A stretch of 64,000 nucleotides of DNA from a virus (taxonomy: Duplodnaviria; Caudoviricetes): IMG/VR virus record IMGVR_UViG_3300028410_000746. The stretch is one strand, 5' to 3'. Below are positions 1 to 64,000 of this stretch, piece by piece; the first letter of the stretch is position 1, and the number at the start of each line of letters is the position of its first letter. The notes below the pieces were generated by a model. The model had not been told where the DNA came from and did no database searches. It saw only the letters and a program-made list of their open reading frames with translations. Made by a program: the position numbers and the translations under genes.

Positions 1-1063
1 CGACCGGGCCCGCGACCTTGGACGTGAGCTTGTCCTTGGTCTGACTCTGGAAGCTAAGATCACCCGACCAGAAGACGCTCACAATGACCTTGCTACCCTC
101 CTGAATGTCCTCGGCGGTGATGTCCAGACTCTTGGGCACGTCCCCGGAAGCGTCCAGATACGCCCGTATTGCCGATCTGACGCCTCTGCGCATCCCGGTG
201 GCATGCTCACCCCCAAACGCGTTGGGGATCGTGTTAGCGAACGCATACAGCTCTTCGTTGGTATCCTCGGTCCACTTGAGCGCCCAGTCGACGCGTAGAC
301 CCGGCGAGGTCCCAGAACCGAGGATGGTCTGAGTATGCACAGGAACAGACTTGGCGCGACGCTCAACGGCATCCATATACTCCGCCAAACCTTCCCGGTG
401 TTCAAAGACCTCCTCCTCATGACCCTCAGCGCGCAGAACGATCCTCAGGCCTGGGTTCAGGTACGTCTTGATTTCGAGACGCTCCCGCAGCAGGTCCAGG
501 TCGTAGCTCTGGTCTCCGAAGATCTCCGAGTCCGGCGTGAACGCGATGCGCGTCCCCGTACGGCTCTTGGGCACCTTGGCCCCTTCGAGCACTGGAGCCT
601 CCGGGCGACCCTGAATGTAGCTCTGAGTGTAGGTCTTGCCCCCTCTCCAAACAGTCGCCTCCAGCCGCTGACTCAGGAAGTTGGCCACCGAAGCTCCAAC
701 ACCGTGTAGTCCTCCCGAGGTCGAATACGAGCCCCCCTCCTCGAACTTGGCCCCTGCGTGCAAGACCGTGAGGACCACCTCAAGCGAGCTGACGCCGCGT
801 TGGGGGTGTATCGCAACCGGGATGCCTCGGCCATCGTCCTGAACGCTAATGCTCTTGAGGTCTGCCGAAAGCTCCACCTCGATGACCGAAGCGTGACCGT
901 TCATCGCCTCGTCGACGCTGTTGTCTACGATCTCCCAGACGATGTGGTGGAACCCACCCTTACCCGTATCTCCGATATACATGCCTGGACGCTTACGCAC
1001 CGCATCCCGCCCCTCCAGCACCTCGATGTTGGATGCGTCGTACTCATAGGTCTTATCGGCCAT
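1..1063 (-). CDS. gyrB: DNA gyrase B / type IIA topoisomerase B subunit, N-terminal part (runs off window; absent from ORF track)
   Basis: Manual translation from ATG at 1063: MADKTYEYDASNIEVLEGRDAVRKRPGMYIG...EIVDNSVDE...DDGRGIPV...HAGAKFEEGGSYSTSGGLHGVGASVAN, the GHKL ATPase motifs of GyrB/ParE. Confidence 0.93.
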   Translation of the reverse strand, partial: MADKTYEYDASNIEVLEGRDAVRKRPGMYIGDTGKGGFHHIVWEIVDNSVDEAMNGHASVIEVELSADLKSISVQDDGRGIPVAIHPQRGVSSLEVVLTVLHAGAKFEEGGSYSTSGGLHGVGASVANFLSQRLEATVWRGGKTYTQSYIQGRPEAPVLEGAKVPKSRTGTRIAFTPDSEIFGDQSYDLDLLRERLEIKTYLNPGLRIVLRAEGHEEEVFEHREGLAEYMDAVERRAKSVPVHTQTILGSGTSPGLRVDWALKWTEDTNEELYAFANTIPNAFGGEHATGMRRGVRSAIRAYLDASGDVPKSLDITAEDIQEGSKVIVSVFWSGDLSFQSQTKDKLTSKVAGPV

Positions 1064-1119
1064 GTTCGTCTATCCTGTTGGTGGTGTGCGGCGACTGTAC
1101 CCGCATGCGAATTCGATGA

Positions 1120-1461
1120 CTAGTGCTCGCCATGCCAAAGCATACACTGACCACCCTCAAGCGGCTTGAAGCCGAGGCTCCCGTAGAACTTTTGAAGGCT
1201 CTGGGGGTCCGAACCATAACCACCGGGAGCGACGAGCATACAGGGACGGCCCATCTTGGTGGCCTCCTCCTGGAGCGCCTCGACGAGCCGACGGCCTACG
1301 CCCTTGCCCCGTTGAGACTCGGGCTTGACGCTGACTCGGCTGACCCACCACCGCCCCTCCCACGAATGCCAGTCCACACTCGCAACGCTCAGGTGGCGAC
1401 CCGTCTCATCCAGCATCGAGGCCGACATGTGCTCCGGCGTCACGACCATTTTGATTTCCAT
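1120..1461 (-). CDS. GNAT family acetyltransferase
   Basis: VSVKPESQRGKGVGRRLV acetyl-CoA motif, FYGSLGF C-terminal motif; AAGGAG RBS before ATG 1461. Confidence 0.85.
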   Translation of the reverse strand: MEIKMVVTPEHMSASMLDETGRHLSVASVDWHSWEGRWWVSRVSVKPESQRGKGVGRRLVEALQEEATKMGRPCMLVAPGGYGSDPQSLQKFYGSLGFKPLEGGQCMLWHGEH

Positions 1462-1489
1462 ACCACACTCCTTAAGGGTTGACACGTCG

Positions 1490-1519
1490 TCTATACCACG
1501 CCACACTCTTTTACGTCAA
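1490..1519 (-). promoter_or_regulatory. sigma70-type promoter upstream of GNAT/gyrB
   Basis: TTGACG-N18(ending GTGG)-TATAGA. Confidence 0.6.
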
Positions 1520-1807
1520 GCACACGCTAATGCTTTTATATCGAGCCCGGATAGACCTGCGTGTAATCGAGGCTACGGATTTCCATGTCAATGTTGAACA
1601 CAATCAAGCATCAGTTGATCTCGCGCTCTGCGCAGGGTTGGCAGTGCTACGTCGTGTTTGCTCTGACGCTGCCCTCCAACCCGGCCATCGTGTCGGGCCT
1701 TACCGGCAGCGCCCCCGGACCCCCATAGCTCTCGACGTCAATCACGTACCCCACCACGGGAAGAGAGCTTGAAAAAGCCTTCTTCCCTTTTTTTATGCCA
1801 GGACCTC

Positions 1808-1837
1808 TTGACGAATTGTGAACCCTTGTGGCACAAG
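1808..1837 (+). promoter_or_regulatory. candidate promoter of the sigma factor gene
   Basis: TTGACG-N18(ending TTGTGG)-CACAAG; same -35 and GTGG as the other promoters, poor -10. Confidence 0.4.
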
Positions 1838-1866
1838 AGAGTCCTGACATACGAGGAGGAGCGACC

Positions 1867-2412
1867 ATGTACGATTTCAACGCAGAGCTGTGTGAGCTGA
1901 TCCCAATGCTCACGCCCCACGCGCGCCGATACTGCAAGTCTCAGGCGGACGCTGAGGACCTCGTACAGCAGACGGTCGAGCGAGCCCTGGTGTACTCCCA
2001 CAGCTACAAGCCTGGGACGAACATGAAGGCCTGGGTCACCTTCATCATGCGCAACCTGTACATCAACTCCTGGAACAAGCACGTGCGAACCCTCAAGATG
2101 CACGAGCGGCTTGAAGGAGAGCCCCGGAAGAAGGCTGAGAAGCCCGACGCCGGAGACAATGAGCGCGACGCTCAGAAGCTCCTGGACACGCTGGAGGCTT
2201 CACTCACTCCGGTGTACTTCGCCACGCTCAAGCTGTGCGCCTACGAGGGGAAGAGCTACCTCGAAATTGCGGACATCCTGGACATCCCGATCGGCACGGT
2301 GATGAGCCGGCTGCACCGCGCACGCAAGAAGGCCCGCGAAACTCTCCTGGAGTTCTACGGGCCCGAGATGCTCAATGAGTTCGCCGCCGATGTGGTAGCT
2401 ACGGCGAAGTAG
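1867..2412 (+). CDS. ECF-type RNA polymerase sigma factor
   Basis: DAEDLVQQTVERA region 2, NMKAWVTFIMRNLYIN, region 4 HTH SYLEIADILDIPIGTVMSRLHRAR; GAGGAGG RBS. Confidence 0.93.
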   Translation: MYDFNAELCELIPMLTPHARRYCKSQADAEDLVQQTVERALVYSHSYKPGTNMKAWVTFIMRNLYINSWNKHVRTLKMHERLEGEPRKKAEKPDAGDNERDAQKLLDTLEASLTPVYFATLKLCAYEGKSYLEIADILDIPIGTVMSRLHRARKKARETLLEFYGPEMLNEFAADVVATAK

Positions 2413-2413
2413 C

Positions 2414-3109
2414 TCAGTCGGTCGTGCCGAAGCCGCCCCGTGACTTCGCGTCGATCTCCTTGAGGAGACGAGGGATCAGCTCGGGGCGGCTTGCCGGTAC
2501 GAAGACCGCCTGCACCATCCCCACGTCCTTCTTGAAGATCAGGTCAGGCTCCTCCACCTCCGTAAAGACGTCATAGGCCCCGTAACCATCATCGGAGACC
2601 TTGACGTACTTGGAGGTTGCATCCATCGCAGCACCAAACGCGTCAAAAGCCTGCGCCGTGAGAGGCTTGTTCTTCAGGGGACGATCGAGCACGAGGTTTC
2701 CCACGAACTTGAGCTTGGGCTGATCACGCTCAAGGTGAAGCTTGATCGTGTCCGTCTGCCCCCGGAAGCTGGGGTCGATGACGCCCAGCGTGTTGCAGAT
2801 GCGCACGCTGTGTGCCCTCTTGGTGCCCATGCTCGAACGGGGAACCATGAGCATAAACAGAGGCACAGGCGTCTGAAGGATCACGCCCGTGTCGATCTCA
2901 CGTCGGCAACCATGCGGCAAGTAAATGTCTTTCGGAGCGTGGAGGTCGTAACCCACGTTGCCCGGCAGGGGAGGCTCGGGCGCCTTGACCCCCTTGGCCA
3001 CGTGCATCGAAACCCCAAAGCCCGTGAGGAGAGACTCAAGCCCCTCCAAACCCACAAGAGATGTGATCGGGTCCTGCTGGCCTTCGTCGCTCGTCTGATC
3101 GTCACTCAT
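2414..3109 (-). CDS. dut: trimeric dUTPase with large insertion
   Basis: Motifs VGYDL, PRSS, GVIDPSFRG, MVQAVF, RGGFGTT. Confidence 0.88.
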   Translation of the reverse strand: MSDDQTSDEGQQDPITSLVGLEGLESLLTGFGVSMHVAKGVKAPEPPLPGNVGYDLHAPKDIYLPHGCRREIDTGVILQTPVPLFMLMVPRSSMGTKRAHSVRICNTLGVIDPSFRGQTDTIKLHLERDQPKLKFVGNLVLDRPLKNKPLTAQAFDAFGAAMDATSKYVKVSDDGYGAYDVFTEVEEPDLIFKKDVGMVQAVFVPASRPELIPRLLKEIDAKSRGGFGTTD

Positions 3110-3555
3110 AGTCTCTCCAGTACCTTCTTGGTGATGCGTTGGGCTTCTTGCCGGTGGTACGCATCAGCGTCTAAACTCTTGTCCGTGTCCGAGTAGGGGA
3201 CATACGGGTAATGCTGAACATAGTCCAACTTCGCGGCAGGCTCAACCCCGATGTAGACCACAGCGCGATACATCTCCGGACAGTGGCCGTTGCTCTCGTG
3301 ACGATACAGGGTGGCATGCCCCGCGTCCCCCACATACGCTGCGACCTTGCGCGTCACCTGATCTGAGCGACCTCCAGCCACGAAGAGCACCGTTGAAGGG
3401 AACATCGCCCCACGGCGAACCTTGGACGCTGCCTTCAGGGACTTCAACTTAGACTTGCCTTTGCGAAGCTTCGCCCCACGGCCTATGCCATTCGGCGGTC
3501 CCAGCTTCGTCGCAGGAAGCGCCCTCTTGGGCGGACCGACGTTGTACTTCGACAT
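3106..3555 (-). CDS. hypothetical protein, basic N-terminus
   Basis: ORF with RBS; stop overlaps dut start (ATGA). Confidence 0.6.
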   Translation of the reverse strand: MSKYNVGPPKRALPATKLGPPNGIGRGAKLRKGKSKLKSLKAASKVRRGAMFPSTVLFVAGGRSDQVTRKVAAYVGDAGHATLYRHESNGHCPEMYRAVVYIGVEPAAKLDYVQHYPYVPYSDTDKSLDADAYHRQEAQRITKKVLERL

Positions 3556-3609
3556 GATAGACCTCCTTGGACAGCTATCTCGGCACCGTACCTCAAGACC
3601 TGGGGTGGG

Positions 3610-3945
3610 TCAAAGGAGATCATCGCGCTCGAAAGGATTTCGTAGGCGAACGGGCTCATGAAGGTTCTCCCCCTCATGACCATGAGGGACCAGGATGCGA
3701 TCCACCACCGCTTGGGTCGTGTAGGAGGTGAGCGTTGACCGATTCTTGTCCGTCAAGAAGCCACTCGCTGTCCACTGCTCGACCAGGAAGTAGTCGCACG
3801 AGTACGGCGAAACCCCCGACTCTCGGAGTGAGGACAGGAGCGTAGAGGTCACGCAGTGCTCCGCTGCGGCGCGCGTCGTATGAAGCGCCACCGCCGTCCG
3901 ATGCCCTCCCACAGATACCACAACTACATAGACAAACTCGGTCAC
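3610..3945 (-). CDS. hypothetical protein
   Basis: GGAGGG RBS; GTGA overlap with upstream ORF. Confidence 0.5.
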   Translation of the reverse strand: MTEFVYVVVVSVGGHRTAVALHTTRAAAEHCVTSTLLSSLRESGVSPYSCDYFLVEQWTASGFLTDKNRSTLTSYTTQAVVDRILVPHGHEGENLHEPVRLRNPFERDDLL

Positions 3946-4193
3946 AACAAGCCCTCCTGAGCGCGCAAGAGCATCCGCTCCATCCGACGACCCGCCCAGT
4001 GGTACATGATGCTCAAGATGTAAGACAGCGCCGGGTAGAGAGTATCCACCAGACGCGACAGAGCCACCTCGCAAAGATCACCCTGGGGGGTCGCGTGAAT
4101 CTCCACGACGACCTCCCCGTCCTGGGACATGTGGCAGGAGACCTCCCAAACCGAAGGGAAAGCCCTCTTGATAGTCTGGGTCGGGTCGATCAC
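3942..4193 (-). CDS. hypothetical protein
   Basis: Tightly coupled ORF in minus-strand operon. Confidence 0.5.
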   Translation of the reverse strand: MIDPTQTIKRAFPSVWEVSCHMSQDGEVVVEIHATPQGDLCEVALSRLVDTLYPALSYILSIMYHWAGRRMERMLLRAQEGLL

Positions 4194-4405
4194 GGGGTCT
4201 CCCCCGGAAACTCGCGGTCGAGATCAACCTGAGACAGGATAGACAGGCGCCTACATGCCTCCTCCGGATTACTCGCGAAGTGACGGAGCGTCTTCTCTCG
4301 CGGGTCCTGAGACGCCACAGCACGTCTCAAGGCCTCGTCGTACAGACGGGCCCATCCACGCGTCTCGGCACGGTCCTTACGGCGCATGTGGCCCTTGAGA
4401 GACAT
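4190..4405 (-). CDS. hypothetical protein
   Basis: Coupled start/stop overlaps with neighbours. Confidence 0.45.
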   Translation of the reverse strand: MSLKGHMRRKDRAETRGWARLYDEALRRAVASQDPREKTLRHFASNPEEACRRLSILSQVDLDREFPGETP

Positions 4406-4848
4406 CAGCGACCACCCTTCGCCTTGATCAGCTCTCCGCCCGAGATGCGCATGGCCTCCGTACCTCGGATACCGGGCATCATCAGATCCTGGAAGGCCGG
4501 GTCAATCGACGCGAGCGCGATGTCCCAGATCAGGTCGATCACGGTCCCGGCAGTCACGTATAGAGGTTGGAAGTTGTGCATCGTCGACTTGATGTCCCGG
4601 AAGATCTCGCGACCGCCACGGGTCTTGAGAATGAGCACGAACTGACGCACAGGGACCGTGATCTTCTCCGGCTTACTGAACTCCATCGGGAAGCGGATCT
4701 GAACCCTCTTGTCCCCCGCCGTGATCTTGGGACTCGGGTGGAAGCCCCAACCCTCGATCTCAACGTAGACGTCTTGCCCCTCAATCATACGCTGCAAGAC
4801 CTCTTGCTCGTTGTCATTGAGGGGGATGTATCTGATATCAGCTCTCAT
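4405..4848 (-). CDS. hypothetical protein
   Basis: 147-aa ORF with RBS, typical codon usage. Confidence 0.65.
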   Translation of the reverse strand: MRADIRYIPLNDNEQEVLQRMIEGQDVYVEIEGWGFHPSPKITAGDKRVQIRFPMEFSKPEKITVPVRQFVLILKTRGGREIFRDIKSTMHNFQPLYVTAGTVIDLIWDIALASIDPAFQDLMMPGIRGTEAMRISGGELIKAKGGR

Positions 4849-4881
4849 TGTACTACCTCGCTTGCTGCTGCTGCACAGGGC

Positions 4882-5298
4882 TCAATCTTCGAGCACTGTG
4901 ATCTTGTAGGCGCGCGCGCGGCCATCACGGCCCGAGCGCACGTGGAAGGAGACCCTCATGCCCTTGGTGAGCATGACGTGATCCGAGCCCGACACATCCG
5001 TGAAGTGAGCGAACGCGTCCGCCTTACCCTCACGCTGAATGAAGCCGTACCCCTTCTCATCATTGAAAAACTTGACCTCGCCTACCTCCTCCTCCAATCC
5101 GGGAGGATTCACGCGCGAGACCTCGATGGCTTGCCAACCCTTACGGCCTTCCACGCCCTTGAAGAGAACGTCTTCACCCTCGATGAGGATGTCTTGGCCT
5201 TCGGGAAGGTCCGTGACGTGGACGAAGTAGTCCGTGCCGTCCTTCTCGATGAAGCCAAAGCCCTTGGTATAGTTGAAGAATTTGACTCGACCTTGCAT
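4882..5298 (-). CDS. tandem two-domain cold-shock protein
   Basis: Two CSD repeats: GRVKFFNYTKGFGFI...YFVH and GEVKFFNDEKGYGFI...FAHF. Confidence 0.92.
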   Translation of the reverse strand: MQGRVKFFNYTKGFGFIEKDGTDYFVHVTDLPEGQDILIEGEDVLFKGVEGRKGWQAIEVSRVNPPGLEEEVGEVKFFNDEKGYGFIQREGKADAFAHFTDVSGSDHVMLTKGMRVSFHVRSGRDGRARAYKITVLED

Positions 5299-5404
5299 CT
5301 CACTCACGATATTCACCTCGGTCCACGACTGGGAGTCTTGTGCGGGTTGGTCCGTGATCACCAGATATAAGCGAATCATCAGGGGCCCCCGTAACCAGAC
5401 CGCA

Positions 5405-5755
5405 TCAGGAGGACTCTTCCCCCTGGTCGCCCGTATCGGGCCGGAGAGCGAAGAGAAAGTCTGCCACGGCTACAGACGCGAGGAACTGTGATCGAAGCCA
5501 GGAGAGGCGCGCTGAGAAGGCCTCACCATCCAAAGCATCCAGCTCGCCAGTGCGACGAAGACGCAAGCCCAGCCAGAAGTTCATTTCGATGGCCATGTGC
5601 AGGGTCTCAACCCGGTTGAGCATCAGGGACGAGGCCTCTCCCACCTCCTCCGCCATCCTGGAGAGTGACGCGAGAGCCTGAAGCCCTTGACCAACCTCCT
5701 CGGAGGTTTGATCTCTCGAACGGGTGCGGCGGTAGGGACGTCTACGAGACATCAA
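5405..5755 (-). CDS. hypothetical protein
   Basis: ORF coupled to upstream gene (TGATG overlap). Confidence 0.5.
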   Translation of the reverse strand: MMSRRRPYRRTRSRDQTSEEVGQGLQALASLSRMAEEVGEASSLMLNRVETLHMAIEMNFWLGLRLRRTGELDALDGEAFSARLSWLRSQFLASVAVADFLFALRPDTGDQGEESS

Positions 5756-6069
5756 TCATCCTCCGAAGGCTTCAGAACTGGGGTCTGGGGTTGCTGCCCG
5801 TTGGCTTCCCGGTGACGATCGTTGTACTGCTGAACGTGCGCCAGGAACTCGGCGTTCTCCTCGATGAGGTCCTTGACCAGCGTGTCGTCTCGCATCGCGA
5901 AAGCGATGTAGTTCTCTTCGATGTTCATGCACCCCGAGCTGAGGTCCGAGCCACACTTCAAAAGCGCCGCACGTGAGACCGGATTACGAGCCATGATGCT
6001 GTACACCAGCGACTCCTCCATATACTCCAGGCCACAGCGACCCTGCACAAACCAAAAACACGCCATCAT
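5752..6069 (-). CDS. hypothetical protein
   Basis: ORF in operon; start uncertain. Confidence 0.5.
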   Translation of the reverse strand: MMACFWFVQGRCGLEYMEESLVYSIMARNPVSRAALLKCGSDLSSGCMNIEENYIAFAMRDDTLVKDLIEENAEFLAHVQQYNDRHREANGQQPQTPVLKPSEDD

Positions 6070-6099
6070 CCACCTCGCTCAACTTGATTCGGTCTTGGG

Positions 6100-7620
6100 T
6101 CAGTCGTCATCATCGTCATCGTCCTCGTCCTCGTCGTACTCATCGTACTTACTGTACTTATTCCTCGGACCATCGTACGCGTCGTACGCGTCGTACTCAT
6201 CTCCATCCACGAGGGCGACACCCTCAGGACGGTAATCCGAAGGGCGCCACGAGTCTCCGAACGTGATGTCACGCTCGTTGAAGACGATATCCCCGGCCTT
6301 CCAATCAACCGGGAGTTCGTCCAGCTTGACGCGGCGCAAGACCTCTCGAACATGAGCACCAGAGAGCTTCAAGTTGAGCGCCATCTGAACGATGATTTGA
6401 GTCTGGTCCGTGCTCAGGGTGACCCCTTCCAGGGTCCCCAGATACTGGATCACACGACCCATGACGTGAGGGGGAGGCGGCTTGATGTGCCAGATCTCGT
6501 CGAACCGGCCGGGCCTCTTGAGGGCATCCGGGAGACGATTCAGATCGTTGGTCGTCGCGAGCAGGAGAGGCACCGTCGTGGACGTCTCCTCGAAGAGGTC
6601 GAGCAGCTCCTCCAACTTGCGTCCCATCCGGTCGATGTCGTCGATGAGCACGACGTCGGGAGCGATCAGCACAAGCGCGTCCATGAAGTAGCTGATACTG
6701 TTAGCCTTCAAGATCGCGTTCGTTGGCACGTAGAGAACACGACGATCCGTAACCTCCATGCCCAGATGGCGCGCCAGGGTCGACTTGCCCATGCCCGGAT
6801 CACCGTGGAGGATCACGAAGCGACGCATCCCAATCGACAGGGCACGCTTCCAACGCTCCACCAGCTTGAGCCCGAAATCGCCTTCGTACTTCCACAGGGG
6901 CCGATCCGCCTCGCGGAACGCGAACTCACGCTGCTCCGACCACTGCATGACGATCTCGCGACCCTTGCTGTCCCACAGGAGCGCGGAGAGGGCCCGACGA
7001 ACATGAGCGATGTCGTGATCCTGGGAACACACCAGCTCCGAGTAGTCGAACGACTCACGAAACCAATAGACGTCTACCACCGCGTTGGGGACCGGCTCGC
7101 CAGCCTCATTCGTGAGAGGCTCCTCTCCCGGCAAGGGCTTCAGCTCCAACGGGTACGAATACAGCGTGGGCCCCTTGCGCTTCTGGTCCGAGGAGGGAGA
7201 AGACTCGACCTCCACGATGTGGTCAGCGTCCAGGAGGTTCACGAACAGGTGCGTCACCGAATCCTGAGTCAACAGGTGCGACGTCTCCTTGATCTCCTTG
7301 AACATGCGGAGAGCAGGAGCCACCGTAATGCGGTCGAAATCGTAGAGCGTTTCCGCAACCTTGAAGCCCGCATGGAGCCACGTCAACGGGTTCTCTTTCT
7401 TGAGGCCCGCGCCGATCTTGAACAGACGCTCGCCCTTGCGAACCGCCTCCTTCACGTCCCGACGGTTGTAGAATTCGCGCGCCCTCTTCGCCCCATTCTT
7501 GACACTCTCGCGCACCTCAGCCACCACAGAGGTGCTCTCCCCGCCCTCGGGGTCCGGGACATAAGAGGAACCCCCCGGTGAGGACTTGGGCCCGATCTTC
7601 TCGAAGTCATTTTCACTCAT
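6100..7620 (-). CDS. AAA+ ATPase with acidic tail
   Basis: Walker A GDPGMGKS, Walker B VLIDDID, sensor TTN, ALKRPGRFD Arg finger. Confidence 0.9.
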   Translation of the reverse strand: MSENDFEKIGPKSSPGGSSYVPDPEGGESTSVVAEVRESVKNGAKRAREFYNRRDVKEAVRKGERLFKIGAGLKKENPLTWLHAGFKVAETLYDFDRITVAPALRMFKEIKETSHLLTQDSVTHLFVNLLDADHIVEVESSPSSDQKRKGPTLYSYPLELKPLPGEEPLTNEAGEPVPNAVVDVYWFRESFDYSELVCSQDHDIAHVRRALSALLWDSKGREIVMQWSEQREFAFREADRPLWKYEGDFGLKLVERWKRALSIGMRRFVILHGDPGMGKSTLARHLGMEVTDRRVLYVPTNAILKANSISYFMDALVLIAPDVVLIDDIDRMGRKLEELLDLFEETSTTVPLLLATTNDLNRLPDALKRPGRFDEIWHIKPPPPHVMGRVIQYLGTLEGVTLSTDQTQIIVQMALNLKLSGAHVREVLRRVKLDELPVDWKAGDIVFNERDITFGDSWRPSDYRPEGVALVDGDEYDAYDAYDGPRNKYSKYDEYDEDEDDDDDDD

Positions 7621-8489
7621 GTACTCTTGACCTTGGTAAAGGGGACGTAGCAGTAGCGGCAACTGGACGGGCACCCGAACTGGGGACCGTTGCAGGGGTC
7701 AATCGACAACTGACACGTGCATCCATTCTCAGGGATGAGCGTCGTATCCAGGCCGAACACGCGGTCGAGCCTAACACGGTCAATACAGCTAGTCGAGAAG
7801 CAATGCGCCTCATCATACCCCAAAGCCTGGAGCAACGCCAAGTCATCCGCGCAAACGCCTACGCGAATACCCTCCACAGAAGCCAGCTCCACCAGCAGTT
7901 TCAAGACCGCCTGCCGGGCCAAGGCCTCCTCGACCGGGGTTCCGGTCTCATTCTCGAAGGCATAGCCCTTGTCCCAGTGCGGAGACGGCTGCAAAAGGCT
8001 CACATCCACCTCGGTATGCCCCAAGGCCGTCATCTCACGACACAGCTCCGAGAAACGGCCCTGACGGCCCGCGTTGAAGAGGAAGTCGTTGGGCACCGGA
8101 CTGTAGCGCCACCGGGTCTTCTCGGTTCCCAAGACATCCACGAGAGCCTTGATGGCGTCGAGCTGCTCGACGTAGGGAGGAACTCTCGTCTCAACCTCCT
8201 CCCAGCCCGTGATGGTGAGCGCAGCAAAGACCCTGTAGTCCTTGAGCCAGGACGACAGGGCCTCGGTGAGCTTGGGGGGATACTTGGTCCAGAAGTAGAG
8301 CGAGTGGACCTGCTCCGGCGACGAATCCCACATGCCCAGCGTCAGACGGTCGGGGTCCGTCGCGAAGAACGGCTTGCCCGTCGTGATGATGTCCTTGAGC
8401 CACGGCATGTACCAGTGCGCCGTGTCGGTCCAACGGGACAAGGAAATAGGAAGGCCGCGCTCCAGGGTGCTCTTGAGCTGAAAAGACAT
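7617..8489 (-). CDS. DUF1848-like radical-SAM/Fe-S protein
   Basis: SLSRWTD N-terminus, YFWTKYP, TRWRYSP, C-terminal CTC...GCPSSCRYCY. Confidence 0.75.
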   Translation of the reverse strand: MSFQLKSTLERGLPISLSRWTDTAHWYMPWLKDIITTGKPFFATDPDRLTLGMWDSSPEQVHSLYFWTKYPPKLTEALSSWLKDYRVFAALTITGWEEVETRVPPYVEQLDAIKALVDVLGTEKTRWRYSPVPNDFLFNAGRQGRFSELCREMTALGHTEVDVSLLQPSPHWDKGYAFENETGTPVEEALARQAVLKLLVELASVEGIRVGVCADDLALLQALGYDEAHCFSTSCIDRVRLDRVFGLDTTLIPENGCTCQLSIDPCNGPQFGCPSSCRYCYVPFTKVKST

Positions 8490-8527
8490 CGTACCGCCTC
8501 ACTGATGGGTATTGACTACACCGGCAA

Positions 8528-8557
8528 GTGGTACCACAACAGATAAGAGGCTGTCAA
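8528..8557 (-). promoter_or_regulatory. sigma70-type promoter upstream of DUF1848/AAA operon
   Basis: TTGACA-N18(ending TTGTGG)-TACCAC. Confidence 0.5.
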
Positions 8558-10191
8558 CCTCTACCACGCTGTTTGCGACGGCGGCGCTGGAGCTTTCGCT
8601 TTCGCTTGGTGCCGGGGAGGCGGCGGTAGCGACGGTCCTTACGCTTCTTGTCCCGACGCTTACCGGGACTACGCGAGTAGTCCCTGCGACGTGATCGGTT
8701 CTTCTGCCGGTTGCGAGGGTTGACGGGACGTGGCCCGTAATACTTGTTCCCCGAACCTATAGCGTCGACCTCCGAGTCCTCGTCTTCACCTTCGTCGTCA
8801 TACCACTCGTCGTCCAGGTCATCGTCCTCGTACTCATCGTCCCCGTACTCATCGTCGAAGTCGTCCTCGTCCTCGTACTCGTACTCGTACTCGTACTCCT
8901 CATCGTCCTCATCCCAATCCGAACCTTCGCTCCACTCCTCCCAATCCGCCGTACGATCACGGTCCCCCACAGACACGTCAGTGCCGGACGGAGACAGGTT
9001 GAAGCTGAACCCCTCATCCTTGACGTGATCCGGGTGTGTTCGTACCGGGTCATAGGGGATATCTTCAAAGAGGTCCGTCTCGTAGAAGGAAGCCGGATCA
9101 CTCAGAGCAGCCGCGTCCACGAAGTCATCCTCATGCTCGTGATCGTCGGGGATGAGGTACATCTCGTCCTGAGGCATGTATCCATCGTCTGCATCCTTCC
9201 ACCACGGCGCGCTGCCGAGGATAGCCGGCCGGCCCCTCTCCTCGCGATCCTTATCCAGGTAGGGGATGAAATCACACTGACCCGGCGTCGGCCGAGGAGG
9301 GTTCTCCTGTCCCGTCCACCAACAGGAGACCAGACGCGCCTCCTTGCGGCGAGAATCCACGGCGAACACGACCGTGAGTCCGATACGATTTGCCTCGAAG
9401 CGGACCGCCTCTCCGTACGCCAGATCAGACATGAGGCGCTGGTCTTTGGGCTTGATCTTGTCCGACTGCTTACGCGCAGCGAACCATCGTCCAAACTCGT
9501 TGAACGCTCCCTGTAGCTCCATCTCGGTCACGCCTCGCAGGTTCATCCTGTACTGCGCGTGGCTGGTGAGGAAGATCGAACGGAAGAGGTGAATCTTCTT
9601 GGCCGGGACCCTCTTGGGCTTGTAGATCTTGTCCGCGTCCGAGTTCGACAGGCTCTTGCCCTTCTCAATGTCCTCGACCAACTCCTGCTTGAGCTTGTCC
9701 GGGAGACGCTCTTGCTCAATGTCGCGGATGATGTGGCACGGTCCGCCTGGAAGGCCCAGAGGACCGGCTGCGTTGACCGCGCGCTCTACCGGAGACGTGT
9801 TCGAGTACGCCCACGCTCCAACCTCATCACGTCCCAGCGTATCAAAGCCTACCAGATGGGCATCCGTGTGCGACGGAAGCTCCACGTAATCCGTCACCAA
9901 CGCCCGGCCCTGACGACCTCGAAGGTCCTGACGAATGAGGCTGTAGACCTTCATCTTGGCAGCATACAGGGGCTCTACGGGGAGGTACACCGTCGCATTG
10001 GCGCGGTCCATTCGATCTACGACAGAGGCACGTACACCTACCGCCTCCCAGTTGGGTGCCGTCGCATGCCTGTCCGACAAGAGAGGAAGCACCACATCGC
10101 CTGGATCACGAGAATCACGCGACGTCGCGACCAAGGAGGCCTCCCCGTCCATGAGCAGAAAGTAGTAGTACGTCTTTTCACCGAATCGCAT
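8554..10191 (-). CDS. hypothetical protein with DUF4258-like segment, D/E-rich then K/R-rich tail
   Basis: LTSHAQYRMNLRGVT motif; charge-segregated C-terminus; start uncertain. Confidence 0.6.
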   Translation of the reverse strand: MRFGEKTYYYFLLMDGEASLVATSRDSRDPGDVVLPLLSDRHATAPNWEAVGVRASVVDRMDRANATVYLPVEPLYAAKMKVYSLIRQDLRGRQGRALVTDYVELPSHTDAHLVGFDTLGRDEVGAWAYSNTSPVERAVNAAGPLGLPGGPCHIIRDIEQERLPDKLKQELVEDIEKGKSLSNSDADKIYKPKRVPAKKIHLFRSIFLTSHAQYRMNLRGVTEMELQGAFNEFGRWFAARKQSDKIKPKDQRLMSDLAYGEAVRFEANRIGLTVVFAVDSRRKEARLVSCWWTGQENPPRPTPGQCDFIPYLDKDREERGRPAILGSAPWWKDADDGYMPQDEMYLIPDDHEHEDDFVDAAALSDPASFYETDLFEDIPYDPVRTHPDHVKDEGFSFNLSPSGTDVSVGDRDRTADWEEWSEGSDWDEDDEEYEYEYEYEDEDDFDDEYGDDEYEDDDLDDEWYDDEGEDEDSEVDAIGSGNKYYGPRPVNPRNRQKNRSRRRDYSRSPGKRRDKKRKDRRYRRLPGTKRKRKLQRRRRKQRGRG

Positions 10192-10244
10192 GTGCAGAAC
10201 TCCAACGGGAGGAAGCGTGAACACCTCCGCACAACACAAAAAGA

Positions 10245-10772
10245 TTAAGCAACGTGCGGCTCGACGTAGGGCCTCCACGGCTCCGGGTAGCTCCGACCGG
10301 TCAGGTAGAGAGCGATGGGGTTCCCATGACGCGGACGTGTAGGCGTGCTCCGAAGCACCATACCCGCCTCCGAAGGCAAGCGGTTCCCCTTCGAGCGGTT
10401 GCAAGGCCCACACGAGGTCACGATGTTCGTCCAGCTCATCTTGCCGCCCCGACTGCGAGGCAAGACGTGATCGAACGTCAGATCACGCAGGCTCACCTCT
10501 CCGCGACGCATAGAAGCACCGCAATACTGACACTCGTAGTCATCCCGAGAGTAGATATTGGGACGCGAGAACCGAACCCCAGGCAAGTGGCGACGAAACC
10601 GCTTGAGGACCATTACCGCAGGTACGCGTACCGTAAGGGACGGCGAACGAACCAAACGGTCCTCATACTCGACCAGGACGTAAGCGTTCTGACGAAACAT
10701 GAGAGACAGCGCGTCCTTCCACGTCAGGAGGTCCAGGGGGCGGTAATCAGCGTTGAGAAGCAGGGTATCCAT
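10245..10772 (-). CDS. HNH endonuclease (McrA-like)
   Basis: RDDYECQYCG...TFDHVLPRSRGG...NIVTSCGPCNRSKG. Confidence 0.92.
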   Translation of the reverse strand: MDTLLLNADYRPLDLLTWKDALSLMFRQNAYVLVEYEDRLVRSPSLTVRVPAVMVLKRFRRHLPGVRFSRPNIYSRDDYECQYCGASMRRGEVSLRDLTFDHVLPRSRGGKMSWTNIVTSCGPCNRSKGNRLPSEAGMVLRSTPTRPRHGNPIALYLTGRSYPEPWRPYVEPHVA

Positions 10773-10842
10773 GCGAGTCTCCGAGCCCAGACAATAGCCC
10801 CCACACAGGAGACAACCACATTATGCGAACCGACTCGGGGCC

Positions 10843-11322
10843 TTACGGTGTTCCAGATGCTCTCGGAAACAGGAAGCTCTCCAAGGCGGTGCCAAACGAC
10901 TTGGCCATCCCAGGCTCCGAATCACTCACGTACCCCACGACGCCCAGACTTAGGGGGCATAATGAGCCTCGGTAGAACACACGTGTAGGACGGGAGGGGT
11001 CAGGCTGAACGGTACGACCTCCAAGTTGAAGGCTCCAGCCCGTGCGAGGGTATATCTGTGAATTCGACCACGCCAAGTTTCGACCTGCAAACTGGCCCGG
11101 ACTCGTCACGTGCAGGAGACCAACCCCCATCCTGGACCTCAATCGGGAGACGAAGAAGGGAGCAACGTCCCCCTTGTAGGTCTCCCCTCGGATCAGATCC
11201 TCCAGAGCTTCTTCCCGTGCGCGGTCGAGCGCGAAGCTGGACTCTTTGAAGACGACCTGAACCAAACGTCGCTCGGAATGCAGCAGGTGAGACTTCCACC
11301 CCGTCCAACGGAGATGCTCCAT
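10843..11322 (-). CDS. hypothetical protein
   Basis: 159-aa ORF filling the gap on the coding strand. Confidence 0.5.
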   Translation of the reverse strand: MEHLRWTGWKSHLLHSERRLVQVVFKESSFALDRAREEALEDLIRGETYKGDVAPFFVSRLRSRMGVGLLHVTSPGQFAGRNLAWSNSQIYPRTGWSLQLGGRTVQPDPSRPTRVFYRGSLCPLSLGVVGYVSDSEPGMAKSFGTALESFLFPRASGTP

Positions 11323-11349
11323 GGGAATCGGAGCAACACCGTGTGCCCG

Positions 11350-11393
11350 GAAGACCTCACGAAGACCTCACGAAGACCTCCCAAAGACCTCCC
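11350..11393. repeat. 11-bp tandem repeat x4
   Basis: GAAGACCTCAC GAAGACCTCAC GAAGACCTCCC AAAGACCTCCC. Confidence 0.85.
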
Positions 11394-11666
11394 AACATCA
11401 AGGGCTTGAACAGGTACATCAAGCCTCCCCCAGAACGGACAGTTGACCCGTCACAGCTTCAGTAAGAGACCCTTCAAGCTCCGGCTCGCATAGAGTCAAG
11501 GAGCCGGACGGGATCGCCGCATGAGCCTGAAGGCGCTCTCGTGCCCCTGGATCACATACACAGCAAAACCAGCCTCCCCCTCCTACGCAACCTGGGTAAC
11601 TGTTATACATATGAGGTGTGTGTGTGTGCGACAGCGCAACCAACACCTGCGTCGCTCCAACAGCAT

Positions 11667-12743
11667 TCAGGCCCCCGACAGGTATCGCACGATTCGCATG
11701 GTCAACAGCTCACGAGCAAACTTACTCAGCTCCTGTCTGTGCTCCTCGGAGTCCTCAGACGAGTGCAGGAACCCGATCGGAACTCGCGCGCCTCCTGAGC
11801 CCTGTTTGCCCCCAGCATGACGCTCTCCGAAGACCTTCTGGCAGAACGTGTGGACGTTGACCGACGAGTTGGAGCTTCTGACCGAGGCCTGGATGTCCGG
11901 GCCGATCATGGCAAAGACCACCACGGTCTCGACGCCCTCCATACGCAGGAACTCATCCGCCATCATGGGGAGGGCATCACGCCTCTTCTCGGTCAGGCGT
12001 CCCAGGTAGGAGATCAGAGCCGAGGCCTCGACGACCATGTTCTCGGCGGCACGGCTACGCAACTCAAAGAGGTACGGCGGCAGGGGGTAGAGGACGATCT
12101 CCTGGTAACGCTTCTTGTCAATGTACGGGATGAGCGCGGCGTGCGCGGCGAGGTCCAGCTTGCAGGTGTTGTCCGAGAGCAGGCCATGCGTGTCATTGAC
12201 GATGCCGAAGAACAACGCCGTGGCCACGACCTGCGCACGCTCACTGTCAAAACCAATGTCACATGCTCGCAGGTAGTCCCAGACAATTGAAGAACAGGCT
12301 CCCACGGATCGAATATCGGTGTGAGGTAGGTCCAGATCGAACTGGTGGTGGTCGATCACAGCGTCCCACTTCTCCACCAGCTTCTCGAACTCCCCGGTGT
12401 TCTGAGGCGTAGCATCCACCACGAGGTGGTAGGAGTACAGCTCCGGAGCGTACGCGGTGACGTGTGAGAGCCTCATGTCGAGGACGTTGACTTCAGTGCG
12501 GTTCTGAGGGTGGCTCACCTCGCCCGCGTAACACAGGTCACTGGGGACGCCGCACATGCGCTCCAACAGGAACTGAATTCCCAGGGCACACCCCAGCGCA
12601 TCTGGATCAGGCGTGTGTTGCATAACGATACACACCCGTGGAGTCTCCACCCCCTCCACCGCCTCGCGCACGCGCGCCAGGAACTGGAAGACGGAGTGCT
12701 CCGACGTCTCGTCTTCAACGGGAGTTACAGGCTCGCTCTTCAT
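11667..12743 (-). CDS. DHH/DHHA1 family phosphoesterase (NrnA/GdpP-like)
   Basis: HTPDPDALG, VVD, IDHH, GIVNDT, C-terminal GGKQGSGGA. Confidence 0.9.
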   Translation of the reverse strand: MKSEPVTPVEDETSEHSVFQFLARVREAVEGVETPRVCIVMQHTPDPDALGCALGIQFLLERMCGVPSDLCYAGEVSHPQNRTEVNVLDMRLSHVTAYAPELYSYHLVVDATPQNTGEFEKLVEKWDAVIDHHQFDLDLPHTDIRSVGACSSIVWDYLRACDIGFDSERAQVVATALFFGIVNDTHGLLSDNTCKLDLAAHAALIPYIDKKRYQEIVLYPLPPYLFELRSRAAENMVVEASALISYLGRLTEKRRDALPMMADEFLRMEGVETVVVFAMIGPDIQASVRSSNSSVNVHTFCQKVFGERHAGGKQGSGGARVPIGFLHSSEDSEEHRQELSKFARELLTMRIVRYLSGA

Positions 12744-12753
12744 GGGTCCCCCT

Positions 12754-13041
12754 TCAAGACCGGTCGCGTCCGAGTCCTCGAAAGGCTCCCAGACTGCTGA
12801 TCGTCTTACGCTTCGGACGGTTGGGTGCCGGAGTCTTCACGTCGGGAGACGACAGAGAGACGCCAAACTGGTCAAGATACTCCACGACCAGATTCCGCTT
12901 CAAGCGGTGACGCATGGCCTTCTTTAGAGAAAGCTGACTCTCATCCAGAAGGCGCAACGTCAACAGCTCATCAACCAGACCTCCCAGTCCCATGCCTGAG
13001 AGCCGGGTCTCGTACTCCTCTTGCGTCTCGTCATCCGTCAT
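12754..13041 (-). CDS. hypothetical protein
   Basis: Coupled ORF. Confidence 0.55.
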   Translation of the reverse strand: MTDDETQEEYETRLSGMGLGGLVDELLTLRLLDESQLSLKKAMRHRLKRNLVVEYLDQFGVSLSSPDVKTPAPNRPKRKTISSLGAFRGLGRDRS

Positions 13042-13388
13042 TCGTCATCTCCGTCCAAGTCCTCGTCATAGGACGCCACGTCTCCCTCAACCTCTCCCTG
13101 CCCACGAACCGGGAGAGCCTCGATGTACGCACCCAGGCGGCCAAACAGATGGCCCGCTTCAAAGAGGTACTCGAAATAGGTCTCCGAGGCGGCCTCCTCG
13201 GCCTTGTGGACGTAGATGAGCACCTCCTCGGAGCCGACCCCCACCTTAATCTCGCGTAGAGAGACCAGAGCCTTGACGAAGCGGTGAGGGTTATCCGGAA
13301 TCACCTCAAAGCCAAGCTCCTCGATGAGTCCTTTGATAGCCAAGACGTCCGCCTTGTGCGTCAGTCGCCACTTGAAAATTGCAGCCAT
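13038..13388 (-). CDS. hypothetical protein
   Basis: Coupled ORF. Confidence 0.6.
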   Translation of the reverse strand: MAAIFKWRLTHKADVLAIKGLIEELGFEVIPDNPHRFVKALVSLREIKVGVGSEEVLIYVHKAEEAASETYFEYLFEAGHLFGRLGAYIEALPVRGQGEVEGDVASYDEDLDGDDE

Positions 13389-13389
13389 T

Positions 13390-13728
13390 CTAGGACTCCT
13401 CCATATGAGTCAGCAAATCAGAGGGGGCGACGTAACGTCCCCCAAACGGAGCTTCTCCGTCGTACTGGTATACCGTACAACCGGTCACCTTGCGACTGTA
13501 CTGAAGGCGAAGCGCCTCGGCCTCAAGGTCGAGCCACCAAAAAGACCCGTCTGGATTTGAGAGCGTGCTCGACAGGTGACGCAGAGCTTCTACCCCGCTC
13601 TCCGAGCTGTCTGAGCCGGGAGGCGGAGTGTAGAGCAGGTTCAAAGGATCGCCGGAATCACGTATCAATCGGATGTATAGCATAAGTACCTCCATGCCCA
13701 ACGCCCCCACAAGAGGAACACCGAGCAT
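13390..13728 (-). CDS. hypothetical protein
   Basis: ORF in operon; start uncertain. Confidence 0.45.
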   Translation of the reverse strand: MLGVPLVGALGMEVLMLYIRLIRDSGDPLNLLYTPPPGSDSSESGVEALRHLSSTLSNPDGSFWWLDLEAEALRLQYSRKVTGCTVYQYDGEAPFGGRYVAPSDLLTHMEES

Positions 13729-13744
13729 GAAGGTACTGCATCGC

Positions 13745-14092
13745 TTACGTCTCGTCCGTGGTCTCCGAGCGCTCCCGGATCTTCGAGCGATCCCTCAGGT
13801 GCTCCAGGGACTCCTTGAGCATTTCGTCTTCCTCCCTCCTACGCCACAGGGCCTCCACGAGCGCCTCGTCATCCGACCTCACGTACTTCAGAAGCTCCAT
13901 GAGTACCGCGTCACCCTCTCTCAGATGCCCCAGAGCCGCCCCAATCGCGACATCGCGCGCCACCATGTCCTCCAAGGCCGCCACAATCACCGCGTTGCGA
14001 TCCTCGTAGTCCTCGGAGGCGACCCTCTCATCCATCCTCTCCAAGGACCTCTGGTCCATCTCCACTTCAATCTCCACCATCTCTTCGCTCAT
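13745..14092 (-). CDS. ribbon-helix-helix (CopG-like) DNA-binding protein with coiled coil
   Basis: IEVEMDQRSLERMDERV...DRNAVIVAAL pattern; GGAGG RBS. Confidence 0.55.
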   Translation of the reverse strand: MSEEMVEIEVEMDQRSLERMDERVASEDYEDRNAVIVAALEDMVARDVAIGAALGHLREGDAVLMELLKYVRSDDEALVEALWRRREEDEMLKESLEHLRDRSKIRERSETTDET

Positions 14093-14154
14093 CTCGAACC
14101 TCCAATGTGTAAGGACGATCGAACGTACCTCAAGAGGGTGTTGGCCGTCAAGGG

Positions 14155-16305
14155 TTAATAGAGACAGGCGGCGGAGGGGTCCCGGCTGCACAGGTCCAGC
14201 ACGGTGGACACGGGCATGTAGACGTTGTTGAAGAAACGGAAGCCCGCGCCTACTTGAGACAGCGCTCCCAGACCCGTGACTACGGTGAAGCCCGTCTGCT
14301 CGACGAAGACCTCTCCGCTGACGCTGGTAAGAGAGTCGAAGCCTCCAAGCTCTCCCCGGATGCCGTAGCCTCCCACGATCCTTTGCAGGCGGAGGTGGAG
14401 TGAGCCGGTGATGGTCGTGAGGTTGTTCAGGCTGCTAAAGTCGTCCGTACCCATCCTGGACGCCAGGACCGCAGACCCGTTGATGCGCTCAAGGGCGTCG
14501 AAAGCGCATGTGCCGTTGTTGCACCACGTGAAGTCTGCAAGACCCAGCACCAAGCCGCCTACTACACGCACGCTCGACAGGGCGCTTGCGTCCGGAACGT
14601 TGGGCGGGAGGACCGTAGTGTTGAGAGAAGGGAAGAAGACCCCACCCTCCACGCGCTCCAGGTTCTCAAAGCCAGTCAGGGCTCGGATCGTCGTCTGAGC
14701 GTTCCGACCCGAGCCCCGGAAGTGTAGCGACCCGCCAATGTGCGTGAGGGGTAGCGCTGTGGGGTGGATGTAGTCCAAATCGAAGCGGGTCTGCTCGCAC
14801 GTTACCGGGTAGCCCTGGTAGTCGATGAACGTCTCCGTGAACGAGTTGCCCGTGCGAATATGGACGTCTCCGGAGACCGAGCAGTAGCTGGTAATGTCCA
14901 CCAGCGGAGCAAAGGAAGAGTGGCACGTGAAGTCCCCCTCTACCCAGACCGCCTCACCCGTTGGCGAAGACCAATCCGAGGAGTCCCTCACCGTGAGGAG
15001 GGTCACATCTCCCACGAACTGCTCACACAGGCGGGGTCGAGCGGCTACCTGCTGACACTGCGTCAAGCACACTGCCGGGCAGTCTTCCCAGTCCTCACAC
15101 TGAGGAGCGCTGGCGACGTTCGCTGCTCCTTCATCACACTGCTCCGAACCCTGTACGATTCCATCACCACAGGTCCCTCCTTGCTCGGACACGAAGCCCG
15201 AGCAGTCCTGCGCACACACCGTGCAGCTCCCGTTGTACGGAGCCGCACATCCCGAAGCATTCGCAACCCCGTTATCACACTGCTCCGAGCCCTCCAGGAT
15301 GCCATCTCCACACACTCCAAAGGGTCGACACGTCTGTCCATCTCCCACATACCCGCCATCGCAGGTGCAGGTGAAGCTGCCAAAGCTGTTCAGACACGTA
15401 GCGTTTGCCCCGCAAGGGTCGTTCAAGCACTCGTCCACGTCCAGGCAAACGTATCGCCCTTGCGCCTGAGTCGCGTCTCGGTTCTCACACACCGTACCCG
15501 ACTGGCAGGTATCCTCTCCAAAGACACACTCATCGCGATCGTAGCACACGAAGCGTACACCAAGAGGGCCCGTCGCGTCCTTGTTGGCACACAGCGCGCC
15601 CTCGACGCAGGCTCCCGGCTGGAGGCACTCATTCACGTCATCGCACGCGTACCCTCCATTCTCCTCCCGGCACGACTGACCAGGGCCGCATGGGTTACCC
15701 GAACACTCCGGCACGTCACGACACGTCTGACCGTCTCCCGTATATCCAGGGTCACACGCACACTCGAAGCTGCCCACCGTGTTGGTACACGTCGCGTTCG
15801 CCCCACAAGGATCGTCCACACACTCATCCGCGTCCACACAGCCGCCCCCCAGCTCCAGGTAGCCATCATCACACGTACACTGAGTACAACCGGGCCCCGC
15901 CTCACACTGCTCGGGACCGCCGAGGACACCATCGCCACACACGTTCCCCCGCACGGTCTCAAGCTGGCACGAGAGGCCGCAAAACTCACAGCTTGCGCCG
16001 TACGCCGGATCACACAGCTCCCCAACCCTCATGTCACACTCTTCACCCGCTTCCAGGACTCCATTGCCGCATACCGGATCAGACTCCACGTCGGGCTCCA
16101 CGTCGGGCTCTACATCCAACTCCGCGTCGGGGTCCTCCCCCAGGTCAGGCTCGTCTGCATCAGGCTCGTCTCCCAGATCAGGGCCTGCGTCCGCAGAAAC
16201 CTCCGAACCGTCGCGAAGATCCGGAGGGGTGTCCGAACGGATACAACCCGTGAAGGTCATGAAAGCCACGAGGAGCGCGGCGAGGTGAATTCCGAAGCGG
16301 TACAT
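14155..16305 (-). CDS. lipoprotein with Ca-binding EGF repeats, myxobacterial Cys-rich repeats and C-terminal receptor-L/LRR-like solenoid
   Basis: Lipobox FTG-C after hydrophobic stretch; DECVDDPCGANATCTNTVGSFECACDPGY; CGDG(I/V)..G.E.CD repeats; L..L..I.G.L repeats. Confidence 0.88.
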   Translation of the reverse strand: MYRFGIHLAALLVAFMTFTGCIRSDTPPDLRDGSEVSADAGPDLGDEPDADEPDLGEDPDAELDVEPDVEPDVESDPVCGNGVLEAGEECDMRVGELCDPAYGASCEFCGLSCQLETVRGNVCGDGVLGGPEQCEAGPGCTQCTCDDGYLELGGGCVDADECVDDPCGANATCTNTVGSFECACDPGYTGDGQTCRDVPECSGNPCGPGQSCREENGGYACDDVNECLQPGACVEGALCANKDATGPLGVRFVCYDRDECVFGEDTCQSGTVCENRDATQAQGRYVCLDVDECLNDPCGANATCLNSFGSFTCTCDGGYVGDGQTCRPFGVCGDGILEGSEQCDNGVANASGCAAPYNGSCTVCAQDCSGFVSEQGGTCGDGIVQGSEQCDEGAANVASAPQCEDWEDCPAVCLTQCQQVAARPRLCEQFVGDVTLLTVRDSSDWSSPTGEAVWVEGDFTCHSSFAPLVDITSYCSVSGDVHIRTGNSFTETFIDYQGYPVTCEQTRFDLDYIHPTALPLTHIGGSLHFRGSGRNAQTTIRALTGFENLERVEGGVFFPSLNTTVLPPNVPDASALSSVRVVGGLVLGLADFTWCNNGTCAFDALERINGSAVLASRMGTDDFSSLNNLTTITGSLHLRLQRIVGGYGIRGELGGFDSLTSVSGEVFVEQTGFTVVTGLGALSQVGAGFRFFNNVYMPVSTVLDLCSRDPSAACLY

Positions 16306-16540
16306 ATGCTCTCCGTGGGGTTCAGGGTCCTTGACAAGAGAGGGCTCGCGCCTTCTCTCACCTCCCGTGTACCACAAGGAGAACACTCCGTAGAAAAAAT
16401 CCCCCATTTTACGACCCCACAACCGCCAATGCAAGATCTTGAGCGCGCGTATGACGACCAATAAGACCTCTTGACAGGTAGACACAACAAGGCCCCTCAC
16501 CACGAATGCGATGAGAGGCCTTGAAGGAAGAAAACCGTGC

Positions 16541-18175
<1,635 letters not shown>

Positions 18176-18642
18176 CTACCTCTACTTCTCGTTAGATCAC
18201 CCTCGCAATGCGAGGGGCTGGACGGGGCCCGTACAGACCCCATGAAATCTAAGTCACTGCGACCCGAACGTCAACGATCAGGAGCCAATCGACAACACAC
18301 CGAGTGTTCACGCAGCACATACTCTCGCTCGTCTTTCAGCGTCGTCACGAGGTACTCGACCCGGTAACCATCAGTTACCCTGCGGCGTACACGCGTCTCC
18401 ACGTGATCCTCCTCGCCTTCCGGCAAGAACTGGAGGAGGTCCCCCTCCTGGAGGAGGTCAGAATGAAGCATGAGGTGTGTGCTCTTTCCCCGGAGCACCC
18501 AGATGAGTCTACCCCAGCCGTCGGAGGTTGCCGTGGTCATGTCGTGCCTTTCAGAACAGATAGAAGGGGCGTTCCCCTTGTGGGGGAGGGCGAAGATCGC
18601 AGGTCAAACACAGTAATGAATAAGCGAAACCTTGACACAGCC

Positions 18643-19029
18643 TCAAGCCTCCGTCAAGCCCTGAACAAAGACCCACGGCCTCCCGTAGCTCTCCCGCTCA
18701 TACCAGCCCGGCACGAACGAGGTCGTATTGAAGATGATCTGCACCACGTGCTCCAGGTCTCGATGCGTCTTCTCAATGTGTGCACGGACCTCCATCGTCT
18801 CGAAGCCGCACAGGCTGTCATCCCAGTCGTCGCCATCTACCGCATCCCAGCCAAGGTGCGGCACCCCCAACGTGTCTGCAATCTCCCACAGGATGTCCAG
18901 ATGACCCGAGTTGCCGTAAGGCCTCTTGGGGTCGATTCCCGGAGCACCGTACTCCACGTTAACCCAATCCACGTAGCAGATCTTGAGGAGCTTGAAATGA
19001 TCTTCTCGAACTTCAAACCTTGTAACCAT
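18643..19029 (-). CDS. hypothetical protein
   Basis: GGAGG RBS; own promoter at 19063-19092. Confidence 0.65.
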   Translation of the reverse strand: MVTRFEVREDHFKLLKICYVDWVNVEYGAPGIDPKRPYGNSGHLDILWEIADTLGVPHLGWDAVDGDDWDDSLCGFETMEVRAHIEKTHRDLEHVVQIIFNTTSFVPGWYERESYGRPWVFVQGLTEA

Positions 19030-19062
19030 GAGAGCCTCCAAAGGGTATTCGTTGCCGCCTAC

Positions 19063-19092
19063 GTCATAGCACACTTGACAGCTTCGCGTCAA
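19063..19092 (-). promoter_or_regulatory. sigma70-type promoter abutting the sheath terminator
   Basis: TTGACG-N18-TATGAC. Confidence 0.5.
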
Positions 19093-19097
19093 CAAAA

Positions 19098-19132
19098 AAG
19101 CCCCCTACCTGCCGTTAGGAGGTAGGGGGCTT
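19098..19132 (-). terminator. rho-independent terminator after tail sheath
   Basis: 13-bp stem AAGCCCCCTACCT/AGGTAGGGGGCTT followed by a T tract on minus strand. Confidence 0.85.
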
Positions 19133-19155
19133 GAGATCAGACCTTTGGGAGCCGA

Positions 19156-22100
19156 TCAGATGAGGCCCTGAGCCGTGATCGTGAAGGAGACCTGGATGTA
19201 CTTGAGCGGGAAGACCGGCGAGTAGAACGCCACCACGCGCAACGACGTGGGGTCGTCAGCGTCGGGGATGGCCGACACGCCCGTGAAGGCCACGATGATG
19301 TTCTGGTCCACGAGAGCGTTCAAGAGGCCCGAGAGGGCTGCCTCGACGTCCTGGGGACGCTGAATGAGGAACTTCGTGCCGATGAACCGGTCCAGGGTCG
19401 CACGCGTCTGCTGCTGTACGAAGTCCTGAATTGCCACGATGGACGGGATACGCGTGAACACGCTCGCCGGGTTGGTCGTGAAGCCGTCACGAACCTGGAG
19501 GCTGGTGCCAGCGTCTTCGAGAACCGTCACACCATCCACCGCGAGGGCGTCCTTGGCGATCGGGTCCAGCGAACGGTTGAGGCGGGTGAACCCGACGATC
19601 GTACGGCGCGTGAGAGGCTGTGCAACGTCGAACTGGGGGTTGACGAGGACACCCGCAAGCGCGGCCGCCAGATACGTACCGTCCACGATCGTCTGGTTGG
19701 TACCACCCTCCCTGTCCGGCAAGCCCACGATGGCGCTGTCCGGGTAGAGAAGAATCGCACGTGCCGAGTTGAGCCCACGCGCGATGGCGCGAGCGTCCTC
19801 GGGACGCGTACCAGAAGCCACACCAAACACGCAGCGACGCTCCTGCTTGAAGCGAATGCCCGACTGGACCTCCGCATCCTCCGTGTACGCTCCCATCACC
19901 GTCGGATCGGTCGTGAGAGGTACCAGGATGTCCGGAGTCGCGCCGCCTGCGAGAGGCTGACGCAGCTCCAGGAGAGCGTCAAGGTAAGACGACGAAGACG
20001 CCTGACCCAGACCCGGAGCCCTCAGAACCTGCTTCGTACCCACGAGGACGGCCCCGTTGAGGATGGCGAAGTATGCCGCGAGGGTGAGGGGGTTCTCCGA
20101 AGAGAGGTCCCCGTACTCGGCCTGAATTTCCGCGAACGACGAGAACAGCTTGGTGCTGTAGTCCGTCTTACCGTAGGTGTAGGTGATGTAGTAGTAATCA
20201 CCGTTACCGGGCTCGCGGCCCGCCGAGTTGAAGGTCGTGACCGTGGCCGTGTCTCCCACGCCCACGTCCTGAGTCGAGGTTACGACAAGCTCAATGCCTC
20301 CCGCCGCCTTGACCACGCGAGATGCCGACGTCTCGAAGACCTCCGACACCACCAGGGTGAAGCTCTCGCCCACGGGGTAATCCCCTGCGAGGTCGGAGAG
20401 CAGCGTGAAGGTGAGACCCGTACGTGCATCCACGTAGGTCTGTCCCGCACGGCCTTCGCCAGCCGACCCAGTTGCGGAGTTGGACGACACGGTGAACGTA
20501 TCACCCGAAGCCACACCCGAAGCCGAATCGCCAGACACCCAGCCGATGCCCGTGTCGTTGAGAACGCTCGTCGCCCCGTCTCCGATCGTGATCGAAGTCG
20601 TGGCTCCCGTGGAGAAGGTCTCCAGACGGATGTACGAGCCCTCGCCCTGGATGTCCAGGACGCGCGCGAACGCCGTACCGATGAACTCCGTGCCCACAGC
20701 CGGGACGTACCAATCAGCCGCCGTAGCGTTGAGTACCGCGACGATATCACCCGCCGAGACACGACGCTGCGCCGCTGCGTCACCTACCGAGAGGCCCACG
20801 AACTGGTTCGCGGTACCCGCTCCCACCAGAATCGACGAGTTGTTGTCCTCAGAAGCGGACGTCAGGCGAAGCGCGCCGCCCTCATCCACGACAGTACCCG
20901 CCGCGCCGATCTCAGTGTCGATGATCGTGGCAATGTCCGCCACCGAAGCGACGCCACCAAAGCCAGTTGCCGTGTACTCCACCCCGTCCACCGAGACGAT
21001 GAACGTCGCGCCTGCCGTGGCCGCGAGCTGGATGATATCGTTCCCTGCGATCGACGATCCCAGGAGGGTTGCGCTCTTGTTGACCGCCCCCTCCGTGCCG
21101 TTGACCACCGAGAAGTCCGAGAAGCCCAGCGTCGCGTTGGCGTTGCCGTCCAGGATACGAACCCTGGACACGTCACCGGGACCTGCCGGGGTCGTACGCG
21201 AGCGGAGAAGGATTCGATCCGAATCCACACCACCATCACGACCCAGCGCCACGAACACGTTATCCGCAGACGACGCGTCAACGAAGCCCAAGGTCGCGTT
21301 GGCGTCCCCAGCTCCGATCACGAGCGTCCCGGAAGCCTCAAGCACGACAGCTCCGCCCACGTCCGAAACGTTGACGTCGTTTCCTACCGTAGCGACGTCA
21401 CCTACGGTGAGACCTGCCAGACCGAGCGCCGTACCAATGTCTGATACGACATCGGCTGCGGTCTGTGCCGCGCCCGCCGTAAGCGTCACGCTAACGACCG
21501 TTCCGTTGACCGTGAGGTCGAAGGTGTCGTTGGTCGCCAGGACGATGTTGTAAGGCTCTGCGACCGAACCCGTAAACGTGGCCGTCGTCGGAGCTGCCCG
21601 AACGATGGCGTCCACCACCTCAGCGAGAGTCACCGCAGCGCCCAAGGGGAGCGTCGCCGTGTAGGCTACGCCGTCCAGCTCGTACTCGAAGACATCGTTG
21701 GTCGCTGCCACGATCTCAAAGGTCGCTGCGTCTCCGAGCGCCTCCGACACCATGACCGCGAATGCGGGTGCGTTGAGGCCCACGACGAGATCGTCGCCGC
21801 TGACGTTGACGTACAGCGTATCAGACTGAGCCGCGTAGATGTCGTACAGCTCGGGCGAGCTGTTCGTGAGAACCGCCGACTCCGCCGCCGAATCCGTGAA
21901 CAGAACCGTCACAGTCTCGTTGACACCGCTGGTCCCCGAGAGGAACGCATCCGGGTTGGTCTCGGAGCCCGACGGGAAGTTGGCCGTGAAGGCCGCCGAG
22001 GACTTCGTACCGAACTCGACACCGCGAAGGATCGAACCAAGGCTGGAGCTACGCACGGTGTACTGACCCGCCGTCGAAGGAGTCGACTGCGTGTTGACCT

Positions 22101-23718
22101 GGAGGGTCACCGTGTCGTCCTGGAGACGCGAGTAGTAATAGGTGGCCCAGACGCTGTGGTTGGGAGGGATAGGATCTGCCACCGTGACACGACGCGTGGT
22201 CGGGTCAACGTTGACGACCGTGCGCTCGCCTTCCGCGATCGCCTCCGCGAGGGTCACGCCGTGGTACACCTGCACGAGGTCCGCGCGAGACGTCGGCTGA
22301 CCCGTACGGCCATTGGACGTCTGCGAGAACAGAGACACGCTCAAGGGAGTGCTGCGGCCGTTGCCCGTGGTAGGAACGCGGTCCAGGACCACGATCTTGT
22401 CCGACTGACGAGCCGGCGTTACGGCACGGTCCACGAAGCGGGTCGCCCCCTCCAGGTACACGCGGCTGTCTACCAGCGTCGCCGTGATCTGAGTGTCGTC
22501 GAAGGCCTCGGTACCCGTGGTGCGGACACCCGAGGTGACCGTCACAGCCGATCCCCAGAGGATACGGCCCGAGGTGTCGAGTACGTAGTCCACGCCCTGC
22601 ACGAAGTCACGGCGGCCGGGGCTGATGCCCACGCGCACGACGTTACGAACGTCCGTGTCGGGGAGGTAGTCGAACGTGTCCTGGAAGTTGTTGAAGAAGT
22701 ACGTCACGACGACTTCCGAGCCTACCGGAGGAGCCTCGGAGAGCGTCACCGCACCGTTGGCACCGTCGACAGACTGAACCGTCACCGCCACGTCATCCAC
22801 GGTCACCGTAACGTCCGTGGGGTTCGTCGAGGTGATCCCGCCATTGTCACCGGTGACGATCGGCGCCTGATACGTGAAGAACGTACGGTTGCGCGATGTG
22901 GACTGACCCGAGACAAAGCCCAGCGTCGAGTTGACCGTGCCCGCCCCGAGCACGAGCGACCCGTCCGCCGAGAGCTGAACACGAGCGTTGCCCTGGTTGT
23001 CGGAATCCACCGAGGCCGTGAGGCCTGTGATCAGCGCCGCGCTAATGTCGAGGACGATCTGAGCTGCCGTGCGAGCGAGCCCCGCAGTCAGCGTCACCGT
23101 CTGGGGGCCCGCACCGTCCACCGAAACGATGAACGTATCGTTGACGCCCGAGGAGATGTCGTAGGTCTGAGCCTGCGCGCCGAGGAGGACACCCGCGTCC
23201 GAAGACACCTGAGTGCTCAAGTCGTCCGAGGTCTGCGTGTCCGTACGGTTGAAGAAGTACGTCACGCGGACGTCTGCATCACTGGCCGGAGGAAGCTGAA
23301 GCGTCACGATGCCTCGCGCGCCGTCAACCGCCGCTGGGCTGACCAGCTCACCGTTGACCGTGACCGAGAGGTCCTGAGGATCGGAGGTGGTCTCACCACG
23401 TCCCGAACCCGTGACGATCGGGAAGTTCCTCACACGGATCAACGCCTCCACACCGGTCGAGTCTCCCAAAAGAGGCGCGTCCGGGTTGGAGTTGTCAACC
23501 ACGAAGCGGCCCGTTGCCGTCTCGTTGGTGATACGCTGGTCGGCGGCCGCCGAGGACCCTCGAATCAGCTCAAAGTCAGAGCGACTGAGCGTCTCCGCCC
23601 CCACACCAACCAGCAAAGGAATTCGGACGCCCACTGGGGGTCCCGAGGCATCCTGCTGGACCTGTGTGCTCGTGAATACGCCGGGTGGGGCATAGCTGTC
23701 AAATGGTCCACTGGCCAC
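19156..23718 (-). CDS. tail sheath protein (1520 aa) with large inserted domains
   Basis: N-terminal YAPPGVF; C-terminal sheath core LAAALAG...PLTRRTIVGF...GVTVLE...RFIG...FYSPVFPLKYIQVSFTI. Confidence 0.88.
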   Translation of the reverse strand: MASGPFDSYAPPGVFTSTQVQQDASGPPVGVRIPLLVGVGAETLSRSDFELIRGSSAAADQRITNETATGRFVVDNSNPDAPLLGDSTGVEALIRVRNFPIVTGSGRGETTSDPQDLSVTVNGELVSPAAVDGARGIVTLQLPPASDADVRVTYFFNRTDTQTSDDLSTQVSSDAGVLLGAQAQTYDISSGVNDTFIVSVDGAGPQTVTLTAGLARTAAQIVLDISAALITGLTASVDSDNQGNARVQLSADGSLVLGAGTVNSTLGFVSGQSTSRNRTFFTYQAPIVTGDNGGITSTNPTDVTVTVDDVAVTVQSVDGANGAVTLSEAPPVGSEVVVTYFFNNFQDTFDYLPDTDVRNVVRVGISPGRRDFVQGVDYVLDTSGRILWGSAVTVTSGVRTTGTEAFDDTQITATLVDSRVYLEGATRFVDRAVTPARQSDKIVVLDRVPTTGNGRSTPLSVSLFSQTSNGRTGQPTSRADLVQVYHGVTLAEAIAEGERTVVNVDPTTRRVTVADPIPPNHSVWATYYYSRLQDDTVTLQVNTQSTPSTAGQYTVRSSSLGSILRGVEFGTKSSAAFTANFPSGSETNPDAFLSGTSGVNETVTVLFTDSAAESAVLTNSSPELYDIYAAQSDTLYVNVSGDDLVVGLNAPAFAVMVSEALGDAATFEIVAATNDVFEYELDGVAYTATLPLGAAVTLAEVVDAIVRAAPTTATFTGSVAEPYNIVLATNDTFDLTVNGTVVSVTLTAGAAQTAADVVSDIGTALGLAGLTVGDVATVGNDVNVSDVGGAVVLEASGTLVIGAGDANATLGFVDASSADNVFVALGRDGGVDSDRILLRSRTTPAGPGDVSRVRILDGNANATLGFSDFSVVNGTEGAVNKSATLLGSSIAGNDIIQLAATAGATFIVSVDGVEYTATGFGGVASVADIATIIDTEIGAAGTVVDEGGALRLTSASEDNNSSILVGAGTANQFVGLSVGDAAAQRRVSAGDIVAVLNATAADWYVPAVGTEFIGTAFARVLDIQGEGSYIRLETFSTGATTSITIGDGATSVLNDTGIGWVSGDSASGVASGDTFTVSSNSATGSAGEGRAGQTYVDARTGLTFTLLSDLAGDYPVGESFTLVVSEVFETSASRVVKAAGGIELVVTSTQDVGVGDTATVTTFNSAGREPGNGDYYYITYTYGKTDYSTKLFSSFAEIQAEYGDLSSENPLTLAAYFAILNGAVLVGTKQVLRAPGLGQASSSSYLDALLELRQPLAGGATPDILVPLTTDPTVMGAYTEDAEVQSGIRFKQERRCVFGVASGTRPEDARAIARGLNSARAILLYPDSAIVGLPDREGGTNQTIVDGTYLAAALAGVLVNPQFDVAQPLTRRTIVGFTRLNRSLDPIAKDALAVDGVTVLEDAGTSLQVRDGFTTNPASVFTRIPSIVAIQDFVQQQTRATLDRFIGTKFLIQRPQDVEAALSGLLNALVDQNIIVAFTGVSAIPDADDPTSLRVVAFYSPVFPLKYIQVSFTITAQGLI

Positions 23719-23783
23719 GACGTCCTCTCATGATTGGGGGCGGTGTGTGAGATGTACTGTCACCGCAGTTAGATATTGATAGA

Positions 23784-24290
23784 TTATGATGGCTTGATGG
23801 GCTCCACTTGCGGGATACCCTTCGCCTCACGGTCCTGGCGATGCTCCGAGAGCACCTTACTGTAGGTTCGATGATACCGCTGGAATCTAGTGACTTCATC
23901 GGGCTTCATGGGGACGTAATCCCCGCCCTCTACCTTGAGAGGAACCTGTCCCTCTCCTCCCGCGTCTCGCTGGACTTGACGCTTGCGCGAGAACCTATCT
24001 TTGTAGGTCTCCCACGCATCCTTGGAGTCTCGACCTACCCTGAGGTCAATGTCCGTGTCCAGGCTATGAACTCCCGTGTTACCATGCACTTTGCCGTCGC
24101 CAAACGAGAACCCAAAGCCCGTGATCTTGCGAGTTGCCCCCTCCCCGCAAGCAGGACAGGGGTGAGACGCGGGCGCGCCCTCCACACCTCGAATGAGCTT
24201 CTCGAAGAGCGTTCCACAGGTACACTGGAATTCGTACATCGGCATCGGATAGACCTCTAAACGCGGGGAACGCAGGCGTGAATTACTCAC
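23784..24290 (-). CDS. FmdB-like zinc-ribbon protein
   Basis: MPMYEFQCTCG..FE...HPCPACG. Confidence 0.8.
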   Translation of the reverse strand: MSNSRLRSPRLEVYPMPMYEFQCTCGTLFEKLIRGVEGAPASHPCPACGEGATRKITGFGFSFGDGKVHGNTGVHSLDTDIDLRVGRDSKDAWETYKDRFSRKRQVQRDAGGEGQVPLKVEGGDYVPMKPDEVTRFQRYHRTYSKVLSEHRQDREAKGIPQVEPIKPS

Positions 24291-24320
24291 GCCCCTACTA
24301 GAGTACGAGACACAAACGAA

Positions 24321-26102
24321 TCACCGGACGCGTTCGATGTCTCCACCCGCGATAAGGACCGCACCTTGCAGATCCTCCAGGGTCACCACGTTGAAGCCGT
24401 CTGGGCGTCCCGAGAGCTGACCCGACGCCACCTGAGCATCCTGCTCAAAGGTGAACGGCGTCACGCGACGCAGGATCAGAGGACGCTCAATGTGAATCTC
24501 CCAGTCCGCCTTGAGCTGGATGGAGATGTTGGCCAGATAGTAATAATCGTCTCCGACCTCATCGTAGGGCTCCTCAGACTCACCACCCATGCTGACCGAC
24601 TCAAGAGCCATGCCCTCCTCCGCCAGACGCTCACGACGACGCTGGAAGAGGTACAGGACCACGAGGTCCGCCACCTCACTACGAGACATGGCATCACGAG
24701 CGATGATGTCGAAGTCGAGTGACACGTCTGCCTTGCCTCCGTAGACGTCTGCCACGTCCTCTCGCGTTGCCGTAACCACGACCGCGCCCACGTCCCCATC
24801 CTTGAGAGACGACCCGAACGCCAGGACCGCTCCTGGAATGGCGTCCACGTTGGAGAAGTCCCCATCACCAATGAAGAAGGGGCCCCGAGTCGCCTCCGGG
24901 TACAGGTAGTCCGCCGAGATGCGCACGCCCTGATCAAAAGGATGTAGGAACGTCACCTCACCCGTAGCCGCATCCAACGAGTAGTCGCCCGCGTCCTCGG
25001 TCCCAACCACCAAGCTCGTAGCAGATACCCCCAGGTTCAACTCCGCGACGATATCCGCGACCGGACGTTGAGGTGCTGCCGTCAAGGAGACCTCAACCTC
25101 CACGCCATCTACCACAACACGAAAGGTCGAGCCGGCTCTTACGGTAGGCTGTGCCAGGAGCCCCGTGACGCTGACGGGAACGAACCCCTGCGCGAAACCA
25201 AACACGGCGTTGGCCGGGCTCACGAGATCCGACACGAACTCTACCGAGGTCGCACCTGTGATCTGCAAGGCTCCGCCCACATCCTCCAAAGGCGCCTCCG
25301 TGCGTCCGATGCCTGCCACATCGAAGGCGGTCCTCAGCTCCGCGATCACCTGAGCCACCGTGAGCGTGCCCGCGCTGAATACCAGGGACGCAGACTTGCC
25401 ATTGACCTCCAGGGAGAACGAATCGTCCACGCCGGAGGTGAACGTGTAGTCTCCCGTGAGGGGGGCAGGAGCCACCGCAGGTACGTAACCCAGGGGAACT
25501 CCAAGCCTGAGATGAGAAGACGAGCCCCCCACGAACAGGGACTGATCCGCCGAGAGCGTGAGGGCAGACCCCGAGAGGAGGCCATGGCCTGACTGCATAT
25601 AGAGACGCAGGGAGCCTCCAAGCAGCGGCGTCGTCAGGAGGAGCGCCGACGTCTCCAGACCCGTCACAAACTCAATGAGAGGCTCAGCCGTGACCCTCAA
25701 GAGGGGGTCCACGTAGAACTGGAACTCCTCACAGCTATTCGCTGGGTTGACCCCCAGGGATTCGAGCTGGAGGTAGTAGACCCCTGGAGAGGTTGGGAAC
25801 CCCTGCACCGTCTCAAGGAGCCGGTCGTTCTCTCGAATCCACTCGATGAAGCTGCCTTCGTGATCGTCCACGTGCGCATACATGATGTGCGAATTGAGGG
25901 TCCCCAGAAAGTTATCCGCGCTCAAGGACAGAGGCGTCAAGGAGGCGCCCTGGATCACGATGCCCTGCTGAGGCCGCTCCTTGAAGTCGTACTTGTCACG
26001 GATGAAGTCCGCGATGTGCTCGTACTGCGCGTTGCTTTGAAAGCAGTATTGCAGCGCAGTCTTGATCCGCTTCTTGACCACTCGCGTGAACTGGTGGAAC
26101 AT
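24321..26102 (-). CDS. virion structural protein (tail completion/sheath-associated)
   Basis: Adjacent to sheath; shares the sheath's inserted module (DSFSLEVNG...TVAQVIAEL). Confidence 0.6.
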   Translation of the reverse strand: MFHQFTRVVKKRIKTALQYCFQSNAQYEHIADFIRDKYDFKERPQQGIVIQGASLTPLSLSADNFLGTLNSHIMYAHVDDHEGSFIEWIRENDRLLETVQGFPTSPGVYYLQLESLGVNPANSCEEFQFYVDPLLRVTAEPLIEFVTGLETSALLLTTPLLGGSLRLYMQSGHGLLSGSALTLSADQSLFVGGSSSHLRLGVPLGYVPAVAPAPLTGDYTFTSGVDDSFSLEVNGKSASLVFSAGTLTVAQVIAELRTAFDVAGIGRTEAPLEDVGGALQITGATSVEFVSDLVSPANAVFGFAQGFVPVSVTGLLAQPTVRAGSTFRVVVDGVEVEVSLTAAPQRPVADIVAELNLGVSATSLVVGTEDAGDYSLDAATGEVTFLHPFDQGVRISADYLYPEATRGPFFIGDGDFSNVDAIPGAVLAFGSSLKDGDVGAVVVTATREDVADVYGGKADVSLDFDIIARDAMSRSEVADLVVLYLFQRRRERLAEEGMALESVSMGGESEEPYDEVGDDYYYLANISIQLKADWEIHIERPLILRRVTPFTFEQDAQVASGQLSGRPDGFNVVTLEDLQGAVLIAGGDIERVR

Positions 26103-26105
26103 GGA

Positions 26106-27584
26106 TCACCCGAAGGTAGTGAAGTTGAAGACGCGCGAGGTATCCTCGTCGTCGTAGCGAACCGTGAGCGTGTACGAGGGATACTCGTTGATGCCCATAC
26201 GCATGGTGTGCTCCCGACCCTTACGATCATCGAACGTAAAGCTCCGGCGAGAGCCTCGATCATAGAAGCTGCGGAAGTTGAGCACGCGGTCCACGTCCTT
26301 CTTGTAGAAGACACCTTCGCCGTAGGCCTCGTTGACCCAGTTGTAGAGGGCCTCGTCGGTCATATCTCCCGAGAGCAGCTTGGTATAGGCGTCGGGCGTC
26401 TTCTGGGCCCACACGACATCCAGCTCGCCAGGGTTGCGCTGAATCTCAACCTCACCGTCCTCAAAAGACGTAACCATGTAGTCCTTCATCGGATCGTTGA
26501 GCACAAGCTCCAAGACCGCCTCGGTGATGTCGGACGTAATCACATCACGGTTCGTGCTTACGACATGCTGAAGAGAGTCCAGCTCCACGCTCTTGGGACG
26601 GCTGAACCAGCCGAAAGAGGGATCACGACGACTCGGGCGGAAGGTCGCCCCGAAGCTGATACGCTGTCCCACGAGGTCCTGTCCGTAGCCGTCGCCTCGA
26701 CGTAGAATCTTGGCAGGCGCCGTACCCTCCACCTCAAAGGGGTTCCCCTCCAGGTCGCGGGCGCGCACGCGCATCTTGGTAGATGGACCATAATCGCCGC
26801 CGTAGTCCTCTCGCACCGACAGGATCTCTCCGCCCTTGATCACACCAGCTCCGTCCGGGACGAACCCCTTGGCATTGGTGGCCCCCTCGACCTCGAAGAA
26901 GCCGAACTCCGCATCACGCTTGCTGCGGATCACCTTCCCCTTGAACTTGACCTTGGTACCCCTGGCGGGGTCGTTGGTGTAGAGGTCCGCGAGGCTTGCG
27001 TCGATGTTGCCAAAGAGCTTGAACATCTGACCCTCCTTAACCACGCTCAAGAGCATGGCGGGGCCCTTCTGGTTGGTCTTGGTCGAAATGACCGTACCCA
27101 CCACCTCGTACACCCCCTCAACCACCTCACCCATTACGGGCGCGTCATCCGAAGCGATGTCAGGTGCGTTGAGGTCGGTCCGCTCGAACTTGAGCTTCCG
27201 AGGATTGGGGAGCTGGCCATCCGTGCGAAGCTTCGAGCTGGTCCAAGCCACCACGCCGGCCCGGTCGAGCAAGAAGTAGTAAACCTTCCCGTAGCGCTGC
27301 TGGACGATGGCGATGGCGCGCATGGACTTGCGGTTGTACCCCTTGATCTTGCGGGCCCAGTTCTCGGACTCCGTGGGGTACTGATTCTCCTTGAGCGCAT
27401 AATCCAACGCGGTCCGACCCTGAGCCGGGGAGTCGTAGAGACCCTCCCGATACTTGGCCGCCGTGAACATGGCCCGCATGAAATCAAACGCGATCTTGCT
27501 ACGCGTCGCCTGGACCGCCTTCAAGGTTGAGGAGAAGGCCGGGACGGCAGCGAGTCGGGTCAGAAGCATAGACAGAGAATTCAT
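26106..27584 (-). CDS. hypothetical protein, possible OB-like repeats
   Basis: 492-aa ORF; two beta-rich segments ending F.G.V..S.RD..FG.F / F.AT...S.RD.SFG.F. Confidence 0.65.
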   Translation of the reverse strand: MNSLSMLLTRLAAVPAFSSTLKAVQATRSKIAFDFMRAMFTAAKYREGLYDSPAQGRTALDYALKENQYPTESENWARKIKGYNRKSMRAIAIVQQRYGKVYYFLLDRAGVVAWTSSKLRTDGQLPNPRKLKFERTDLNAPDIASDDAPVMGEVVEGVYEVVGTVISTKTNQKGPAMLLSVVKEGQMFKLFGNIDASLADLYTNDPARGTKVKFKGKVIRSKRDAEFGFFEVEGATNAKGFVPDGAGVIKGGEILSVREDYGGDYGPSTKMRVRARDLEGNPFEVEGTAPAKILRRGDGYGQDLVGQRISFGATFRPSRRDPSFGWFSRPKSVELDSLQHVVSTNRDVITSDITEAVLELVLNDPMKDYMVTSFEDGEVEIQRNPGELDVVWAQKTPDAYTKLLSGDMTDEALYNWVNEAYGEGVFYKKDVDRVLNFRSFYDRGSRRSFTFDDRKGREHTMRMGINEYPSYTLTVRYDDEDTSRVFNFTTFG

Positions 27585-27605
27585 GGGGCAGCTCGTGTGT
27601 GGGTG

Positions 27606-28871
27606 TTAGGAATCTTGCCTCGCCTGCACGAGCAGTCCCTCGGCCACAGCCGTCATGGGGTTGCTCGCGCGACGAACCTCGCTGATCTCCAGCGGGAAAC
27701 GCTTGCGGTGCTTCTTGTCAAAGACAGACTCGAAGACCTCGATGAAGCCGTCGGGGAGGCTCGTACCTCCAGAGACGACGATCGGGATGGCCGTCAGCTC
27801 CGTGTCGGACTGCTCGGCCTTGAACTGCTTGGCGATGTGCTTGAGCGCGTAGTTAATCAGGGACTTGTAGTACACGACCAAAGCCTCCTGCTCGCGGCCC
27901 ACAGGGGCAGCCAAGTTGATGCCCTTCTCCTTGATCGTACACATGCGCGAGGCCGTCGTGCCGAGAGCCTGCGCCGACTGTGCGTCAATCCAGTCGCCGC
28001 CGCGCGCGAGCGAGAACTCCATGATCGGAAGGGTCTGGTAGGACAGGGCGATGTTGACCATGCCCGAGCCGAAGCTGATGCCGATACCCGAGAAGGTCTC
28101 CTTGGCACACTCAGCGTAGATGATGGCCATCGCCTCGTTGCCCGAGATCGCCGTGTACCCCAGCTCCTCCAGGATGCGCTCGAAAGCCGCCTCGTGGTAA
28201 ACCACGTCCCTCTCCGGAGCATCCACCGGGGACGCCGGGATCGAGTAGTAGCACACCTCGTCCTCGACCTGCGGCTTGCCCAGTACGCCCTCGATCATGA
28301 TGGAGAGCACCTCCAACGCATCATGCTCCGACGCCGAGATGAGGCCTTGCGCCAGCGGACGGCGCGCCTCACGCTTGAAGAGGTTGGCGAGCTGAAGCGC
28401 GTCATCACCCAGGATCAGGATGTGGTCCTCGTACTCCACGAAGGTCGTGCCTCCGAGCTGGAGCTTGGCCTTGGCGTCCAGGTCCAGGTCCAGGAACGCA
28501 TCGCGCGTTCGGCTGGTGACCACGCCCTCTTCGGACTGCACCGCGCTCACGATGTTCATGGTCCCGATGTCCAGACCCTTGCCAAAGAAGATCTTGGCAG
28601 AGGTGGGCGCAGAGGTGGGCGGGATGAGCGTGGTCTTTCTGTCTTCGGTCATGTCTGTACTCCCAAGTTTCTCGGGGGCCGGAGTGTCATCACCCGGCTC
28701 CGCTGTATGGTAGACCTGAGGCTCGGTCAAAAGCTCAAGGTCCCACTCACCCATGCGACGTCGCACAGTTGAGGAGCTGCACCCTAGCACAGCTTGGATC
28801 TCTCGTACAGTCATTCCTTGTTTGACGAGACGCGTCAAGCGTTGTTTGGTGATGTCCAGCTTTTTAGCCAT
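27606..28871 (-). CDS. actin-like ATPase (MreB/MamK/ParM superfamily) with N-terminal HTH extension
   Basis: Phosphate-1 GLDIGTMN, connect ISGNEAMAII, phosphate-2 GISFGSGMVN, adenosine VSGGTS, NPMTAVAEG; HTH GMTVREIQAVLGCSSSTVRRR. Confidence 0.9.
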   Translation of the reverse strand: MAKKLDITKQRLTRLVKQGMTVREIQAVLGCSSSTVRRRMGEWDLELLTEPQVYHTAEPGDDTPAPEKLGSTDMTEDRKTTLIPPTSAPTSAKIFFGKGLDIGTMNIVSAVQSEEGVVTSRTRDAFLDLDLDAKAKLQLGGTTFVEYEDHILILGDDALQLANLFKREARRPLAQGLISASEHDALEVLSIMIEGVLGKPQVEDEVCYYSIPASPVDAPERDVVYHEAAFERILEELGYTAISGNEAMAIIYAECAKETFSGIGISFGSGMVNIALSYQTLPIMEFSLARGGDWIDAQSAQALGTTASRMCTIKEKGINLAAPVGREQEALVVYYKSLINYALKHIAKQFKAEQSDTELTAIPIVVSGGTSLPDGFIEVFESVFDKKHRKRFPLEISEVRRASNPMTAVAEGLLVQARQDS

Positions 28872-28940
28872 GTCTGCGTCTCGAAGCTCGGTCTGAGTCT
28901 ACCGACCTCAAGGCATTAAAAGATCACCACGGGGGCGCGC

Positions 28941-29651
28941 TCAATCCTTCCGAGCTTTACGCAGCGCCGCAAGTGCGGCTGCCGCGTCTGCTACCCCCGA
29001 CGACGACCCCTCCTCCTGCTTGCTGTTCACGGTCCCGGAGAGCTTGGAGCCCGAAGACCGAATCTTGGACGGCAGGTAAATCGGTACCTCATCGTCGTCG
29101 TCGTCGTCGTCTTCGTAATCGTCTTTCGCCTTGGTGCGCTTCGGATCAACCACGTGACCGCTCGCCACCGGATTGACCGAGATGCCCTTCTCAAGAAGCT
29201 CCTTGAGTTGAGCCAGCATCTCCCCCTGAGAGACCAGAAGCTCTCGGGTCATCTGCTGGAGGTCGTCATTGCGTGTCTGGAGGTCCTCCTGGCGATTCTG
29301 AGCGCCTTGAGGTCCCTCACCCGACTCCGTAGTCGCGTGGGGAGTTGTAGCGGCGCTAACGGGAGAGGAAGAGACAGGACGCGCGGGCGGGCTCGCGGGC
29401 GGGCTCGCGCGCCTGTACGTACGCGTGGGCTTGGGCGCGACACGAGAAGACGCCCTCGGCTGGTGCTCAAGCGCGGTCTGAACGCGAACGCGCGTCACGT
29501 GACCCTGACGGTACGCGTCCTGGAGGTCGAGGCTTCTATGAGCCAGGACGCTACTCAACGGAATCTCCGTGTCGTACGGGACGGTAACGCCGAGGTCCTT
29601 GATCGTGTGACCCCCCACGACCTCTCCACGGATGATGATCTGCTGTAGCAT
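28941..29651 (-). CDS. hypothetical protein
   Basis: 236-aa ORF, Pro/Ser linker and acidic stretch. Confidence 0.65.
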   Translation of the reverse strand: MLQQIIIRGEVVGGHTIKDLGVTVPYDTEIPLSSVLAHRSLDLQDAYRQGHVTRVRVQTALEHQPRASSRVAPKPTRTYRRASPPASPPARPVSSSPVSAATTPHATTESGEGPQGAQNRQEDLQTRNDDLQQMTRELLVSQGEMLAQLKELLEKGISVNPVASGHVVDPKRTKAKDDYEDDDDDDDEVPIYLPSKIRSSGSKLSGTVNSKQEEGSSSGVADAAAALAALRKARKD

Positions 29652-29661
29652 GTGAGCCTCC

Positions 29662-30162
29662 TCAACGGTTGTACTTCTTACCTACCACGCCAAACCGAGA
29701 CGCCACACGTTGGCGAGTCATCTCCAGAGCTTGGGCCGATATGATCTTGAGCGCACGCTGAGCGCCGCGCTCAATGAAATTCTTACCTTCAAAGCCCGGA
29801 TGTTTCCAGGCTCCTGACCTCATAGAGGCCTGTGTCGCAGTTCGGAACACCACCTGTCCGTTGTCCGTGACGATCGGGATCGGCCGGCGCGCCTTGGTCA
29901 AGTGTGTCATCTGGTACGCCTTGACCCCGTTGTTCAGGTAACTCGCAGCGGGGTGTGAGGAACGGATGATGATCTGACCACCACGGACCTCCGACTCGAA
30001 CGACGACAAGAGGTCGCTTGGTACCGACTTGAAGGCGGTACGGCGGATCTCAGCCTTGACCTCCCGGAGGGCCGTGTCGGCGGCCTTCTCCAAGAAGCTC
30101 TTCGAGAGGGACGATGTATCGCGCAGTGGGGCCTCGGGCCTGGAGCGTTCGTTGTCGGGCAC
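29662..30162 (-). CDS. putative neck/tail-completion protein (HK97 gp10-like)
   Basis: Position; AWKHPGFEGKNFIERG resembles the gp10-like HPG...F motif. Confidence 0.5.
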   Translation of the reverse strand: MPDNERSRPEAPLRDTSSLSKSFLEKAADTALREVKAEIRRTAFKSVPSDLLSSFESEVRGGQIIIRSSHPAASYLNNGVKAYQMTHLTKARRPIPIVTDNGQVVFRTATQASMRSGAWKHPGFEGKNFIERGAQRALKIISAQALEMTRQRVASRFGVVGKKYNR

Positions 30163-30243
30163 GGGGAGCCTCCTTGACCGTGCCCACTACCCGTGAGTAC
30201 GCGGCCTGTATGCTTAGTAGGTGTCGGTACTCAGGAGACTCCA

Positions 30244-30840
30244 TCATCCCAGCTCCGGATACGGGCTCAGGCCCAGCCCTTCACGATGCGCTTGCACCGC
30301 ACGCAGCAACATCTTGGCGTTGGCTTTTCCCAGGGACACCTTGACCTCCTGAGTGCCTTCGCACGTCCCATCCGAGATGAAGTTCACCACAGGCACACCC
30401 CAGTCTCGAACCTTGTTGTAAGCACGCTCCGCATGCGACTCCAAAGTCTCCAGGATGATCACGTCATAATGGCGACCACGCAGACGCTCATCCCAGCTTC
30501 GATGCAGTACCGAGGAGAACGTTAGATTCTGCGTCTCGCTCCCCATGTACGTCGGGATGGCATAGATCGGCGTAGGAGCCACGTAAGCTACCCGAAAGCC
30601 CTCTTGAGACAGTTGCCGAGACGCGTAGCTGTAGCCCGCCCTTCGACCCAACGACACATGCAAGCGTCGTCCTCGGCCGCGCACGTACTCTACGTGGTCT
30701 GAGAAGACCGTCTCGCCCCGCGCGAAGGCTTCCAGGAGCAGCACGAGTCGATCGCCCTGGTTCGGGGTATTAAGCCGAAAACGCAACGTCGGCTCGTGGA
30801 TACCCTCCAACTCACCTATGACCCAACGCGGAATAAGCAC
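30244..30840 (-). CDS. hypothetical protein
   Basis: 198-aa ORF. Confidence 0.5.
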   Translation of the reverse strand: MLIPRWVIGELEGIHEPTLRFRLNTPNQGDRLVLLLEAFARGETVFSDHVEYVRGRGRRLHVSLGRRAGYSYASRQLSQEGFRVAYVAPTPIYAIPTYMGSETQNLTFSSVLHRSWDERLRGRHYDVIILETLESHAERAYNKVRDWGVPVVNFISDGTCEGTQEVKVSLGKANAKMLLRAVQAHREGLGLSPYPELG

Positions 30841-30848
30841 TACCTACC

Positions 30849-31145
30849 TCACTTATCGTCGACCAGATCCATGGATTTGGCCACGTCAATGACAATCCTG
30901 TTCAGAGCAGGGTACATCTTGTCGTCTTCCAAGTCGATCTTGCCGCCCAGCTCTTCTTTGAGTTCGGAGCGAACGCGCACGAAGAACAGCTCGGGCGCGT
31001 CATCTACGCCGAGCTGCTGAGTCGTCATCTCTCCAATCATCTTGTCGATGGACTCTTTGGGATCGAACGCGTCGTCGTCCGCAGCGTCGAGGAGGTTGGT
31101 GTATGCAGCCGCCACGCGGCGGGCCAGTCGGATTTGCTTCTTCAT
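30849..31145 (-). CDS. small acidic protein with N-terminal LARRVAAAY motif
   Basis: ORF with RBS; motif shared with head-region proteins. Confidence 0.6.
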   Translation of the reverse strand: MKKQIRLARRVAAAYTNLLDAADDDAFDPKESIDKMIGEMTTQQLGVDDAPELFFVRVRSELKEELGGKIDLEDDKMYPALNRIVIDVAKSMDLVDDK

Positions 31146-31168
31146 CAGTCTCTCAAGGTTGAGGTCAG

Positions 31169-32155
31169 TTAGTGGATCATCAGTTGCGGTTTGGGATGCC
31201 AGTTACGCGAGAGTTGATGAGAGCAGGGAAGCACGGTCTCTAAAAGAATCGACAGGGCCTCCCCGGACTTGATCTCACTACCGCTAAAACGCACCACACT
31301 ATACCCCCTCGCCAAGAACGACTGATCACTCTGAGTGTCTGATGCCGCCTTAATCCGAGGATCTATAAACACAGTATCAAGACCGTGGAAGGCTTCCCCG
31401 TCGCACTGAACAACGACCACACGACCGGAAGCATCACAGAGCTGTAAATCGGCTTCCCAAATTTGACGGTCGATTCCCGTGCCAAAAGTATACCAAGCGT
31501 TTCGTCTCCGAATTGAAACGCCCTCGCCTGCCAACTGCCCCACCAACAGAGCTTCCAAGCTTGACGGTCCGGTTAACCGTTGGAAGTGTTCCACACGGCC
31601 TTCCGTAGACAGCGTGTCCCACCACCTACGAAAACCGACGTGGGCGGCTCGAATAGACCGACGATTCCCCCGAGACACAACTGCGCAATAGGCTTCTTCG
31701 TCGTAAACGGTCAAAAACAGGGCACGGGCTTGGGAGTACCCCAACCCGAACTGAGACATGGCATACCTAACCCCTTCCCGTGATACCACGTCCGCCACCG
31801 CGCGAGCAGATAGCGTACCAGGATGGAGACCCTCAAAGGTCTCAAAGAGGTACTCGATACTCAAAGGCTTCCAGGCCTCATACGACCTCTTGCTCATCTG
31901 GGAGCCTACAGAAACGCAGCGAGGGCACCTCTTCGCTTGAGAGCCCTTTTTGTCATAGACCTCCCAAACCGATCCACATTTCCGGCAAGTGAGTTGACAC
32001 CGATACCCCGTCTTCCACGCATCCCACGACTCTCGCAAAACCACATGCGCCTCGTCAGTGGCGCAACTGATGTGGTTAATCCACGAATACACGCTTTTGA
32101 CATGAGCGCCACAAGCTCCGCAAGAAGCGGGGAAGATGTGATAGGTGTTCTGCAT
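31169..32155 (-). CDS. free-standing Vsr/DUF559-like homing endonuclease with Zn ribbons
   Basis: CxxC pairs; SSLEALL...EADL...VQCDGEAFHG...D..F..RGYSVVRFSGSEI; atypical codon usage. Confidence 0.8.
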   Translation of the reverse strand: MQNTYHIFPASCGACGAHVKSVYSWINHISCATDEAHVVLRESWDAWKTGYRCQLTCRKCGSVWEVYDKKGSQAKRCPRCVSVGSQMSKRSYEAWKPLSIEYLFETFEGLHPGTLSARAVADVVSREGVRYAMSQFGLGYSQARALFLTVYDEEAYCAVVSRGNRRSIRAAHVGFRRWWDTLSTEGRVEHFQRLTGPSSLEALLVGQLAGEGVSIRRRNAWYTFGTGIDRQIWEADLQLCDASGRVVVVQCDGEAFHGLDTVFIDPRIKAASDTQSDQSFLARGYSVVRFSGSEIKSGEALSILLETVLPCSHQLSRNWHPKPQLMIH

Positions 32156-32156
32156 A

Positions 32157-33515
32157 TCAATACATGATATTGGACCAGACCGGTGTTCGGCCGCGCTCTT
32201 CGATGCCCTCAGGCGGCTCGTCCGTACAGTCGTCGCCCGTCTTGTCCGTGATCTGCGGGTAACGCACTGCGTCATCCGAGTCATCCCAAAGCCACGGGCG
32301 CGTCTCGGGGAAAGCCAGGGCATCGGTACCCGTCACAGGAACCTTGTACCGGATATCGTGCCGGTCGAGGAGGTTCACAGAGAAGTGCTGCTGGAGCACG
32401 TTACCTCGGTTGGTCGGCATACGTACCGCTCCAATCGAGTAACGGTCACCGTTGAGCTTGACGAAGAAGTCACGCTGGCTCAAGAGAGGCCGAGGGCCCG
32501 TCCAGACGTCATAGCGCATCTCTTCGTAACGACCACGATCCGTCTGACGGAGCGTACGCTCGGTGTCGGGCGGAACAAGGAGCTGCTCGTAAGGACCCTC
32601 GTAACCCCCAAGAATTCCAGTGCCGAAACAGCCGGGGCAGTTGTTACGAGGATGGGGGTCGTCCGCATCCTGGCGACAGCCGCACGGCACGCCCTGGTAC
32701 TTGTGGATGAAGAGCTTGACGCGCTCTCCGCCCTGATCAATCAGCCAGCGGTTGCGACGGATCGCCTCTCGCCAAATGTAGTCCAGATTCTCCATCTGAT
32801 GGATGTGGCGCGATTCCGTCCACTCAAGGGGCGTCTCCTTCGTTTGGAGATCCCAGGAGTCCACACCAACTGTCGTGATCCGCCAGAACGCACGCTTGAA
32901 CAGATCCGTACGCAGGTGGTTGGTGTTGTAGGTGTAGTCGACCGTCACCGTGGAGCCCGGAAAGGGCAGCACGGGCTCAATGCGCTCATTGGTCCGTACG
33001 TCGTAGGTATAGGCCGTCTGAAGCTGAACCTCACCCGTCTCCCCGAAGACGCGTGCGGGCCGAACCTGCACGCCGTCTATCGTCACGATCACGTCGTCGG
33101 AGCTGTTCGCCGGGAGCCGGGGCTGTCCCGGCTGCATGATTGGGAAGTTAGCCGTCTTGAACGTCCAGTTGTCCGCCTCGTCCCCTCGGGAGAGGAAGCT
33201 CCCCGAAACATCCTCGCCCACCACCGTCTGCTGCGTCGTCGCGTCCCTGTAGTACGTCGCCCCGATTGGGTTGATGTTGAGACGCTCGAACGGGCCAAAC
33301 TCGGAGTCGAAGCTCCGGTAGATGTTGACCCCCAGGATCGTGAATCGGCCGTTGTTCGGCAAGAGCGCGGGCGCATCCCAGTACAGATCCACGGTCGGGA
33401 ACGCATCATCTGCGTCGAACGCGTACTGCACGTTGAAGTTCAACGGCTGTACCGGGAAGTCGGGATTGACCCGCTCCTTAACCGTTGTCCTTCTATCTCG
33501 GGGTCCTGCGGCCAT
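32157..33515 (-). CDS. neck/head-tail connector protein
   Basis: Position; GGERVKLF...CGC...CPGCFGTGILGGY segment typical of myophage neck-region proteins. Confidence 0.6.
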   Translation of the reverse strand: MAAGPRDRRTTVKERVNPDFPVQPLNFNVQYAFDADDAFPTVDLYWDAPALLPNNGRFTILGVNIYRSFDSEFGPFERLNINPIGATYYRDATTQQTVVGEDVSGSFLSRGDEADNWTFKTANFPIMQPGQPRLPANSSDDVIVTIDGVQVRPARVFGETGEVQLQTAYTYDVRTNERIEPVLPFPGSTVTVDYTYNTNHLRTDLFKRAFWRITTVGVDSWDLQTKETPLEWTESRHIHQMENLDYIWREAIRRNRWLIDQGGERVKLFIHKYQGVPCGCRQDADDPHPRNNCPGCFGTGILGGYEGPYEQLLVPPDTERTLRQTDRGRYEEMRYDVWTGPRPLLSQRDFFVKLNGDRYSIGAVRMPTNRGNVLQQHFSVNLLDRHDIRYKVPVTGTDALAFPETRPWLWDDSDDAVRYPQITDKTGDDCTDEPPEGIEERGRTPVWSNIMY

Positions 33516-33582
33516 GCGCGGTGATCTCCAGGTGGGTTGGATCGAACACGACCACCGCGACTATAAAAGGATAACCACGCGC

Positions 33583-33972
33583 TTACGCGCTCAGGCACGG
33601 CTCCAGGAAGTCCTCCTGAGACAGGCAGTAGGCGTAGCCGTGAGGATCAACCTGCAAGATGGCACCCACGAAGTGTGCCCCCGCCTCCATGATGAACAGG
33701 TCCGGCAAGTGGCTCAGGATGTGCTCCTGCTCCTCGTAGTCGTTATGAGGCCACACGTAGTGACACTCAGTCCCGTCCTCCTGAACCTCCACGATGAGAA
33801 CGGTCTTGAGAGAGAACATCTCCTCCAACCACATGTAGAGGTCCTCAGAAGCACTCGACTCCGAGCGTAGACGCTTCTGCTTGTCCTTACCGATCGGCGT
33901 GTAGTGTACCGTGAATTCCGGGTGGGTTGGGGGTGAGAAACTGTAGAGCGTTTGAGGTCGCATCGTCCACAT
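33583..33972 (-). CDS. hypothetical protein
   Basis: GAGGGG RBS; 129 aa. Confidence 0.55.
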   Translation of the reverse strand: MWTMRPQTLYSFSPPTHPEFTVHYTPIGKDKQKRLRSESSASEDLYMWLEEMFSLKTVLIVEVQEDGTECHYVWPHNDYEEQEHILSHLPDLFIMEAGAHFVGAILQVDPHGYAYCLSQEDFLEPCLSA

Positions 33973-34053
33973 AATCCCCTCGCATTGCTGCTGGTTGCGG
34001 GTTGCTTCCGGAAGCTCAAGCTCCCTGGAACACCTACAGAGAGGATGAGTAGA

Positions 34054-34521
34054 TTAAGGCTCGAAGGCCACAGCATCGACAGGCTGACCCATCTCCTCCA
34101 AGCCCTCACACAGGGGGCAGTTGATACCGTGCTCCCAGCACACCTTGCCGGCTTGGTGTTTCGGAGAGCCCTCATGGCTACGCGCCGGAGCGGCTGGCCC
34201 GGCCGGACGACTCATCCCTACCCAGGTATCCCCACTCTCTATGCGCAGAAGAGACCAACGCCGACCGCCATAAACGAAAGTCCGACCCGAACGCTCCTGC
34301 GACTCCCACCACATCCGAATCGTAGCCAAGGAGGTGGTCTCCAGGCCCAAGGACTCATTGGCCTCGAACCTGAAATACAAGAACCATCCCGCCTCATAGC
34401 CGCTTGACGAGACACGCAGCTCTACGACCTCATGCGAGGTAAACAAGGGCGCACCGATGTGAGGTAAAAGCAGCTCCTCCAGGAAGTCTGACGTCCGGCT
34501 CACAGCCTCTCGCTCATCCAT
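34054..34521 (-). CDS. hypothetical protein
   Basis: 155 aa, downstream of predicted promoter. Confidence 0.55.
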   Translation of the reverse strand: MDEREAVSRTSDFLEELLLPHIGAPLFTSHEVVELRVSSSGYEAGWFLYFRFEANESLGLETTSLATIRMWWESQERSGRTFVYGGRRWSLLRIESGDTWVGMSRPAGPAAPARSHEGSPKHQAGKVCWEHGINCPLCEGLEEMGQPVDAVAFEP

Positions 34522-34556
34522 AACACACCTTCATACCCTTGTAACGTAGTAGACGT

Positions 34557-34590
34557 AAAATACCCCTTGACGCTTGGTAGTGTCAAGGGG
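34557..34590 (-). terminator. terminator hairpin overlapping a promoter
   Basis: CCCCTTGAC/GTCAAGGGG stem plus TATTTT; on minus strand also TTGACA-N18-TATTTT. Confidence 0.6.
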
Positions 34591-34615
34591 CATATACGTG
34601 GACCTCAAGAGAGAC

Positions 34616-35425
34616 TCAGACCGACTCGGCCTCGTAGCGGCCGTTGCCCATGTTGCGAATGACGTCTCGGCTGGTCTGGGGTATCTCGACCAGGATCGAA
34701 CGAACATAGTTGCTGCGGTTGTACTCATCGTCATAGTAGTAGTCGTCGTCAAACGAGCTACGCGCCTCCTTGTAGACGTCGACACGCACGACATCACCCG
34801 CCTCAACCCGACGGAGCACCTCTTCAAGGCCACCGCGACGAACCGAAGGTGCGCCCTTGAGCGCATCCCAGCCTCGGAAGGCCTCAGCCGCATGCGTGTA
34901 GTCCGCGCCGCGCAGCTTCTCCTTCTGGAGAACGTAGTACACGAACTTGGCTGCATGACTCGCACCCGCCATGCGTACAGACGCCTCGCGCCAGCCGTCT
35001 CGCGTCTTCTCGATCTTGCCCTTGCTCGTCATGGGTATTTCGACCGTAATGTTCTGCTTGAGATCACCACGCACCATCTCATCCTCATCCTCATCGTACT
35101 CACTGAAGTACACGAACACGTCCACCACCGTACCCGGAGAAGCCGAGGTGAGCGCCTCATCCAGGGGCTCAATGTCGGTGATGCCGTTCATAGACGACAT
35201 GTTACGCTTCCAGGAGTCCCAGTCCTTGTAGACGATGGCCTCGTGAAGGTACTTCTTGCCCGACGCGCGCTCCTTGCGTAGAGCTTGCCGAACGATCTTG
35301 GCTGCGTACGAAGCAGCAGCGGCAGTACGCGTAGACGCCAGGGAGGCGATCACAGGCTTGAGGTGAGGACGCAGCTCAGGCTTGGTTTTGCCGAGGCGAA
35401 TGAGACGGGCTTTGAGATCAGACAT
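34616..35425 (-). CDS. hypothetical protein with N-terminal LIRL..PELR motif and internal duplication
   Basis: MSDLKARLIRLGKTKPELRPHLKPVIASL; two related ~100-aa halves ending V.VDV....D......VEIP.TS. Confidence 0.75.
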   Translation of the reverse strand: MSDLKARLIRLGKTKPELRPHLKPVIASLASTRTAAAASYAAKIVRQALRKERASGKKYLHEAIVYKDWDSWKRNMSSMNGITDIEPLDEALTSASPGTVVDVFVYFSEYDEDEDEMVRGDLKQNITVEIPMTSKGKIEKTRDGWREASVRMAGASHAAKFVYYVLQKEKLRGADYTHAAEAFRGWDALKGAPSVRRGGLEEVLRRVEAGDVVRVDVYKEARSSFDDDYYYDDEYNRSNYVRSILVEIPQTSRDVIRNMGNGRYEAESV

Positions 35426-35490
35426 GGCGTACGTGCTCCGGGATAGAAGAAGGTATACACCTTCCCCCTGTATAGACGAGTTACCGCACA

Positions 35491-35661
35491 TCACCACCGA
35501 AAGCGAAGGGTGCCCATGAGATACGAATACAGGAGCGGGCTCACGTAACACACCAACGCCAGCCATCGGTCGACCTGGAAGTACGGTGCAAAGCCTACAA
35601 ACACTACGCCCGATACCAGCATCAACACGTACACTGCACGTCGGAGATGAGTAAGAGTCAT
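35491..35661 (-). CDS. small two-helix membrane protein
   Basis: GGAGAGG RBS; MTLTHLRRAVYVLMLVSGVVFVGFAPYFQVDRWLALVCYVSPLLYSYLM. Confidence 0.55.
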   Translation of the reverse strand: MTLTHLRRAVYVLMLVSGVVFVGFAPYFQVDRWLALVCYVSPLLYSYLMGTLRFRW

Positions 35662-35685
35662 GAAACCTCTCCAGGTAAAGGTAGA

Positions 35686-35714
35686 CGAAACATCCCCGCT
35701 TGCGCGAAGAGTTG
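35686..35714 (-). repeat. solitary degenerate type I-E CRISPR repeat-like hairpin
   Basis: CAACTCTTCGCGCAAGCGGGGATGTTTCG, 20/29 identical to the array repeat (16/17 in the core); stem kept by G-U pairs. Confidence 0.5.
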
Positions 35715-35745
35715 ACACGGGGCACACGTTTTGCTGTACCACGCC

Positions 35746-36315
35746 TCACCCCGGAGAGTCGCAACCGTCAAGGGGTTTCGATCTTTGCAGGAGACCCAAC
35801 ACCTGCTGCTCCCTCAAGATCTCCGCTTCCTCGTCCTCTTCGGGAAGCCCACCCTCCAGGATGCCCACCAGCTCGAAGATGCCATGCGGGTCGAACTCGC
35901 CCGTACTTGCGTCGAGGACCCAGGACCTACCCCCGAGTAGATTCTCAGGGCATGTATGCTCCTCGACGTAGTAACGCATGTCACTGAGGCGCTCTTCAGC
36001 GTTCGCGGCGCGCCCGTAATCCAGGGTCTCGCGTGCGAGGACGAAATGCCCGGCTCGGATAACCTGCGTCAACTGGGACGCCTTGGTGCCCGTGGTAACC
36101 TCGACCACCTCCTCCCCCAGGATCTTCCCGCTCACGCTTACGAGACAGTTATCGCAGTACCAAGGGCCAAATCGACGCACCTGCGTAGAGTCCGCATCAA
36201 AGAGGTGGTCGACCGTACTCATGTCCTCACCGCAGTCCGGGCAGCACAAGAGCGTGCGAGTGTCTTTTCGTGTGTATGACACAGTGTCTCCGTCATAAAA
36301 ATACCTCCGTAACAT
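35746..36315 (-). CDS. zinc-finger hypothetical protein
   Basis: CPDC...CDNC; own promoter; start uncertain. Confidence 0.65.
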   Translation of the reverse strand: MLRRYFYDGDTVSYTRKDTRTLLCCPDCGEDMSTVDHLFDADSTQVRRFGPWYCDNCLVSVSGKILGEEVVEVTTGTKASQLTQVIRAGHFVLARETLDYGRAANAEERLSDMRYYVEEHTCPENLLGGRSWVLDASTGEFDPHGIFELVGILEGGLPEEDEEAEILREQQVLGLLQRSKPLDGCDSPG

Positions 36316-36328
36316 ACGGAGGTAACCC

Positions 36329-36358
36329 AGGGTACCACGAGAGAGTGAAGCCCGTCAA
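36329..36358 (-). promoter_or_regulatory. sigma70-type promoter
   Basis: TTGACG-N18(ending GTGG)-TACCCT; followed by hairpin TACCTCCGTA/TACGGAGGTA at 36302-36324. Confidence 0.6.
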
Positions 36359-36524
36359 GGGTCCGAAGACCTGACAAGCTCCCGGCGCCGTCTCCCCTAC
36401 TCCTGAAGGTCACCCCCCACAGGGACATCACAGTGTAACTCGCCCGGCTCCATCGAACGCTTATGCCCAAAGGCCACGAAAGGCACGGAGTACATCAGGG
36501 TCTCGCCCATCCCATTATAATGAA

Positions 36525-36614
36525 TGGGACATCCCCGCTCGCGCGGGGAACACTATACAGTGCGTGGAGTGGGCGGCGTCAAGGGCGGGACATCCCCGCT
36601 CGCGCGGGGAACAC
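36525..36614 (-). CRISPR. type I-E CRISPR mini-array: 2 repeats, 1 spacer
   Basis: GTGTTCCCCGCGCGAGCGGGGATGTCCC(G/A) at 36614-36586 and 36553-36525; 61-nt period; 32-nt spacer CCCTTGACGCCGCCCACTCCACGCACTGTATA; closely resembles the I-E repeat GTGTTCCCCGCGCCAGCGGGGATAAACCG. Confidence 0.92.
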
Positions 36615-36713
36615 TCTTCAAATGTTCAAGCCTTCGGAAGTGTACCTAACCCCCTGTATTCGCTCAGGAATCCTGTTGGCATGGGGTGCGCCGTTTTGCT
36701 TTACCAACTCTTA

Positions 36714-36752
36714 CCCTGTGGTATACCCCTGTGGTATACCCCTGTGGTACAC
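36714..36752. repeat. 13-bp tandem repeat x3 upstream of CRISPR repeat
   Basis: CCCTGTGGTATAC CCCTGTGGTATAC CCCTGTGGTACAC. Confidence 0.85.
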
Positions 36753-36772
36753 CTCTCCGACTCATGAGAAGG

Positions 36773-36801
36773 ACCCTACCTCAAGAGAAGGGGGACGTCA
36801 A
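36773..36801 (-). promoter_or_regulatory. promoter predicted to drive the CRISPR mini-array
   Basis: TTGACG-N17-TAGGGT, about 160 nt upstream of first repeat. Confidence 0.6.
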
Positions 36802-36825
36802 GCCTCTGTTGCCAAAAACTCTCCC

Positions 36826-36856
36826 AGGCGCAGGCGGACGACGCCCGCCTGCGTCT
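36826..36856 (-). terminator. hairpin terminating the fractured neck gene
   Basis: AGACGCAGGCGG/CCGCCTGCGCCT stem 22 nt after stop, then GGGAGAGTTTTT. Confidence 0.6.
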
Positions 36857-36877
36857 GGATCTCACCCTCCCACAGGG

Positions 36878-37525
36878 TCAGATTCCCATGAATTTACGGG
36901 GGGTTAGCGTACCGTTACCTGTAATCGGACCAAAACTCGACCTCACGCCCAGGCCATAGCGGCTCTGTTTCAGGCCACGCATGTACTTGACCGTACGAGC
37001 CTTGCCGTCGGTCATCATCTTCTCGAACTGCTGCTCGGCGTTGCCCTTCAAGGACTCGTACTTGGAACTGCGCTCGATGTCCAGATTGATACCGCCAATG
37101 GAGTACGAGTTATGCGCCAGGATGCCGTTGGTGAGTACGAAGTTCTCATCTCCAGGCACACTCAAGTCATAGGTGTATACACGAGCAAGGGCTTCCGTGT
37201 GCGCCGTCAAACGAGATCCCGAAGCCTGAGAAGAACCCTCCACACATACCGCCAAGGCATCCCCTACCTTGAGATCCTGAGCCAAAGCTTCACGTACCGC
37301 CCCATCTGGCCGGTACTCAAAGACCGAGTGATCCCCCGTACACGTCACAACCCTGCCCTGCGCATCCTCCAGCCGCACCATCGGCTTGTGTGGTGTATGG
37401 TGACGCATCACATCAGAGACCCGAGACCAACGTACACGCCCCGTAGAAGTCTCGACGCTACGAACCTCCAAAGAACCCTCTCGCAAGGCGTTCAGGAGCC
37501 ACTCTCGCTCATTATCGCTCAACAT
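36878..37525 (-). CDS. split intein C-half (139 aa) fused to C-extein (76 aa) of neck-region protein
   Basis: Block B TCTGDHSV, block F VYTYDLSVPGDENFV, block G NGILAHN then +1 Ser (SYSIGG). Confidence 0.92.
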   Translation of the reverse strand: MLSDNEREWLLNALREGSLEVRSVETSTGRVRWSRVSDVMRHHTPHKPMVRLEDAQGRVVTCTGDHSVFEYRPDGAVREALAQDLKVGDALAVCVEGSSQASGSRLTAHTEALARVYTYDLSVPGDENFVLTNGILAHNSYSIGGINLDIERSSKYESLKGNAEQQFEKMMTDGKARTVKYMRGLKQSRYGLGVRSSFGPITGNGTLTPRKFMGI

Positions 37526-38463
37526 ACCTGCACCTTATTGAAGAATCGTATAGCCCGGTCCAAACACCCGTCGTAATCGCGCTGCAACTCATGCTCCCAC
37601 AGCACCAACACCTCCCAACCACCTCGCGCAAGGTACGCCAACTTGGCGAGGTCTCTTCTGCGATTGGAGGGAGGCCCCTCCAGACCACATAACAAACAGG
37701 AGTGCCAGTATCAGCCATGTATCTCCAACACCTTGCGCATCTCCGGCTGCACCTCATCACAGGTGTAGTACCCAATAGCGTACTCCGTCTCCAAGTCCTG
37801 CACCCCATTGCGAACCAATGCCGCCTTAAAGTTCAGATGAAGCTGTGAGGTGGCCTGAATAAACGTGCGCGCGTGCGCGGCTGACTGTCGAGACTGCTCC
37901 GGGTGTGACGCATGCCAGGACAAGACAGCCTCGCGCAAATCACCGCCCTCCTGCCACCGCTCCAGGGATTGAGCGGATACGGCCTGCCGCCGCCCCTCCG
38001 TCTGGTTCAATGCGATGAACTCAGCCCTGCGCGTACCCTCTTGCATCCGCTCCCGCGAAGTCTGAGCAATCCGCAGGCGAGTGTGTACCCCTTCAGGAGA
38101 CTGAAAATGCTCTAACATGGCCCGTGACTGGTGAGCCTTCTGTTCTGGGCTCTTCCGTCGACGTACAGTAGTCGTAGCACACGCCAGAGGCGCTTTCGGG
38201 TACTTCGTACGATACCCGTCCAAATCAAGCGAGGCGCATGCCTGCAAGTGTAGGGATGTAATCGCAGCCACCCAGGCCCCACAACAACGACACACTACGT
38301 AATGCGTACCCTCCACCAACGCGTCTAGCGACGCCACAGACACACACGTTCGGCGCCCGGCCTTACGCGCTTGAACGTCACCGCTCTCGATCAAGGTAAC
38401 CAAATGCCGTGCGTTCAGTCCATGCCTGAGTTGCGCCTGTCGTTTTGATATCCACTCACTCAT
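37519..38463 (-). pseudogene. Vsr/DUF559-like homing endonuclease interrupted by one in-frame TGA (37711-37713)
   Basis: ...CDEVQPEMRKVLEIHG*YWHSCLLCG...RDLAKLAYLARGGWEVLVLWEHEL; same frame continues to stop 37519-37521, overlapping the IntC start. Confidence 0.85.
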
Positions 38464-39226
38464 GAGCCTCAGCTTCCACCTGGAGGGCATACAGCTCTTC
38501 CATCGACACCTGAATCTCCTGCCCTCCAGACACACGTACCGTAACCAAGGTCTCCCCGGCAAGCGAGAATTCGTCCGCAACCCAATTGAACGTGAGCGCC
38601 ATCGCAGCCTGAGCCATGGCCCCCGTGATGATCCACACGATCCAATTTCGCTGAGCGGACACCATCATGTCCATGCTCAGGTAACCCGTAGCCGGGGGGT
38701 AGGAGTTGATGAGCATGGTCGCCTGATCCATGTACTCAAGCAGCTCCTCGTCCTCCCAGATGTAGGCGAACACGCGATTGAACTGGTTCACGGTCCCCGA
38801 CGAGGTGGGAGGCCTGAAGTGGTAGTTGCGGTCAGGGTTGTTGTCCCTCAAACGGATGCGGATGCGGCGGATCATATCGAGCTGCGTCGCCGTGTAACGC
38901 GTCGTCAGGAGCTGGGAGGGTTCCACGATCTGGAACTCTTGAAGGAGCGTGTTCTCAGGATCACCCGACAGCTCCACGAGGGTCCAACGAATACGATAGA
39001 GACCGAACGCTACGAACTCGGGCACCTGGAAGTGGGCGTAGTATTGACCCACGCCCACGCGCACGGGCACGTGAGCCGGAGGTCCAATGAGGACCTCGCT
39101 GCCCGTCGTGACGTCGTAGAGCGCGTATGTGATGGAGAACGGGTCGACAGGCACGTCCAAGCTGTCCAGAACCTCGATGGCGAGGTCCGTAGGCGTCGTG
39201 ATAGACCCTCGTGTCAGCTCAAGCAT
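38456..39226 (-). CDS. N-extein of neck/head-tail adaptor protein fused to 36-aa split intein N-half
   Basis: LRDNNP...WEDEEL...A..LINSYPPAT adaptor-like core; ends ADEF|SLAGETLVTV... (block A starting with Ser at 38566). Confidence 0.85.
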   Translation of the reverse strand: MLELTRGSITTPTDLAIEVLDSLDVPVDPFSITYALYDVTTGSEVLIGPPAHVPVRVGVGQYYAHFQVPEFVAFGLYRIRWTLVELSGDPENTLLQEFQIVEPSQLLTTRYTATQLDMIRRIRIRLRDNNPDRNYHFRPPTSSGTVNQFNRVFAYIWEDEELLEYMDQATMLINSYPPATGYLSMDMMVSAQRNWIVWIITGAMAQAAMALTFNWVADEFSLAGETLVTVRVSGGQEIQVSMEELYALQVEAEAHE

Positions 39227-39285
39227 GCGAACTCCGGGAAAGAAGGGGAAGCCGCCCCCACGGGAGGCGGCCCCTCGCGCGGCAC

Positions 39286-40449
39286 TCAGAAGTGCTCACG
39301 GAGGAAGTTGGAGAACGTCCACGCGACCTCTTCAAGATCGGACGGAAGGTCCTCCAGCATACGATAATGTGTACGGTCTTCGAGGCCTTCCACGAGGCTC
39401 TCAGCCGTGGAAGCGAGGTCCTCACTCATCTTGACAACCTTGGCCAAAGACGACTTGGAGAGGGCGGAGTAGGCTCCGCGACGGAGAAGGTCGAGCCCTC
39501 GCATGAGGTCCTTGACGCCATCGACATCACGCTCAAGCTTCTTGAGGTCCCGGCCATAAGCCTTCAAGATCCGGACCAAGGTGCCCTCGACGACATCCTC
39601 GTACGCGCCCTGAATGCGGGACTCCTTCTCAGCCTCTACCGATGCCGAGAAGTCGTTCTGCATCAAGGTCTGGATTCGATCGAAGGCGCGCTTGACCTCG
39701 GCAGTCTTGGCGACCGCCTTGAGAGCCTTGGAGGGGTCCGAGAACATGGGGCTGAACTCGCGCGGAGTGCCTCCATCACCGGAACACTCCATGTAGACCT
39801 CATAGGAGTACGTGCCCATCTTCTCCAGCATCTCCTCGACGAAGAGCGGAGCGGACGCGTCCATGTCAACGACGTCAGCCGGCTTGGGAGTCACAGGCAC
39901 GAGGTCCAGCTCAGGAGCAGCCTGATCACGAGGGTTGAGGAGAGCGTCTTCCAGGCCTCGCTGGTTCTGACGCAGGCTCTCAGCGCGATCACGCTGGGCC
40001 TGCTGATCCTGCTTCGTGACGAACGGATGCCCCTTGAGGTAATAATTGTCCCATGCCACCATGTCCGCATTGGCAGGATCGAGAGCCATCTCACGGAGCA
40101 CGAGCTGCACGCGGTTGGCGAAATCCTGGAAGGCCTGAAGCGTGCTCCGGCTCACGTCCCCCGTGAACCCCTTGCGGTACTCGTCCGGGAAGTTGTTCTG
40201 GAACTCCAGGTCGAGGAGACCTTCCACAAGCTGCCCACTGAGGCCGGGCCCCATATCCCCACGCACGTCTGCGCTGTACGCCACACGAAGCGCTCCGTAC
40301 GCGCTAGCGTGCAGCCTTCGACGCTGGGCCGAACGAGTAAGCACCTCCTGACGAGTCACCGTCAGGGAGGCGATCACCGGCTTGAGGTGTGCACGCAGCT
40401 TCGGAGTTGAGCTGCCAATGCGAATGAGACGTTGCTTTAGAGTGCGCAT
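39286..40449 (-). CDS. hypothetical helical protein with N-terminal LIRI..P.LR motif
   Basis: MRTLKQRLIRIGSSTPKLRAHLKPVIASL. Confidence 0.75.
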   Translation of the reverse strand: MRTLKQRLIRIGSSTPKLRAHLKPVIASLTVTRQEVLTRSAQRRRLHASAYGALRVAYSADVRGDMGPGLSGQLVEGLLDLEFQNNFPDEYRKGFTGDVSRSTLQAFQDFANRVQLVLREMALDPANADMVAWDNYYLKGHPFVTKQDQQAQRDRAESLRQNQRGLEDALLNPRDQAAPELDLVPVTPKPADVVDMDASAPLFVEEMLEKMGTYSYEVYMECSGDGGTPREFSPMFSDPSKALKAVAKTAEVKRAFDRIQTLMQNDFSASVEAEKESRIQGAYEDVVEGTLVRILKAYGRDLKKLERDVDGVKDLMRGLDLLRRGAYSALSKSSLAKVVKMSEDLASTAESLVEGLEDRTHYRMLEDLPSDLEEVAWTFSNFLREHF

Positions 40450-40461
40450 GTGGGAAATCCT

Positions 40462-40701
40462 TTAGGCTGCGTGACAAAGACGTTTGAGTGTCCGGACTTC
40501 GTTGGTCAGCGTCAGTGCGCTGACCTGTGCTCGGCCCGAAAAGTAGTCGTTCTTTCGCTCCCGCATATCGCCCTGGTTCGCGAAAACGAAGTAGGTCTTG
40601 GACCCCTGACGTACCGCTTCCATGAACGGAATATCAATGGCCTTGAGGTACGCAGCGAAGTACAGATCGGAGGTTCGGTAATCAAGCAGGACTGACGACA
40701 T
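40462..40701 (-). CDS. DUF5659-like small protein
   Basis: YRTSDLYFAAYLKA motif. Confidence 0.7.
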   Translation of the reverse strand: MSSVLLDYRTSDLYFAAYLKAIDIPFMEAVRQGSKTYFVFANQGDMRERKNDYFSGRAQVSALTLTNEVRTLKRLCHAA

Positions 40702-40719
40702 TCCACAACTCCTGGACTA

Positions 40720-41181
40720 TCAGATGTAGCGTACGGTCAACTTGGAGCCCACGTACTGACGCACGATGGCCTGAATCTCCTCATCGGACACGACCCCAGA
40801 CACGGGAGCGAATGCGAAGGACTCGTCCAGGAACACCTTACCATTGTAGGCCGACACCACCCCGGAGTGTATATCATCAGGAGAGACCCTACGCCCGGAA
40901 GCACGAGACAACGCCGTCAAGATGTTGGCCGCCACGCCTCGCAGCTCCCGGCCACGCACGTTCACGAGCTGGTAATCCACCTCCGCGCCAAAGTCATGAC
41001 GTATGAGCAATGAGACGCTATAGCCCCCATCACGTGCCGACAGACTACGAGAGAGCGTCAGGGCCGCCGTCGTCGATCCCTGAGCCTGCTTATGCAGGGA
41101 GGCGATCACAGGTTTGAGGTCCGCACGAAGTTCAGGCTTGGCGGTCCCCATACGAATCAGTTCGGCTTTGAGATCGGACAT
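40720..41181 (-). CDS. hypothetical protein with N-terminal LIRM..PELR motif
   Basis: MSDLKAELIRMGTAKPELRADLKPVIASL. Confidence 0.7.
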   Translation of the reverse strand: MSDLKAELIRMGTAKPELRADLKPVIASLHKQAQGSTTAALTLSRSLSARDGGYSVSLLIRHDFGAEVDYQLVNVRGRELRGVAANILTALSRASGRRVSPDDIHSGVVSAYNGKVFLDESFAFAPVSGVVSDEEIQAIVRQYVGSKLTVRYI

Positions 41182-41322
41182 GGGCGTAGCCCTCATAGAA
41201 GAGCCGCGAGGAACCGCTGCGCAGTACGAAGGCTGGTCCTTTGCAGGACCGTGGCACTCGCCGTAGTCAGGGCGGCTCCTCAGCGGCTTTGTTTTGAAAA
41301 ACGCATCAGACACCGTAAGGCC

Positions 41323-41769
41323 TCAGAGCATGAAGAGCGCGTCGCCAGCGTCGGTGAAGACCTTGATCCAACCCGCATCGAGGAGGCCCTTGACCACACC
41401 ACGATCGAACGAGAGCAGGAACTGACCCGTCTCGATGAGCGGGTACGAGATGAGAGCCTGGATGGCCTCAGCCTGGGGAACCGTGGTCGCCGCGATGCCA
41501 GTCATGGCGTCTGCGGAGGCCTGAATGGTCGCCACCGAAATGTCATCCGCGTCAACGGTCGACAAGATGAACACTGCAAGCTCCGCTGCAACAGCGGTGC
41601 CTCCGAGACCCTTGAGGTACTCAGTGAGGTCTCCCGTCGAGTCGACGGGGTTGATGTAGCGCTCCTGGCCCGTGGGGTAAAGAGTCTGCTCGCGCAACGT
41701 CTGCTTCTTGGTCAGGTCATTGAGCAGCACACGCTCAAAAGGGGTACCGACCACTGCGATCTTAGCCAT
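41323..41769 (-). CDS. putative virion protein
   Basis: Strong RBS; head-module location. Confidence 0.65.
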   Translation of the reverse strand: MAKIAVVGTPFERVLLNDLTKKQTLREQTLYPTGQERYINPVDSTGDLTEYLKGLGGTAVAAELAVFILSTVDADDISVATIQASADAMTGIAATTVPQAEAIQALISYPLIETGQFLLSFDRGVVKGLLDAGWIKVFTDAGDALFML

Positions 41770-42156
41770 GATGTTTCTCCTTGCTCGTTTCCGAGTGTCA
41801 ATCGAGGTGGCCGGTACGCTCTAGCCGTACCAGCTCTTCTAGAATTTTACTCAGGTGCACGAAGACCGTACCCACCTCCCGAAAGAGCATGGCATGGTCT
41901 CGTGTCCTGACGCGCCGTATACGCTCACTGGACAACCGCAACTCTCGCTGCGACGCTTGGATCGAACCCGCTACGGGCAAGCCCGACACGTCCAGATCCA
42001 CTACCTCCTCTACCAATTCATCCACTACCGCAACTACCAGCACCAACACGTTGAGGTCTAGCAGGCGGCGCGGCTCCCAGTTCAAGCCCTTGAAGCCCGA
42101 GGCCTGGGAGGCGAGAACTGATCGAATACCACGTATGTCCGCCATGCCAGGACCTC

Positions 42157-42771
42157 TCAGATCACCGTGACGGCTGCCGTCGCGGTCTTCGTGTTGGAGG
42201 TCACCGTGACCGAAGCCACGTTGTTTGACTCGTCCGTAGCGAACCCATGAAGAGCTGCCGGGATCGTGATGGCGGTGTCCGTGAAGACGCCACCCCCACC
42301 AGTGATCTCAGTAGCCGTCAGGGTCACCGTCGCCGCGTTCGCGGCAGTGACGATCACCGAAGAAACATCGGGAGCAATCGACAGGAACGCCGTACCCGTG
42401 ATCTCCACGCGGTAGTCGTCGGTGCCATCGGTAGCGTCAACCGTATCCTGCTCTGCCGTCGCAACAACCGGAGCCACGAGGGTACCCGTCGCGATGTCGA
42501 TCACAGTGACGAGACCCCCGGCCTCAAAGCCTGCGATCACGCCGTGGTCACGGCTCAAGAGAACATCATCCGTAGGGATGAGGTCAATGAAGCCGGGCTG
42601 AGTGGTGTCAACGTCGACACCCCCACCGTTGAAAGACTTGCGGTTGTACGTCACGTAGACGTCCTGCTTGCTGTAGTCGTCGAAAGGACGACGCGGCGTG
42701 CCGTCCTCGATGTCGTTGACGAGCAAGTCGGCAAGCTGCGACTGCGTATGGACAAGGCGAATGAGCGCCAT
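42157..42771 (-). CDS. putative virion protein with Ig/IPT-like C-terminus
   Basis: T/V-rich beta domain (VEITGTAF...TDTAITI); GGAGG RBS. Confidence 0.65.
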   Translation of the reverse strand: MALIRLVHTQSQLADLLVNDIEDGTPRRPFDDYSKQDVYVTYNRKSFNGGGVDVDTTQPGFIDLIPTDDVLLSRDHGVIAGFEAGGLVTVIDIATGTLVAPVVATAEQDTVDATDGTDDYRVEITGTAFLSIAPDVSSVIVTAANAATVTLTATEITGGGGVFTDTAITIPAALHGFATDESNNVASVTVTSNTKTATAAVTVI

Positions 42772-42862
42772 GGAAGCCTCCTGTTCAGAGCGGGTGTGGG
42801 GTCACACGTGTATCACACGGATGGATATATCGAAACATTATAGACTCCAGCACCTATGCTAC

Positions 42863-43810
42863 TCAGAGCATCCTTTGAGCGTTCAACGTCACCGCGATGT
42901 CGACCGTGGTAGCGCCTCCATCCCCACGGAGCGTGATGGTCGAGATGTTGACCCGGTTGTCTCGAATCGACTCTCCAGCAGCCACGGTAAGCTCGGCCGT
43001 ACCCGCACCGAAGCTCACCAGCAGATCCACCCCACCCGTGTTGGTCATCGTATACGAGCTGATCTGACGAGGAAGCTCCAAAGGCAACGCATCAGCAAGG
43101 GTCGCACCAGCCGGAGCAGTACCCACCAGGGAGAGCATGGTGTGTGACTCCAGGAGCTGCTTCTCGGTCAACAGGATGTTCGTAGAGGAGGTCTCCCCCG
43201 CGAACGGGACCGCACCGAACATCGGGATGAACTTGAAGAACTGTACATCGGCGTCGATCCGGCCGAAGTCCGCCAAGTCAAAGACCACGCGCGTGTACTT
43301 ACGCAATTGGTTAGCGTTGATACTCAAGCCATCCAGAGCCCTGCGATCACGCCCCGGCGTCGGGGAGACGAAACCCCGCACCGAAGAGATCTCCTCAACT
43401 GAGGTGAACACCGCATCCCAATTGTCCGCGAACTGCATATCGAAGTGCGTCGGGCCTTCAGGACGAACACGAATCGCGCCCTCCTCATCCGTGGTATCGA
43501 CCATGGGGTTAATCTGTCCCCCAAAATGATCGTGACGCAGGCGGAAGGTAGTCGACGTGGAGCCTGCAAAGGCACTTACGGGTACCGAAGAGGCCTGAAT
43601 GGCGTTGATGAACTCAGTAACTACGGCTGCGGAGCTGTCCGCTCCCGGTACCGGGTCCGCCACCACGAACGTCACACCTGCGACCGTCAAGAGGAAGTCC
43701 CCACCGCTGACGGTGCCATCCGCGATCGTCACGAGCATCCAGTCGTGGCGAGGGATCAGGACCTCCACCAGACGGTTGTAGCGCCGGAGCGTGTAGCTTT
43801 GTAGAGTCAT
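42863..43810 (-). CDS. putative virion structural protein
   Basis: Beta-rich; carries a sheath-like inserted module; RBS. Confidence 0.65.
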   Translation of the reverse strand: MTLQSYTLRRYNRLVEVLIPRHDWMLVTIADGTVSGGDFLLTVAGVTFVVADPVPGADSSAAVVTEFINAIQASSVPVSAFAGSTSTTFRLRHDHFGGQINPMVDTTDEEGAIRVRPEGPTHFDMQFADNWDAVFTSVEEISSVRGFVSPTPGRDRRALDGLSINANQLRKYTRVVFDLADFGRIDADVQFFKFIPMFGAVPFAGETSSTNILLTEKQLLESHTMLSLVGTAPAGATLADALPLELPRQISSYTMTNTGGVDLLVSFGAGTAELTVAAGESIRDNRVNISTITLRGDGGATTVDIAVTLNAQRML

Positions 43811-43829
43811 GAGTAGGTCTCCTATCGGA

Positions 43830-44219
43830 TCACTTGCGCAAGCGGTCGCGCTTGATCAGTCGGTCGTAGGTCTCGGTGATCTTGCCTGCGTCGCGCGCGG
43901 CATCGCGTGCGTCCTCCCAGGTGTCCGCTACCTCCCCCTCAAAGTTGGGGAGCAGCTCCGGAACCTTGTGGTTGGTGCGCATGCGCTGGCCCATGTACTT
44001 CGAGCGGTTCTTCCGGTAGGTCTTCTCTTTGAAGTTCTTGTCCGCCCACGCATCTCCCGCGAACGAGATCTGCGTTCCCTTCGGATTGAACAGAAAGAAC
44101 GCCCTCTCGCCACACGCGTCGCATGGCACTCCGGAAGCCTTGGCCTCCGGGAACGCCTCAACGGACATGCTGCGCTCGCTGACCTGCTCGCACGTCGAAC
44201 ATTTGAAATCGTACTTCAT
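43830..44219 (-). CDS. FmdB-like zinc-ribbon protein
   Basis: MKYDFKCSTCE...PCDACG. Confidence 0.78.
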   Translation of the reverse strand: MKYDFKCSTCEQVSERSMSVEAFPEAKASGVPCDACGERAFFLFNPKGTQISFAGDAWADKNFKEKTYRKNRSKYMGQRMRTNHKVPELLPNFEGEVADTWEDARDAARDAGKITETYDRLIKRDRLRK

Positions 44220-44635
44220 GAATCCCTCGTTTTAGCGGTATAGAGGCCCGCGACGCGGCGAGCCAGGGTACTGGCCGTGTAGACGCCCCGAAGAGGCGAC
44301 ACGACGCTCTTGGACACGTAGGGAGCATACTGGTCTCCGATCCGAGCTGCCAGCGCTTCGATCCTCTGCTGACACAACATCATCGTAGCGACCAGCTCCA
44401 CGGCCTCGCGATTGACTCCCGAATGAATCTGCTCGACATCACCGAGGCCATCCTCATCAAGGCCCAGCTCACTCGCGAGCATAGGGAGGTCATTGCACCG
44501 GGACATCACGTTCTTGAGCAGATCCGTGGTCGCCTTGTACTGAGACGCGCACAGATCAAGGGACTGACGCATCTCCCGAGCCTTGTTGGCAAACGTCGAG
44601 ATGGTGCCGGCTTTACGTGTATCAGACATGATCAC
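44216..44635 (-). CDS. hypothetical protein, C-terminal LARRVAGLY motif
   Basis: Coupled ORF. Confidence 0.65.
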   Translation of the reverse strand: MIMSDTRKAGTISTFANKAREMRQSLDLCASQYKATTDLLKNVMSRCNDLPMLASELGLDEDGLGDVEQIHSGVNREAVELVATMMLCQQRIEALAARIGDQYAPYVSKSVVSPLRGVYTASTLARRVAGLYTAKTRDS

Positions 44636-45012
44636 TCCTCAAGCTGAGACAAGACCGCTGCGGCGTGCTTACACACCCGATGGCGGCCTTCCGGGTCTCG
44701 CGTGGTTGGACGTACTGCGGTACCTCTTGGAGATCCCAGGAGGTAGCCCTCACGAGACGCGTGGTACTCAGGACCCTGGTAAACCCAGAAGTCACAGGAG
44801 CACGACAGGCGGACGTTGGACTCCCCCCTCTCCAGACGTACATCATACTCACCAACACGCCAGGACCCCTCTCTCACGAGACGAGGACGCAGCGAGCGCG
44901 AACGCTCCAGGAGAGACCTGTCCAATCCCTGGAGGATCTCCCCCCGACTCGCACCAAGGCGCGTGCTATGTATACGAGCTACCCGGAGGGCGAGGCTCTC
45001 CAGCGTGCTCAT
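44632..45012 (-). CDS. SWIM-type zinc-finger protein
   Basis: SCSCDFW...GPEYH...VCKHAAAVL. Confidence 0.7.
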   Translation of the reverse strand: MSTLESLALRVARIHSTRLGASRGEILQGLDRSLLERSRSLRPRLVREGSWRVGEYDVRLERGESNVRLSCSCDFWVYQGPEYHASREGYLLGSPRGTAVRPTTRDPEGRHRVCKHAAAVLSQLEE

Positions 45013-45575
45013 GGTACATCGTCCTGCTTGACATCAGGCTTGGTCAGGTAGGTCGAGAAGGCCGAGTAATCCACGACGTCACGACGAGACGGAGAGCGCT
45101 TGGCGAAATCGTCAGCCCGCTCCACATCGTAGATCGACTCCTCGTCTGCGCGAGTCTTATCAATAGCAGGAGGAACATCCTGGACGTACGTTGGGAGACC
45201 CTGGAGCGTCGCGGGGTCCGTGATCTTGGACTCCATCAAACGATCCAGGGTCTTACGCGCCGCAGGTTGGATGTCTTGGGCCGAGGAAGAGGCGGCCATG
45301 TGGTTGACCACATAGCTCACCTCGGCCACGTTTGACCGGATATCGGTGATCGAAGACTGGACACGAGTGATCATGTCACCCGCCTCCCGGTAGATGTGAT
45401 CCCGATGAGTCGAGGCTTCAATGAGGCGCACCCCACGATCCACCATCTCCTCCAGGGTGTCGAGCTGCACACGCGCACTGGACAAGTTCACCTGCATCTG
45501 ATCACGCAGGGTCTTGCTCAGGTACTTTTGAGCGACCTTGGCCGCCAGTCGTCTGTGTCGCGTGTGCATGCTCAT
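45009..45575 (-). CDS. hypothetical protein, N-terminal LAAKVAQKY motif
   Basis: Coupled ORF. Confidence 0.65.
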   Translation of the reverse strand: MSMHTRHRRLAAKVAQKYLSKTLRDQMQVNLSSARVQLDTLEEMVDRGVRLIEASTHRDHIYREAGDMITRVQSSITDIRSNVAEVSYVVNHMAASSSAQDIQPAARKTLDRLMESKITDPATLQGLPTYVQDVPPAIDKTRADEESIYDVERADDFAKRSPSRRDVVDYSAFSTYLTKPDVKQDDVP

Positions 45576-45576
45576 C

Positions 45577-46557
45577 TCATCCGAGGTTGTACTGGGGGAA
45601 GGTCTTGGAGATCTGAGCCTTCATCTTCGCCGTCTCAACCGCGTAGGCTGCGAAGATGAAGACCGGGCTGGCCTCGTCCTTGAGAAGCTTGAGCTTGCTG
45701 CGCCAGTTCATGTCAAAGTCCCACTCGAACGTGGGGAGCATCTGACGGGCGAGAGCCAAACGAGCTTCCTTGTCCTCAATGACATCCTCGGCGGAGACCT
45801 TGACCGCCACGGGGCGACCAATCGTACCGACCACCTCATGACCCTGGCTACCCTCGCCGTCCCACAGCTCCATCTCCGGAGCGAGGTCTGTCACATCATG
45901 CTGCACGACACCGGGACCCGGACGAAACTGAACTCCCTCGCGGGTGGGCGCGCGACGTGAGGAGATGCCCTGCTCGGCGCGCATCTCCGCAATGGCCTTC
46001 TGTGCTCGACGAGCCTCGCTCTTCTCGAACTCTGCAAGCTTCTGACGAGCCGAGGTCTCCTCCAAGGCTACCGTGGACGTGGACGTCATCGACGACACGT
46101 CTACCGCAGTAGCCTCTCCCGCTGCGCCCTTGCGAAACGCCTTCACGCCGAAGCCCGAGCCCACGACCCTGCCGTCCTGAGCCTCCACGACCGGAACCTG
46201 GGAGTGGTTGTTGGCTCGGATACCCTGGATGGTACCCATGTCCCGCTCCTCCTCGCTCACAGCCATCTGAGCCTTGACTGTATCCTGCTCAGGTGTGGCG
46301 CCTCGCATGGAGATGTCCGCGCTTGCCGTCGTCGGTGGCACGTAGTCTTCGCCGTACAGCTCGGCCGCCGTGACCAGCCACTTGGCCTTGATAGCCGACC
46401 GAAGATTGGGGAGGGTGTATTCAACCCCATCAATCGTCGCCTTGCGGCCGTCATACTCCACAGTGGTCCCCTTCTGGAGAATGATCTGGTTGGAATTCAG
46501 GTCTCCGTGGAGACCCAGTGACACCTTCATGACCGCGACGTACGTTTGTACCTGCAT
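45577..46557 (-). CDS. hypothetical protein
   Basis: 326 aa; GAGGAG RBS. Confidence 0.7.
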   Translation of the reverse strand: MQVQTYVAVMKVSLGLHGDLNSNQIILQKGTTVEYDGRKATIDGVEYTLPNLRSAIKAKWLVTAAELYGEDYVPPTTASADISMRGATPEQDTVKAQMAVSEEERDMGTIQGIRANNHSQVPVVEAQDGRVVGSGFGVKAFRKGAAGEATAVDVSSMTSTSTVALEETSARQKLAEFEKSEARRAQKAIAEMRAEQGISSRRAPTREGVQFRPGPGVVQHDVTDLAPEMELWDGEGSQGHEVVGTIGRPVAVKVSAEDVIEDKEARLALARQMLPTFEWDFDMNWRSKLKLLKDEASPVFIFAAYAVETAKMKAQISKTFPQYNLG

Positions 46558-46634
46558 TACTCACACTCCTCTATAGTCAGCCAAGGCCGGGGGCACCACG
46601 CGCCCAGCCTACATAAGCTCAGACTACAAGAAGA

Positions 46635-47618
46635 TTATTCAGCAGCCAACATCGCGGCCGCTCTTGAGACCTTGGCTGCCGGGGTCTCTTCACCCAGCGC
46701 AACCAGAAGCTCCGCGACCTGCTCAAGCACCGCGACGAAGGCTTCGTGCGTCACCAGATCCTCCGCCAACCTGACGTCGAGGGCCACGGACAACTGGAAG
46801 AGCCGGGTGAGGGCGGGCATCATCTGGGGATACGGAACGTGGGCGCGCTTACGGGTATCCTGAGCCGCGAAGACCATCGCCTCGCGCACCAGCGTCCCCT
46901 CATCGTAGAAGTGCATGGAGTCCAGGTAGTTGAGCAGAACCGACATGTACCCCGTATGAAACAGCGAGAGCGCGCCAGCCGGGAACCCTCTCTTCTGAGC
47001 CACCATACGGCTCATCTGGACCACTTCACCCACCAACCGCATGTCCGAGCCAGAACACGCACGCTTGGCCATCCCAGCGGTAAGCGTACCCATGTCCGGA
47101 GCATGAGGCGTGAAGGGCCTCACGAGACGATTGCCTCCAAGGAAGTCACCGTCCAGGTACTCAATCCAGCCAAACGTCTTGGAGGCGTCCGACAGCATCG
47201 AATCCTCCCAGGACTCCTGCGTGAACTTCGAGTGGCTCATGCCGATCCCATTGGTGAATCCCGCGTTGACGTCAATGCGGATCACGCCGTCCACATCATG
47301 CGCCGAAGGCGCCACGGTAAAGGTCGCCCACAAGCGGGGGGCCATCGGCTCCGAGTTGGCGCGCAGTACGATGTAGCGCACCGTGACTGTGTAATGAGCC
47401 GAAGACGACTTCGAGACGTCAACCTCCTCGAAGTCGACCTTGCGACCCAGGGCTTGGTACAGGTAACGCTCATACTCCGCACGCAGTCCTCGGAGGGTAG
47501 AGCCAAGGCTATCGGCTCGTTGGGAGACCTTCTGAGCCTTGGCGCGCTCCTCAGGGCCCAAACCAAGCATGGAAGCCCGGCGCACCGTCTGGACAATCAG
47601 CTCTCTCGTAGACATCAC
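46635..47618 (-). CDS. hypothetical protein
   Basis: 327 aa; coupled to upstream gene. Confidence 0.65.
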   Translation of the reverse strand: MMSTRELIVQTVRRASMLGLGPEERAKAQKVSQRADSLGSTLRGLRAEYERYLYQALGRKVDFEEVDVSKSSSAHYTVTVRYIVLRANSEPMAPRLWATFTVAPSAHDVDGVIRIDVNAGFTNGIGMSHSKFTQESWEDSMLSDASKTFGWIEYLDGDFLGGNRLVRPFTPHAPDMGTLTAGMAKRACSGSDMRLVGEVVQMSRMVAQKRGFPAGALSLFHTGYMSVLLNYLDSMHFYDEGTLVREAMVFAAQDTRKRAHVPYPQMMPALTRLFQLSVALDVRLAEDLVTHEAFVAVLEQVAELLVALGEETPAAKVSRAAAMLAAE

Positions 47619-48445
47619 GCCGACACTCCCGCAACGCCCTTGAGACGCTGACCCAGCAAATAGAGGTGAGTCTCGTGCGTAGACGAGACAGCTCCCAAGA
47701 GATCCTCCATGCCCATCGACATACGATCTCCCAGAGCATCCCGAACCGCATTGATATGCTCGATCACGACCATCTCTGCGATAAAAGATCGCTCCGGGTA
47801 TCCAAGGCGAGCCTGCGACTCCAGGAAGGTGACAAAGCCTGCCACACGTTGAGCCTGATCAACCGAGTCAATCTCCAGGCCATACACGCCCATCAACTTC
47901 TCTGCGAGCGCGTCAATCTCAGGACCTACGGCCTCATACATACGCTCAAAGAGCAGGTGATCCTGATACGACGTGTCTCCCGATGAACCCCAATGCGCGT
48001 TTTGGTGAAGCTGTTGGACCGCCCGCACCAATGCGAGGAGGTCCAACAGCAATCGGTGAGGCTCCTGTTCTGAGACGTTCGCACGTCGGATGTTCTTGGC
48101 CGTGACGTACGCAGCCACCGCCCGATCAATGTCATTGCCCGGTGCCTGCGACAGCTCCTTGGACAGAGAAGCACTCACCCGCGAGGGGAGACCTCGGAAG
48201 GAATACGTCACACCGCTCGACGGAGCCATCGGCCCCTCGTAAGAAGTCACCTGACCTCTGGTCGTGTGCGACTCAACAGCACCTTCGGGCCCTCGAACCT
48301 CCACCACCGCATCAAACGTCGCGGTGAGGGCGTAGGAATGACGACGGTGCAGCTCTCCGAGGTACGTGTACTCAGCATTACGGACCGACACGTCCTGGAT
48401 CGTATACAGCGTGCCCAATTGAGAGCGGGAGATGAAGGTGCGCAT
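47615..48445 (-). CDS. protein with C-terminal Dps/ferritin-like domain
   Basis: LHQNAHW....D..YQDHLLFERMYE...EIDALAEK...HETHLYLL. Confidence 0.75.
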   Translation of the reverse strand: MRTFISRSQLGTLYTIQDVSVRNAEYTYLGELHRRHSYALTATFDAVVEVRGPEGAVESHTTRGQVTSYEGPMAPSSGVTYSFRGLPSRVSASLSKELSQAPGNDIDRAVAAYVTAKNIRRANVSEQEPHRLLLDLLALVRAVQQLHQNAHWGSSGDTSYQDHLLFERMYEAVGPEIDALAEKLMGVYGLEIDSVDQAQRVAGFVTFLESQARLGYPERSFIAEMVVIEHINAVRDALGDRMSMGMEDLLGAVSSTHETHLYLLGQRLKGVAGVSA

Positions 48446-48510
48446 GTGGTTCCTCGCGTAAAATGGTTCTGTACCCTAGAGATTATAAAGGCATCACCAG
48501 CTCCCACGGA

Positions 48511-48539
48511 TTTACGATTGTACCGTACTGTGGTATACA
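48511..48539 (+). promoter_or_regulatory. sigma70-type promoter of the inverted gene
   Basis: TTTACG-N17(ending TGTGG)-TATACA. Confidence 0.55.
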
Positions 48540-48569
48540 GACTCCGTACCCTCAAGAAAGGAGCTACCC

Positions 48570-49337
48570 ATGACAAGAAGCCTCGAAGCCCGACAGGTCT
48601 TTGACCGACTGACACGAAAGAGAGACGAGCTGGAGACGTTGAGGAGAGACGTCCAGCGCAAGGCCTCAGACCTCCACATCCACAATCAAGATCTGGAGGT
48701 CCTCGACCTGTCCACATTCCCCGACCCTCTTGAAAGCGCCCTCAAGGGTCTCCGGGATGCGTGGCGAAAGACATATCCCCGGAGGAAGACGGCGCCCTTT
48801 ACGGAAGCCATCACGCTCCAGGTCAAGGACTTCACACAGACCCAGGGCGCGTTCAACGTATGGCACGAAGGCCTCCAGGCTCAAATCGAGCTACTGGAGG
48901 AGCAGAGAGCCAAAATGGCTCCCCAGTGCCCGGTCCAACACGACCCAGACAATCTGATAGAGCTGGAACCCGGTCGAGCCTCCCACATGCCACCACACAG
49001 CTACCAAGACGGCAGCGACGCCCGCATCCAGGCAGCCGGGTTCGTACGCGCGGGGGTACCTGGAGTTGGAGCCTACCACGCCGGAGGTCACCGACTGGGT
49101 GGAGGACCCACCCGAAGGGTTCGGCACCATACAGGCTACGCCCTCTACGCTGAGGTCGCTGCCGACGATGTGGAGTTGGCCCGGCTCAAGAGAAAAGAGG
49201 TCTCGGTTGTCGAGGTCACCGCCTACCAAATGAAGCAGGGGCACGAGCCTCACAGACCCTTCGAGAGCCCACAGGAGCGCGAGGTGCTCATGCAGGCCGC
49301 GCGTGATGGCTCCTGGGACTTCTCCGACGTACCGTGA
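48570..49337 (+). CDS. hypothetical protein on opposite strand (moron-like)
   Basis: AAGGAG RBS, own promoter, fills the gap between minus-strand genes. Confidence 0.7.
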   Translation: MTRSLEARQVFDRLTRKRDELETLRRDVQRKASDLHIHNQDLEVLDLSTFPDPLESALKGLRDAWRKTYPRRKTAPFTEAITLQVKDFTQTQGAFNVWHEGLQAQIELLEEQRAKMAPQCPVQHDPDNLIELEPGRASHMPPHSYQDGSDARIQAAGFVRAGVPGVGAYHAGGHRLGGGPTRRVRHHTGYALYAEVAADDVELARLKRKEVSVVEVTAYQMKQGHEPHRPFESPQEREVLMQAARDGSWDFSDVP

Positions 49338-49338
49338 G

Positions 49339-49647
49339 TCAGATCGACGTGAGGACGCTCTTGAGGCCTCGCATCTCACTGCTCAAGTTGGCGTACTCCT
49401 CATTGAGTGAGCGAATGCCCTGGTCACGGGCACGATCCGTCGTCGCACGTGCGATCGTGACCTGAGCACGGTAGATCGCACTGGCGATGTCCTTGAGTGC
49501 GTCAGGGATCAACTCCAGGCGCTCCATAGGGTCGCCGTAAGCGATACGCGTATCAGACGCCAGAGAGGCGATCACGGGCTTAAGATGGGGGCGCAGCTCC
49601 GGCTTGGCGTTGCCGAGACGGATAAGACGGGCTTTGAGATCAGACAT
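49339..49647 (-). CDS. small helical protein with N-terminal LIRL..PELR motif
   Basis: MSDLKARLIRLGNAKPELRPHLKPVIASL. Confidence 0.7.
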   Translation of the reverse strand: MSDLKARLIRLGNAKPELRPHLKPVIASLASDTRIAYGDPMERLELIPDALKDIASAIYRAQVTIARATTDRARDQGIRSLNEEYANLSSEMRGLKSVLTSI

Positions 49648-49684
49648 GAGTTGGGCTCCTGAAGTCGGGTTTGACGTACAAAGG

Positions 49685-49726
49685 AGAAGAGCCCCCTCCC
49701 CTCAATCGCGGGTAGGGGGCTCTTCT
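49685..49726 (-). terminator. terminator after major capsid gene
   Basis: AGAAGAGCCCCCT/AGGGGGCTCTTCT inverted repeat. Confidence 0.8.
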
Positions 49727-49763
49727 GTGCGATCAGTTCATGACGGTTAGGTCATGCCTGTGC

Positions 49764-50642
49764 TCAGCGGCGCACGACCAGACGGACAAGTCCGCGCGGG
49801 TTGTGGCAGCCAATGCCCAGGTTCTCGAAGATCGAGAAGCCGATCTGGCGGGCAGCGGGGTTATCCGCCGAGAGAACCGTCAGCTCAGTGCGAACGGGGA
49901 TGCGGCCGAACATCTCGGGCTCGGTGCAGAGGTACACGAAGCCAGCCGGGACGAGACGCGAGACGATGATCTGCGCGCCCCAGAGGGTGGACTGGAGACC
50001 CGTGTTCAGAAGGACAGCCTGCGACTCGATGTCGAGGATCTCGCGACCGAACTTACGGATGTCCGAGTAGTCCTTGGCGTTCATGTAGATGCGCGCCACG
50101 CGAAGGTCATGCTTCTCGATCTCGGAGAACGCGTCCGCGAGGACGGCCTGCGAGATGGGAGCCACGACCTGGAGGTCGGGGTTGACCGTACCGGGAACCG
50201 AATCGAACCCGTTCTGAGCCACAGCGTCGAGGATAGCGAAGACGCGCTCGTCCTCGGCAGCCTGGATCTGGCTCTTACCGAGCTGCTGGGCACGCTCGAT
50301 GAGGTCGAAGCGGCGCTCCTTGATCTGCGTGATCGGGATGGTCGGAAGCGACGCGATCTCGAACAGGGGGATGATCACACGACGAGGCTTCTGGACAGCC
50401 TGGATGTTCTCACCCTCCTCGCCTACGACGTACGCGGTGACATCCGGGTCCTTGTCGTAGATGGGAAGTGCGCCGTCGGGAAGCTGCTCGACGAGGAAGG
50501 TCTTTCGACCGACCGACGAGTAGTCGCGACGAAGGCGGAGGGGCTGAATCATCGAGTTGGCGAGACGCGCGCGTCCTGCCGCAGTCTTGATGAATCGGCC
50601 GATGAGCTGCGACTTGGCAGCGGGGCTGAGCTGGTTGGACAT
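49764..50642 (-). CDS. major capsid protein (HK97 fold, 292 aa)
   Basis: Order protease-scaffold-decoration-MCP-terminator; strong RBS and biased codons; DLIERA..L.K..I...ED..VF..L spine helix; LWGAQIIVS. Confidence 0.85.
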   Translation of the reverse strand: MSNQLSPAAKSQLIGRFIKTAAGRARLANSMIQPLRLRRDYSSVGRKTFLVEQLPDGALPIYDKDPDVTAYVVGEEGENIQAVQKPRRVIIPLFEIASLPTIPITQIKERRFDLIERAQQLGKSQIQAAEDERVFAILDAVAQNGFDSVPGTVNPDLQVVAPISQAVLADAFSEIEKHDLRVARIYMNAKDYSDIRKFGREILDIESQAVLLNTGLQSTLWGAQIIVSRLVPAGFVYLCTEPEMFGRIPVRTELTVLSADNPAARQIGFSIFENLGIGCHNPRGLVRLVVRR

Positions 50643-50701
50643 TTTTTTATGTCTCCTGTTTGGCGTTTCAGTGGGCAATCGGGCCCTGAACCTGCGAAGG
50701 C

Positions 50702-51367
50702 TCAGATGCGCTGGTCGATCACGAGTTCAGCGTGGACAGCATCGGGCACGATCGTGATCACGCCGATTCGAGTAGCTCCCGCGAGAACCTCGTCGCCGTT
50801 GGCGACCTCGTGAATGTCCGCATCCTCACTACCCGCAGCCGAAACCGCCGAGGTGAGGTACCCGTTGACACTCGCGTAAACCCACAGGCCGTTCTCGTAG
50901 ATCAGCGGATCGCCCGCCGCCCCCGAGGTGGTGCCGGCAAGGCCGGGCGCCAGAACAGCGGTCTCGTAGAGACGGAGACCCATGGTGCCCTGAGCCGACA
51001 CGTAGGTGCCCTTGCCCGAAGCCACCGCAGGGGTGTTCTCGTAGGCGCTGCCCGCTGCGTCGTTGACGAAGAGTCCAACGGGACGGATCGCACCAGCGGC
51101 CGCCGCTGCGCCCGTGGGGCCGCCAACGAAGCCGTTACCGGCTGCCGGACGCGTGAACGCTATCGAACCGCCGAGGACGCCGCGCTTGGGCGCGGGGGGA
51201 AGAGTGGTCGAAACCGTACCCGCCGCCGAAACGATGGGGGGGTTCTGCTGCTGGAACGCATCCAAGGTCAGCTCGGCCGCAAACGTGTTGCGGATACCGA
51301 CGTAAAGAATGCGAAGGGCGGAAGACGACTCGGTGAAGTCGCCGCTTGCCTGTCCGGGGAGTGCCAT
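50702..51367 (-). CDS. capsid decoration/cement protein
   Basis: Directly upstream of MCP; Ala/Gly-rich; PVGLFVNDA...SGKGT...YET pattern. Confidence 0.7.
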   Translation of the reverse strand: MALPGQASGDFTESSSALRILYVGIRNTFAAELTLDAFQQQNPPIVSAAGTVSTTLPPAPKRGVLGGSIAFTRPAAGNGFVGGPTGAAAAAGAIRPVGLFVNDAAGSAYENTPAVASGKGTYVSAQGTMGLRLYETAVLAPGLAGTTSGAAGDPLIYENGLWVYASVNGYLTSAVSAAGSEDADIHEVANGDEVLAGATRIGVITIVPDAVHAELVIDQRI

Positions 51368-51450
51368 GATCTTTCTCCTATCGAGAAAAGTGGGTTAGTT
51401 GCTACACTTACGCTATATATGTGAAGTCGGTTACGTACTTCCGGCCGATC

Positions 51451-52869
<1,419 letters not shown>

Positions 52870-53028
52870 TGATGCCTCCTGCGCAGGGGGTTCTTCGGTT
52901 TCGTAAATCCGGTAGCTGACCCCTTGCACAGAGGCAGCTTGCAAACACCGGTGGTACAAGTAGATTACTTAAAAATTTGTTGACTTTTCTCGAAGACCTG
53001 AGATAAACAGGCCTTTAAAGAGGGGTAG

Positions 53029-54552
53029 TCAATTAAGAAAACGAGAGTGGGACAGAGCAGCGGCAGCCTCTGGTCGAGTCGGAACCCTTCCGTGCTGCTT
53101 GGTGAAGGTCTTGAGGTACTCCATATTGGAGCCGTATCGGCAAATACCACCAACCTTGATGAGCGTGGCGTAGAAGTCCATCGGAAGCATCTCACGATCC
53201 GAGCCTTCACGATCAGCAAGGATCAGGGCCCCCACGATGTCCGTGTTGGCGAAGCGAGGCTTGAGGGTCTCGTAGTGCTCGGGCTTGTCCATCGTATAGA
53301 GCAGCGCGAAGATTCGGCGGCGACGGTTGATGTCCGACAGCTCTCGTGCGTAGCGACGAGAGAAGATCGCATACGCCGTACGCGCGATCGAGGAGTGCTG
53401 GATGGAGTCGTTAGGAGCCATCTCCCCCTCAGGCATGTCCTTGGTCTCGGGAGCGTCGCGAAGGTCATCACGCAGTTCGCGCATGGCCTTGTCTTTGACC
53501 TTCTCCTTGAACTGCTCTACCGCCTCGTCGACCGGGTTCTTGGGAGCCTCTTCCTCCTCACCGCCTTCCTCATCCTCATCGAAGCCGAACGCCAGCTTGA
53601 GCTGCGAGTTGACCTCCTCCCTGGCAATACGTGCCGAGAGAGCTGCGGTCTTGCGGAACATGTCCGTCCACTCCGCCTGGATACCAGCAGGAACCGTATA
53701 AGCGTGCTGAATGCGAGCCTCAAGGTCCGTGGTCTCATACCGAGAAGGAGTATGCGTCGTAGGACCTCCGGGAAGCACCGACCTCAACACGGCGCCCTTG
53801 AACGCGGGATTGCCCACCCACGAGCCCTCGATGAAGCTCACCGAGTCTGGATCAGTGTGGTGACCACAAAGCTCCGCCACGACGTGAATCGCTCCATCGG
53901 GACCGACGAACTTGTTGCCCTTCTCATACTTGACGTGACGACACAGCTCCGCGTCATCCTTGGCGCGGTTGCCGCACTTGGTGCACGTCGAATAGGCGAT
54001 GGTGCAGCCCATGGACAGCGTGTTCAGCTCACCGCTCTCAATGCGTGCGATGAGATCGCGGTGCTTGCGGTCCGTCGCCACCAGGATGTCTACGTAAACC
54101 GTATCACCCAGATCACGCGCCACTGCGTCAATGATCTTGCCCTTGGACAGCTCCGGGATCTGGATATGCTCGACGTAGTTCTCGGCTCCCACGAACGTCT
54201 GATACGTCGCCATGAGGAGCTTACGCTCCCAGGCGTCGCCGTTGGCGTTGATGTACTTGGAGCACCCAGGAGTGATCAGATAGTCCGAGTACGGACGGTT
54301 GATGCTCTCACCATCATCGTTCTGGACGCTGGCTCCCGTCTTGACGTTAGGAGCCTCATCCACGTCTACCGATGCGATGATCGTGCAGTGCGTCAGGAGG
54401 TACTTGTCGGGGCTAAACTTGCCCAGAAGGTCCGACGCCGTACGGCTGCGATGCGCGCCCGCAGTCACAGCGTTGGCACGCGTCACGTTCCACTGGTCCA
54501 CGCCAATGATTGGATGCTGTACCACAGCGTTTGCAATACGAATCATGGCCAT
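53029..54552 (-). CDS. prohead (capsid maturation) protease
   Basis: Position; NANGD...EH...GKIIDA...IESGELNTLSMGC...CTKCG..C.H...EGSWVGNPAF, phage serine-protease-like layout with Zn knuckle. Confidence 0.75.
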   Translation of the reverse strand: MAMIRIANAVVQHPIIGVDQWNVTRANAVTAGAHRSRTASDLLGKFSPDKYLLTHCTIIASVDVDEAPNVKTGASVQNDDGESINRPYSDYLITPGCSKYINANGDAWERKLLMATYQTFVGAENYVEHIQIPELSKGKIIDAVARDLGDTVYVDILVATDRKHRDLIARIESGELNTLSMGCTIAYSTCTKCGNRAKDDAELCRHVKYEKGNKFVGPDGAIHVVAELCGHHTDPDSVSFIEGSWVGNPAFKGAVLRSVLPGGPTTHTPSRYETTDLEARIQHAYTVPAGIQAEWTDMFRKTAALSARIAREEVNSQLKLAFGFDEDEEGGEEEEAPKNPVDEAVEQFKEKVKDKAMRELRDDLRDAPETKDMPEGEMAPNDSIQHSSIARTAYAIFSRRYARELSDINRRRRIFALLYTMDKPEHYETLKPRFANTDIVGALILADREGSDREMLPMDFYATLIKVGGICRYGSNMEYLKTFTKQHGRVPTRPEAAAALSHSRFLN

Positions 54553-54555
54553 GGG

Positions 54556-54849
54556 TCACTCCGGGGGGGCTACGTGCGTTAGCAGGGGAAGAAGATGGGG
54601 ACGAAGTTCAGGACGCTCAAACGCCAACTCTACGAGATCCTCGAAGAGCGTAGACGGAGCCTCCGTACGGCTCGGCGCCTGACTCAACAGATTCAACAGC
54701 CTCAACCCCGCACCATGCTGAGCAGAAGAAGGAGAGCCCATGGACGCCTGGAGGCCACGGCCAAAGTAGGCACGCACCGCGTCCGCGAGGGCCCCATCCT
54801 GTCCACCCCGTTCCCGGAGAGCCTCCATGATCGCGTCTTGACTGGTCAT
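54556..54849 (-). CDS. small protein with C-terminal LVELA..RPELRPHLLPLL motif
   Basis: ATGA overlap with upstream ORF. Confidence 0.6.
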   Translation of the reverse strand: MTSQDAIMEALRERGGQDGALADAVRAYFGRGLQASMGSPSSAQHGAGLRLLNLLSQAPSRTEAPSTLFEDLVELAFERPELRPHLLPLLTHVAPPE

Positions 54850-55259
54850 CGTACGTGATCCGAAAGCTTCTGGTTGATGCGCCCGAACAGGTCGTCGAGA
54901 GACTCGTGCTGTCCGGTCTCCCATTTGTGGAACTGAGCATCCTGGAAGCTCGTACCCACGTGAAGCATGGTCTCGATGTCGTAGCCGTCGCCTTTGTGAA
55001 CGATGTCAAACTTGACCCGCCACTGGATTTGGGAGAGCTGCCCCTCCAGGTAACCCGGCTCACGCTTGGTGATCGAAGTCGAGTAGGTACAAGACGTGGC
55101 GAAAGCCTCCGTCAGCTCCGCCAGAAAGTGATTGCGCACGAAGTCGAAGATGGACACGTCCAACGTCGACAACCCCGCTCGTTTGAGCACAGGACCCAAC
55201 GCGTCCCGGAGACCGGGGCGCGCCAAGGCGAGTCCAATGAGTTGTTCATGCAGCGCCAT
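54846..55259 (-). CDS. small protein with N-terminal LIGLA..RPGLR motif
   Basis: MALHEQLIGLALARPGLRDALGPVL. Confidence 0.65.
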   Translation of the reverse strand: MALHEQLIGLALARPGLRDALGPVLKRAGLSTLDVSIFDFVRNHFLAELTEAFATSCTYSTSITKREPGYLEGQLSQIQWRVKFDIVHKGDGYDIETMLHVGTSFQDAQFHKWETGQHESLDDLFGRINQKLSDHVR

Positions 55260-55285
55260 ATGGTAGGCCTTTCGAGAGTCTGAAC

Positions 55286-56143
55286 TCAGATCCAGTCGTT
55301 GAGGACCGAATTCGAGTCGCTGAAGCTAAGCCCGTCGTCCTCGCAGTCCCCGGTATCCGACGCTGGGTCATTCGGGTCTACGAGATCACACGGCTGAATC
55401 AGAAACAGGCACTCGGGGCACGCATACAACTTGGTGCGCTTTTGGTAGATGGTGCGACCCATCTGAGTCTTGCACCTGGGACATCCCAGATTGCCAGACT
55501 CACGCTCGGCCTGGGTCGTCACGTACTGACGCCCCTTCTGCTTCCAGTAGATGGCCACGCGTCGAGACGGCTCGTAAACAAACGAAATCGCCTCACGAAC
55601 AGGACCATCTCCCAGAGTGTCGGAGAACGTCGCCGCCATCTTGAGGTACGCGTCCATCTCCTGGATGCCAGCCTCGCGCATGCGCCAAGCGGTCTCCTTG
55701 AGATGAGCCGTATGATTGGAGTACGCACTGGCCACGCGCTCAATCGGCTCAGTCCCATAACCACCCTTGCGACGGTCATAAGAATCGAGGAAGTCGCCCG
55801 CTACTGCCGGGCTCTTGTTGACGCGTACCAGGAGGTCTGGGCTCATCCGATCAGTTCCCCACGGGAACGCAACGTCAACGAAGCCGATGCCCTTGAGCAC
55901 CGCTTCTACGCGACCTTCGAGGAAGTTAGCGAACTCCTTTCCCCGCACCGCGTCCACCTTGCGCACGAACTCACCCACAGTAAACTGGGCTGCGAGCGCT
56001 TGGTGGTCGATGTAGCTATTCTTGTGGTGACTCATTAGAGGCCCCTCCTGATCACCAGTTGCGCCAATCGGTGTCCGCGTCCGAGGCATCCATCTCCCAC
56101 CAGTTGTCCGAGGAATCAACCTCGTTGCTGGAGTCCTCGCCAC
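55286..56143 (-). CDS. hypothetical protein with C-terminal Zn ribbon
   Basis: CPRCK...CPECL; likely start MSHHK at 56035. Confidence 0.7.
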   Translation of the reverse strand: MARTPATRLIPRTTGGRWMPRTRTPIGATGDQEGPLMSHHKNSYIDHQALAAQFTVGEFVRKVDAVRGKEFANFLEGRVEAVLKGIGFVDVAFPWGTDRMSPDLLVRVNKSPAVAGDFLDSYDRRKGGYGTEPIERVASAYSNHTAHLKETAWRMREAGIQEMDAYLKMAATFSDTLGDGPVREAISFVYEPSRRVAIYWKQKGRQYVTTQAERESGNLGCPRCKTQMGRTIYQKRTKLYACPECLFLIQPCDLVDPNDPASDTGDCEDDGLSFSDSNSVLNDWI

Positions 56144-56486
56144 CGGGGGTCGAGTTGCCGGGCGTCAGCTCCGGGTGGTCAATGAGCTGGTCGAACGTGT
56201 CGTCGCGGAAGTGATCCATGTAGGGCTCATCCGAGTCCATCTGGTTGTCCACGGGGCCCGCGTCGTCGAACGTGGACATGTAGTCCTCGTCCTTCTCGTG
56301 CTCGACCACATCAGCGTCACGACCGACCATGCGCTCAAGGCGATCCGACGACTGGTCCAGGGAGAGGGCGATCTCATACCCCTGAGCTGCCGTCATCCCG
56401 TACTGCGCGGGGTTCGACTGCACGGCGGTCGCCATACGGTCCATGTACTGCGTCAAGCGCTTAACGTCGGCCTTCTTGATGAACAT
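56052..56486 (-). CDS. small acidic head-module protein
   Basis: GAGG RBS; D/E-rich. Confidence 0.7.
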   Translation of the reverse strand: MFIKKADVKRLTQYMDRMATAVQSNPAQYGMTAAQGYEIALSLDQSSDRLERMVGRDADVVEHEKDEDYMSTFDDAGPVDNQMDSDEPYMDHFRDDTFDQLIDHPELTPGNSTPGGEDSSNEVDSSDNWWEMDASDADTDWRNW

Positions 56487-56569
56487 TTCTTACCTCTTCG
56501 GAGGGTGTTAGTGGCGGCGACACACCTGAGGCGTGCTCCCCGACCGGAAGTATCAAAGGATTATTACTG

Positions 56570-58702
56570 TCAAGTCGTGATACGCTTTAGGATCGTCAAC
56601 AGGCGATCGTAGGTGGGCGCGTCGATCATGCCTGCGTAGCGGTAGCCGCTGGCAGTCAGGATACCGAGGTCCAGGGCTGTGCCATAGAGAGAGTCCTCAG
56701 AAGCTCCCGGCATATCCCGCACAAACGAGAGGCGATCCGTCTCCAGCCAAACCTTGGCCTCCGACAGGATCTCCGCGTAATCCTCGTTGAGCAGCGACAT
56801 CGAACCCGACGGGAGCGTCCAGTTCGGAGACGGCGGCCTCTCCGAAACCGGCAAGCGACCGGGAAGGCCTCTGTACTGAGCCACGCGGTTGCGTCGAGAG
56901 AGTGCACGGGTGAAGCCGTCGGAGAAGGCCTGAGCTGTTTTGTTTGACTTCATGAGGTCCTCCAAGAGAGACGTAAAGAACGCAGCAAACGACGAGTCTA
57001 CCGCCTCGGGGGTCTTGGTACTCTCCTGATCCTTCTTGCGGCGCGTCAAGTAGACCTTGACCTGCACCGGATCAAATACACGCGCTCGGCCCGGCTCCTC
57101 CGGAGAGAGGCGGAGCTGCTCAAAGTAACCCTTGGTCAAGAAGTCCGCTGTCAGCTCGTCCATAAGACGCTGCTTGAACGCGGGCTCCAGGATAGCCGTC
57201 GCAGCCTGAGTGTTCGGACCGATATCGAGAGCCATACGGTAACCGGGTTCGTCCTTGACAAGCTCCACAAGGTCTTTATCGGATAGCTTGCGGATCTTCT
57301 CCACGAAATCAGATACCTGAGCCTCATCCGTAAAGTCGACCTCGGAGGGTTTCAGCCCATCTCCGCTCGCAGCCTCCAGACGAGACAGCACACGCCCATA
57401 GGTCGTCGTCTCATCCGGAGCCTTCTTGCGCGACAAGGATACAAGGGGCTCCTTCAGCTCCGTGTAATACTTCTGCGCGGAGGAGCCCTTCTCCGAGTCC
57501 TTGATGAGCGCATCAAGCTGGGCCACACCTGCGTCCACATCCTTCTGAGAGGAGAAGAGGGCCGCCTGATACAGCTTGGGGCTATCGTAGTTGAGCTGGC
57601 GAACCAAGCCACGATCACTCAACGCGTTCAAGGCCTTCTTGTCGGGCAAGAGAGACTCAAGCGTGTTCTCCTCTCCCAGAGACGGGAGGTTACGCAGGCG
57701 AGCGCGCGCGCCCTCGAAGACTGACTTCACCTGCTCGTAGTACATGCGCTGGACAGGGTTGTTCTCGAACCCGGCCTGCGTCAGCTTCTCGGAGACGTCC
57801 TGGAGCGCTGAATCGTGATCGTACACGTCCCAGTTGCTCGCATGGTCTTCCAGGACCTTCTTTGTGTCCGCGTCCAGCTCCCCACGAAACCCCTCAGGCA
57901 TCTCGTCCATACCCTTGGGGTAGGAGGCCTTCTGCTCCATCATCACGCGCTGTGCAGCCTGAGCCTGCACCGAGTCCGGGTCATCCGAGACGCCCACATC
58001 ATACAGGTCATCATAGGACGCACCTGAATCACGAAAGGCCTGCGCCTGTGTATCAATGAGCACCTGCCGCTGCTCTCCACGGGAGTCGTCGATATTATCT
58101 GGGACCACCTCCTCGCCAGAGACCTCCGGAACGTTGTCACGCATCTCGTTTAGAAGCTCTCGCTCCATGTCCGTGATCGCGTCATCGTCCTCCCCCTCTT
58201 CTCCTGCGTCACCGGACGCAGCCTCCGCGCTCTCTTCACCGGCATCAGCCTCCTCCGGCTCTTCACGGATCTTGAGCTGGCGAGGGTTCTTGGGCTTCTC
58301 CGCCTCACCCTCGGAGTCCTTTGCAGACTCATCCTCCTCGGAGCCGCCCTCCTCCGAGTCTTTGACCACGTGATCCTTACGGTCCGCACCTGGATGAGCC
58401 TCCTGATACGTGTCCCAGGCCTCCTCGGTGGCGAACTCAGCCCCCATGAACAGACGTGAGACACGCTGGGCGAGAGTCTCCCCACCAATGTCTTTGTAGT
58501 TGAGCGAGAGGTCCCTGTCCTTGCCGTCCGTGTCCTTGTCCTTGGGCTGGATGCGGCCGCGCTCCTTGTCCCGGCGAGGAGGCTTGTTCTTGGGAGAGGG
58601 ACGCACCAAGCGCTCCGCCTCCTCTTGCTCGCGCTCCGCGTCGCTCTTCGTGGCTTTACGGTGTGTCATCGGTCTTGTCCTCGCGTTGCGTGTGAGATGC
58701 AC
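56570..58702 (-). CDS. large acidic hypothetical protein (head module)
   Basis: 710-aa ORF directly after portal. Confidence 0.75.
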   Translation of the reverse strand: MHLTRNARTRPMTHRKATKSDAEREQEEAERLVRPSPKNKPPRRDKERGRIQPKDKDTDGKDRDLSLNYKDIGGETLAQRVSRLFMGAEFATEEAWDTYQEAHPGADRKDHVVKDSEEGGSEEDESAKDSEGEAEKPKNPRQLKIREEPEEADAGEESAEAASGDAGEEGEDDDAITDMERELLNEMRDNVPEVSGEEVVPDNIDDSRGEQRQVLIDTQAQAFRDSGASYDDLYDVGVSDDPDSVQAQAAQRVMMEQKASYPKGMDEMPEGFRGELDADTKKVLEDHASNWDVYDHDSALQDVSEKLTQAGFENNPVQRMYYEQVKSVFEGARARLRNLPSLGEENTLESLLPDKKALNALSDRGLVRQLNYDSPKLYQAALFSSQKDVDAGVAQLDALIKDSEKGSSAQKYYTELKEPLVSLSRKKAPDETTTYGRVLSRLEAASGDGLKPSEVDFTDEAQVSDFVEKIRKLSDKDLVELVKDEPGYRMALDIGPNTQAATAILEPAFKQRLMDELTADFLTKGYFEQLRLSPEEPGRARVFDPVQVKVYLTRRKKDQESTKTPEAVDSSFAAFFTSLLEDLMKSNKTAQAFSDGFTRALSRRNRVAQYRGLPGRLPVSERPPSPNWTLPSGSMSLLNEDYAEILSEAKVWLETDRLSFVRDMPGASEDSLYGTALDLGILTASGYRYAGMIDAPTYDRLLTILKRITT

Positions 58703-60608
58703 TCATCATACGGCGCACCTGTTCCCCAAGCTGGGGATTCGACTGCAAGGCTCCTGTAATGTACGACGCCAGATCCTGGACGCTCGACGGGATAACCCCC
58801 GGCGACGGCTGCGAACCCTGTACCGACCCGAAGCGCGAGTTGGTGTCCTTGGGAGGGCTGTAGGACAGCTTGAGGTAGTCCGCAGTACGCTCCAGGAGAT
58901 CGGTCTGCTCCGGAAGCGCGCGACCAACCTCCGAGTAGGAGGACCTCAGGATCTCGTTGAAGAGCGAGTCGTTCATCGTCAAGAAGTCCTGACGCAGACG
59001 CTCCTCGACAGCCTGAGGGTCCAGGTTGAACAGCTCCAGGATGTACCCCACGCTCAAGCTGCCCTTCTGATACAGGTTGAACATCGCATCGAACGTGTCC
59101 CTGTTGTCTCGAAGGGCCAGACGCGTAAAGCTCAGCTCGGGGTAGAGCACCACCAAGTTGCCAAACTCGTCCACCTCCGTGTAGCCCTTCTTGATGGCCA
59201 CGGGACGGAACAGGTTCTCCTCCACGTACTGCTGGATACGCTCGCGATAGAGCATGTAGCGCGTGTTGATCACCTCGATGTTGATACGCTCGCCCGAGTA
59301 GCTCGACTCACCCGTGAGCATCGACTGAGTGACACCCAGACCGGCAAAGAGCTGACGATCCGTAATGTCGTACTCACCCGCCAAGTCCAGGAGCCTGTCT
59401 CGGGCCGAGATCTCCTCCCAGGTGACCTGGAAGTTGGTGATCAGCGAGTAATCCGGGTCCATGAGCAGGAGGTCAACCTGCTCGCGCAGATCCTCCACGT
59501 CCGCCAGGGACATGTCCTCCGCATACACGAGCCTCTTGGGCGTCATGGCCCTGGACGCAATGGAGGTCTGAGCTTGACGCAGCTTGTCTCGGTACACCAG
59601 GGTGCGCATCACCGACTGAAGAATCGACTCGCCGTGATCCTTACCCGCTTGACGGTTGCGCGACAAGTGGTATACAAAGGAGCCCTTCTCCGGGTCTGTA
59701 CCCAGGGGGAGGTTCATATCCTGAGAGATGTACTCAATGATCTGCTCCGGGACATCCTCCAGCGCCTCAATAGCGGACTCGTCCCCTGCCATGGCAGCCT
59801 TGACCAGACCTTGAGTGGCGCCGTCAGGGATCAGCTCGACCTTGTACTTGTGTGAAAAGGAGTACGTCTCCAGAGAGACCTGATCGGGCGGGAGGATGAT
59901 CACCCGGTCCCAACCTCGATAGTGAGCCTGCCGGTACGTCGCGATGGCCTCTTCAGCATCGGACCGACGAACCACGCGCATGGACGTCTCCCCCGTCTCC
60001 GTGTCCAGATGGTTGAGGGTCTCGGTGAAGACGTACTCCGGAACCTCAGGCTCGGTGTCCTCCGCGAACAGGAAGGCCTCCCCGATCACGTAGAACTCTC
60101 GGGTCGCATCCACGAGGACGTTGAGGAGGTCTATCTTCTTGACCATCTCCTCGTAGAACCTCAGGATCTCGCGATTCTTCTTGGCGTCCGTGCCCTTGGG
60201 CATGGTCAAACGCAGCTTGGAGAGCGGCAGCTCCGTGTGGAGGATCACCGCCTGCTGGACGTAGGGATCGTTGTTGTAGAAGAAGCGGTAGTACGACCGC
60301 ATCTCAGCAAGGTTTTGCGGAAGCTCCAGGAAGTCCGTAGAGAGCTGCGGGGAGTACACGTTGGTGGCGCTGCCCATCGTCACGCCCGCGCCCCCACCAA
60401 AGCCGCCGCCGCCGCCGCCGCCGCCGCCACCGAAGCCATAACCGTATGAGCCCGATCCCCCGATGTAGTTGGCTGTGCGGTTCAGACGCGACGCAATCCG
60501 AGAAGAAGGACGCACCTCGGCCAGACCCTGCGACGCGATCACCTTGCGGACGTGGGACACCGAAGAGACAATCTCGGCCTGCTCATTCTGTTCACGCAAC
60601 GTAGCCAT
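58656..60608 (-). CDS. portal protein
   Basis: Downstream of TerL; FFYNNDPYVQQAVILHTELP...EFYVIGEAF...ILPP...G.SIL...I..GLGV..SML.GE pattern. Confidence 0.85.
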   Translation of the reverse strand: MATLREQNEQAEIVSSVSHVRKVIASQGLAEVRPSSRIASRLNRTANYIGGSGSYGYGFGGGGGGGGGGFGGGAGVTMGSATNVYSPQLSTDFLELPQNLAEMRSYYRFFYNNDPYVQQAVILHTELPLSKLRLTMPKGTDAKKNREILRFYEEMVKKIDLLNVLVDATREFYVIGEAFLFAEDTEPEVPEYVFTETLNHLDTETGETSMRVVRRSDAEEAIATYRQAHYRGWDRVIILPPDQVSLETYSFSHKYKVELIPDGATQGLVKAAMAGDESAIEALEDVPEQIIEYISQDMNLPLGTDPEKGSFVYHLSRNRQAGKDHGESILQSVMRTLVYRDKLRQAQTSIASRAMTPKRLVYAEDMSLADVEDLREQVDLLLMDPDYSLITNFQVTWEEISARDRLLDLAGEYDITDRQLFAGLGVTQSMLTGESSYSGERINIEVINTRYMLYRERIQQYVEENLFRPVAIKKGYTEVDEFGNLVVLYPELSFTRLALRDNRDTFDAMFNLYQKGSLSVGYILELFNLDPQAVEERLRQDFLTMNDSLFNEILRSSYSEVGRALPEQTDLLERTADYLKLSYSPPKDTNSRFGSVQGSQPSPGVIPSSVQDLASYITGALQSNPQLGEQVRRMMSASHTQREDKTDDTP

Positions 60609-60622
60609 TTAAAACTCTCCCT

Positions 60623-61003
60623 TCACTGATTCAAAAACCGGCTCAGAATGCGCTCCAGGTCAAACTCAATCGTGTTTGCCTGTTCTGCCAACTTCCGGCT
60701 GTCCTGCTGCTGACGCTCACTACGACGTGATCGACGCTCTTGCGCTCTTGTCCGAGCGCCAACGATCCGCCTCTTGAGACTGCGTACCATGCCCGCACCT
60801 TCAAGGCTTGAAGTCATTGATACAAAATTGCGAGCTTCCCGACGAACTTGACCCGACAGGTCTCGATCCTCTCGAACCATCTCATTGAGGTCCATGGTCA
60901 TACGAGCAAGCGTGCGTGCTTCCCGAAGCATCGCAGCCTCTACACGCTCCATCTCACGCACGTGCGACTCGATCGCGTCAAAGTCTTCCTGGTCCATACT
61001 CAT
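60623..61003 (-). CDS. coiled-coil hypothetical protein
   Basis: Coupled ORF. Confidence 0.6.
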   Translation of the reverse strand: MSMDQEDFDAIESHVREMERVEAAMLREARTLARMTMDLNEMVREDRDLSGQVRREARNFVSMTSSLEGAGMVRSLKRRIVGARTRAQERRSRRSERQQQDSRKLAEQANTIEFDLERILSRFLNQ

Positions 61004-61227
61004 TTGCGTCCCTTGGACTTTTTCTCACTCAGGTACGCCCGGCAGCACTTCTTGAGCACCGTCCACGCCTCCGGATCACCCTTGGCCAACGCCTCCCAGG
61101 TTCCCCCCGCCTGCTCGTATAGCTCGACGACCTCATCGTACATGGCCTCCTCGCGAGACCCTACGCCCATCTTACGAAGAGCTTCGTCCACGCTCATGTG
61201 GCAAAAACGGTCATGCTGCTTGGGCAT
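61000..61227 (-). CDS. hypothetical protein
   Basis: GGAG RBS; coupled. Confidence 0.55.
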   Translation of the reverse strand: MPKQHDRFCHMSVDEALRKMGVGSREEAMYDEVVELYEQAGGTWEALAKGDPEAWTVLKKCCRAYLSEKKSKGRK

Positions 61228-61230
61228 TGT

Positions 61231-63216
61231 TCATCTCCTGCGTCGGTTCCAGCGCTCGATCTGCTTCAAGCGACCTCCCCGCTGATCGGTGTAGTTGTTG
61301 TGCCGACTCTTTCGACGCTGATAGGAAGCCACCGACGTGGGACCCGAGGGCCGGTCATCCGAACCTCCCCGCGCGCCGCGACCCGCGATGGCCGTCTGTT
61401 TCCCCGTAGCCATGGCGCTGAGCCAGACCGAGCGAACCAGAGCATCCGAAAAGTCATCGTGCTTCCCATCGGTTTGGGGAGCCTCTACCTCGATGATCTT
61501 CTTGGACTTGCGCGTCGCCCGAAGCTCCAACAGCTCCGTGATGTAGGGAGCATTCTTGGCATCTCCGGCGTCGAGGACCGAGGAAGCGGTGTCGTTGTCG
61601 TCCTCCGTGTTCACGTCACGCATCATGTAGTCGTACAGCTCAAGTTTACCATGATACATCAGGGCCTTGAATGCGTCGAACATCTGGGACGTGTGATCCT
61701 TGGTGAACTGCTTGGACTTGATCTGCTCCAGCCCCATCTTGTCCAGGGTCTGCTGGAAGCTCAGACCCTGCCACTGGTCGAACAGGCCTTCTCGGACGTA
61801 AAACTTGCGCGAGACCTCCTTGACCCAGGCGGCCATCTCATCGAAGTCGAGCATGTCCACGTGGACGATCTCCCGCGCGTACGGGACCATCGGAGCCTGC
61901 AAGTGGGGGTTGAGGTCGTACCAGTCATGACCTGCCTGCCACTCCTCGTGGTAGATGAGGCGGATACCATCAGCTTCGGGACGGGTGAGCACGAGCGACG
62001 TACGGTCCGAGACCACAGCGAGGTCGAGCCCCATGTAGTGCGCCTGACGCGCGCGGCCACGAATCTCAGGCTTGAGGTCCTTGAGCACGCACACCATGAG
62101 GTCTCGCTTACGCTCGATCCACGAGCTAACACGGTCCGTGAACTCCGCACCAAACTCCGTCGCAAAGACCGTCGGATCGTTGGCCTGGAAGTCCTCCAGG
62201 AAGGAGATGGGGACCTGCGGGTTGACCTCCCACGTCGGCGCCTGAATCATGAGGAGATCGCGAGCAGGTGGACCACCAGCCTTGGACTGCGAATACGAGT
62301 TGTAGAAGAGACCCGACTTCGCAGAAGGCGAAGAGATCATGATCACACGGCCCTCAGAATGCGACGTGAGGTTCGTCTGAGACTGATTGGGGTCCGAGGG
62401 CCCGAACGTAGCTACCGAGGGCGTGACGGCGCTGTAAACGGACTGAGCAGACGACCCGCCCTTGTCCTTGAAGAAGGCGACCTCATCCAGAATGACGACG
62501 ATGTTGGCGTAACCACGGATACCTGAGCTGGACGAGGAGAAGAACCTGATCTGACAGCTCGCCCGGCCATCATCACGCGCCGAACCCGTCTCCTCGATGT
62601 CGTGAGGAGTCTGGAACCTCATGAACGACTGCGTGTCGTGTGACAGAAAGGGCGTGAAGAAGTCACAGTTGACGAAGTGGTTGCGAATAGCGTTGTAGAG
62701 GATCTGAGACTGATCCTTGGTCGGAGCGACCGTGGACAGGGTGATCTCAGCACCCTCAGCCATCCCGTAGTACCGCTGCGGGTCAAACTTGCGCAGGAGC
62801 CGGTAGATCTCGTAAGCCCCGATGATCGACGAGATGAAGGACTTGCCAGAACGTCGACCAATAGGGAGGATCAGTCGGTGCCGCTCGTGATCTGGCTCCC
62901 GGATGTTGCATCGGCCCTCATTGAAGAGGTAGCCCATGTACTCGGCTTCGGTGAAGTTGTGGAAATGCTCCGCCTTGGCCGAGTCTCCATCGCGCCAGTT
63001 CTTGGGGATGCGAATCGTACGCTCGGAGCTGTTCAGCTCCAGGTTGTAATAGCACTTGAGGATGAACTGCTGCACCGGGAACAAGCGGATACGCTCACTA
63101 GGACCCATGTTCAACCCAAACGGGCTCTCCACGAACTCCTGGATGTTCATGGCCGAAGGGGTTTCGTCGGCCGTACTACGGCGTCCGGCTCGGCTAAATA
63201 GGGTTGAAAGATCCAT
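61231..63216 (-). CDS. terL: terminase large subunit
   Basis: Walker A GRRSGKS, Walker B VILDEVA, RNase-H nuclease MGLDLAVVSD...HDDFSDAL. Confidence 0.95.
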   Translation of the reverse strand: MDLSTLFSRAGRRSTADETPSAMNIQEFVESPFGLNMGPSERIRLFPVQQFILKCYYNLELNSSERTIRIPKNWRDGDSAKAEHFHNFTEAEYMGYLFNEGRCNIREPDHERHRLILPIGRRSGKSFISSIIGAYEIYRLLRKFDPQRYYGMAEGAEITLSTVAPTKDQSQILYNAIRNHFVNCDFFTPFLSHDTQSFMRFQTPHDIEETGSARDDGRASCQIRFFSSSSSGIRGYANIVVILDEVAFFKDKGGSSAQSVYSAVTPSVATFGPSDPNQSQTNLTSHSEGRVIMISSPSAKSGLFYNSYSQSKAGGPPARDLLMIQAPTWEVNPQVPISFLEDFQANDPTVFATEFGAEFTDRVSSWIERKRDLMVCVLKDLKPEIRGRARQAHYMGLDLAVVSDRTSLVLTRPEADGIRLIYHEEWQAGHDWYDLNPHLQAPMVPYAREIVHVDMLDFDEMAAWVKEVSRKFYVREGLFDQWQGLSFQQTLDKMGLEQIKSKQFTKDHTSQMFDAFKALMYHGKLELYDYMMRDVNTEDDNDTASSVLDAGDAKNAPYITELLELRATRKSKKIIEVEAPQTDGKHDDFSDALVRSVWLSAMATGKQTAIAGRGARGGSDDRPSGPTSVASYQRRKSRHNNYTDQRGGRLKQIERWNRRRR

Positions 63217-63240
63217 AGCAAGTCACTCCGTTTGGGGGGG

Positions 63241-63792
63241 TCAGTCCGAGTCTCCCCCGGACTTGACGTACTTCAACGCCTCACGCTCCCACCCCTCGAA
63301 AAGCTCCTGCATGACGTCGAAAAAGCGCTGGCGCATCTCGTCTTTCATTTCGACCTCATCACAAGCCGCTGAGATCTTGTCGACCCAGAACTTGAAGAGG
63401 AGTTGGAACGTGTTTGAGCTGAAGTCAAGAGACTCGCTCATAACCGTCTCGCGCTTCTTGAAGTAGGTGTCGATCACCGCCTTGATGGACGTGATCTTCT
63501 TGGCGCTGATGGTGGTGGTATCCTTGCCCTTGCGCTCGGCCTCTTGCCGCTCGAAGTCCAGGCTCCCCGCCTCCTTGGCCAGCTCCACCATGGCCACGTC
63601 CAGGACGTCCATGCTGTCTGGAGCCTCAATGAGCTGAGTGACCAGAGCGTCGTCGCGCAGATGGCGCTTCTTGTTGCGCATGAGCTGCGCGACGACCTCA
63701 TCTACCGGCTCAATCGGGATCTTGGGAGGACGACCCCTGGGGCGCTTCTTATCAACCCGCTCCAGCGTCACAACCTGCAATTTGCTTCCCAT
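63241..63792 (-). CDS. putative terminase small subunit
   Basis: Directly upstream of terL; helical; AGGAGG RBS; AT-hook-like RPRGRPPK. Confidence 0.5.
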   Translation of the reverse strand: MGSKLQVVTLERVDKKRPRGRPPKIPIEPVDEVVAQLMRNKKRHLRDDALVTQLIEAPDSMDVLDVAMVELAKEAGSLDFERQEAERKGKDTTTISAKKITSIKAVIDTYFKKRETVMSESLDFSSNTFQLLFKFWVDKISAACDEVEMKDEMRQRFFDVMQELFEGWEREALKYVKSGGDSD

Positions 63793-63822
63793 AACCAACC
63801 TCCTAAACAAAGAAAACGCAGC

Positions 63823-64000
63823 TCAGCGCAACGACGCCGCGACGCGCTTGAGAAGAGTCGCCTCTTCCTTGCGACCCAGGACCGAGAACATGACGCCCAT
63901 CGCGTAGGTCATGAGGTAGGCCTGACGACGCATCTCATCCGAATCCTGCTTGGTGACCGCGACAACAAACTTCGAGCCGCCCGCCTTGAGCTGGCTGCCC
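63823..64000 (-). CDS. 3' end of a gene running in from beyond the window
   Basis: ...QAYLMTYAMGVMFSVLGRKEEATLLKRVAASLR*. Confidence 0.55.
   Translation of the reverse strand, partial: GSQLKAGGSKFVVAVTKQDSDEMRRQAYLMTYAMGVMFSVLGRKEEATLLKRVAASLR

What the first reader, a model, noticed from the sequence alone, without database searches (positions are those of the whole stretch)
26106..55259. A portable ~25-aa motif (LxxxLIRLxxxxPELRxxLxPV) is grafted onto 6-7 unrelated proteins
N-termini at 35425 (MSDLKARLIRLGKTKPELRPHLKPVIASL), 40449, 41181, 49647 (near-identical to the first) and 55259 (LHEQLIGLALARPGLRDALGPVL); C-terminus of 54556-54849 (LFEDLVELAFERPELRPHLLPLL); divergent copy at 27584 (LSMLLTRLAAVPAFSSTLKAV). 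The four closest copies are also similar at DNA level, while the attached domains share nothing obvious. All lie in the morphogenesis region. Inference: a helix-turn-helix tag that routes diverse cargo into the prohead (analogous to the T4 capsid-targeting sequence or encapsulin cargo-loading peptides), spread by domain shuffling. It could be an engineerable packaging signal.
Basis: partly seen in the sequence, partly recalled or inferred. Interest (0 to 1): 0.78.

Follow-up and report, generated by a model that had tools for sequence, protein, structure and literature searches.

The report
Portable peptide tag in huge phages
A 23-28-residue helix-kink-helix peptide is attached to dozens of otherwise unrelated proteins in a clade of ~400-kb lake-water phages; it most likely docks them to a shared partner, perhaps for packaging into the capsid, but no partner was shown here.

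Summary
Four near-identical N-terminal copies (window 35425, 40449, 41181, 49647), one C-terminal copy (54562-54648) and one divergent N-terminal copy (55259) are confirmed. The 27584 copy is not.

The same 127.7-kb contig holds three more copies outside the window. A complete 437-kb relative has 17, and 13 of them lie in the 40 kb between the tail-sheath and terminase genes (p about 5e-11).

A profile of the tag finds 4,567 protein clusters among 1.84 billion representatives. Many proteins carry 2-7 copies, at the N-terminus, the C-terminus or between modules. All seven long contigs checked share one major capsid protein type (74-92% identical).

A DNA pattern for the tag core matched nothing in 596 Gb of prokaryote genomes and 24 sites in IMG/VR. 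The open literature library holds none of six tag strings.

Selection acts on the peptide, not on the DNA, and the tag is better conserved than its cargo. Cargo is mostly unrecognisable, soluble and highly charged. Rare recognisable domains are enzyme-like or nucleic-acid-related.

Routing into the prohead is the best reading (about 0.42) but rests on circumstantial evidence only. No universal protease site follows the tag. A multivalent docking or self-association module is a serious rival.

The parts
34616..35425 (-). Tagged protein A (269 aa); N-terminal tag at 35339-35425
   Evidence: HMM E 3e-21; translation; no Pfam or PHROG hit
39286..40449 (-). Tagged protein B (387 aa); N-terminal tag at 40363-40449
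   Evidence: HMM E 5e-20; no family hit; no usable ESM Atlas neighbour
40720..41181 (-). Tagged protein C (153 aa); N-terminal tag at 41095-41181
   Evidence: HMM E 3e-21. The real start is the ATG at 41181, not the upstream GTG of the longest ORF
49339..49647 (-). Tagged protein D (102 aa), directly downstream of the major capsid gene; tag at 49561-49647
   Evidence: HMM E 4e-22. The ortholog in the 92%-MCP relative L084 keeps the tag, while its cargo is only 34% identical
54846..55259 (-). Protein E (137 aa) with a divergent tag-like N-terminus (about 55182-55259)
   Evidence: Weak HMM hit, E 0.5. This N-terminus is conserved in L084, whose cargo is 84% identical. Its stop overlaps the start of F
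54556..54849 (-). Protein F (97 aa from the ATG at 54849; 122 aa if from 54924) with a C-terminal tag at 54562-54648; ends 3 nt before the protease gene
   Evidence: HMM E 0.007. The L084 ortholog (94 aa) keeps a C-terminal tag. Weak, sub-threshold LRV_2 hit on the tag
26106..27584 (-).
   Evidence: No HMM hit at E<=100. Only PHROGs of unknown function match, in the middle of the protein
53029..54552 (-). Prohead protease (507 aa) with a C-terminal extension of about 240 aa
   Evidence: phrog_18299, head maturation protease, E 4e-14, residues 104-255. Long form (470-519 aa) in all clade members checked, against 287 aa in Tunturi_5
51451..52959 (-). Very acidic, repeat-rich protein; scaffolding protein by position and composition (inferred)
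   Evidence: Translation. Syntenic acidic protein between protease and capsid gene in relatives
49764..50642 (-). Major capsid protein (HK97 fold, 292 aa)
   Evidence: phrog_2522 E 2e-50. Also PF05065 and 2,020 homologs. It is the most conserved protein between this contig and G001, at 76%
58656..60608 (-). Portal protein
   Evidence: phrog_16240 E 1e-27
61231..63216 (-). Large terminase subunit (upper edge of the block that holds the tagged genes)
   Evidence: phrog_2 E 2e-27
19156..23718 (-). Tail sheath (1520 aa; lower edge of the block)
   Evidence: phrog_2839 tail sheath E 2e-29

Best explanation
The tag is a self-contained docking peptide of 23-28 residues. Its clade consensus is LRSxLIRLAHxNPELRxxLLPLL; the N-terminal copies in this phage end in LKPVIASL instead. 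It is joined to its cargo by a poorly conserved linker.

I propose that it binds a conserved, phage-encoded component of the assembling head. The major capsid protein or the scaffold/protease core are the candidates. Binding would load a large and fast-changing set of soluble accessory proteins into the prohead, so that they travel with the DNA and enter the next host.

Shown here:
- The tag is portable and under selection as a peptide.
- It is predicted to form two short helices.
- It is restricted to one clade of huge phages that share one capsid protein type.
- In this subclade the tagged genes cluster in the head-to-sheath block.

Inferred, not shown:
- That the tag binds a head component.
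- That tagged proteins are in virions.
- That they are ejected into the host.
For: 1. Portability. Nine copies sit on nine mutually unrelated proteins in this contig. LR745208.1 has 11, and five half-genome contigs have 6-11 each. A profile of the tag finds 4,567 cluster representatives at E<=1e-3.

2. Peptide-level selection. Similarity starts at the ATG and ends with the tag. Synonymous changes dominate between the closest copies. Against L084, the tag differs far less (by eye) than its cargo, which is only 34-37% identical for D and F.

3. Layout typical of a targeting peptide. Copies lie at the N-terminus, at the C-terminus or between modules. C-terminal copies end within a few residues of LLPLL(K). 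A variable linker follows the tag.

4. Phage-specific. A DNA pattern for the tag core matched nothing in 596 Gb of prokaryote genomes and 24 sites in IMG/VR. The tag was not found in Tunturi_5 or phage G, whose capsid proteins are 47% and 39% identical.

5. Link to one capsid type. All seven long contigs checked carry the same capsid protein at 74-92% identity. It is by far the most conserved protein (76%; the next are 56% and 51%). This fits a conserved receptor for a conserved tag.

6. Gene position. In the complete 437-kb genome G006, 13 of 17 tags lie in the 40 kb between sheath and terminase (9% of the genome; binomial p 5e-11). In this contig it is 7 of 9 (p 0.006). D abuts the capsid gene. 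E and F overlap start-to-stop, and F ends 3 nt before the protease gene.

7. Cargo properties.
- It is soluble: 10 of 224 have a hydrophobic stretch.
- It is very charged: K 12%, D+E 16%.
- It turns over quickly: none of the nine cargos has a homolog in 676 kb of related phage DNA.
- It rarely matches a known family.
- Recognisable domains include GNAT, RelA/SpoT, a 2H phosphoesterase, WGR, a ParB-like domain and pentapeptide repeats.
Against: - No virion proteomics, expression data or cultured member exists for this clade. In the phage genome collection only the metagenomic LR745208.1 carries the tag.
- In the main clade the tagged genes are scattered. G001 has them at 24, 72, 94, 152, 169, 202-217 kb, and LR745208.1 across 15-433 kb. 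Clustering there is marginal (p 0.05, with the block chosen after the fact).
- No universal protease site follows the tag. Glu at the position that would give L-K-E|A occurs in only 26% of N-terminal copies and in none of this phage's.
- Proteins with 2-7 copies separated by long charged linkers look as much like multivalent scaffolds as like cargo.
- Similarity between the tag and helices in the scaffold or the protease C-terminus is not significant (hhalign probability 0.7-1.7%).
Confidence: 0.42

Rival explanations
1. The tag is a general docking or self-association module that does not point to the capsid interior. Tags bind each other or a non-virion phage hub. Proteins with several tags and long charged linkers then act as multivalent cross-linkers. 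Together they gather many accessory proteins into one intracellular assembly, such as a viral factory, a condensate or a filament-associated body.
For: In the two top-scoring samples, 110 of 120 and 211 of 224 proteins carry 2-5 copies; these samples are biased towards multi-copy proteins because score rises with copy number. Up to 7 matched stretches occur per protein. Small proteins of 100-160 aa carry a tag at each end. Tandem double tags exist, and their AlphaFold2 model is a four-helix unit with pTM 0.51. Linkers are rich in K, E and D. In the main clade the tagged genes are dispersed.
Against: In the complete genome G006 the tagged genes cluster strongly in the head-to-sheath block. The model of a protein with a tag at each end has pTM 0.30, so no confident tag-tag packing is seen there. 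No hub has been identified. This rival is compatible with a version of the main explanation in which the assembly is the prohead core.
Confidence: 0.25
2. The tag is a short motif that engages a host factor, for example a protease or adaptor (making it a degron that limits effector lifetime), a chaperone, or a replication or transcription hub.
For: Terminal position with a flexible linker is typical of degrons and of host-binding motifs. Cargo looks like host-directed accessory proteins. The tag carries conserved arginines and a hydrophobic face.
Against: A 23-residue unit with near-invariant L, I, P, R, L and P across thousands of proteins is long for such a motif. The tag tracks one phage capsid lineage and was not found in relatives. 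That points to a phage-encoded partner rather than a host one. The DNA pattern for the tag core matched no prokaryote genome. Internal and tandem copies are hard to explain as degrons.
Confidence: 0.13
3. The tag is mainly a recognition propeptide (exosite ligand) for the long prohead protease. It brings substrates to the enzyme's extra C-terminal region, and the tag is then removed.
For: Every clade member checked has a protease with a C-terminal extension of about 200-240 aa that Tunturi_5 lacks, and Tunturi_5 gave no tag match. F, which carries a tag, ends 3 nt before the protease gene. The commonest residues after the N-terminal tag are K, E and A, which resembles a T4-type L-x-E|A site.
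Against: Glu at that position occurs in only 26% of N-terminal, 18% of internal and 5% of C-terminal copies, and in none of this phage's N-terminal tags. C-terminal tags end the protein, so nothing lies downstream to release. The protease extension is poorly conserved (37-43% identity over the whole protein to the more distant clade members, 69% to the close relative L084), whereas the tag is highly conserved.
Confidence: 0.1
4. The tag is only an orphan structural repeat (LRV/HEAT-like helix pair) that caps or stabilises many folds. It has spread by recombination and has no common targeting role.
For: Weak LRV_2 hits fall on the tag (E 0.0075 and 0.011). Some tagged proteins carry true LRV repeats right after the tag. 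Tandem arrays of tags exist.
Against: The LRV scores (16-17 bits) are far below the 27-bit cut-off. Tags are separated from cargo by non-conserved, low-confidence linkers. They occur at either end of unrelated, often disordered proteins. A conserved cap on unrelated folds would not explain the strict clade restriction.
Confidence: 0.05

Closest known systems
T4 capsid targeting sequence (CTS) of internal proteins IPI-III, Alt, gp67 and gp68 (Mullaney & Black 1996; cited from my own knowledge)
   Same: A short N-terminal peptide shared by otherwise unrelated proteins of a large myovirus that has a scaffold core and a prohead protease. The T4 CTS carries foreign proteins into the head. The genes are partly scattered in the genome.
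   Different: The T4 CTS is about 10 residues and is followed by an L/I-x-E cleavage site. Here the unit is 23-28 residues and forms a helix-kink-helix. It also occurs C-terminally, internally and in multiple copies. It lacks a conserved cleavage site. Packaging is not demonstrated.
Encapsulin cargo-loading (targeting) peptides
   Same: A short conserved terminal peptide with a flexible linker on unrelated cargo, loaded into an HK97-fold shell. Tagged genes often lie next to the shell gene, as D does here.
   Different: Encapsulin peptides are short extended motifs that bind a pocket of the shell protein. Encapsulins have no portal, terminase or tail. This is a tailed phage with all three.
Bacterial microcompartment encapsulation peptides (cited from my own knowledge)
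   Same: An amphipathic helix of about 18 residues at the N-terminus, the C-terminus or between domains, set off by a poorly conserved linker and grafted onto unrelated enzymes. The first helix of the tag (LxxxLIRLx) has the same hydrophobic pattern.
   Different: There are no BMC shell genes in this contig or in the complete relative G006. The tag has a conserved second, proline-punctuated helix. No sequence relationship was tested, or could be.
Capsid-binding tails of head-assembly proteins: the P22 scaffolding protein C-terminal helix-turn-helix, the HK97 protease C-terminal targeting tail, and the C-terminal 25 residues of the herpesvirus scaffold (cited from my own knowledge)
   Same: A small, basic helical element that binds the inner face of an HK97-fold coat protein. 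It is sufficient to carry foreign cargo into procapsids.
   Different: Those elements sit on one or two dedicated assembly proteins. Here the element is on 17 or more proteins per genome. The tag's similarity to this phage's own scaffold and protease helices is not significant.
Leucine-rich repeat variant (LRV; Pfam PF01816 and PF25591)
   Same: A helix-turn-helix unit of about 24 residues with an 'xxNP-E-L/V-R-xx-L/V' turn. Weak profile hits fall exactly on the tag.
   Different: Scores are far below the family threshold. LRV units work as tandem solenoids, whereas most tags are single copies at protein ends.

Membership tests
T4-type capsid targeting sequence | A short peptide at the extreme N-terminus shared by unrelated phage proteins | tested here: met
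   Six of the nine copies in this contig, and 184 of 486 copies in the metagenomic sample, start within 6 residues of Met1. However, 302 of those 486 are internal or C-terminal
T4-type capsid targeting sequence | The tag is followed by a prohead-protease site (L/I-x-E|) that removes it | tested here: not met
   Glu at the matching column occurs in 26% of N-terminal copies and in 0 of this phage's six
T4-type capsid targeting sequence | Tagged proteins are incorporated into the prohead core and are present in virions | not testable with these tools
   No cultured member and no proteome. Gene clustering in the head-to-sheath block is only circumstantial
Encapsulin cargo-loading peptide | The shell is an encapsulin: an HK97-fold protein with no portal, terminase or tail | tested here: not met
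   Portal, large terminase and tail sheath are present
Bacterial microcompartment encapsulation peptide | An amphipathic helix at a terminus or between domains, followed by a non-conserved linker | tested here: met
   AlphaFold2 predicts helices at residues 2-14 and 16-30 with a low-confidence linker. Positions are given
Bacterial microcompartment encapsulation peptide | BMC shell proteins (PF00936) are encoded by the same element | tested here: not met
   No match in G000 or in the complete relative G006; the control genomes did match
LRV repeat (PF01816 / PF25591) | Profile score above the Pfam gathering threshold | tested here: not met
   16.7 and 16.2 bits against a 27-bit cut-off. The strong LRV hits come from cargo repeats in P0284 and P0303
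Coat-binding helix-turn-helix of scaffold or protease (P22, HK97, herpesvirus type) | Direct binding to the inner surface of the major capsid protein | not testable with these tools
   The single structure-based attempt gave no verdict (see Tried and rejected). It needs capsomer-level modelling or a binding assay

The most novel reading that the evidence does not exclude
The tag is the address label of a programmable protein-delivery system in one clade of huge phages. Multi-tag, highly charged proteins and single-tag cargos co-assemble through the tag into an inner-body-like core inside the prohead. Seventeen or more fast-evolving effectors, including candidate anti-defence enzymes, are thereby packaged and injected with the DNA. 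Any protein could then be loaded by adding about 25 residues.
Probability: 0.17. Interest if true: 0.85.

Novelty: new variant of a known kind. Interest (0 to 1): 0.62.

Why it matters
Huge phages encode hundreds of proteins with no known function, and how they deliver or organise them is largely unknown. A single tag of about 25 residues marks roughly 3% of the genes of an abundant clade. That clade has 2,020 capsid-protein homologs in metagenomes.

The tag therefore defines a ready-made list of functionally linked 'dark' proteins, and a simple handle for experiments such as pull-downs and tag-GFP loading. If it is a packaging signal, it would be a natural cargo-loading peptide for very large HK97-type capsids. 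It would then also point to the injected effector set, including possible counter-defence enzymes. If instead it is a multivalent assembly motif, it would reveal a new organising principle in infected cells.

Either way the motif appears to be undescribed. The open literature library contains none of six tag strings, and no Pfam or PHROG model covers the tag.

Tried and rejected
1. Complex prediction of the capsid protein (alignment A6) with the 45-residue tag region (A5). The result was 'no answer' with score 0.00 and the controls were not run. I do not use it as evidence either way.
2. Homology between the tag and the protease C-terminal helix (…RTMIRLASLL… in the main clade) or the scaffold helices (…QCVRIAS…, …TILRLAE…). 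hhalign probabilities were 1.65% and 0.73%, which is not significant.
3. A regex for the helix core hit only the scaffold (twice) and the protease N-terminus in this contig's 39,000 residues. The regex was designed after I had seen those sequences. In G001 only 1 of 7 non-tag hits is in the protease. I keep this as a weak lead only.
4. A conserved L-x-E cleavage site after the tag: rejected.
5. The 27584 copy: rejected.
6. Family assignment of the six tagged proteins in the window by Pfam and PHROGs: none. ESM Atlas for protein B: nothing usable. Pfam on ten tagged proteins of G001: nothing.
7. Search for the tag in cultured relatives: no match in Tunturi_5 or phage G. In the INPHARED phage collection only LR745208.1 matched. 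Megablast of the region found nothing.
8. Foldseek of the double-tag model against the PDB: no match at E<=0.001.
9. tblastn of a ParB-like cargo domain against cultured phages, looking for an annotated virion homolog: uninformative.
10. A conserved promoter or leader cassette upstream of the tag: rejected, because the upstream DNA does not align.
I replaced them with a degenerate DNA pattern.


Full report
**What is in the window**

Genes run almost entirely on the minus strand. The window is part of a single 127.7-kb virus contig with 60% G+C. CheckV rates the contig 29% complete.

PHROG searches identify these genes:
- large terminase, 61231-63216
- portal, 58656-60608
- a 507-aa prohead protease, 53029-54552
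- the major capsid protein, 49764-50642
- a 1520-aa tail sheath, 19156-23718

Between the protease and capsid genes lie an extremely acidic, repeat-rich protein (51451-52959) and a 221-aa protein. By position and composition I take the acidic one to be the scaffold.

The capsid protein is 77% identical to that of the uncultured 485-kb phage LR745208.1. It is 47% identical to Tunturiibacter phage Tunturi_5 and 39% to Bacillus phage G. The contig is therefore a fragment of a huge phage. The window's own proteins also appear on a contig of 373,477 bp.

**Checking the observation**

Translation at the stated coordinates reproduces the stated peptides. An HMM built from the four closest copies recovers them at E 4e-22 to 5e-20 in a six-frame scan. 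It also recovers the C-terminal copy in the ORF just upstream of the protease (E 0.007) and, weakly, the N-terminus at 55259 (E 0.5). Nothing is found at 27584.

The whole contig adds three copies:
- an N-terminal copy at contig 124871
- an N-terminal copy at contig 99329, about 150 nt beyond the window's end
- a C-terminal copy at contig 7724-7810

The weak 55259 copy is conserved in the ortholog of a relative whose capsid protein is 92% identical (L084). I accept it as a divergent member.

With the tag removed, the nine cargo parts show no similarity to each other. None matches Pfam or PHROGs apart from a sub-threshold LRV_2 hit on the tag itself.

**The peptide, not the DNA, is conserved**

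Aligned with 100 nt of upstream sequence, the six N-terminal copies become similar exactly at the ATG and diverge right after the tag. There is no shared promoter or leader. Copies A and D differ at 10 synonymous and only 2 non-synonymous codons.

Against L084, the D and F cargos are only 34% and 37% identical, whereas by eye the tags differ far less. The tag is thus more constrained than what it is attached to.

**How big the family is**

LR745208.1 has 11 copies, nearly all starting at Met1, spread over 15-433 kb. Five IMG/VR contigs of 200-290 kb, rated 45-66% complete, have 6-11 each. The complete 437-kb genome G006 has 17.

A word-indexed profile search scored 1,581 proteins at E<=0.01. 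An exhaustive HMMER search of 1.84 billion cluster representatives gave 4,567 at E<=1e-3 and 760 at E<=1e-10. The highest scores come from proteins with 2-7 copies.

The clade consensus is M-x-x-LRSxLIRLAHxNPELRxxLLPLLK. Internal and C-terminal copies are usually preceded by K-x-A-S. C-terminal copies end within a few residues of LLPLL(K). The functional unit is therefore about 23 residues.

Common layouts are:
- an N-terminal copy only
- N-terminal plus C-terminal copies, including small proteins of 100-160 aa with a tag at each end
- tandem double tags
- long lysine- and glutamate-rich proteins with tags between modules

This phage's N-terminal copies are a subtype (…LIRLGxxKPELRxxLKPVIASL). 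Its two C-terminal copies are of the LLPLL type. L084 has both types as well.

**Where it occurs**

All seven long contigs examined carry the same capsid protein at 74-92% identity and the long (470-519 aa) protease. Two of them were chosen by their capsid protein rather than by the tag.

No tag match was found in Tunturi_5 or phage G. In the INPHARED phage collection only LR745208.1 matched. A degenerate DNA pattern for IRLAHxNPELR has no match in 596 Gb of prokaryote species genomes. It has 24 matches on 20 stretches of IMG/VR. Six tag strings are absent from the open literature library.

**Structure**

AlphaFold2 models the tags of a two-ended protein as helix-kink-helix (residues 2-14 and 16-30, then 78-90 and 92-102). 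pLDDT is 74-83 in the tags, the middle is disordered and pTM is 0.30. A tandem double tag gives four helices with mean pLDDT 72 and pTM 0.51. It has no PDB look-alike.

**What the cargo is**

Cargo is mostly unrecognisable. In 223 top-scoring tagged proteins, Pfam finds only scattered domains:
- WGR
- RelA/SpoT
- GNAT
- a 2H phosphoesterase
- DUF2958
- a C39-like peptidase
- pentapeptide repeats
- LRV/HEAT repeats as cargo
- zinc ribbons

PHROGs finds one unknown family in 15 of 119 proteins and a ParB-like family in 2.

Tagged proteins are soluble: 10 of 224 have a hydrophobic stretch. They are very charged and almost free of cysteine. None of this contig's nine cargos has a homolog in 676 kb of related phage DNA, which includes all of G001. 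Even in L084 the gene next to D is a different tagged gene. This is a fast-turnover accessory set.

**Gene position**

In G006 the sheath gene is at 201.7-206.2 kb and the terminase gene at 242.9-244.9 kb. Thirteen of the 17 tags lie between 216.7 and 246.1 kb, which is 9% of the genome (binomial p 5e-11). In this contig 7 of 9 lie in the equivalent block (p 0.006).

D abuts the capsid gene. E's stop overlaps F's start, and F ends 3 nt before the protease gene. The same arrangement is seen in L084. In G001 and LR745208.1 the genes are more scattered (p 0.05 at best).

**Interpretation**

The anatomy is that of a docking or targeting peptide:
- a short, autonomous helical unit
- at either end of a protein or between modules
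- set off by a variable linker
- more conserved than its cargo
- confined to one phage lineage, and not found in prokaryote genomes with the DNA pattern used

Its partner should be phage-encoded and as conserved as the tag. The capsid protein is the outlier in conservation (76%, against 56% or less for everything else compared with G001). Together with the clustering in the head-to-sheath block and the head-module positions of D, E and F, this makes prohead loading the best single explanation (0.42).

The evidence is circumstantial. There is no conserved protease site. Similarity to scaffold or protease helices is not significant. The one complex prediction gave no verdict.

The abundance of multi-tag, linker-rich proteins and the compact double-tag model keep a multivalent docking or self-association reading alive (0.25). 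That reading could also be the way a prohead core is built. Less likely are a host-factor motif or degron (0.13), a protease-recognition propeptide (0.10) and a mere structural repeat (0.05).

**Comparison with known systems**

The tag works most like three known systems: the T4 capsid targeting sequence, encapsulin cargo-loading peptides and microcompartment encapsulation peptides. It is not a member of any of them.
- The T4-type cleavage site is missing.
- The shell belongs to a tailed phage with portal and terminase.
- No BMC shell genes are present.

The LRV resemblance stays below threshold. I rate it a new variant of a known kind (terminal targeting or docking peptides). It appears undescribed and is unusually widespread.

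Noticed in passing
window 27606-28871 (-): A 421-aa protein with an N-terminal helix-turn-helix (HTH_23) fused to a full-length Volactin (actin-like) domain, E 5e-78. It is the second most conserved protein between this contig and G001 (56%). A phage actin homolog with a DNA-binding head suggests a partition or positioning system.
   Followed up: partly
window 51451-52959 (-): A putative scaffold with long poly-Asp/Glu runs alternating with repeated short helices (…LVARSVAAALAQLGIS…). The TTG start of the longest ORF is probably wrong, because an ATG lies about 30 codons in.
   Followed up: partly
window 54552-55259 (-): E, F and the protease form a tight operon. E's stop overlaps F's ATG, and F's stop is 3 nt before the protease start. 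This fits translational coupling. The same layout occurs in L084.
   Followed up: partly
window 53029-54552 (-); L065 (G003): The clade's prohead protease has a C-terminal extension of about 200-240 aa that is absent from Tunturi_5's 287-aa enzyme. In G003 the protease match is split into two pieces about 1.3 kb apart inside one 947-aa open frame, which suggests an intein-like insertion.
   Followed up: no
window 47615-48445 (-): A 276-aa protein with weak Dps-like/DUF5856 hits (phrog_3636 E 1e-5; PF19174 below cut-off) lies three genes downstream of the capsid gene. L085 has a Ferritin-family gene in a similar position. It carries no tag.
   Followed up: no
window 40462-40701 (-): A small DUF5659 protein (79 aa, E 2e-5) sits between tagged genes C and B. 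The same neighbourhood is conserved in L084.
   Followed up: no
metagenomic tagged proteins (e.g. P0243, P0248, P0299, P0013, P0016, P0033): Several other short modules recur right after the tag or between tags in otherwise unrelated proteins. By eye these include GCEKLPEGxMRDNC, SYKDYVERKRKEG…PL…D.WE, ALKKYLKDHPGADKSKHTV, MPKGWTDxSRKK and EFPPDSIG…DEPYMKGHFTQ. These proteins look like mosaics of short linear modules joined by charged linkers.
   Followed up: no
window 34616-35425 (protein A); contig 7718-8242 (protein J, locus L001): By eye, both cargos contain an internal tandem duplication (two similar halves). BLAST self-comparison did not report it at the settings used.
   Followed up: no
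whole contig G000: IMG/VR labels the record 'provirus' and 29% complete. Yet the tag's DNA pattern has no match in 596 Gb of prokaryote genomes, and the complete relative G006 has direct terminal repeats. The provirus label is probably wrong.
   Followed up: partly
window 6100-7674 (-): A 524-aa AAA+ protein with clamp-loader-like PHROG hits (E 4e-8 to 5e-9). It marks the start of a non-structural region below the sheath gene.
   Followed up: no

Follow-up and report, generated by a model that had tools for sequence, protein, structure and literature searches.

A probable fractured adaptor-like virion gene with a putative naturally split Ser1 intein and an interrupted Vsr-like endonuclease gene in a lake-water phage

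Is a head-to-tail (neck) protein of a phage put together from two translation products by a split intein, and does the nuclease gene lodged between the two halves still serve homing? A locus in the window, the 64,000-nucleotide stretch of Caudoviricetes phage DNA analysed here, raises both questions. In this huge phage from lake water, ORF reading shows the host gene as two minus-strand ORFs, each carrying one intein half, with a nuclease gene between them (Table 1). Re-reading of the sequence reproduced both ORFs, their coordinates, and the residues quoted in a preliminary description of the locus. The start/stop overlaps reported to couple the nuclease gene to both halves are also present in the DNA: the nuclease ATG lies over the N-half stop in ATGAGTGA at 38456-38463, and the nuclease stop lies over the C-half start in ATGTTGA at 37519-37525. 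One mark of a fractured gene, a same-strand, free-standing endonuclease ORF flanked by the two intein halves, is found here. An unbroken endonuclease ORF is the other, and is not found: the window's copy is interrupted, whereas its homologues are open over 314-331 aa. The earlier account of a Vsr-like nuclease joined to the halves by overlaps stands, except that it missed the in-frame TGA at 37711-37713. This codon bears on the present mobility of the nuclease gene and leaves the layout unaffected.

Table 1. Features of the fractured locus, in transcriptional order (positions are those of the window).
Feature	Position	Strand	Content or basis
N-half ORF	38456-39226	(-)	ends ...NWVADEF, then SLAGETLV...EAHE, then stop
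N-extein, adaptor-like residues 1-220, ends ...NWVADEF	38567-39226	(-)	gap-free alignment to homologues
Intein N-fragment, 36 aa: Ser1, block A SLAGETLV, short helix EELY	38459-38566	(-)	alignment to same-site mini-inteins
N-half stop codon	38456-38458	(-)	
Homing endonuclease gene 5' part, 250 codons	37714-38463	(-)	42% identical to intact 319-aa homologue P0123
In-frame TGA in nuclease gene	37711-37713	(-)	aligns with invariant Cys of GCYWH motif
Homing endonuclease gene 3' part, 63 codons, frame unchanged	37522-37710	(-)	DUF559 E 0.0034; phrog_13076 endonuclease E 9e-5
Nuclease final TGA	37519-37521	(-)	overlaps C-half start
C-half ORF	36878-37525	(-)	intein C-fragment, then Ser and remaining host protein
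Intein C-fragment, 139 aa: R41 H42, TGDH (B), YDLSVPGDENF (F), ILAHN (G)	37109-37525	(-)	motifs, Pfam, solved-intein matches
C-extein, 76 aa, Ser+1 first (SYSIGGINLD...)	36881-37108	(-)	gap-free alignment to homologues
C-half stop codon	36878-36880	(-)	

The C-half matches the Pfam family Intein_splicing (PF14890; E 5e-14; 52.8 bits, the cut-off being 35.8), and its C-fragment matches the solved inteins 4o1s, 9hth, and 6rpp at E 2e-8 to 1e-6. The blocks named previously are present, namely block A in the N-half, and TGDH, YDLSV, and AHN followed by SYSIGG in the C-half. The class 1 catalytic set is complete, comprising Ser1, T63-G-D-H66, the Asp of YDLSV, AHN139, and Ser+1, and it is kept in all aligned relatives. 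Its motifs place the element among the class 1 inteins, with Ser at both position 1 and position +1. Ser is the first intein residue of all split N-halves (48/48), and the one-piece inteins have Ser1 and Ser/Thr+1 in 12 of 12. Upstream of block B, a His is kept in each of the 10 aligned inteins and is preceded by Arg or Lys in eight of them. R41-H42 is a candidate NX motif that fits the published description of this motif in Ser1 inteins (PMC10189870), its equivalence to PolB16 His68 being judged from that description. Modelled together, the intein halves scored 0.83, against 0.02 for the best control, where the mark for a complex is attained by 51 of 78 solved complexes and by 2 of 108 mismatched pairs, and where some of the score may come from prior exposure of the model to solved inteins. 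The model supports binding of the two halves to each other. The separate ORFs and the predicted docking of the fragments together point to a naturally split intein.

With the intein removed, the host protein is collinear with many uninterrupted homologues of 296-297 residues that read ADEF-(D/S/G)-YSIGG. The predicted spliced product has exactly 296 residues (220 + 76), the approximate length given before. Its N-extein is 74-79% identical to residues 1-220 of homologues P0004-P0006, and its C-extein is 83-88% identical to their last 76 residues, in both cases with no gaps. At least 130 uninterrupted homologues in public data cross the junction, and P0006 reads ADEFSYSIGG, the same as the predicted spliced junction. 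The preliminary description had named the lack of contiguous homologues as what would refute it; they exist. The insertion site coincides with the most conserved motif of the host protein (NW.ADEF /.YSIGG). Encoded as two genes with half an intein each, the putative neck protein probably must be joined after translation.

We then inspected how the same site is occupied elsewhere. Public data contain at least 48 other N-halves with the same kind of fragment ending at this site; they and the uninterrupted homologues show that the arrangement in the window is not due to chance. One-piece mini-inteins of 157-194 aa also occur at the site and are collinear with the window's IntN plus IntC. The intein N-fragment aligns with their first ~36 residues, and the alignment places the break in a loop of variable length. 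The three-gene layout recurs at loci L001, L003, and L005, there with an uninterrupted nuclease gene of 319-321 aa, and in a fourth, L004, the halves are 32 nt apart with no nuclease gene. The L001 nuclease gene spans 6761-7720, and locus L002 carries an empty allele at 6001-6891. The N-extein tree comprises 131 empty alleles, 41 that are split, and 12 with a one-piece intein; these states are scattered, at least 20 changes between them are forced by well-supported branches, and an empty allele is the sister of the window's protein. The fractured layout is of the known kind described earlier, but it is not unique to the window phage, being widespread in its host-protein family. One site thus displays nearly every stage of the homing cycle: empty, one-piece mini-intein, split with a live nuclease gene, split with one that was most likely killed recently (the window), and split without a nuclease gene.

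We consider it highly probable that the locus is a fractured gene, in which a split Ser1/Ser+1 intein interrupts an adaptor-like gene, trans-splicing gives a 296-aa adaptor, and the nuclease has recently been inactivated. A free-standing Vsr-like homing endonuclease gene would have lodged in the variable intein loop just after block A, so that the host gene now consists of two ORFs. The two products would associate via the 36-aa N-fragment and the 139-aa C-fragment, and trans-splicing through oxyester intermediates would yield the 296-aa adaptor reading ...ADEF-SYSIGG.... Sequence thus predicts the two halves to be active in trans-splicing.

The identity of the host protein was approached through predicted structure. 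Pfam and PHROG searches with the N-half and with an uninterrupted homologue returned no family for the extein, and a PDB profile search with the extein family matched the MG2-like N-domain alone, weakly. The AlphaFold2 model of the uninterrupted homologue P0006 (74% identical; mean pLDDT 82.8) consists of an Ig-like N-terminal domain and a helical C-terminal domain. Projected onto this fold, the N-extein of the window's protein runs from the Ig/MG2-like domain into the helical adaptor domain, of which it forms the first part; the C-extein supplies the rest of that domain, with its beta-hairpin, its final helix, and a flexible tail. An exhaustive aligner run against 48,161 chains matched P0006 residues 112-270 to Pa223 9nwi_A (Z 10.4, rmsd 3.4, 108 aligned), T4 gp13 9lu4_D (Z 10.1, rmsd 3.8, 109 aligned), GP4 8jov_2 (Z 10.1), and A4 9k09_d (Z 10.0), a level (Z ~10) at which, by the aligner's own note, helical domains may match by common arrangement. 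The same residues also match the KHP30 and SU10 tail complexes, the phage 812 neck, and the PhiM1 portal-adaptor complex. With T4 gp13 (9lu4), Pa223 (9nwi), GP4 (8jov), SU10 (7z47), and the phage 812 neck (8q01), the family shares a helical domain plus beta-hairpin at Z 8-10.4; it differs from them in its 5-16% sequence identity, its extra N-terminal Ig/MG2-like domain, and the absence of a Pfam adaptor match. The match of the helical domain to portal adaptors including T4 gp13 supports the neck reading, which the preliminary description had put forward as an inference. Almost no annotation came from PHROG searches with ten neighbouring genes or from Pfam searches with ten further large ORFs in the window, so that the gene context does not confirm a neck module.

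The structural matches support the host as a virion protein with a portal (head-to-tail) adaptor fold. That it might instead have another role in the virion, for instance in decoration, in the baseplate, or in anchoring fibres, we regard as unlikely. The N-terminal sandwich is generic and also matches baseplate and BppU-like proteins, the Z score of the helical domain is not decisive, and sequence families are of no help. However, the matches of residues 112-270 are nearly always to portal-tail, tail, neck, and portal-adaptor chains of unrelated phages, and the best Foldseek PDB match is the R4C portal-adaptor complex. The Foldseek rows were all weak, however, and mostly reflected the Ig-like domain, so that it took the exhaustive aligner to bring out the adaptor matches. 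Among named Atlas clusters, the nearest carry the SU10_adaptor and PhiTE adaptor families (0.87-0.88, leads only), and the low-confidence C-terminal tail would fit adaptor arms that are ordered only on the portal. We infer that the adaptor-like protein is located in the virion.

The endonuclease had been called Vsr-like, and a profile of four homologues bears this out by matching Vsr 1cw0 (E 5.4e-6), 1vsr (E 1.6e-5), and I-Bth0305I 3r3p (E 1.7e-4). Its 5' part contains a Cys/His zinc-finger-like motif, gives a weak match of HTH type, and is where the Vsr-like core begins; the remainder of the Vsr/DUF559 core (YWHSC...RD...GWEVL..WEHE) is in the 3' part. An intact relative reaches 21.8 bits for DUF559, against a cut-off of 20.6, and the window's copy 16.2 bits. 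The in-frame TGA aligns with the Cys of Vsr HGCFWH. A separate contig assembly of one DNA run has the same TGA and so confirms the assembly, although the run is probably the window's own source sample and hence not independent; minority variants at the TGA are not visible in that run, which is kept as contigs. A search for an RNA run carrying the region found none, and this one DNA run only.

The gene is most likely a recently inactivated homing endonuclease, representing one stage of the homing cycle, and its product has presumably lost nuclease function. It is quite unlikely that the nuclease still functions, whether by weak read-through of the TGA, by its suppression with a tRNA encoded outside the sampled part of the genome, or by its decoding as selenocysteine; expression of the nuclease would then stay low or conditional. 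The TGA takes the place of a Cys codon, as in classic Cys/Sec pairs, yet Cys is present in all three aligned intact homologues, all six homologues found by a word-based database search are full length (6/6), and TGC or TGT becomes TGA by one base change. The 63 codons after the TGA remain in frame and are ~47% identical to an intact homologue by hand count, so that read-through is possible, and the overlap with the C-half start is kept; against this, TGA is the terminator of 80 of the 98 long coding-strand ORFs, both intein-half genes among them. The phage has a suppressor tRNA, but for TAG, and no UCA-anticodon tRNA or tRNA-Sec was found in the 127.7 kb record. As the record is only ~29% of the genome, whose full length would by this estimate be ~440 kb, an opal suppressor tRNA could lie elsewhere. 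Compared with shuffled sequence, the RNA downstream of the TGA shows no stronger folding (z -0.86). From the tRNA search, the RNA folding, and the use of TGA as a stop, selenocysteine insertion or other recoding was judged unlikely.

That the halves associate without splicing, which would mean either an adaptor made of two non-covalently joined chains or a dead gene in a defective phage, is very unlikely: the record is flagged provirus and incomplete, but all residues known to be necessary for class 1 splicing are present and are shared by the 48 split alleles and the 12 one-piece alleles, which come from diverged phages, the exteins are still 74-88% identical to intact homologues, and the predicted structure puts the insertion between the long helix and the beta-hairpin in the domain core, where an unspliced intein complex of ~175 residues would lodge inside the adaptor fold.

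Set beside known systems, the trans-spliced reading places the locus among the fractured genes of Dassa, London, Stoddard, Schueler-Furman, and Pietrokovski (2009; PMC2677866), whose reported hosts comprise enzymes of DNA metabolism, the large terminase, and a single protein without known function. Shared with these are the split host gene, one intein half per ORF, the free-standing Vsr-like endonuclease ORF on the same strand between them, and the phage or metagenome origin; the adaptor-like virion host and the nonsense codon in the nuclease gene are different. The window locus adds an adaptor-like virion gene to this arrangement, and our literature search found no published fractured gene with an adaptor or neck host. 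A structural virion part would contrast with the published fractured genes, which encode DNA-metabolism and packaging enzymes. If the reading is true, a structural part present in about twelve copies per particle, by analogy with solved portal adaptors, would depend on trans-splicing. We advance only tentatively, and with some doubt, the broader idea that an entire clade of huge phages (~400 kb) relies on adaptor trans-splicing for head-tail joining, as a fixed and possibly timing-relevant step of morphogenesis rather than a transient scar of a parasite; on this view the split state outlives its nuclease, as seen in the nonsense copy of the window and the nuclease-free L004. Virion host genes, with Vsr-like endonucleases beside some, also feature in an actinobacteriophage survey (bioRxiv 10.1101/2025.01.02.630785), which found one-piece inteins in portal, minor capsid, and tape measure genes. 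Those inteins are contiguous, unlike the one in the window; the single split case of the survey is in another host gene, and none of its hosts is an adaptor or neck gene.

The position of the break recalls the atypically split terminase inteins, namely that of the GOS terminase locus (Dassa 2009) and AceL-TerL (Thiel et al. 2014, cited in PMC13014065). In both these and the window, the break directly follows motif N1 (block A), leaving a short N-fragment and a long C-fragment with all other motifs. The terminase inteins are described as cysteine-dependent and reside in TerL, whereas the window intein has Ser1/Ser+1 and another host protein. Closer in chemistry is the PolB16 OarG intein, which is atypically split in a PolB polymerase host from a sheep-gut metagenome (Pasch et al. 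2023; PMC10189870; PDB 8cpo/8cpn). It has in common with the window intein a natural atypical split, Ser1/Ser+1 with oxyester chemistry, which is predicted for the window intein, and non-catalytic Cys residues in the C-fragment; its Arg/Lys-His NX motif upstream of block B has a candidate counterpart in R41-H42. The two are distant relatives, with a weak sequence match of PolB16 OarG to the window's IntC (E 0.003), and the N-fragment has 15 aa in PolB16 OarG and 36 aa in the window. Known natural atypically split inteins have N-fragments of 15-37 aa (PMC13014065). Natural split inteins without a catalytic Cys and with a short N-fragment are scarce and sought after in protein chemistry, and a 2026 paper notes that natural candidates of that sort are lacking for testing (PMC13014065). 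The host-protein family described here supplies at least 48 natural variants and may offer dozens of natural, atypically split Ser1/Ser+1 inteins with N-fragments of 30-40 aa.

The fractured gene comprises three successive frames on the minus strand (see the table). The extents of both outer ORFs, their residues, and the start/stop overlaps given in the preliminary description, which was made from sequence alone, are exact in the sequence. The endonuclease gene described there does lie between the halves and overlaps both, but an in-frame TGA that interrupts it was absent from that description. A strong hairpin, then a T-rich tract, precedes the N-half; hence, the fractured gene may begin a transcription unit of its own or be attenuated.

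Features of the fractured gene, of the predicted model of uninterrupted homologue P0006, and of the surrounding phage record (G000:C1, full record)
Feature	Position	Strand	Description
N-half ORF	38456-39226	minus	256 aa; ...NWVADEF, then SLAGETLVTV...EAHE, stop
Nuclease frame	between N-half and C-half	minus	ATG overlaps N-half stop (ATGAGTGA); final TGA overlaps C-half start (ATGTTGA)
In-frame TGA of nuclease frame	37711-37713	minus	250 codons 5' of it, 63 codons 3' of it
C-half ORF	36878-37525	minus	215 aa; first 139 residues hold TGDH, YDLSVPGDENF, ILAHN; then SYSIGGINLD... to stop
Hairpin and T-rich tract	39248-39274	minus	GC-rich, 12 pairs; between upstream gene stop (39286) and N-half start (39226)
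Ig/MG2-like sandwich	P0006 residues 1-100		predicted model
Helical domain with beta-hairpin	P0006 residues about 112-260		predicted model
C-terminal tail, low-confidence	P0006		predicted model
Leader-bearing proteins	35362, 40386, 41118, 49584; G000:C1 near 124808 (outside window)		near-identical leader of ~30 aa, MSDLKARLIRLG..KPELRPHLKPVIASL
Leader-bearing gene directly upstream	39286-40449		
Direct repeats	36526-36620		2 x 34 nt, near-identical, 61 nt apart; ~260 nt 3' of C-half gene
tRNA, anticodon CUA	G000:C1 13973-14046 (outside window)	complement	amber suppressor; ARAGORN label tRNA-Pyl
Volactin-like protein	27606-28871	minus	421 aa; Pfam Volactin E 5e-78; N-terminal HTH_23
EGF-domain protein	14155-16674	minus	839 aa; EGF_CA E 2.6e-17

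The C-half exceeds the curated cut-off of Pfam Intein_splicing (E 5e-14), and its residues 1-145 match the solved inteins 4o1s (E 2e-8), 9hth (a polymerase intein, E 1.5e-7), CDC21, MjaTFIIB, and PI-PkoII, as well as PolB16 weakly. The full class 1 catalytic set is present, with Ser1, the block B T-x-x-H, the block F Asp, the terminal His-Asn, and Ser+1. The two ORFs thus carry intein halves, as had been claimed. Association of IntN (N-half residues 214-256) with IntC (C-half residues 1-146) is supported by a modelled complex scoring 0.83, the best of three controls scoring 0.02. In the calibration of the method, the mark that the halves reach was attained by 51 of 78 solved complexes and 2 of 108 mismatched pairs; the model may owe part of the score to solved inteins that it remembers.

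A search with the N-half returned 952 relatives, many of them 296-297 aa long and reading ...NW(I/V)ADEF-D-YSIGG... across the intein site. The window exteins (220 and 76 aa, together 296) align with the uninterrupted homologues without gaps, at 74-79% and 83-88% identity, respectively. Contiguous homologues spanning ADEF/SYSIGG, on which the preliminary description had made its reading depend, therefore exist, and one of them, P0006, reads ADEFSYSIGG, the exact predicted ligation product. The residue between ADEF and YSIGG in empty alleles is most frequently Asp (79 of 134) and is Ser or Thr in 28 of the 134; the latter could mark either places where an intein was lost precisely or sites open to invasion.

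The host protein has no family match in Pfam or PHROG. An AlphaFold2 model of P0006, built on a 58-sequence alignment, has a mean pLDDT of 82.8. When this model was compared exhaustively with 48,161 solved chains, the matches fell into two groups. The N-terminal domain matches macroglobulin and Ig-like domains, and residues 112-270 match almost exclusively chains of portal-tail, tail, and neck complexes. Among the latter are Pa223 (Z 10.4, rmsd 3.4, 108 aligned) and T4 gp13 (Z 10.1, rmsd 3.8, 109 aligned); others are GP4, cyanophage A4, KHP30, SU10, Shigella phages B2 and Moo19, VP1, Carin-1, the phage 812 neck, HRP29, P-SCSP1u, Kp7, and PhiM1. In Foldseek, the R4C portal-adaptor complex ranks first among the PDB rows (E 1.8e-3), the BFVD matches include gp165 of jumbo Bacillus phage G, and the nearest named Atlas clusters carry the SU10_adaptor and PhiTE adaptor families, at scores that serve as leads only. 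These adaptor-complex matches of the predicted model support the neck identity proposed earlier, and the host protein is probably a phage portal adaptor, certainty being limited by Z values that, for a helical domain, are only middling.

The intein site lies between a long helix (residues 193-218) and a hairpin (221-230), in the most conserved motif of the host family. Conserved sites are typical targets of homing endonucleases (PMC2677866). The family has a second intein site in its other most conserved motif, LRDN/.PDRNY. Both are occupied in P0172, a 568-aa homologue from another metagenome, which carries one one-piece intein at ADEF/YSIGG and another, with Cys1 and Cys+1, at LLRDN/CPDRNY.

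Relatives of the window display almost the full homing cycle at a single site. An exhaustive search found one-piece relatives (456-495 aa) in which this site holds a continuous mini-intein of 157-194 aa, and window IntN and IntC are collinear with these in alignment. The split point is a variable-length loop directly past the short helix that follows block A, and the nuclease gene therefore lies between blocks A and B. This position is "atypical", as known inteins are usually split between blocks B and F (PMC2677866, PMC13014065). In three related loci (L001, L003, and L005), an intact nuclease gene of 319-321 aa stands between the halves. In a fourth (L004, 3501-4921), the intein-bearing halves are 32 nt apart without an endonuclease gene, and a Shine-Dalgarno-like AGGGG precedes the C-half. 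Ser is the first intein residue in all 48 split N-halves, and the 12 one-piece inteins all have Ser1 with Ser or Thr at +1. The median N-fragment length is 35 aa (range 30-66). An N-extein tree (maximum-likelihood, quick build, midpoint root, cluster representatives only) of 184 sequences interleaves 131 empty, 41 split, and 12 one-piece alleles, and its well-supported branches force at least 20 state changes. The window N-extein is sister to an empty allele, and the group that holds both has full support and comprises three empty and two split alleles. Comparison of the window with L001 gives identities of 76% and 86% for the exteins, 42% and 53% for the intein fragments, and 42% for the nuclease. 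Together, the mixed site states, the interleaved tree, and this divergence point to a mobile element repeatedly gained and lost, repeated gain and repeated loss not being distinguished by the data.

The window nuclease aligns over its whole length with its intact counterpart in L001 (319 aa). A profile built from four homologues hits Vsr (1cw0, E 5.4e-6) as well as I-Bth0305I (3r3p, E 1.7e-4), a homing endonuclease of the EDxHD type, in agreement with the earlier Vsr-like assignment; the N-terminal part of the nuclease weakly matches HTH and Ros/MucR zinc-finger-like domains. In the alignment, the in-frame TGA takes the place of the GCYWH Cys, invariant in all three intact homologues. At the same position, the HGCFWH motif of Vsr has a Cys that we take to be a zinc ligand in the Vsr structure. 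Most likely, one recent base change (TGC or TGT to TGA) created a nonsense codon and inactivated the nuclease, and the 63 codons beyond, which by hand count on the alignment keep 47% identity to the intact homologue, would have yet to decay. It is improbable that the TGA is read through or recoded. TGA is the stop of 80 of 98 long coding-strand ORFs, no TGA-reading tRNA was found in the 127.7 kb record (~29% complete by CheckV), RNA 3' of the TGA folds no better than shuffled sequence, all six database homologues found are full length, and a separate contig assembly of a lake-water run, probably the source of the window, is identical across 36800-39300. All of these argue that TGA is a genuine stop codon in this phage.

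In layout, the locus is a "fractured gene" as described by Dassa et al. 2009, who reported it for gp41 helicase, IMPDH, DnaE, NrdA, NrdJ, DNA ligase, large terminase, and one protein of unknown function, with a break after motif N1 only in the terminase intein (PMC2677866). In natural inteins with an atypical split, the N-fragment measures 15-37 aa (PMC13014065). PolB16 OarG is the only naturally split intein combining a short N-fragment with lack of catalytic cysteines (PMC13014065, PMC10189870), and natural candidates of this kind are described as lacking (PMC13014065). Phage genes known to carry one-piece inteins include those for portal, minor capsid, and tape-measure proteins (bioRxiv 10.1101/2025.01.02.630785); in the incomplete literature covered, no adaptor or neck gene is reported to carry a split intein. 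Trans-splicing of the window halves, a virion location of the product, and loss of nuclease activity are predictions. What sets the window apart is the nonsense codon at an invariant nuclease Cys, together with the view of the homing cycle that its relatives offer.

The record, an IMG/VR virus record, originates from a lake-water metagenome, and the contigs that carry relatives are 400-465 kb long. Five of its proteins share the near-identical leader; one is encoded directly upstream of the fractured gene and another ~1.5 kb downstream. We guess that the leader is a capsid-targeting or protease-processed propeptide. The CUA tRNA, together with the scarcity of TAG, the stop of only 4 of the 98 long ORFs versus the 80 with TGA, is a hint that TAG is avoided or partly recoded. 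In spacing and sequence, the direct repeats resemble a type I-E CRISPR mini-array. Volactin is an archaeal actin homologue, and the gene for the Volactin-like protein is syntenic in L001 and in L002, a related locus with the empty allele. The calcium-binding EGF domains of the 839-aa protein are unusual for a phage.
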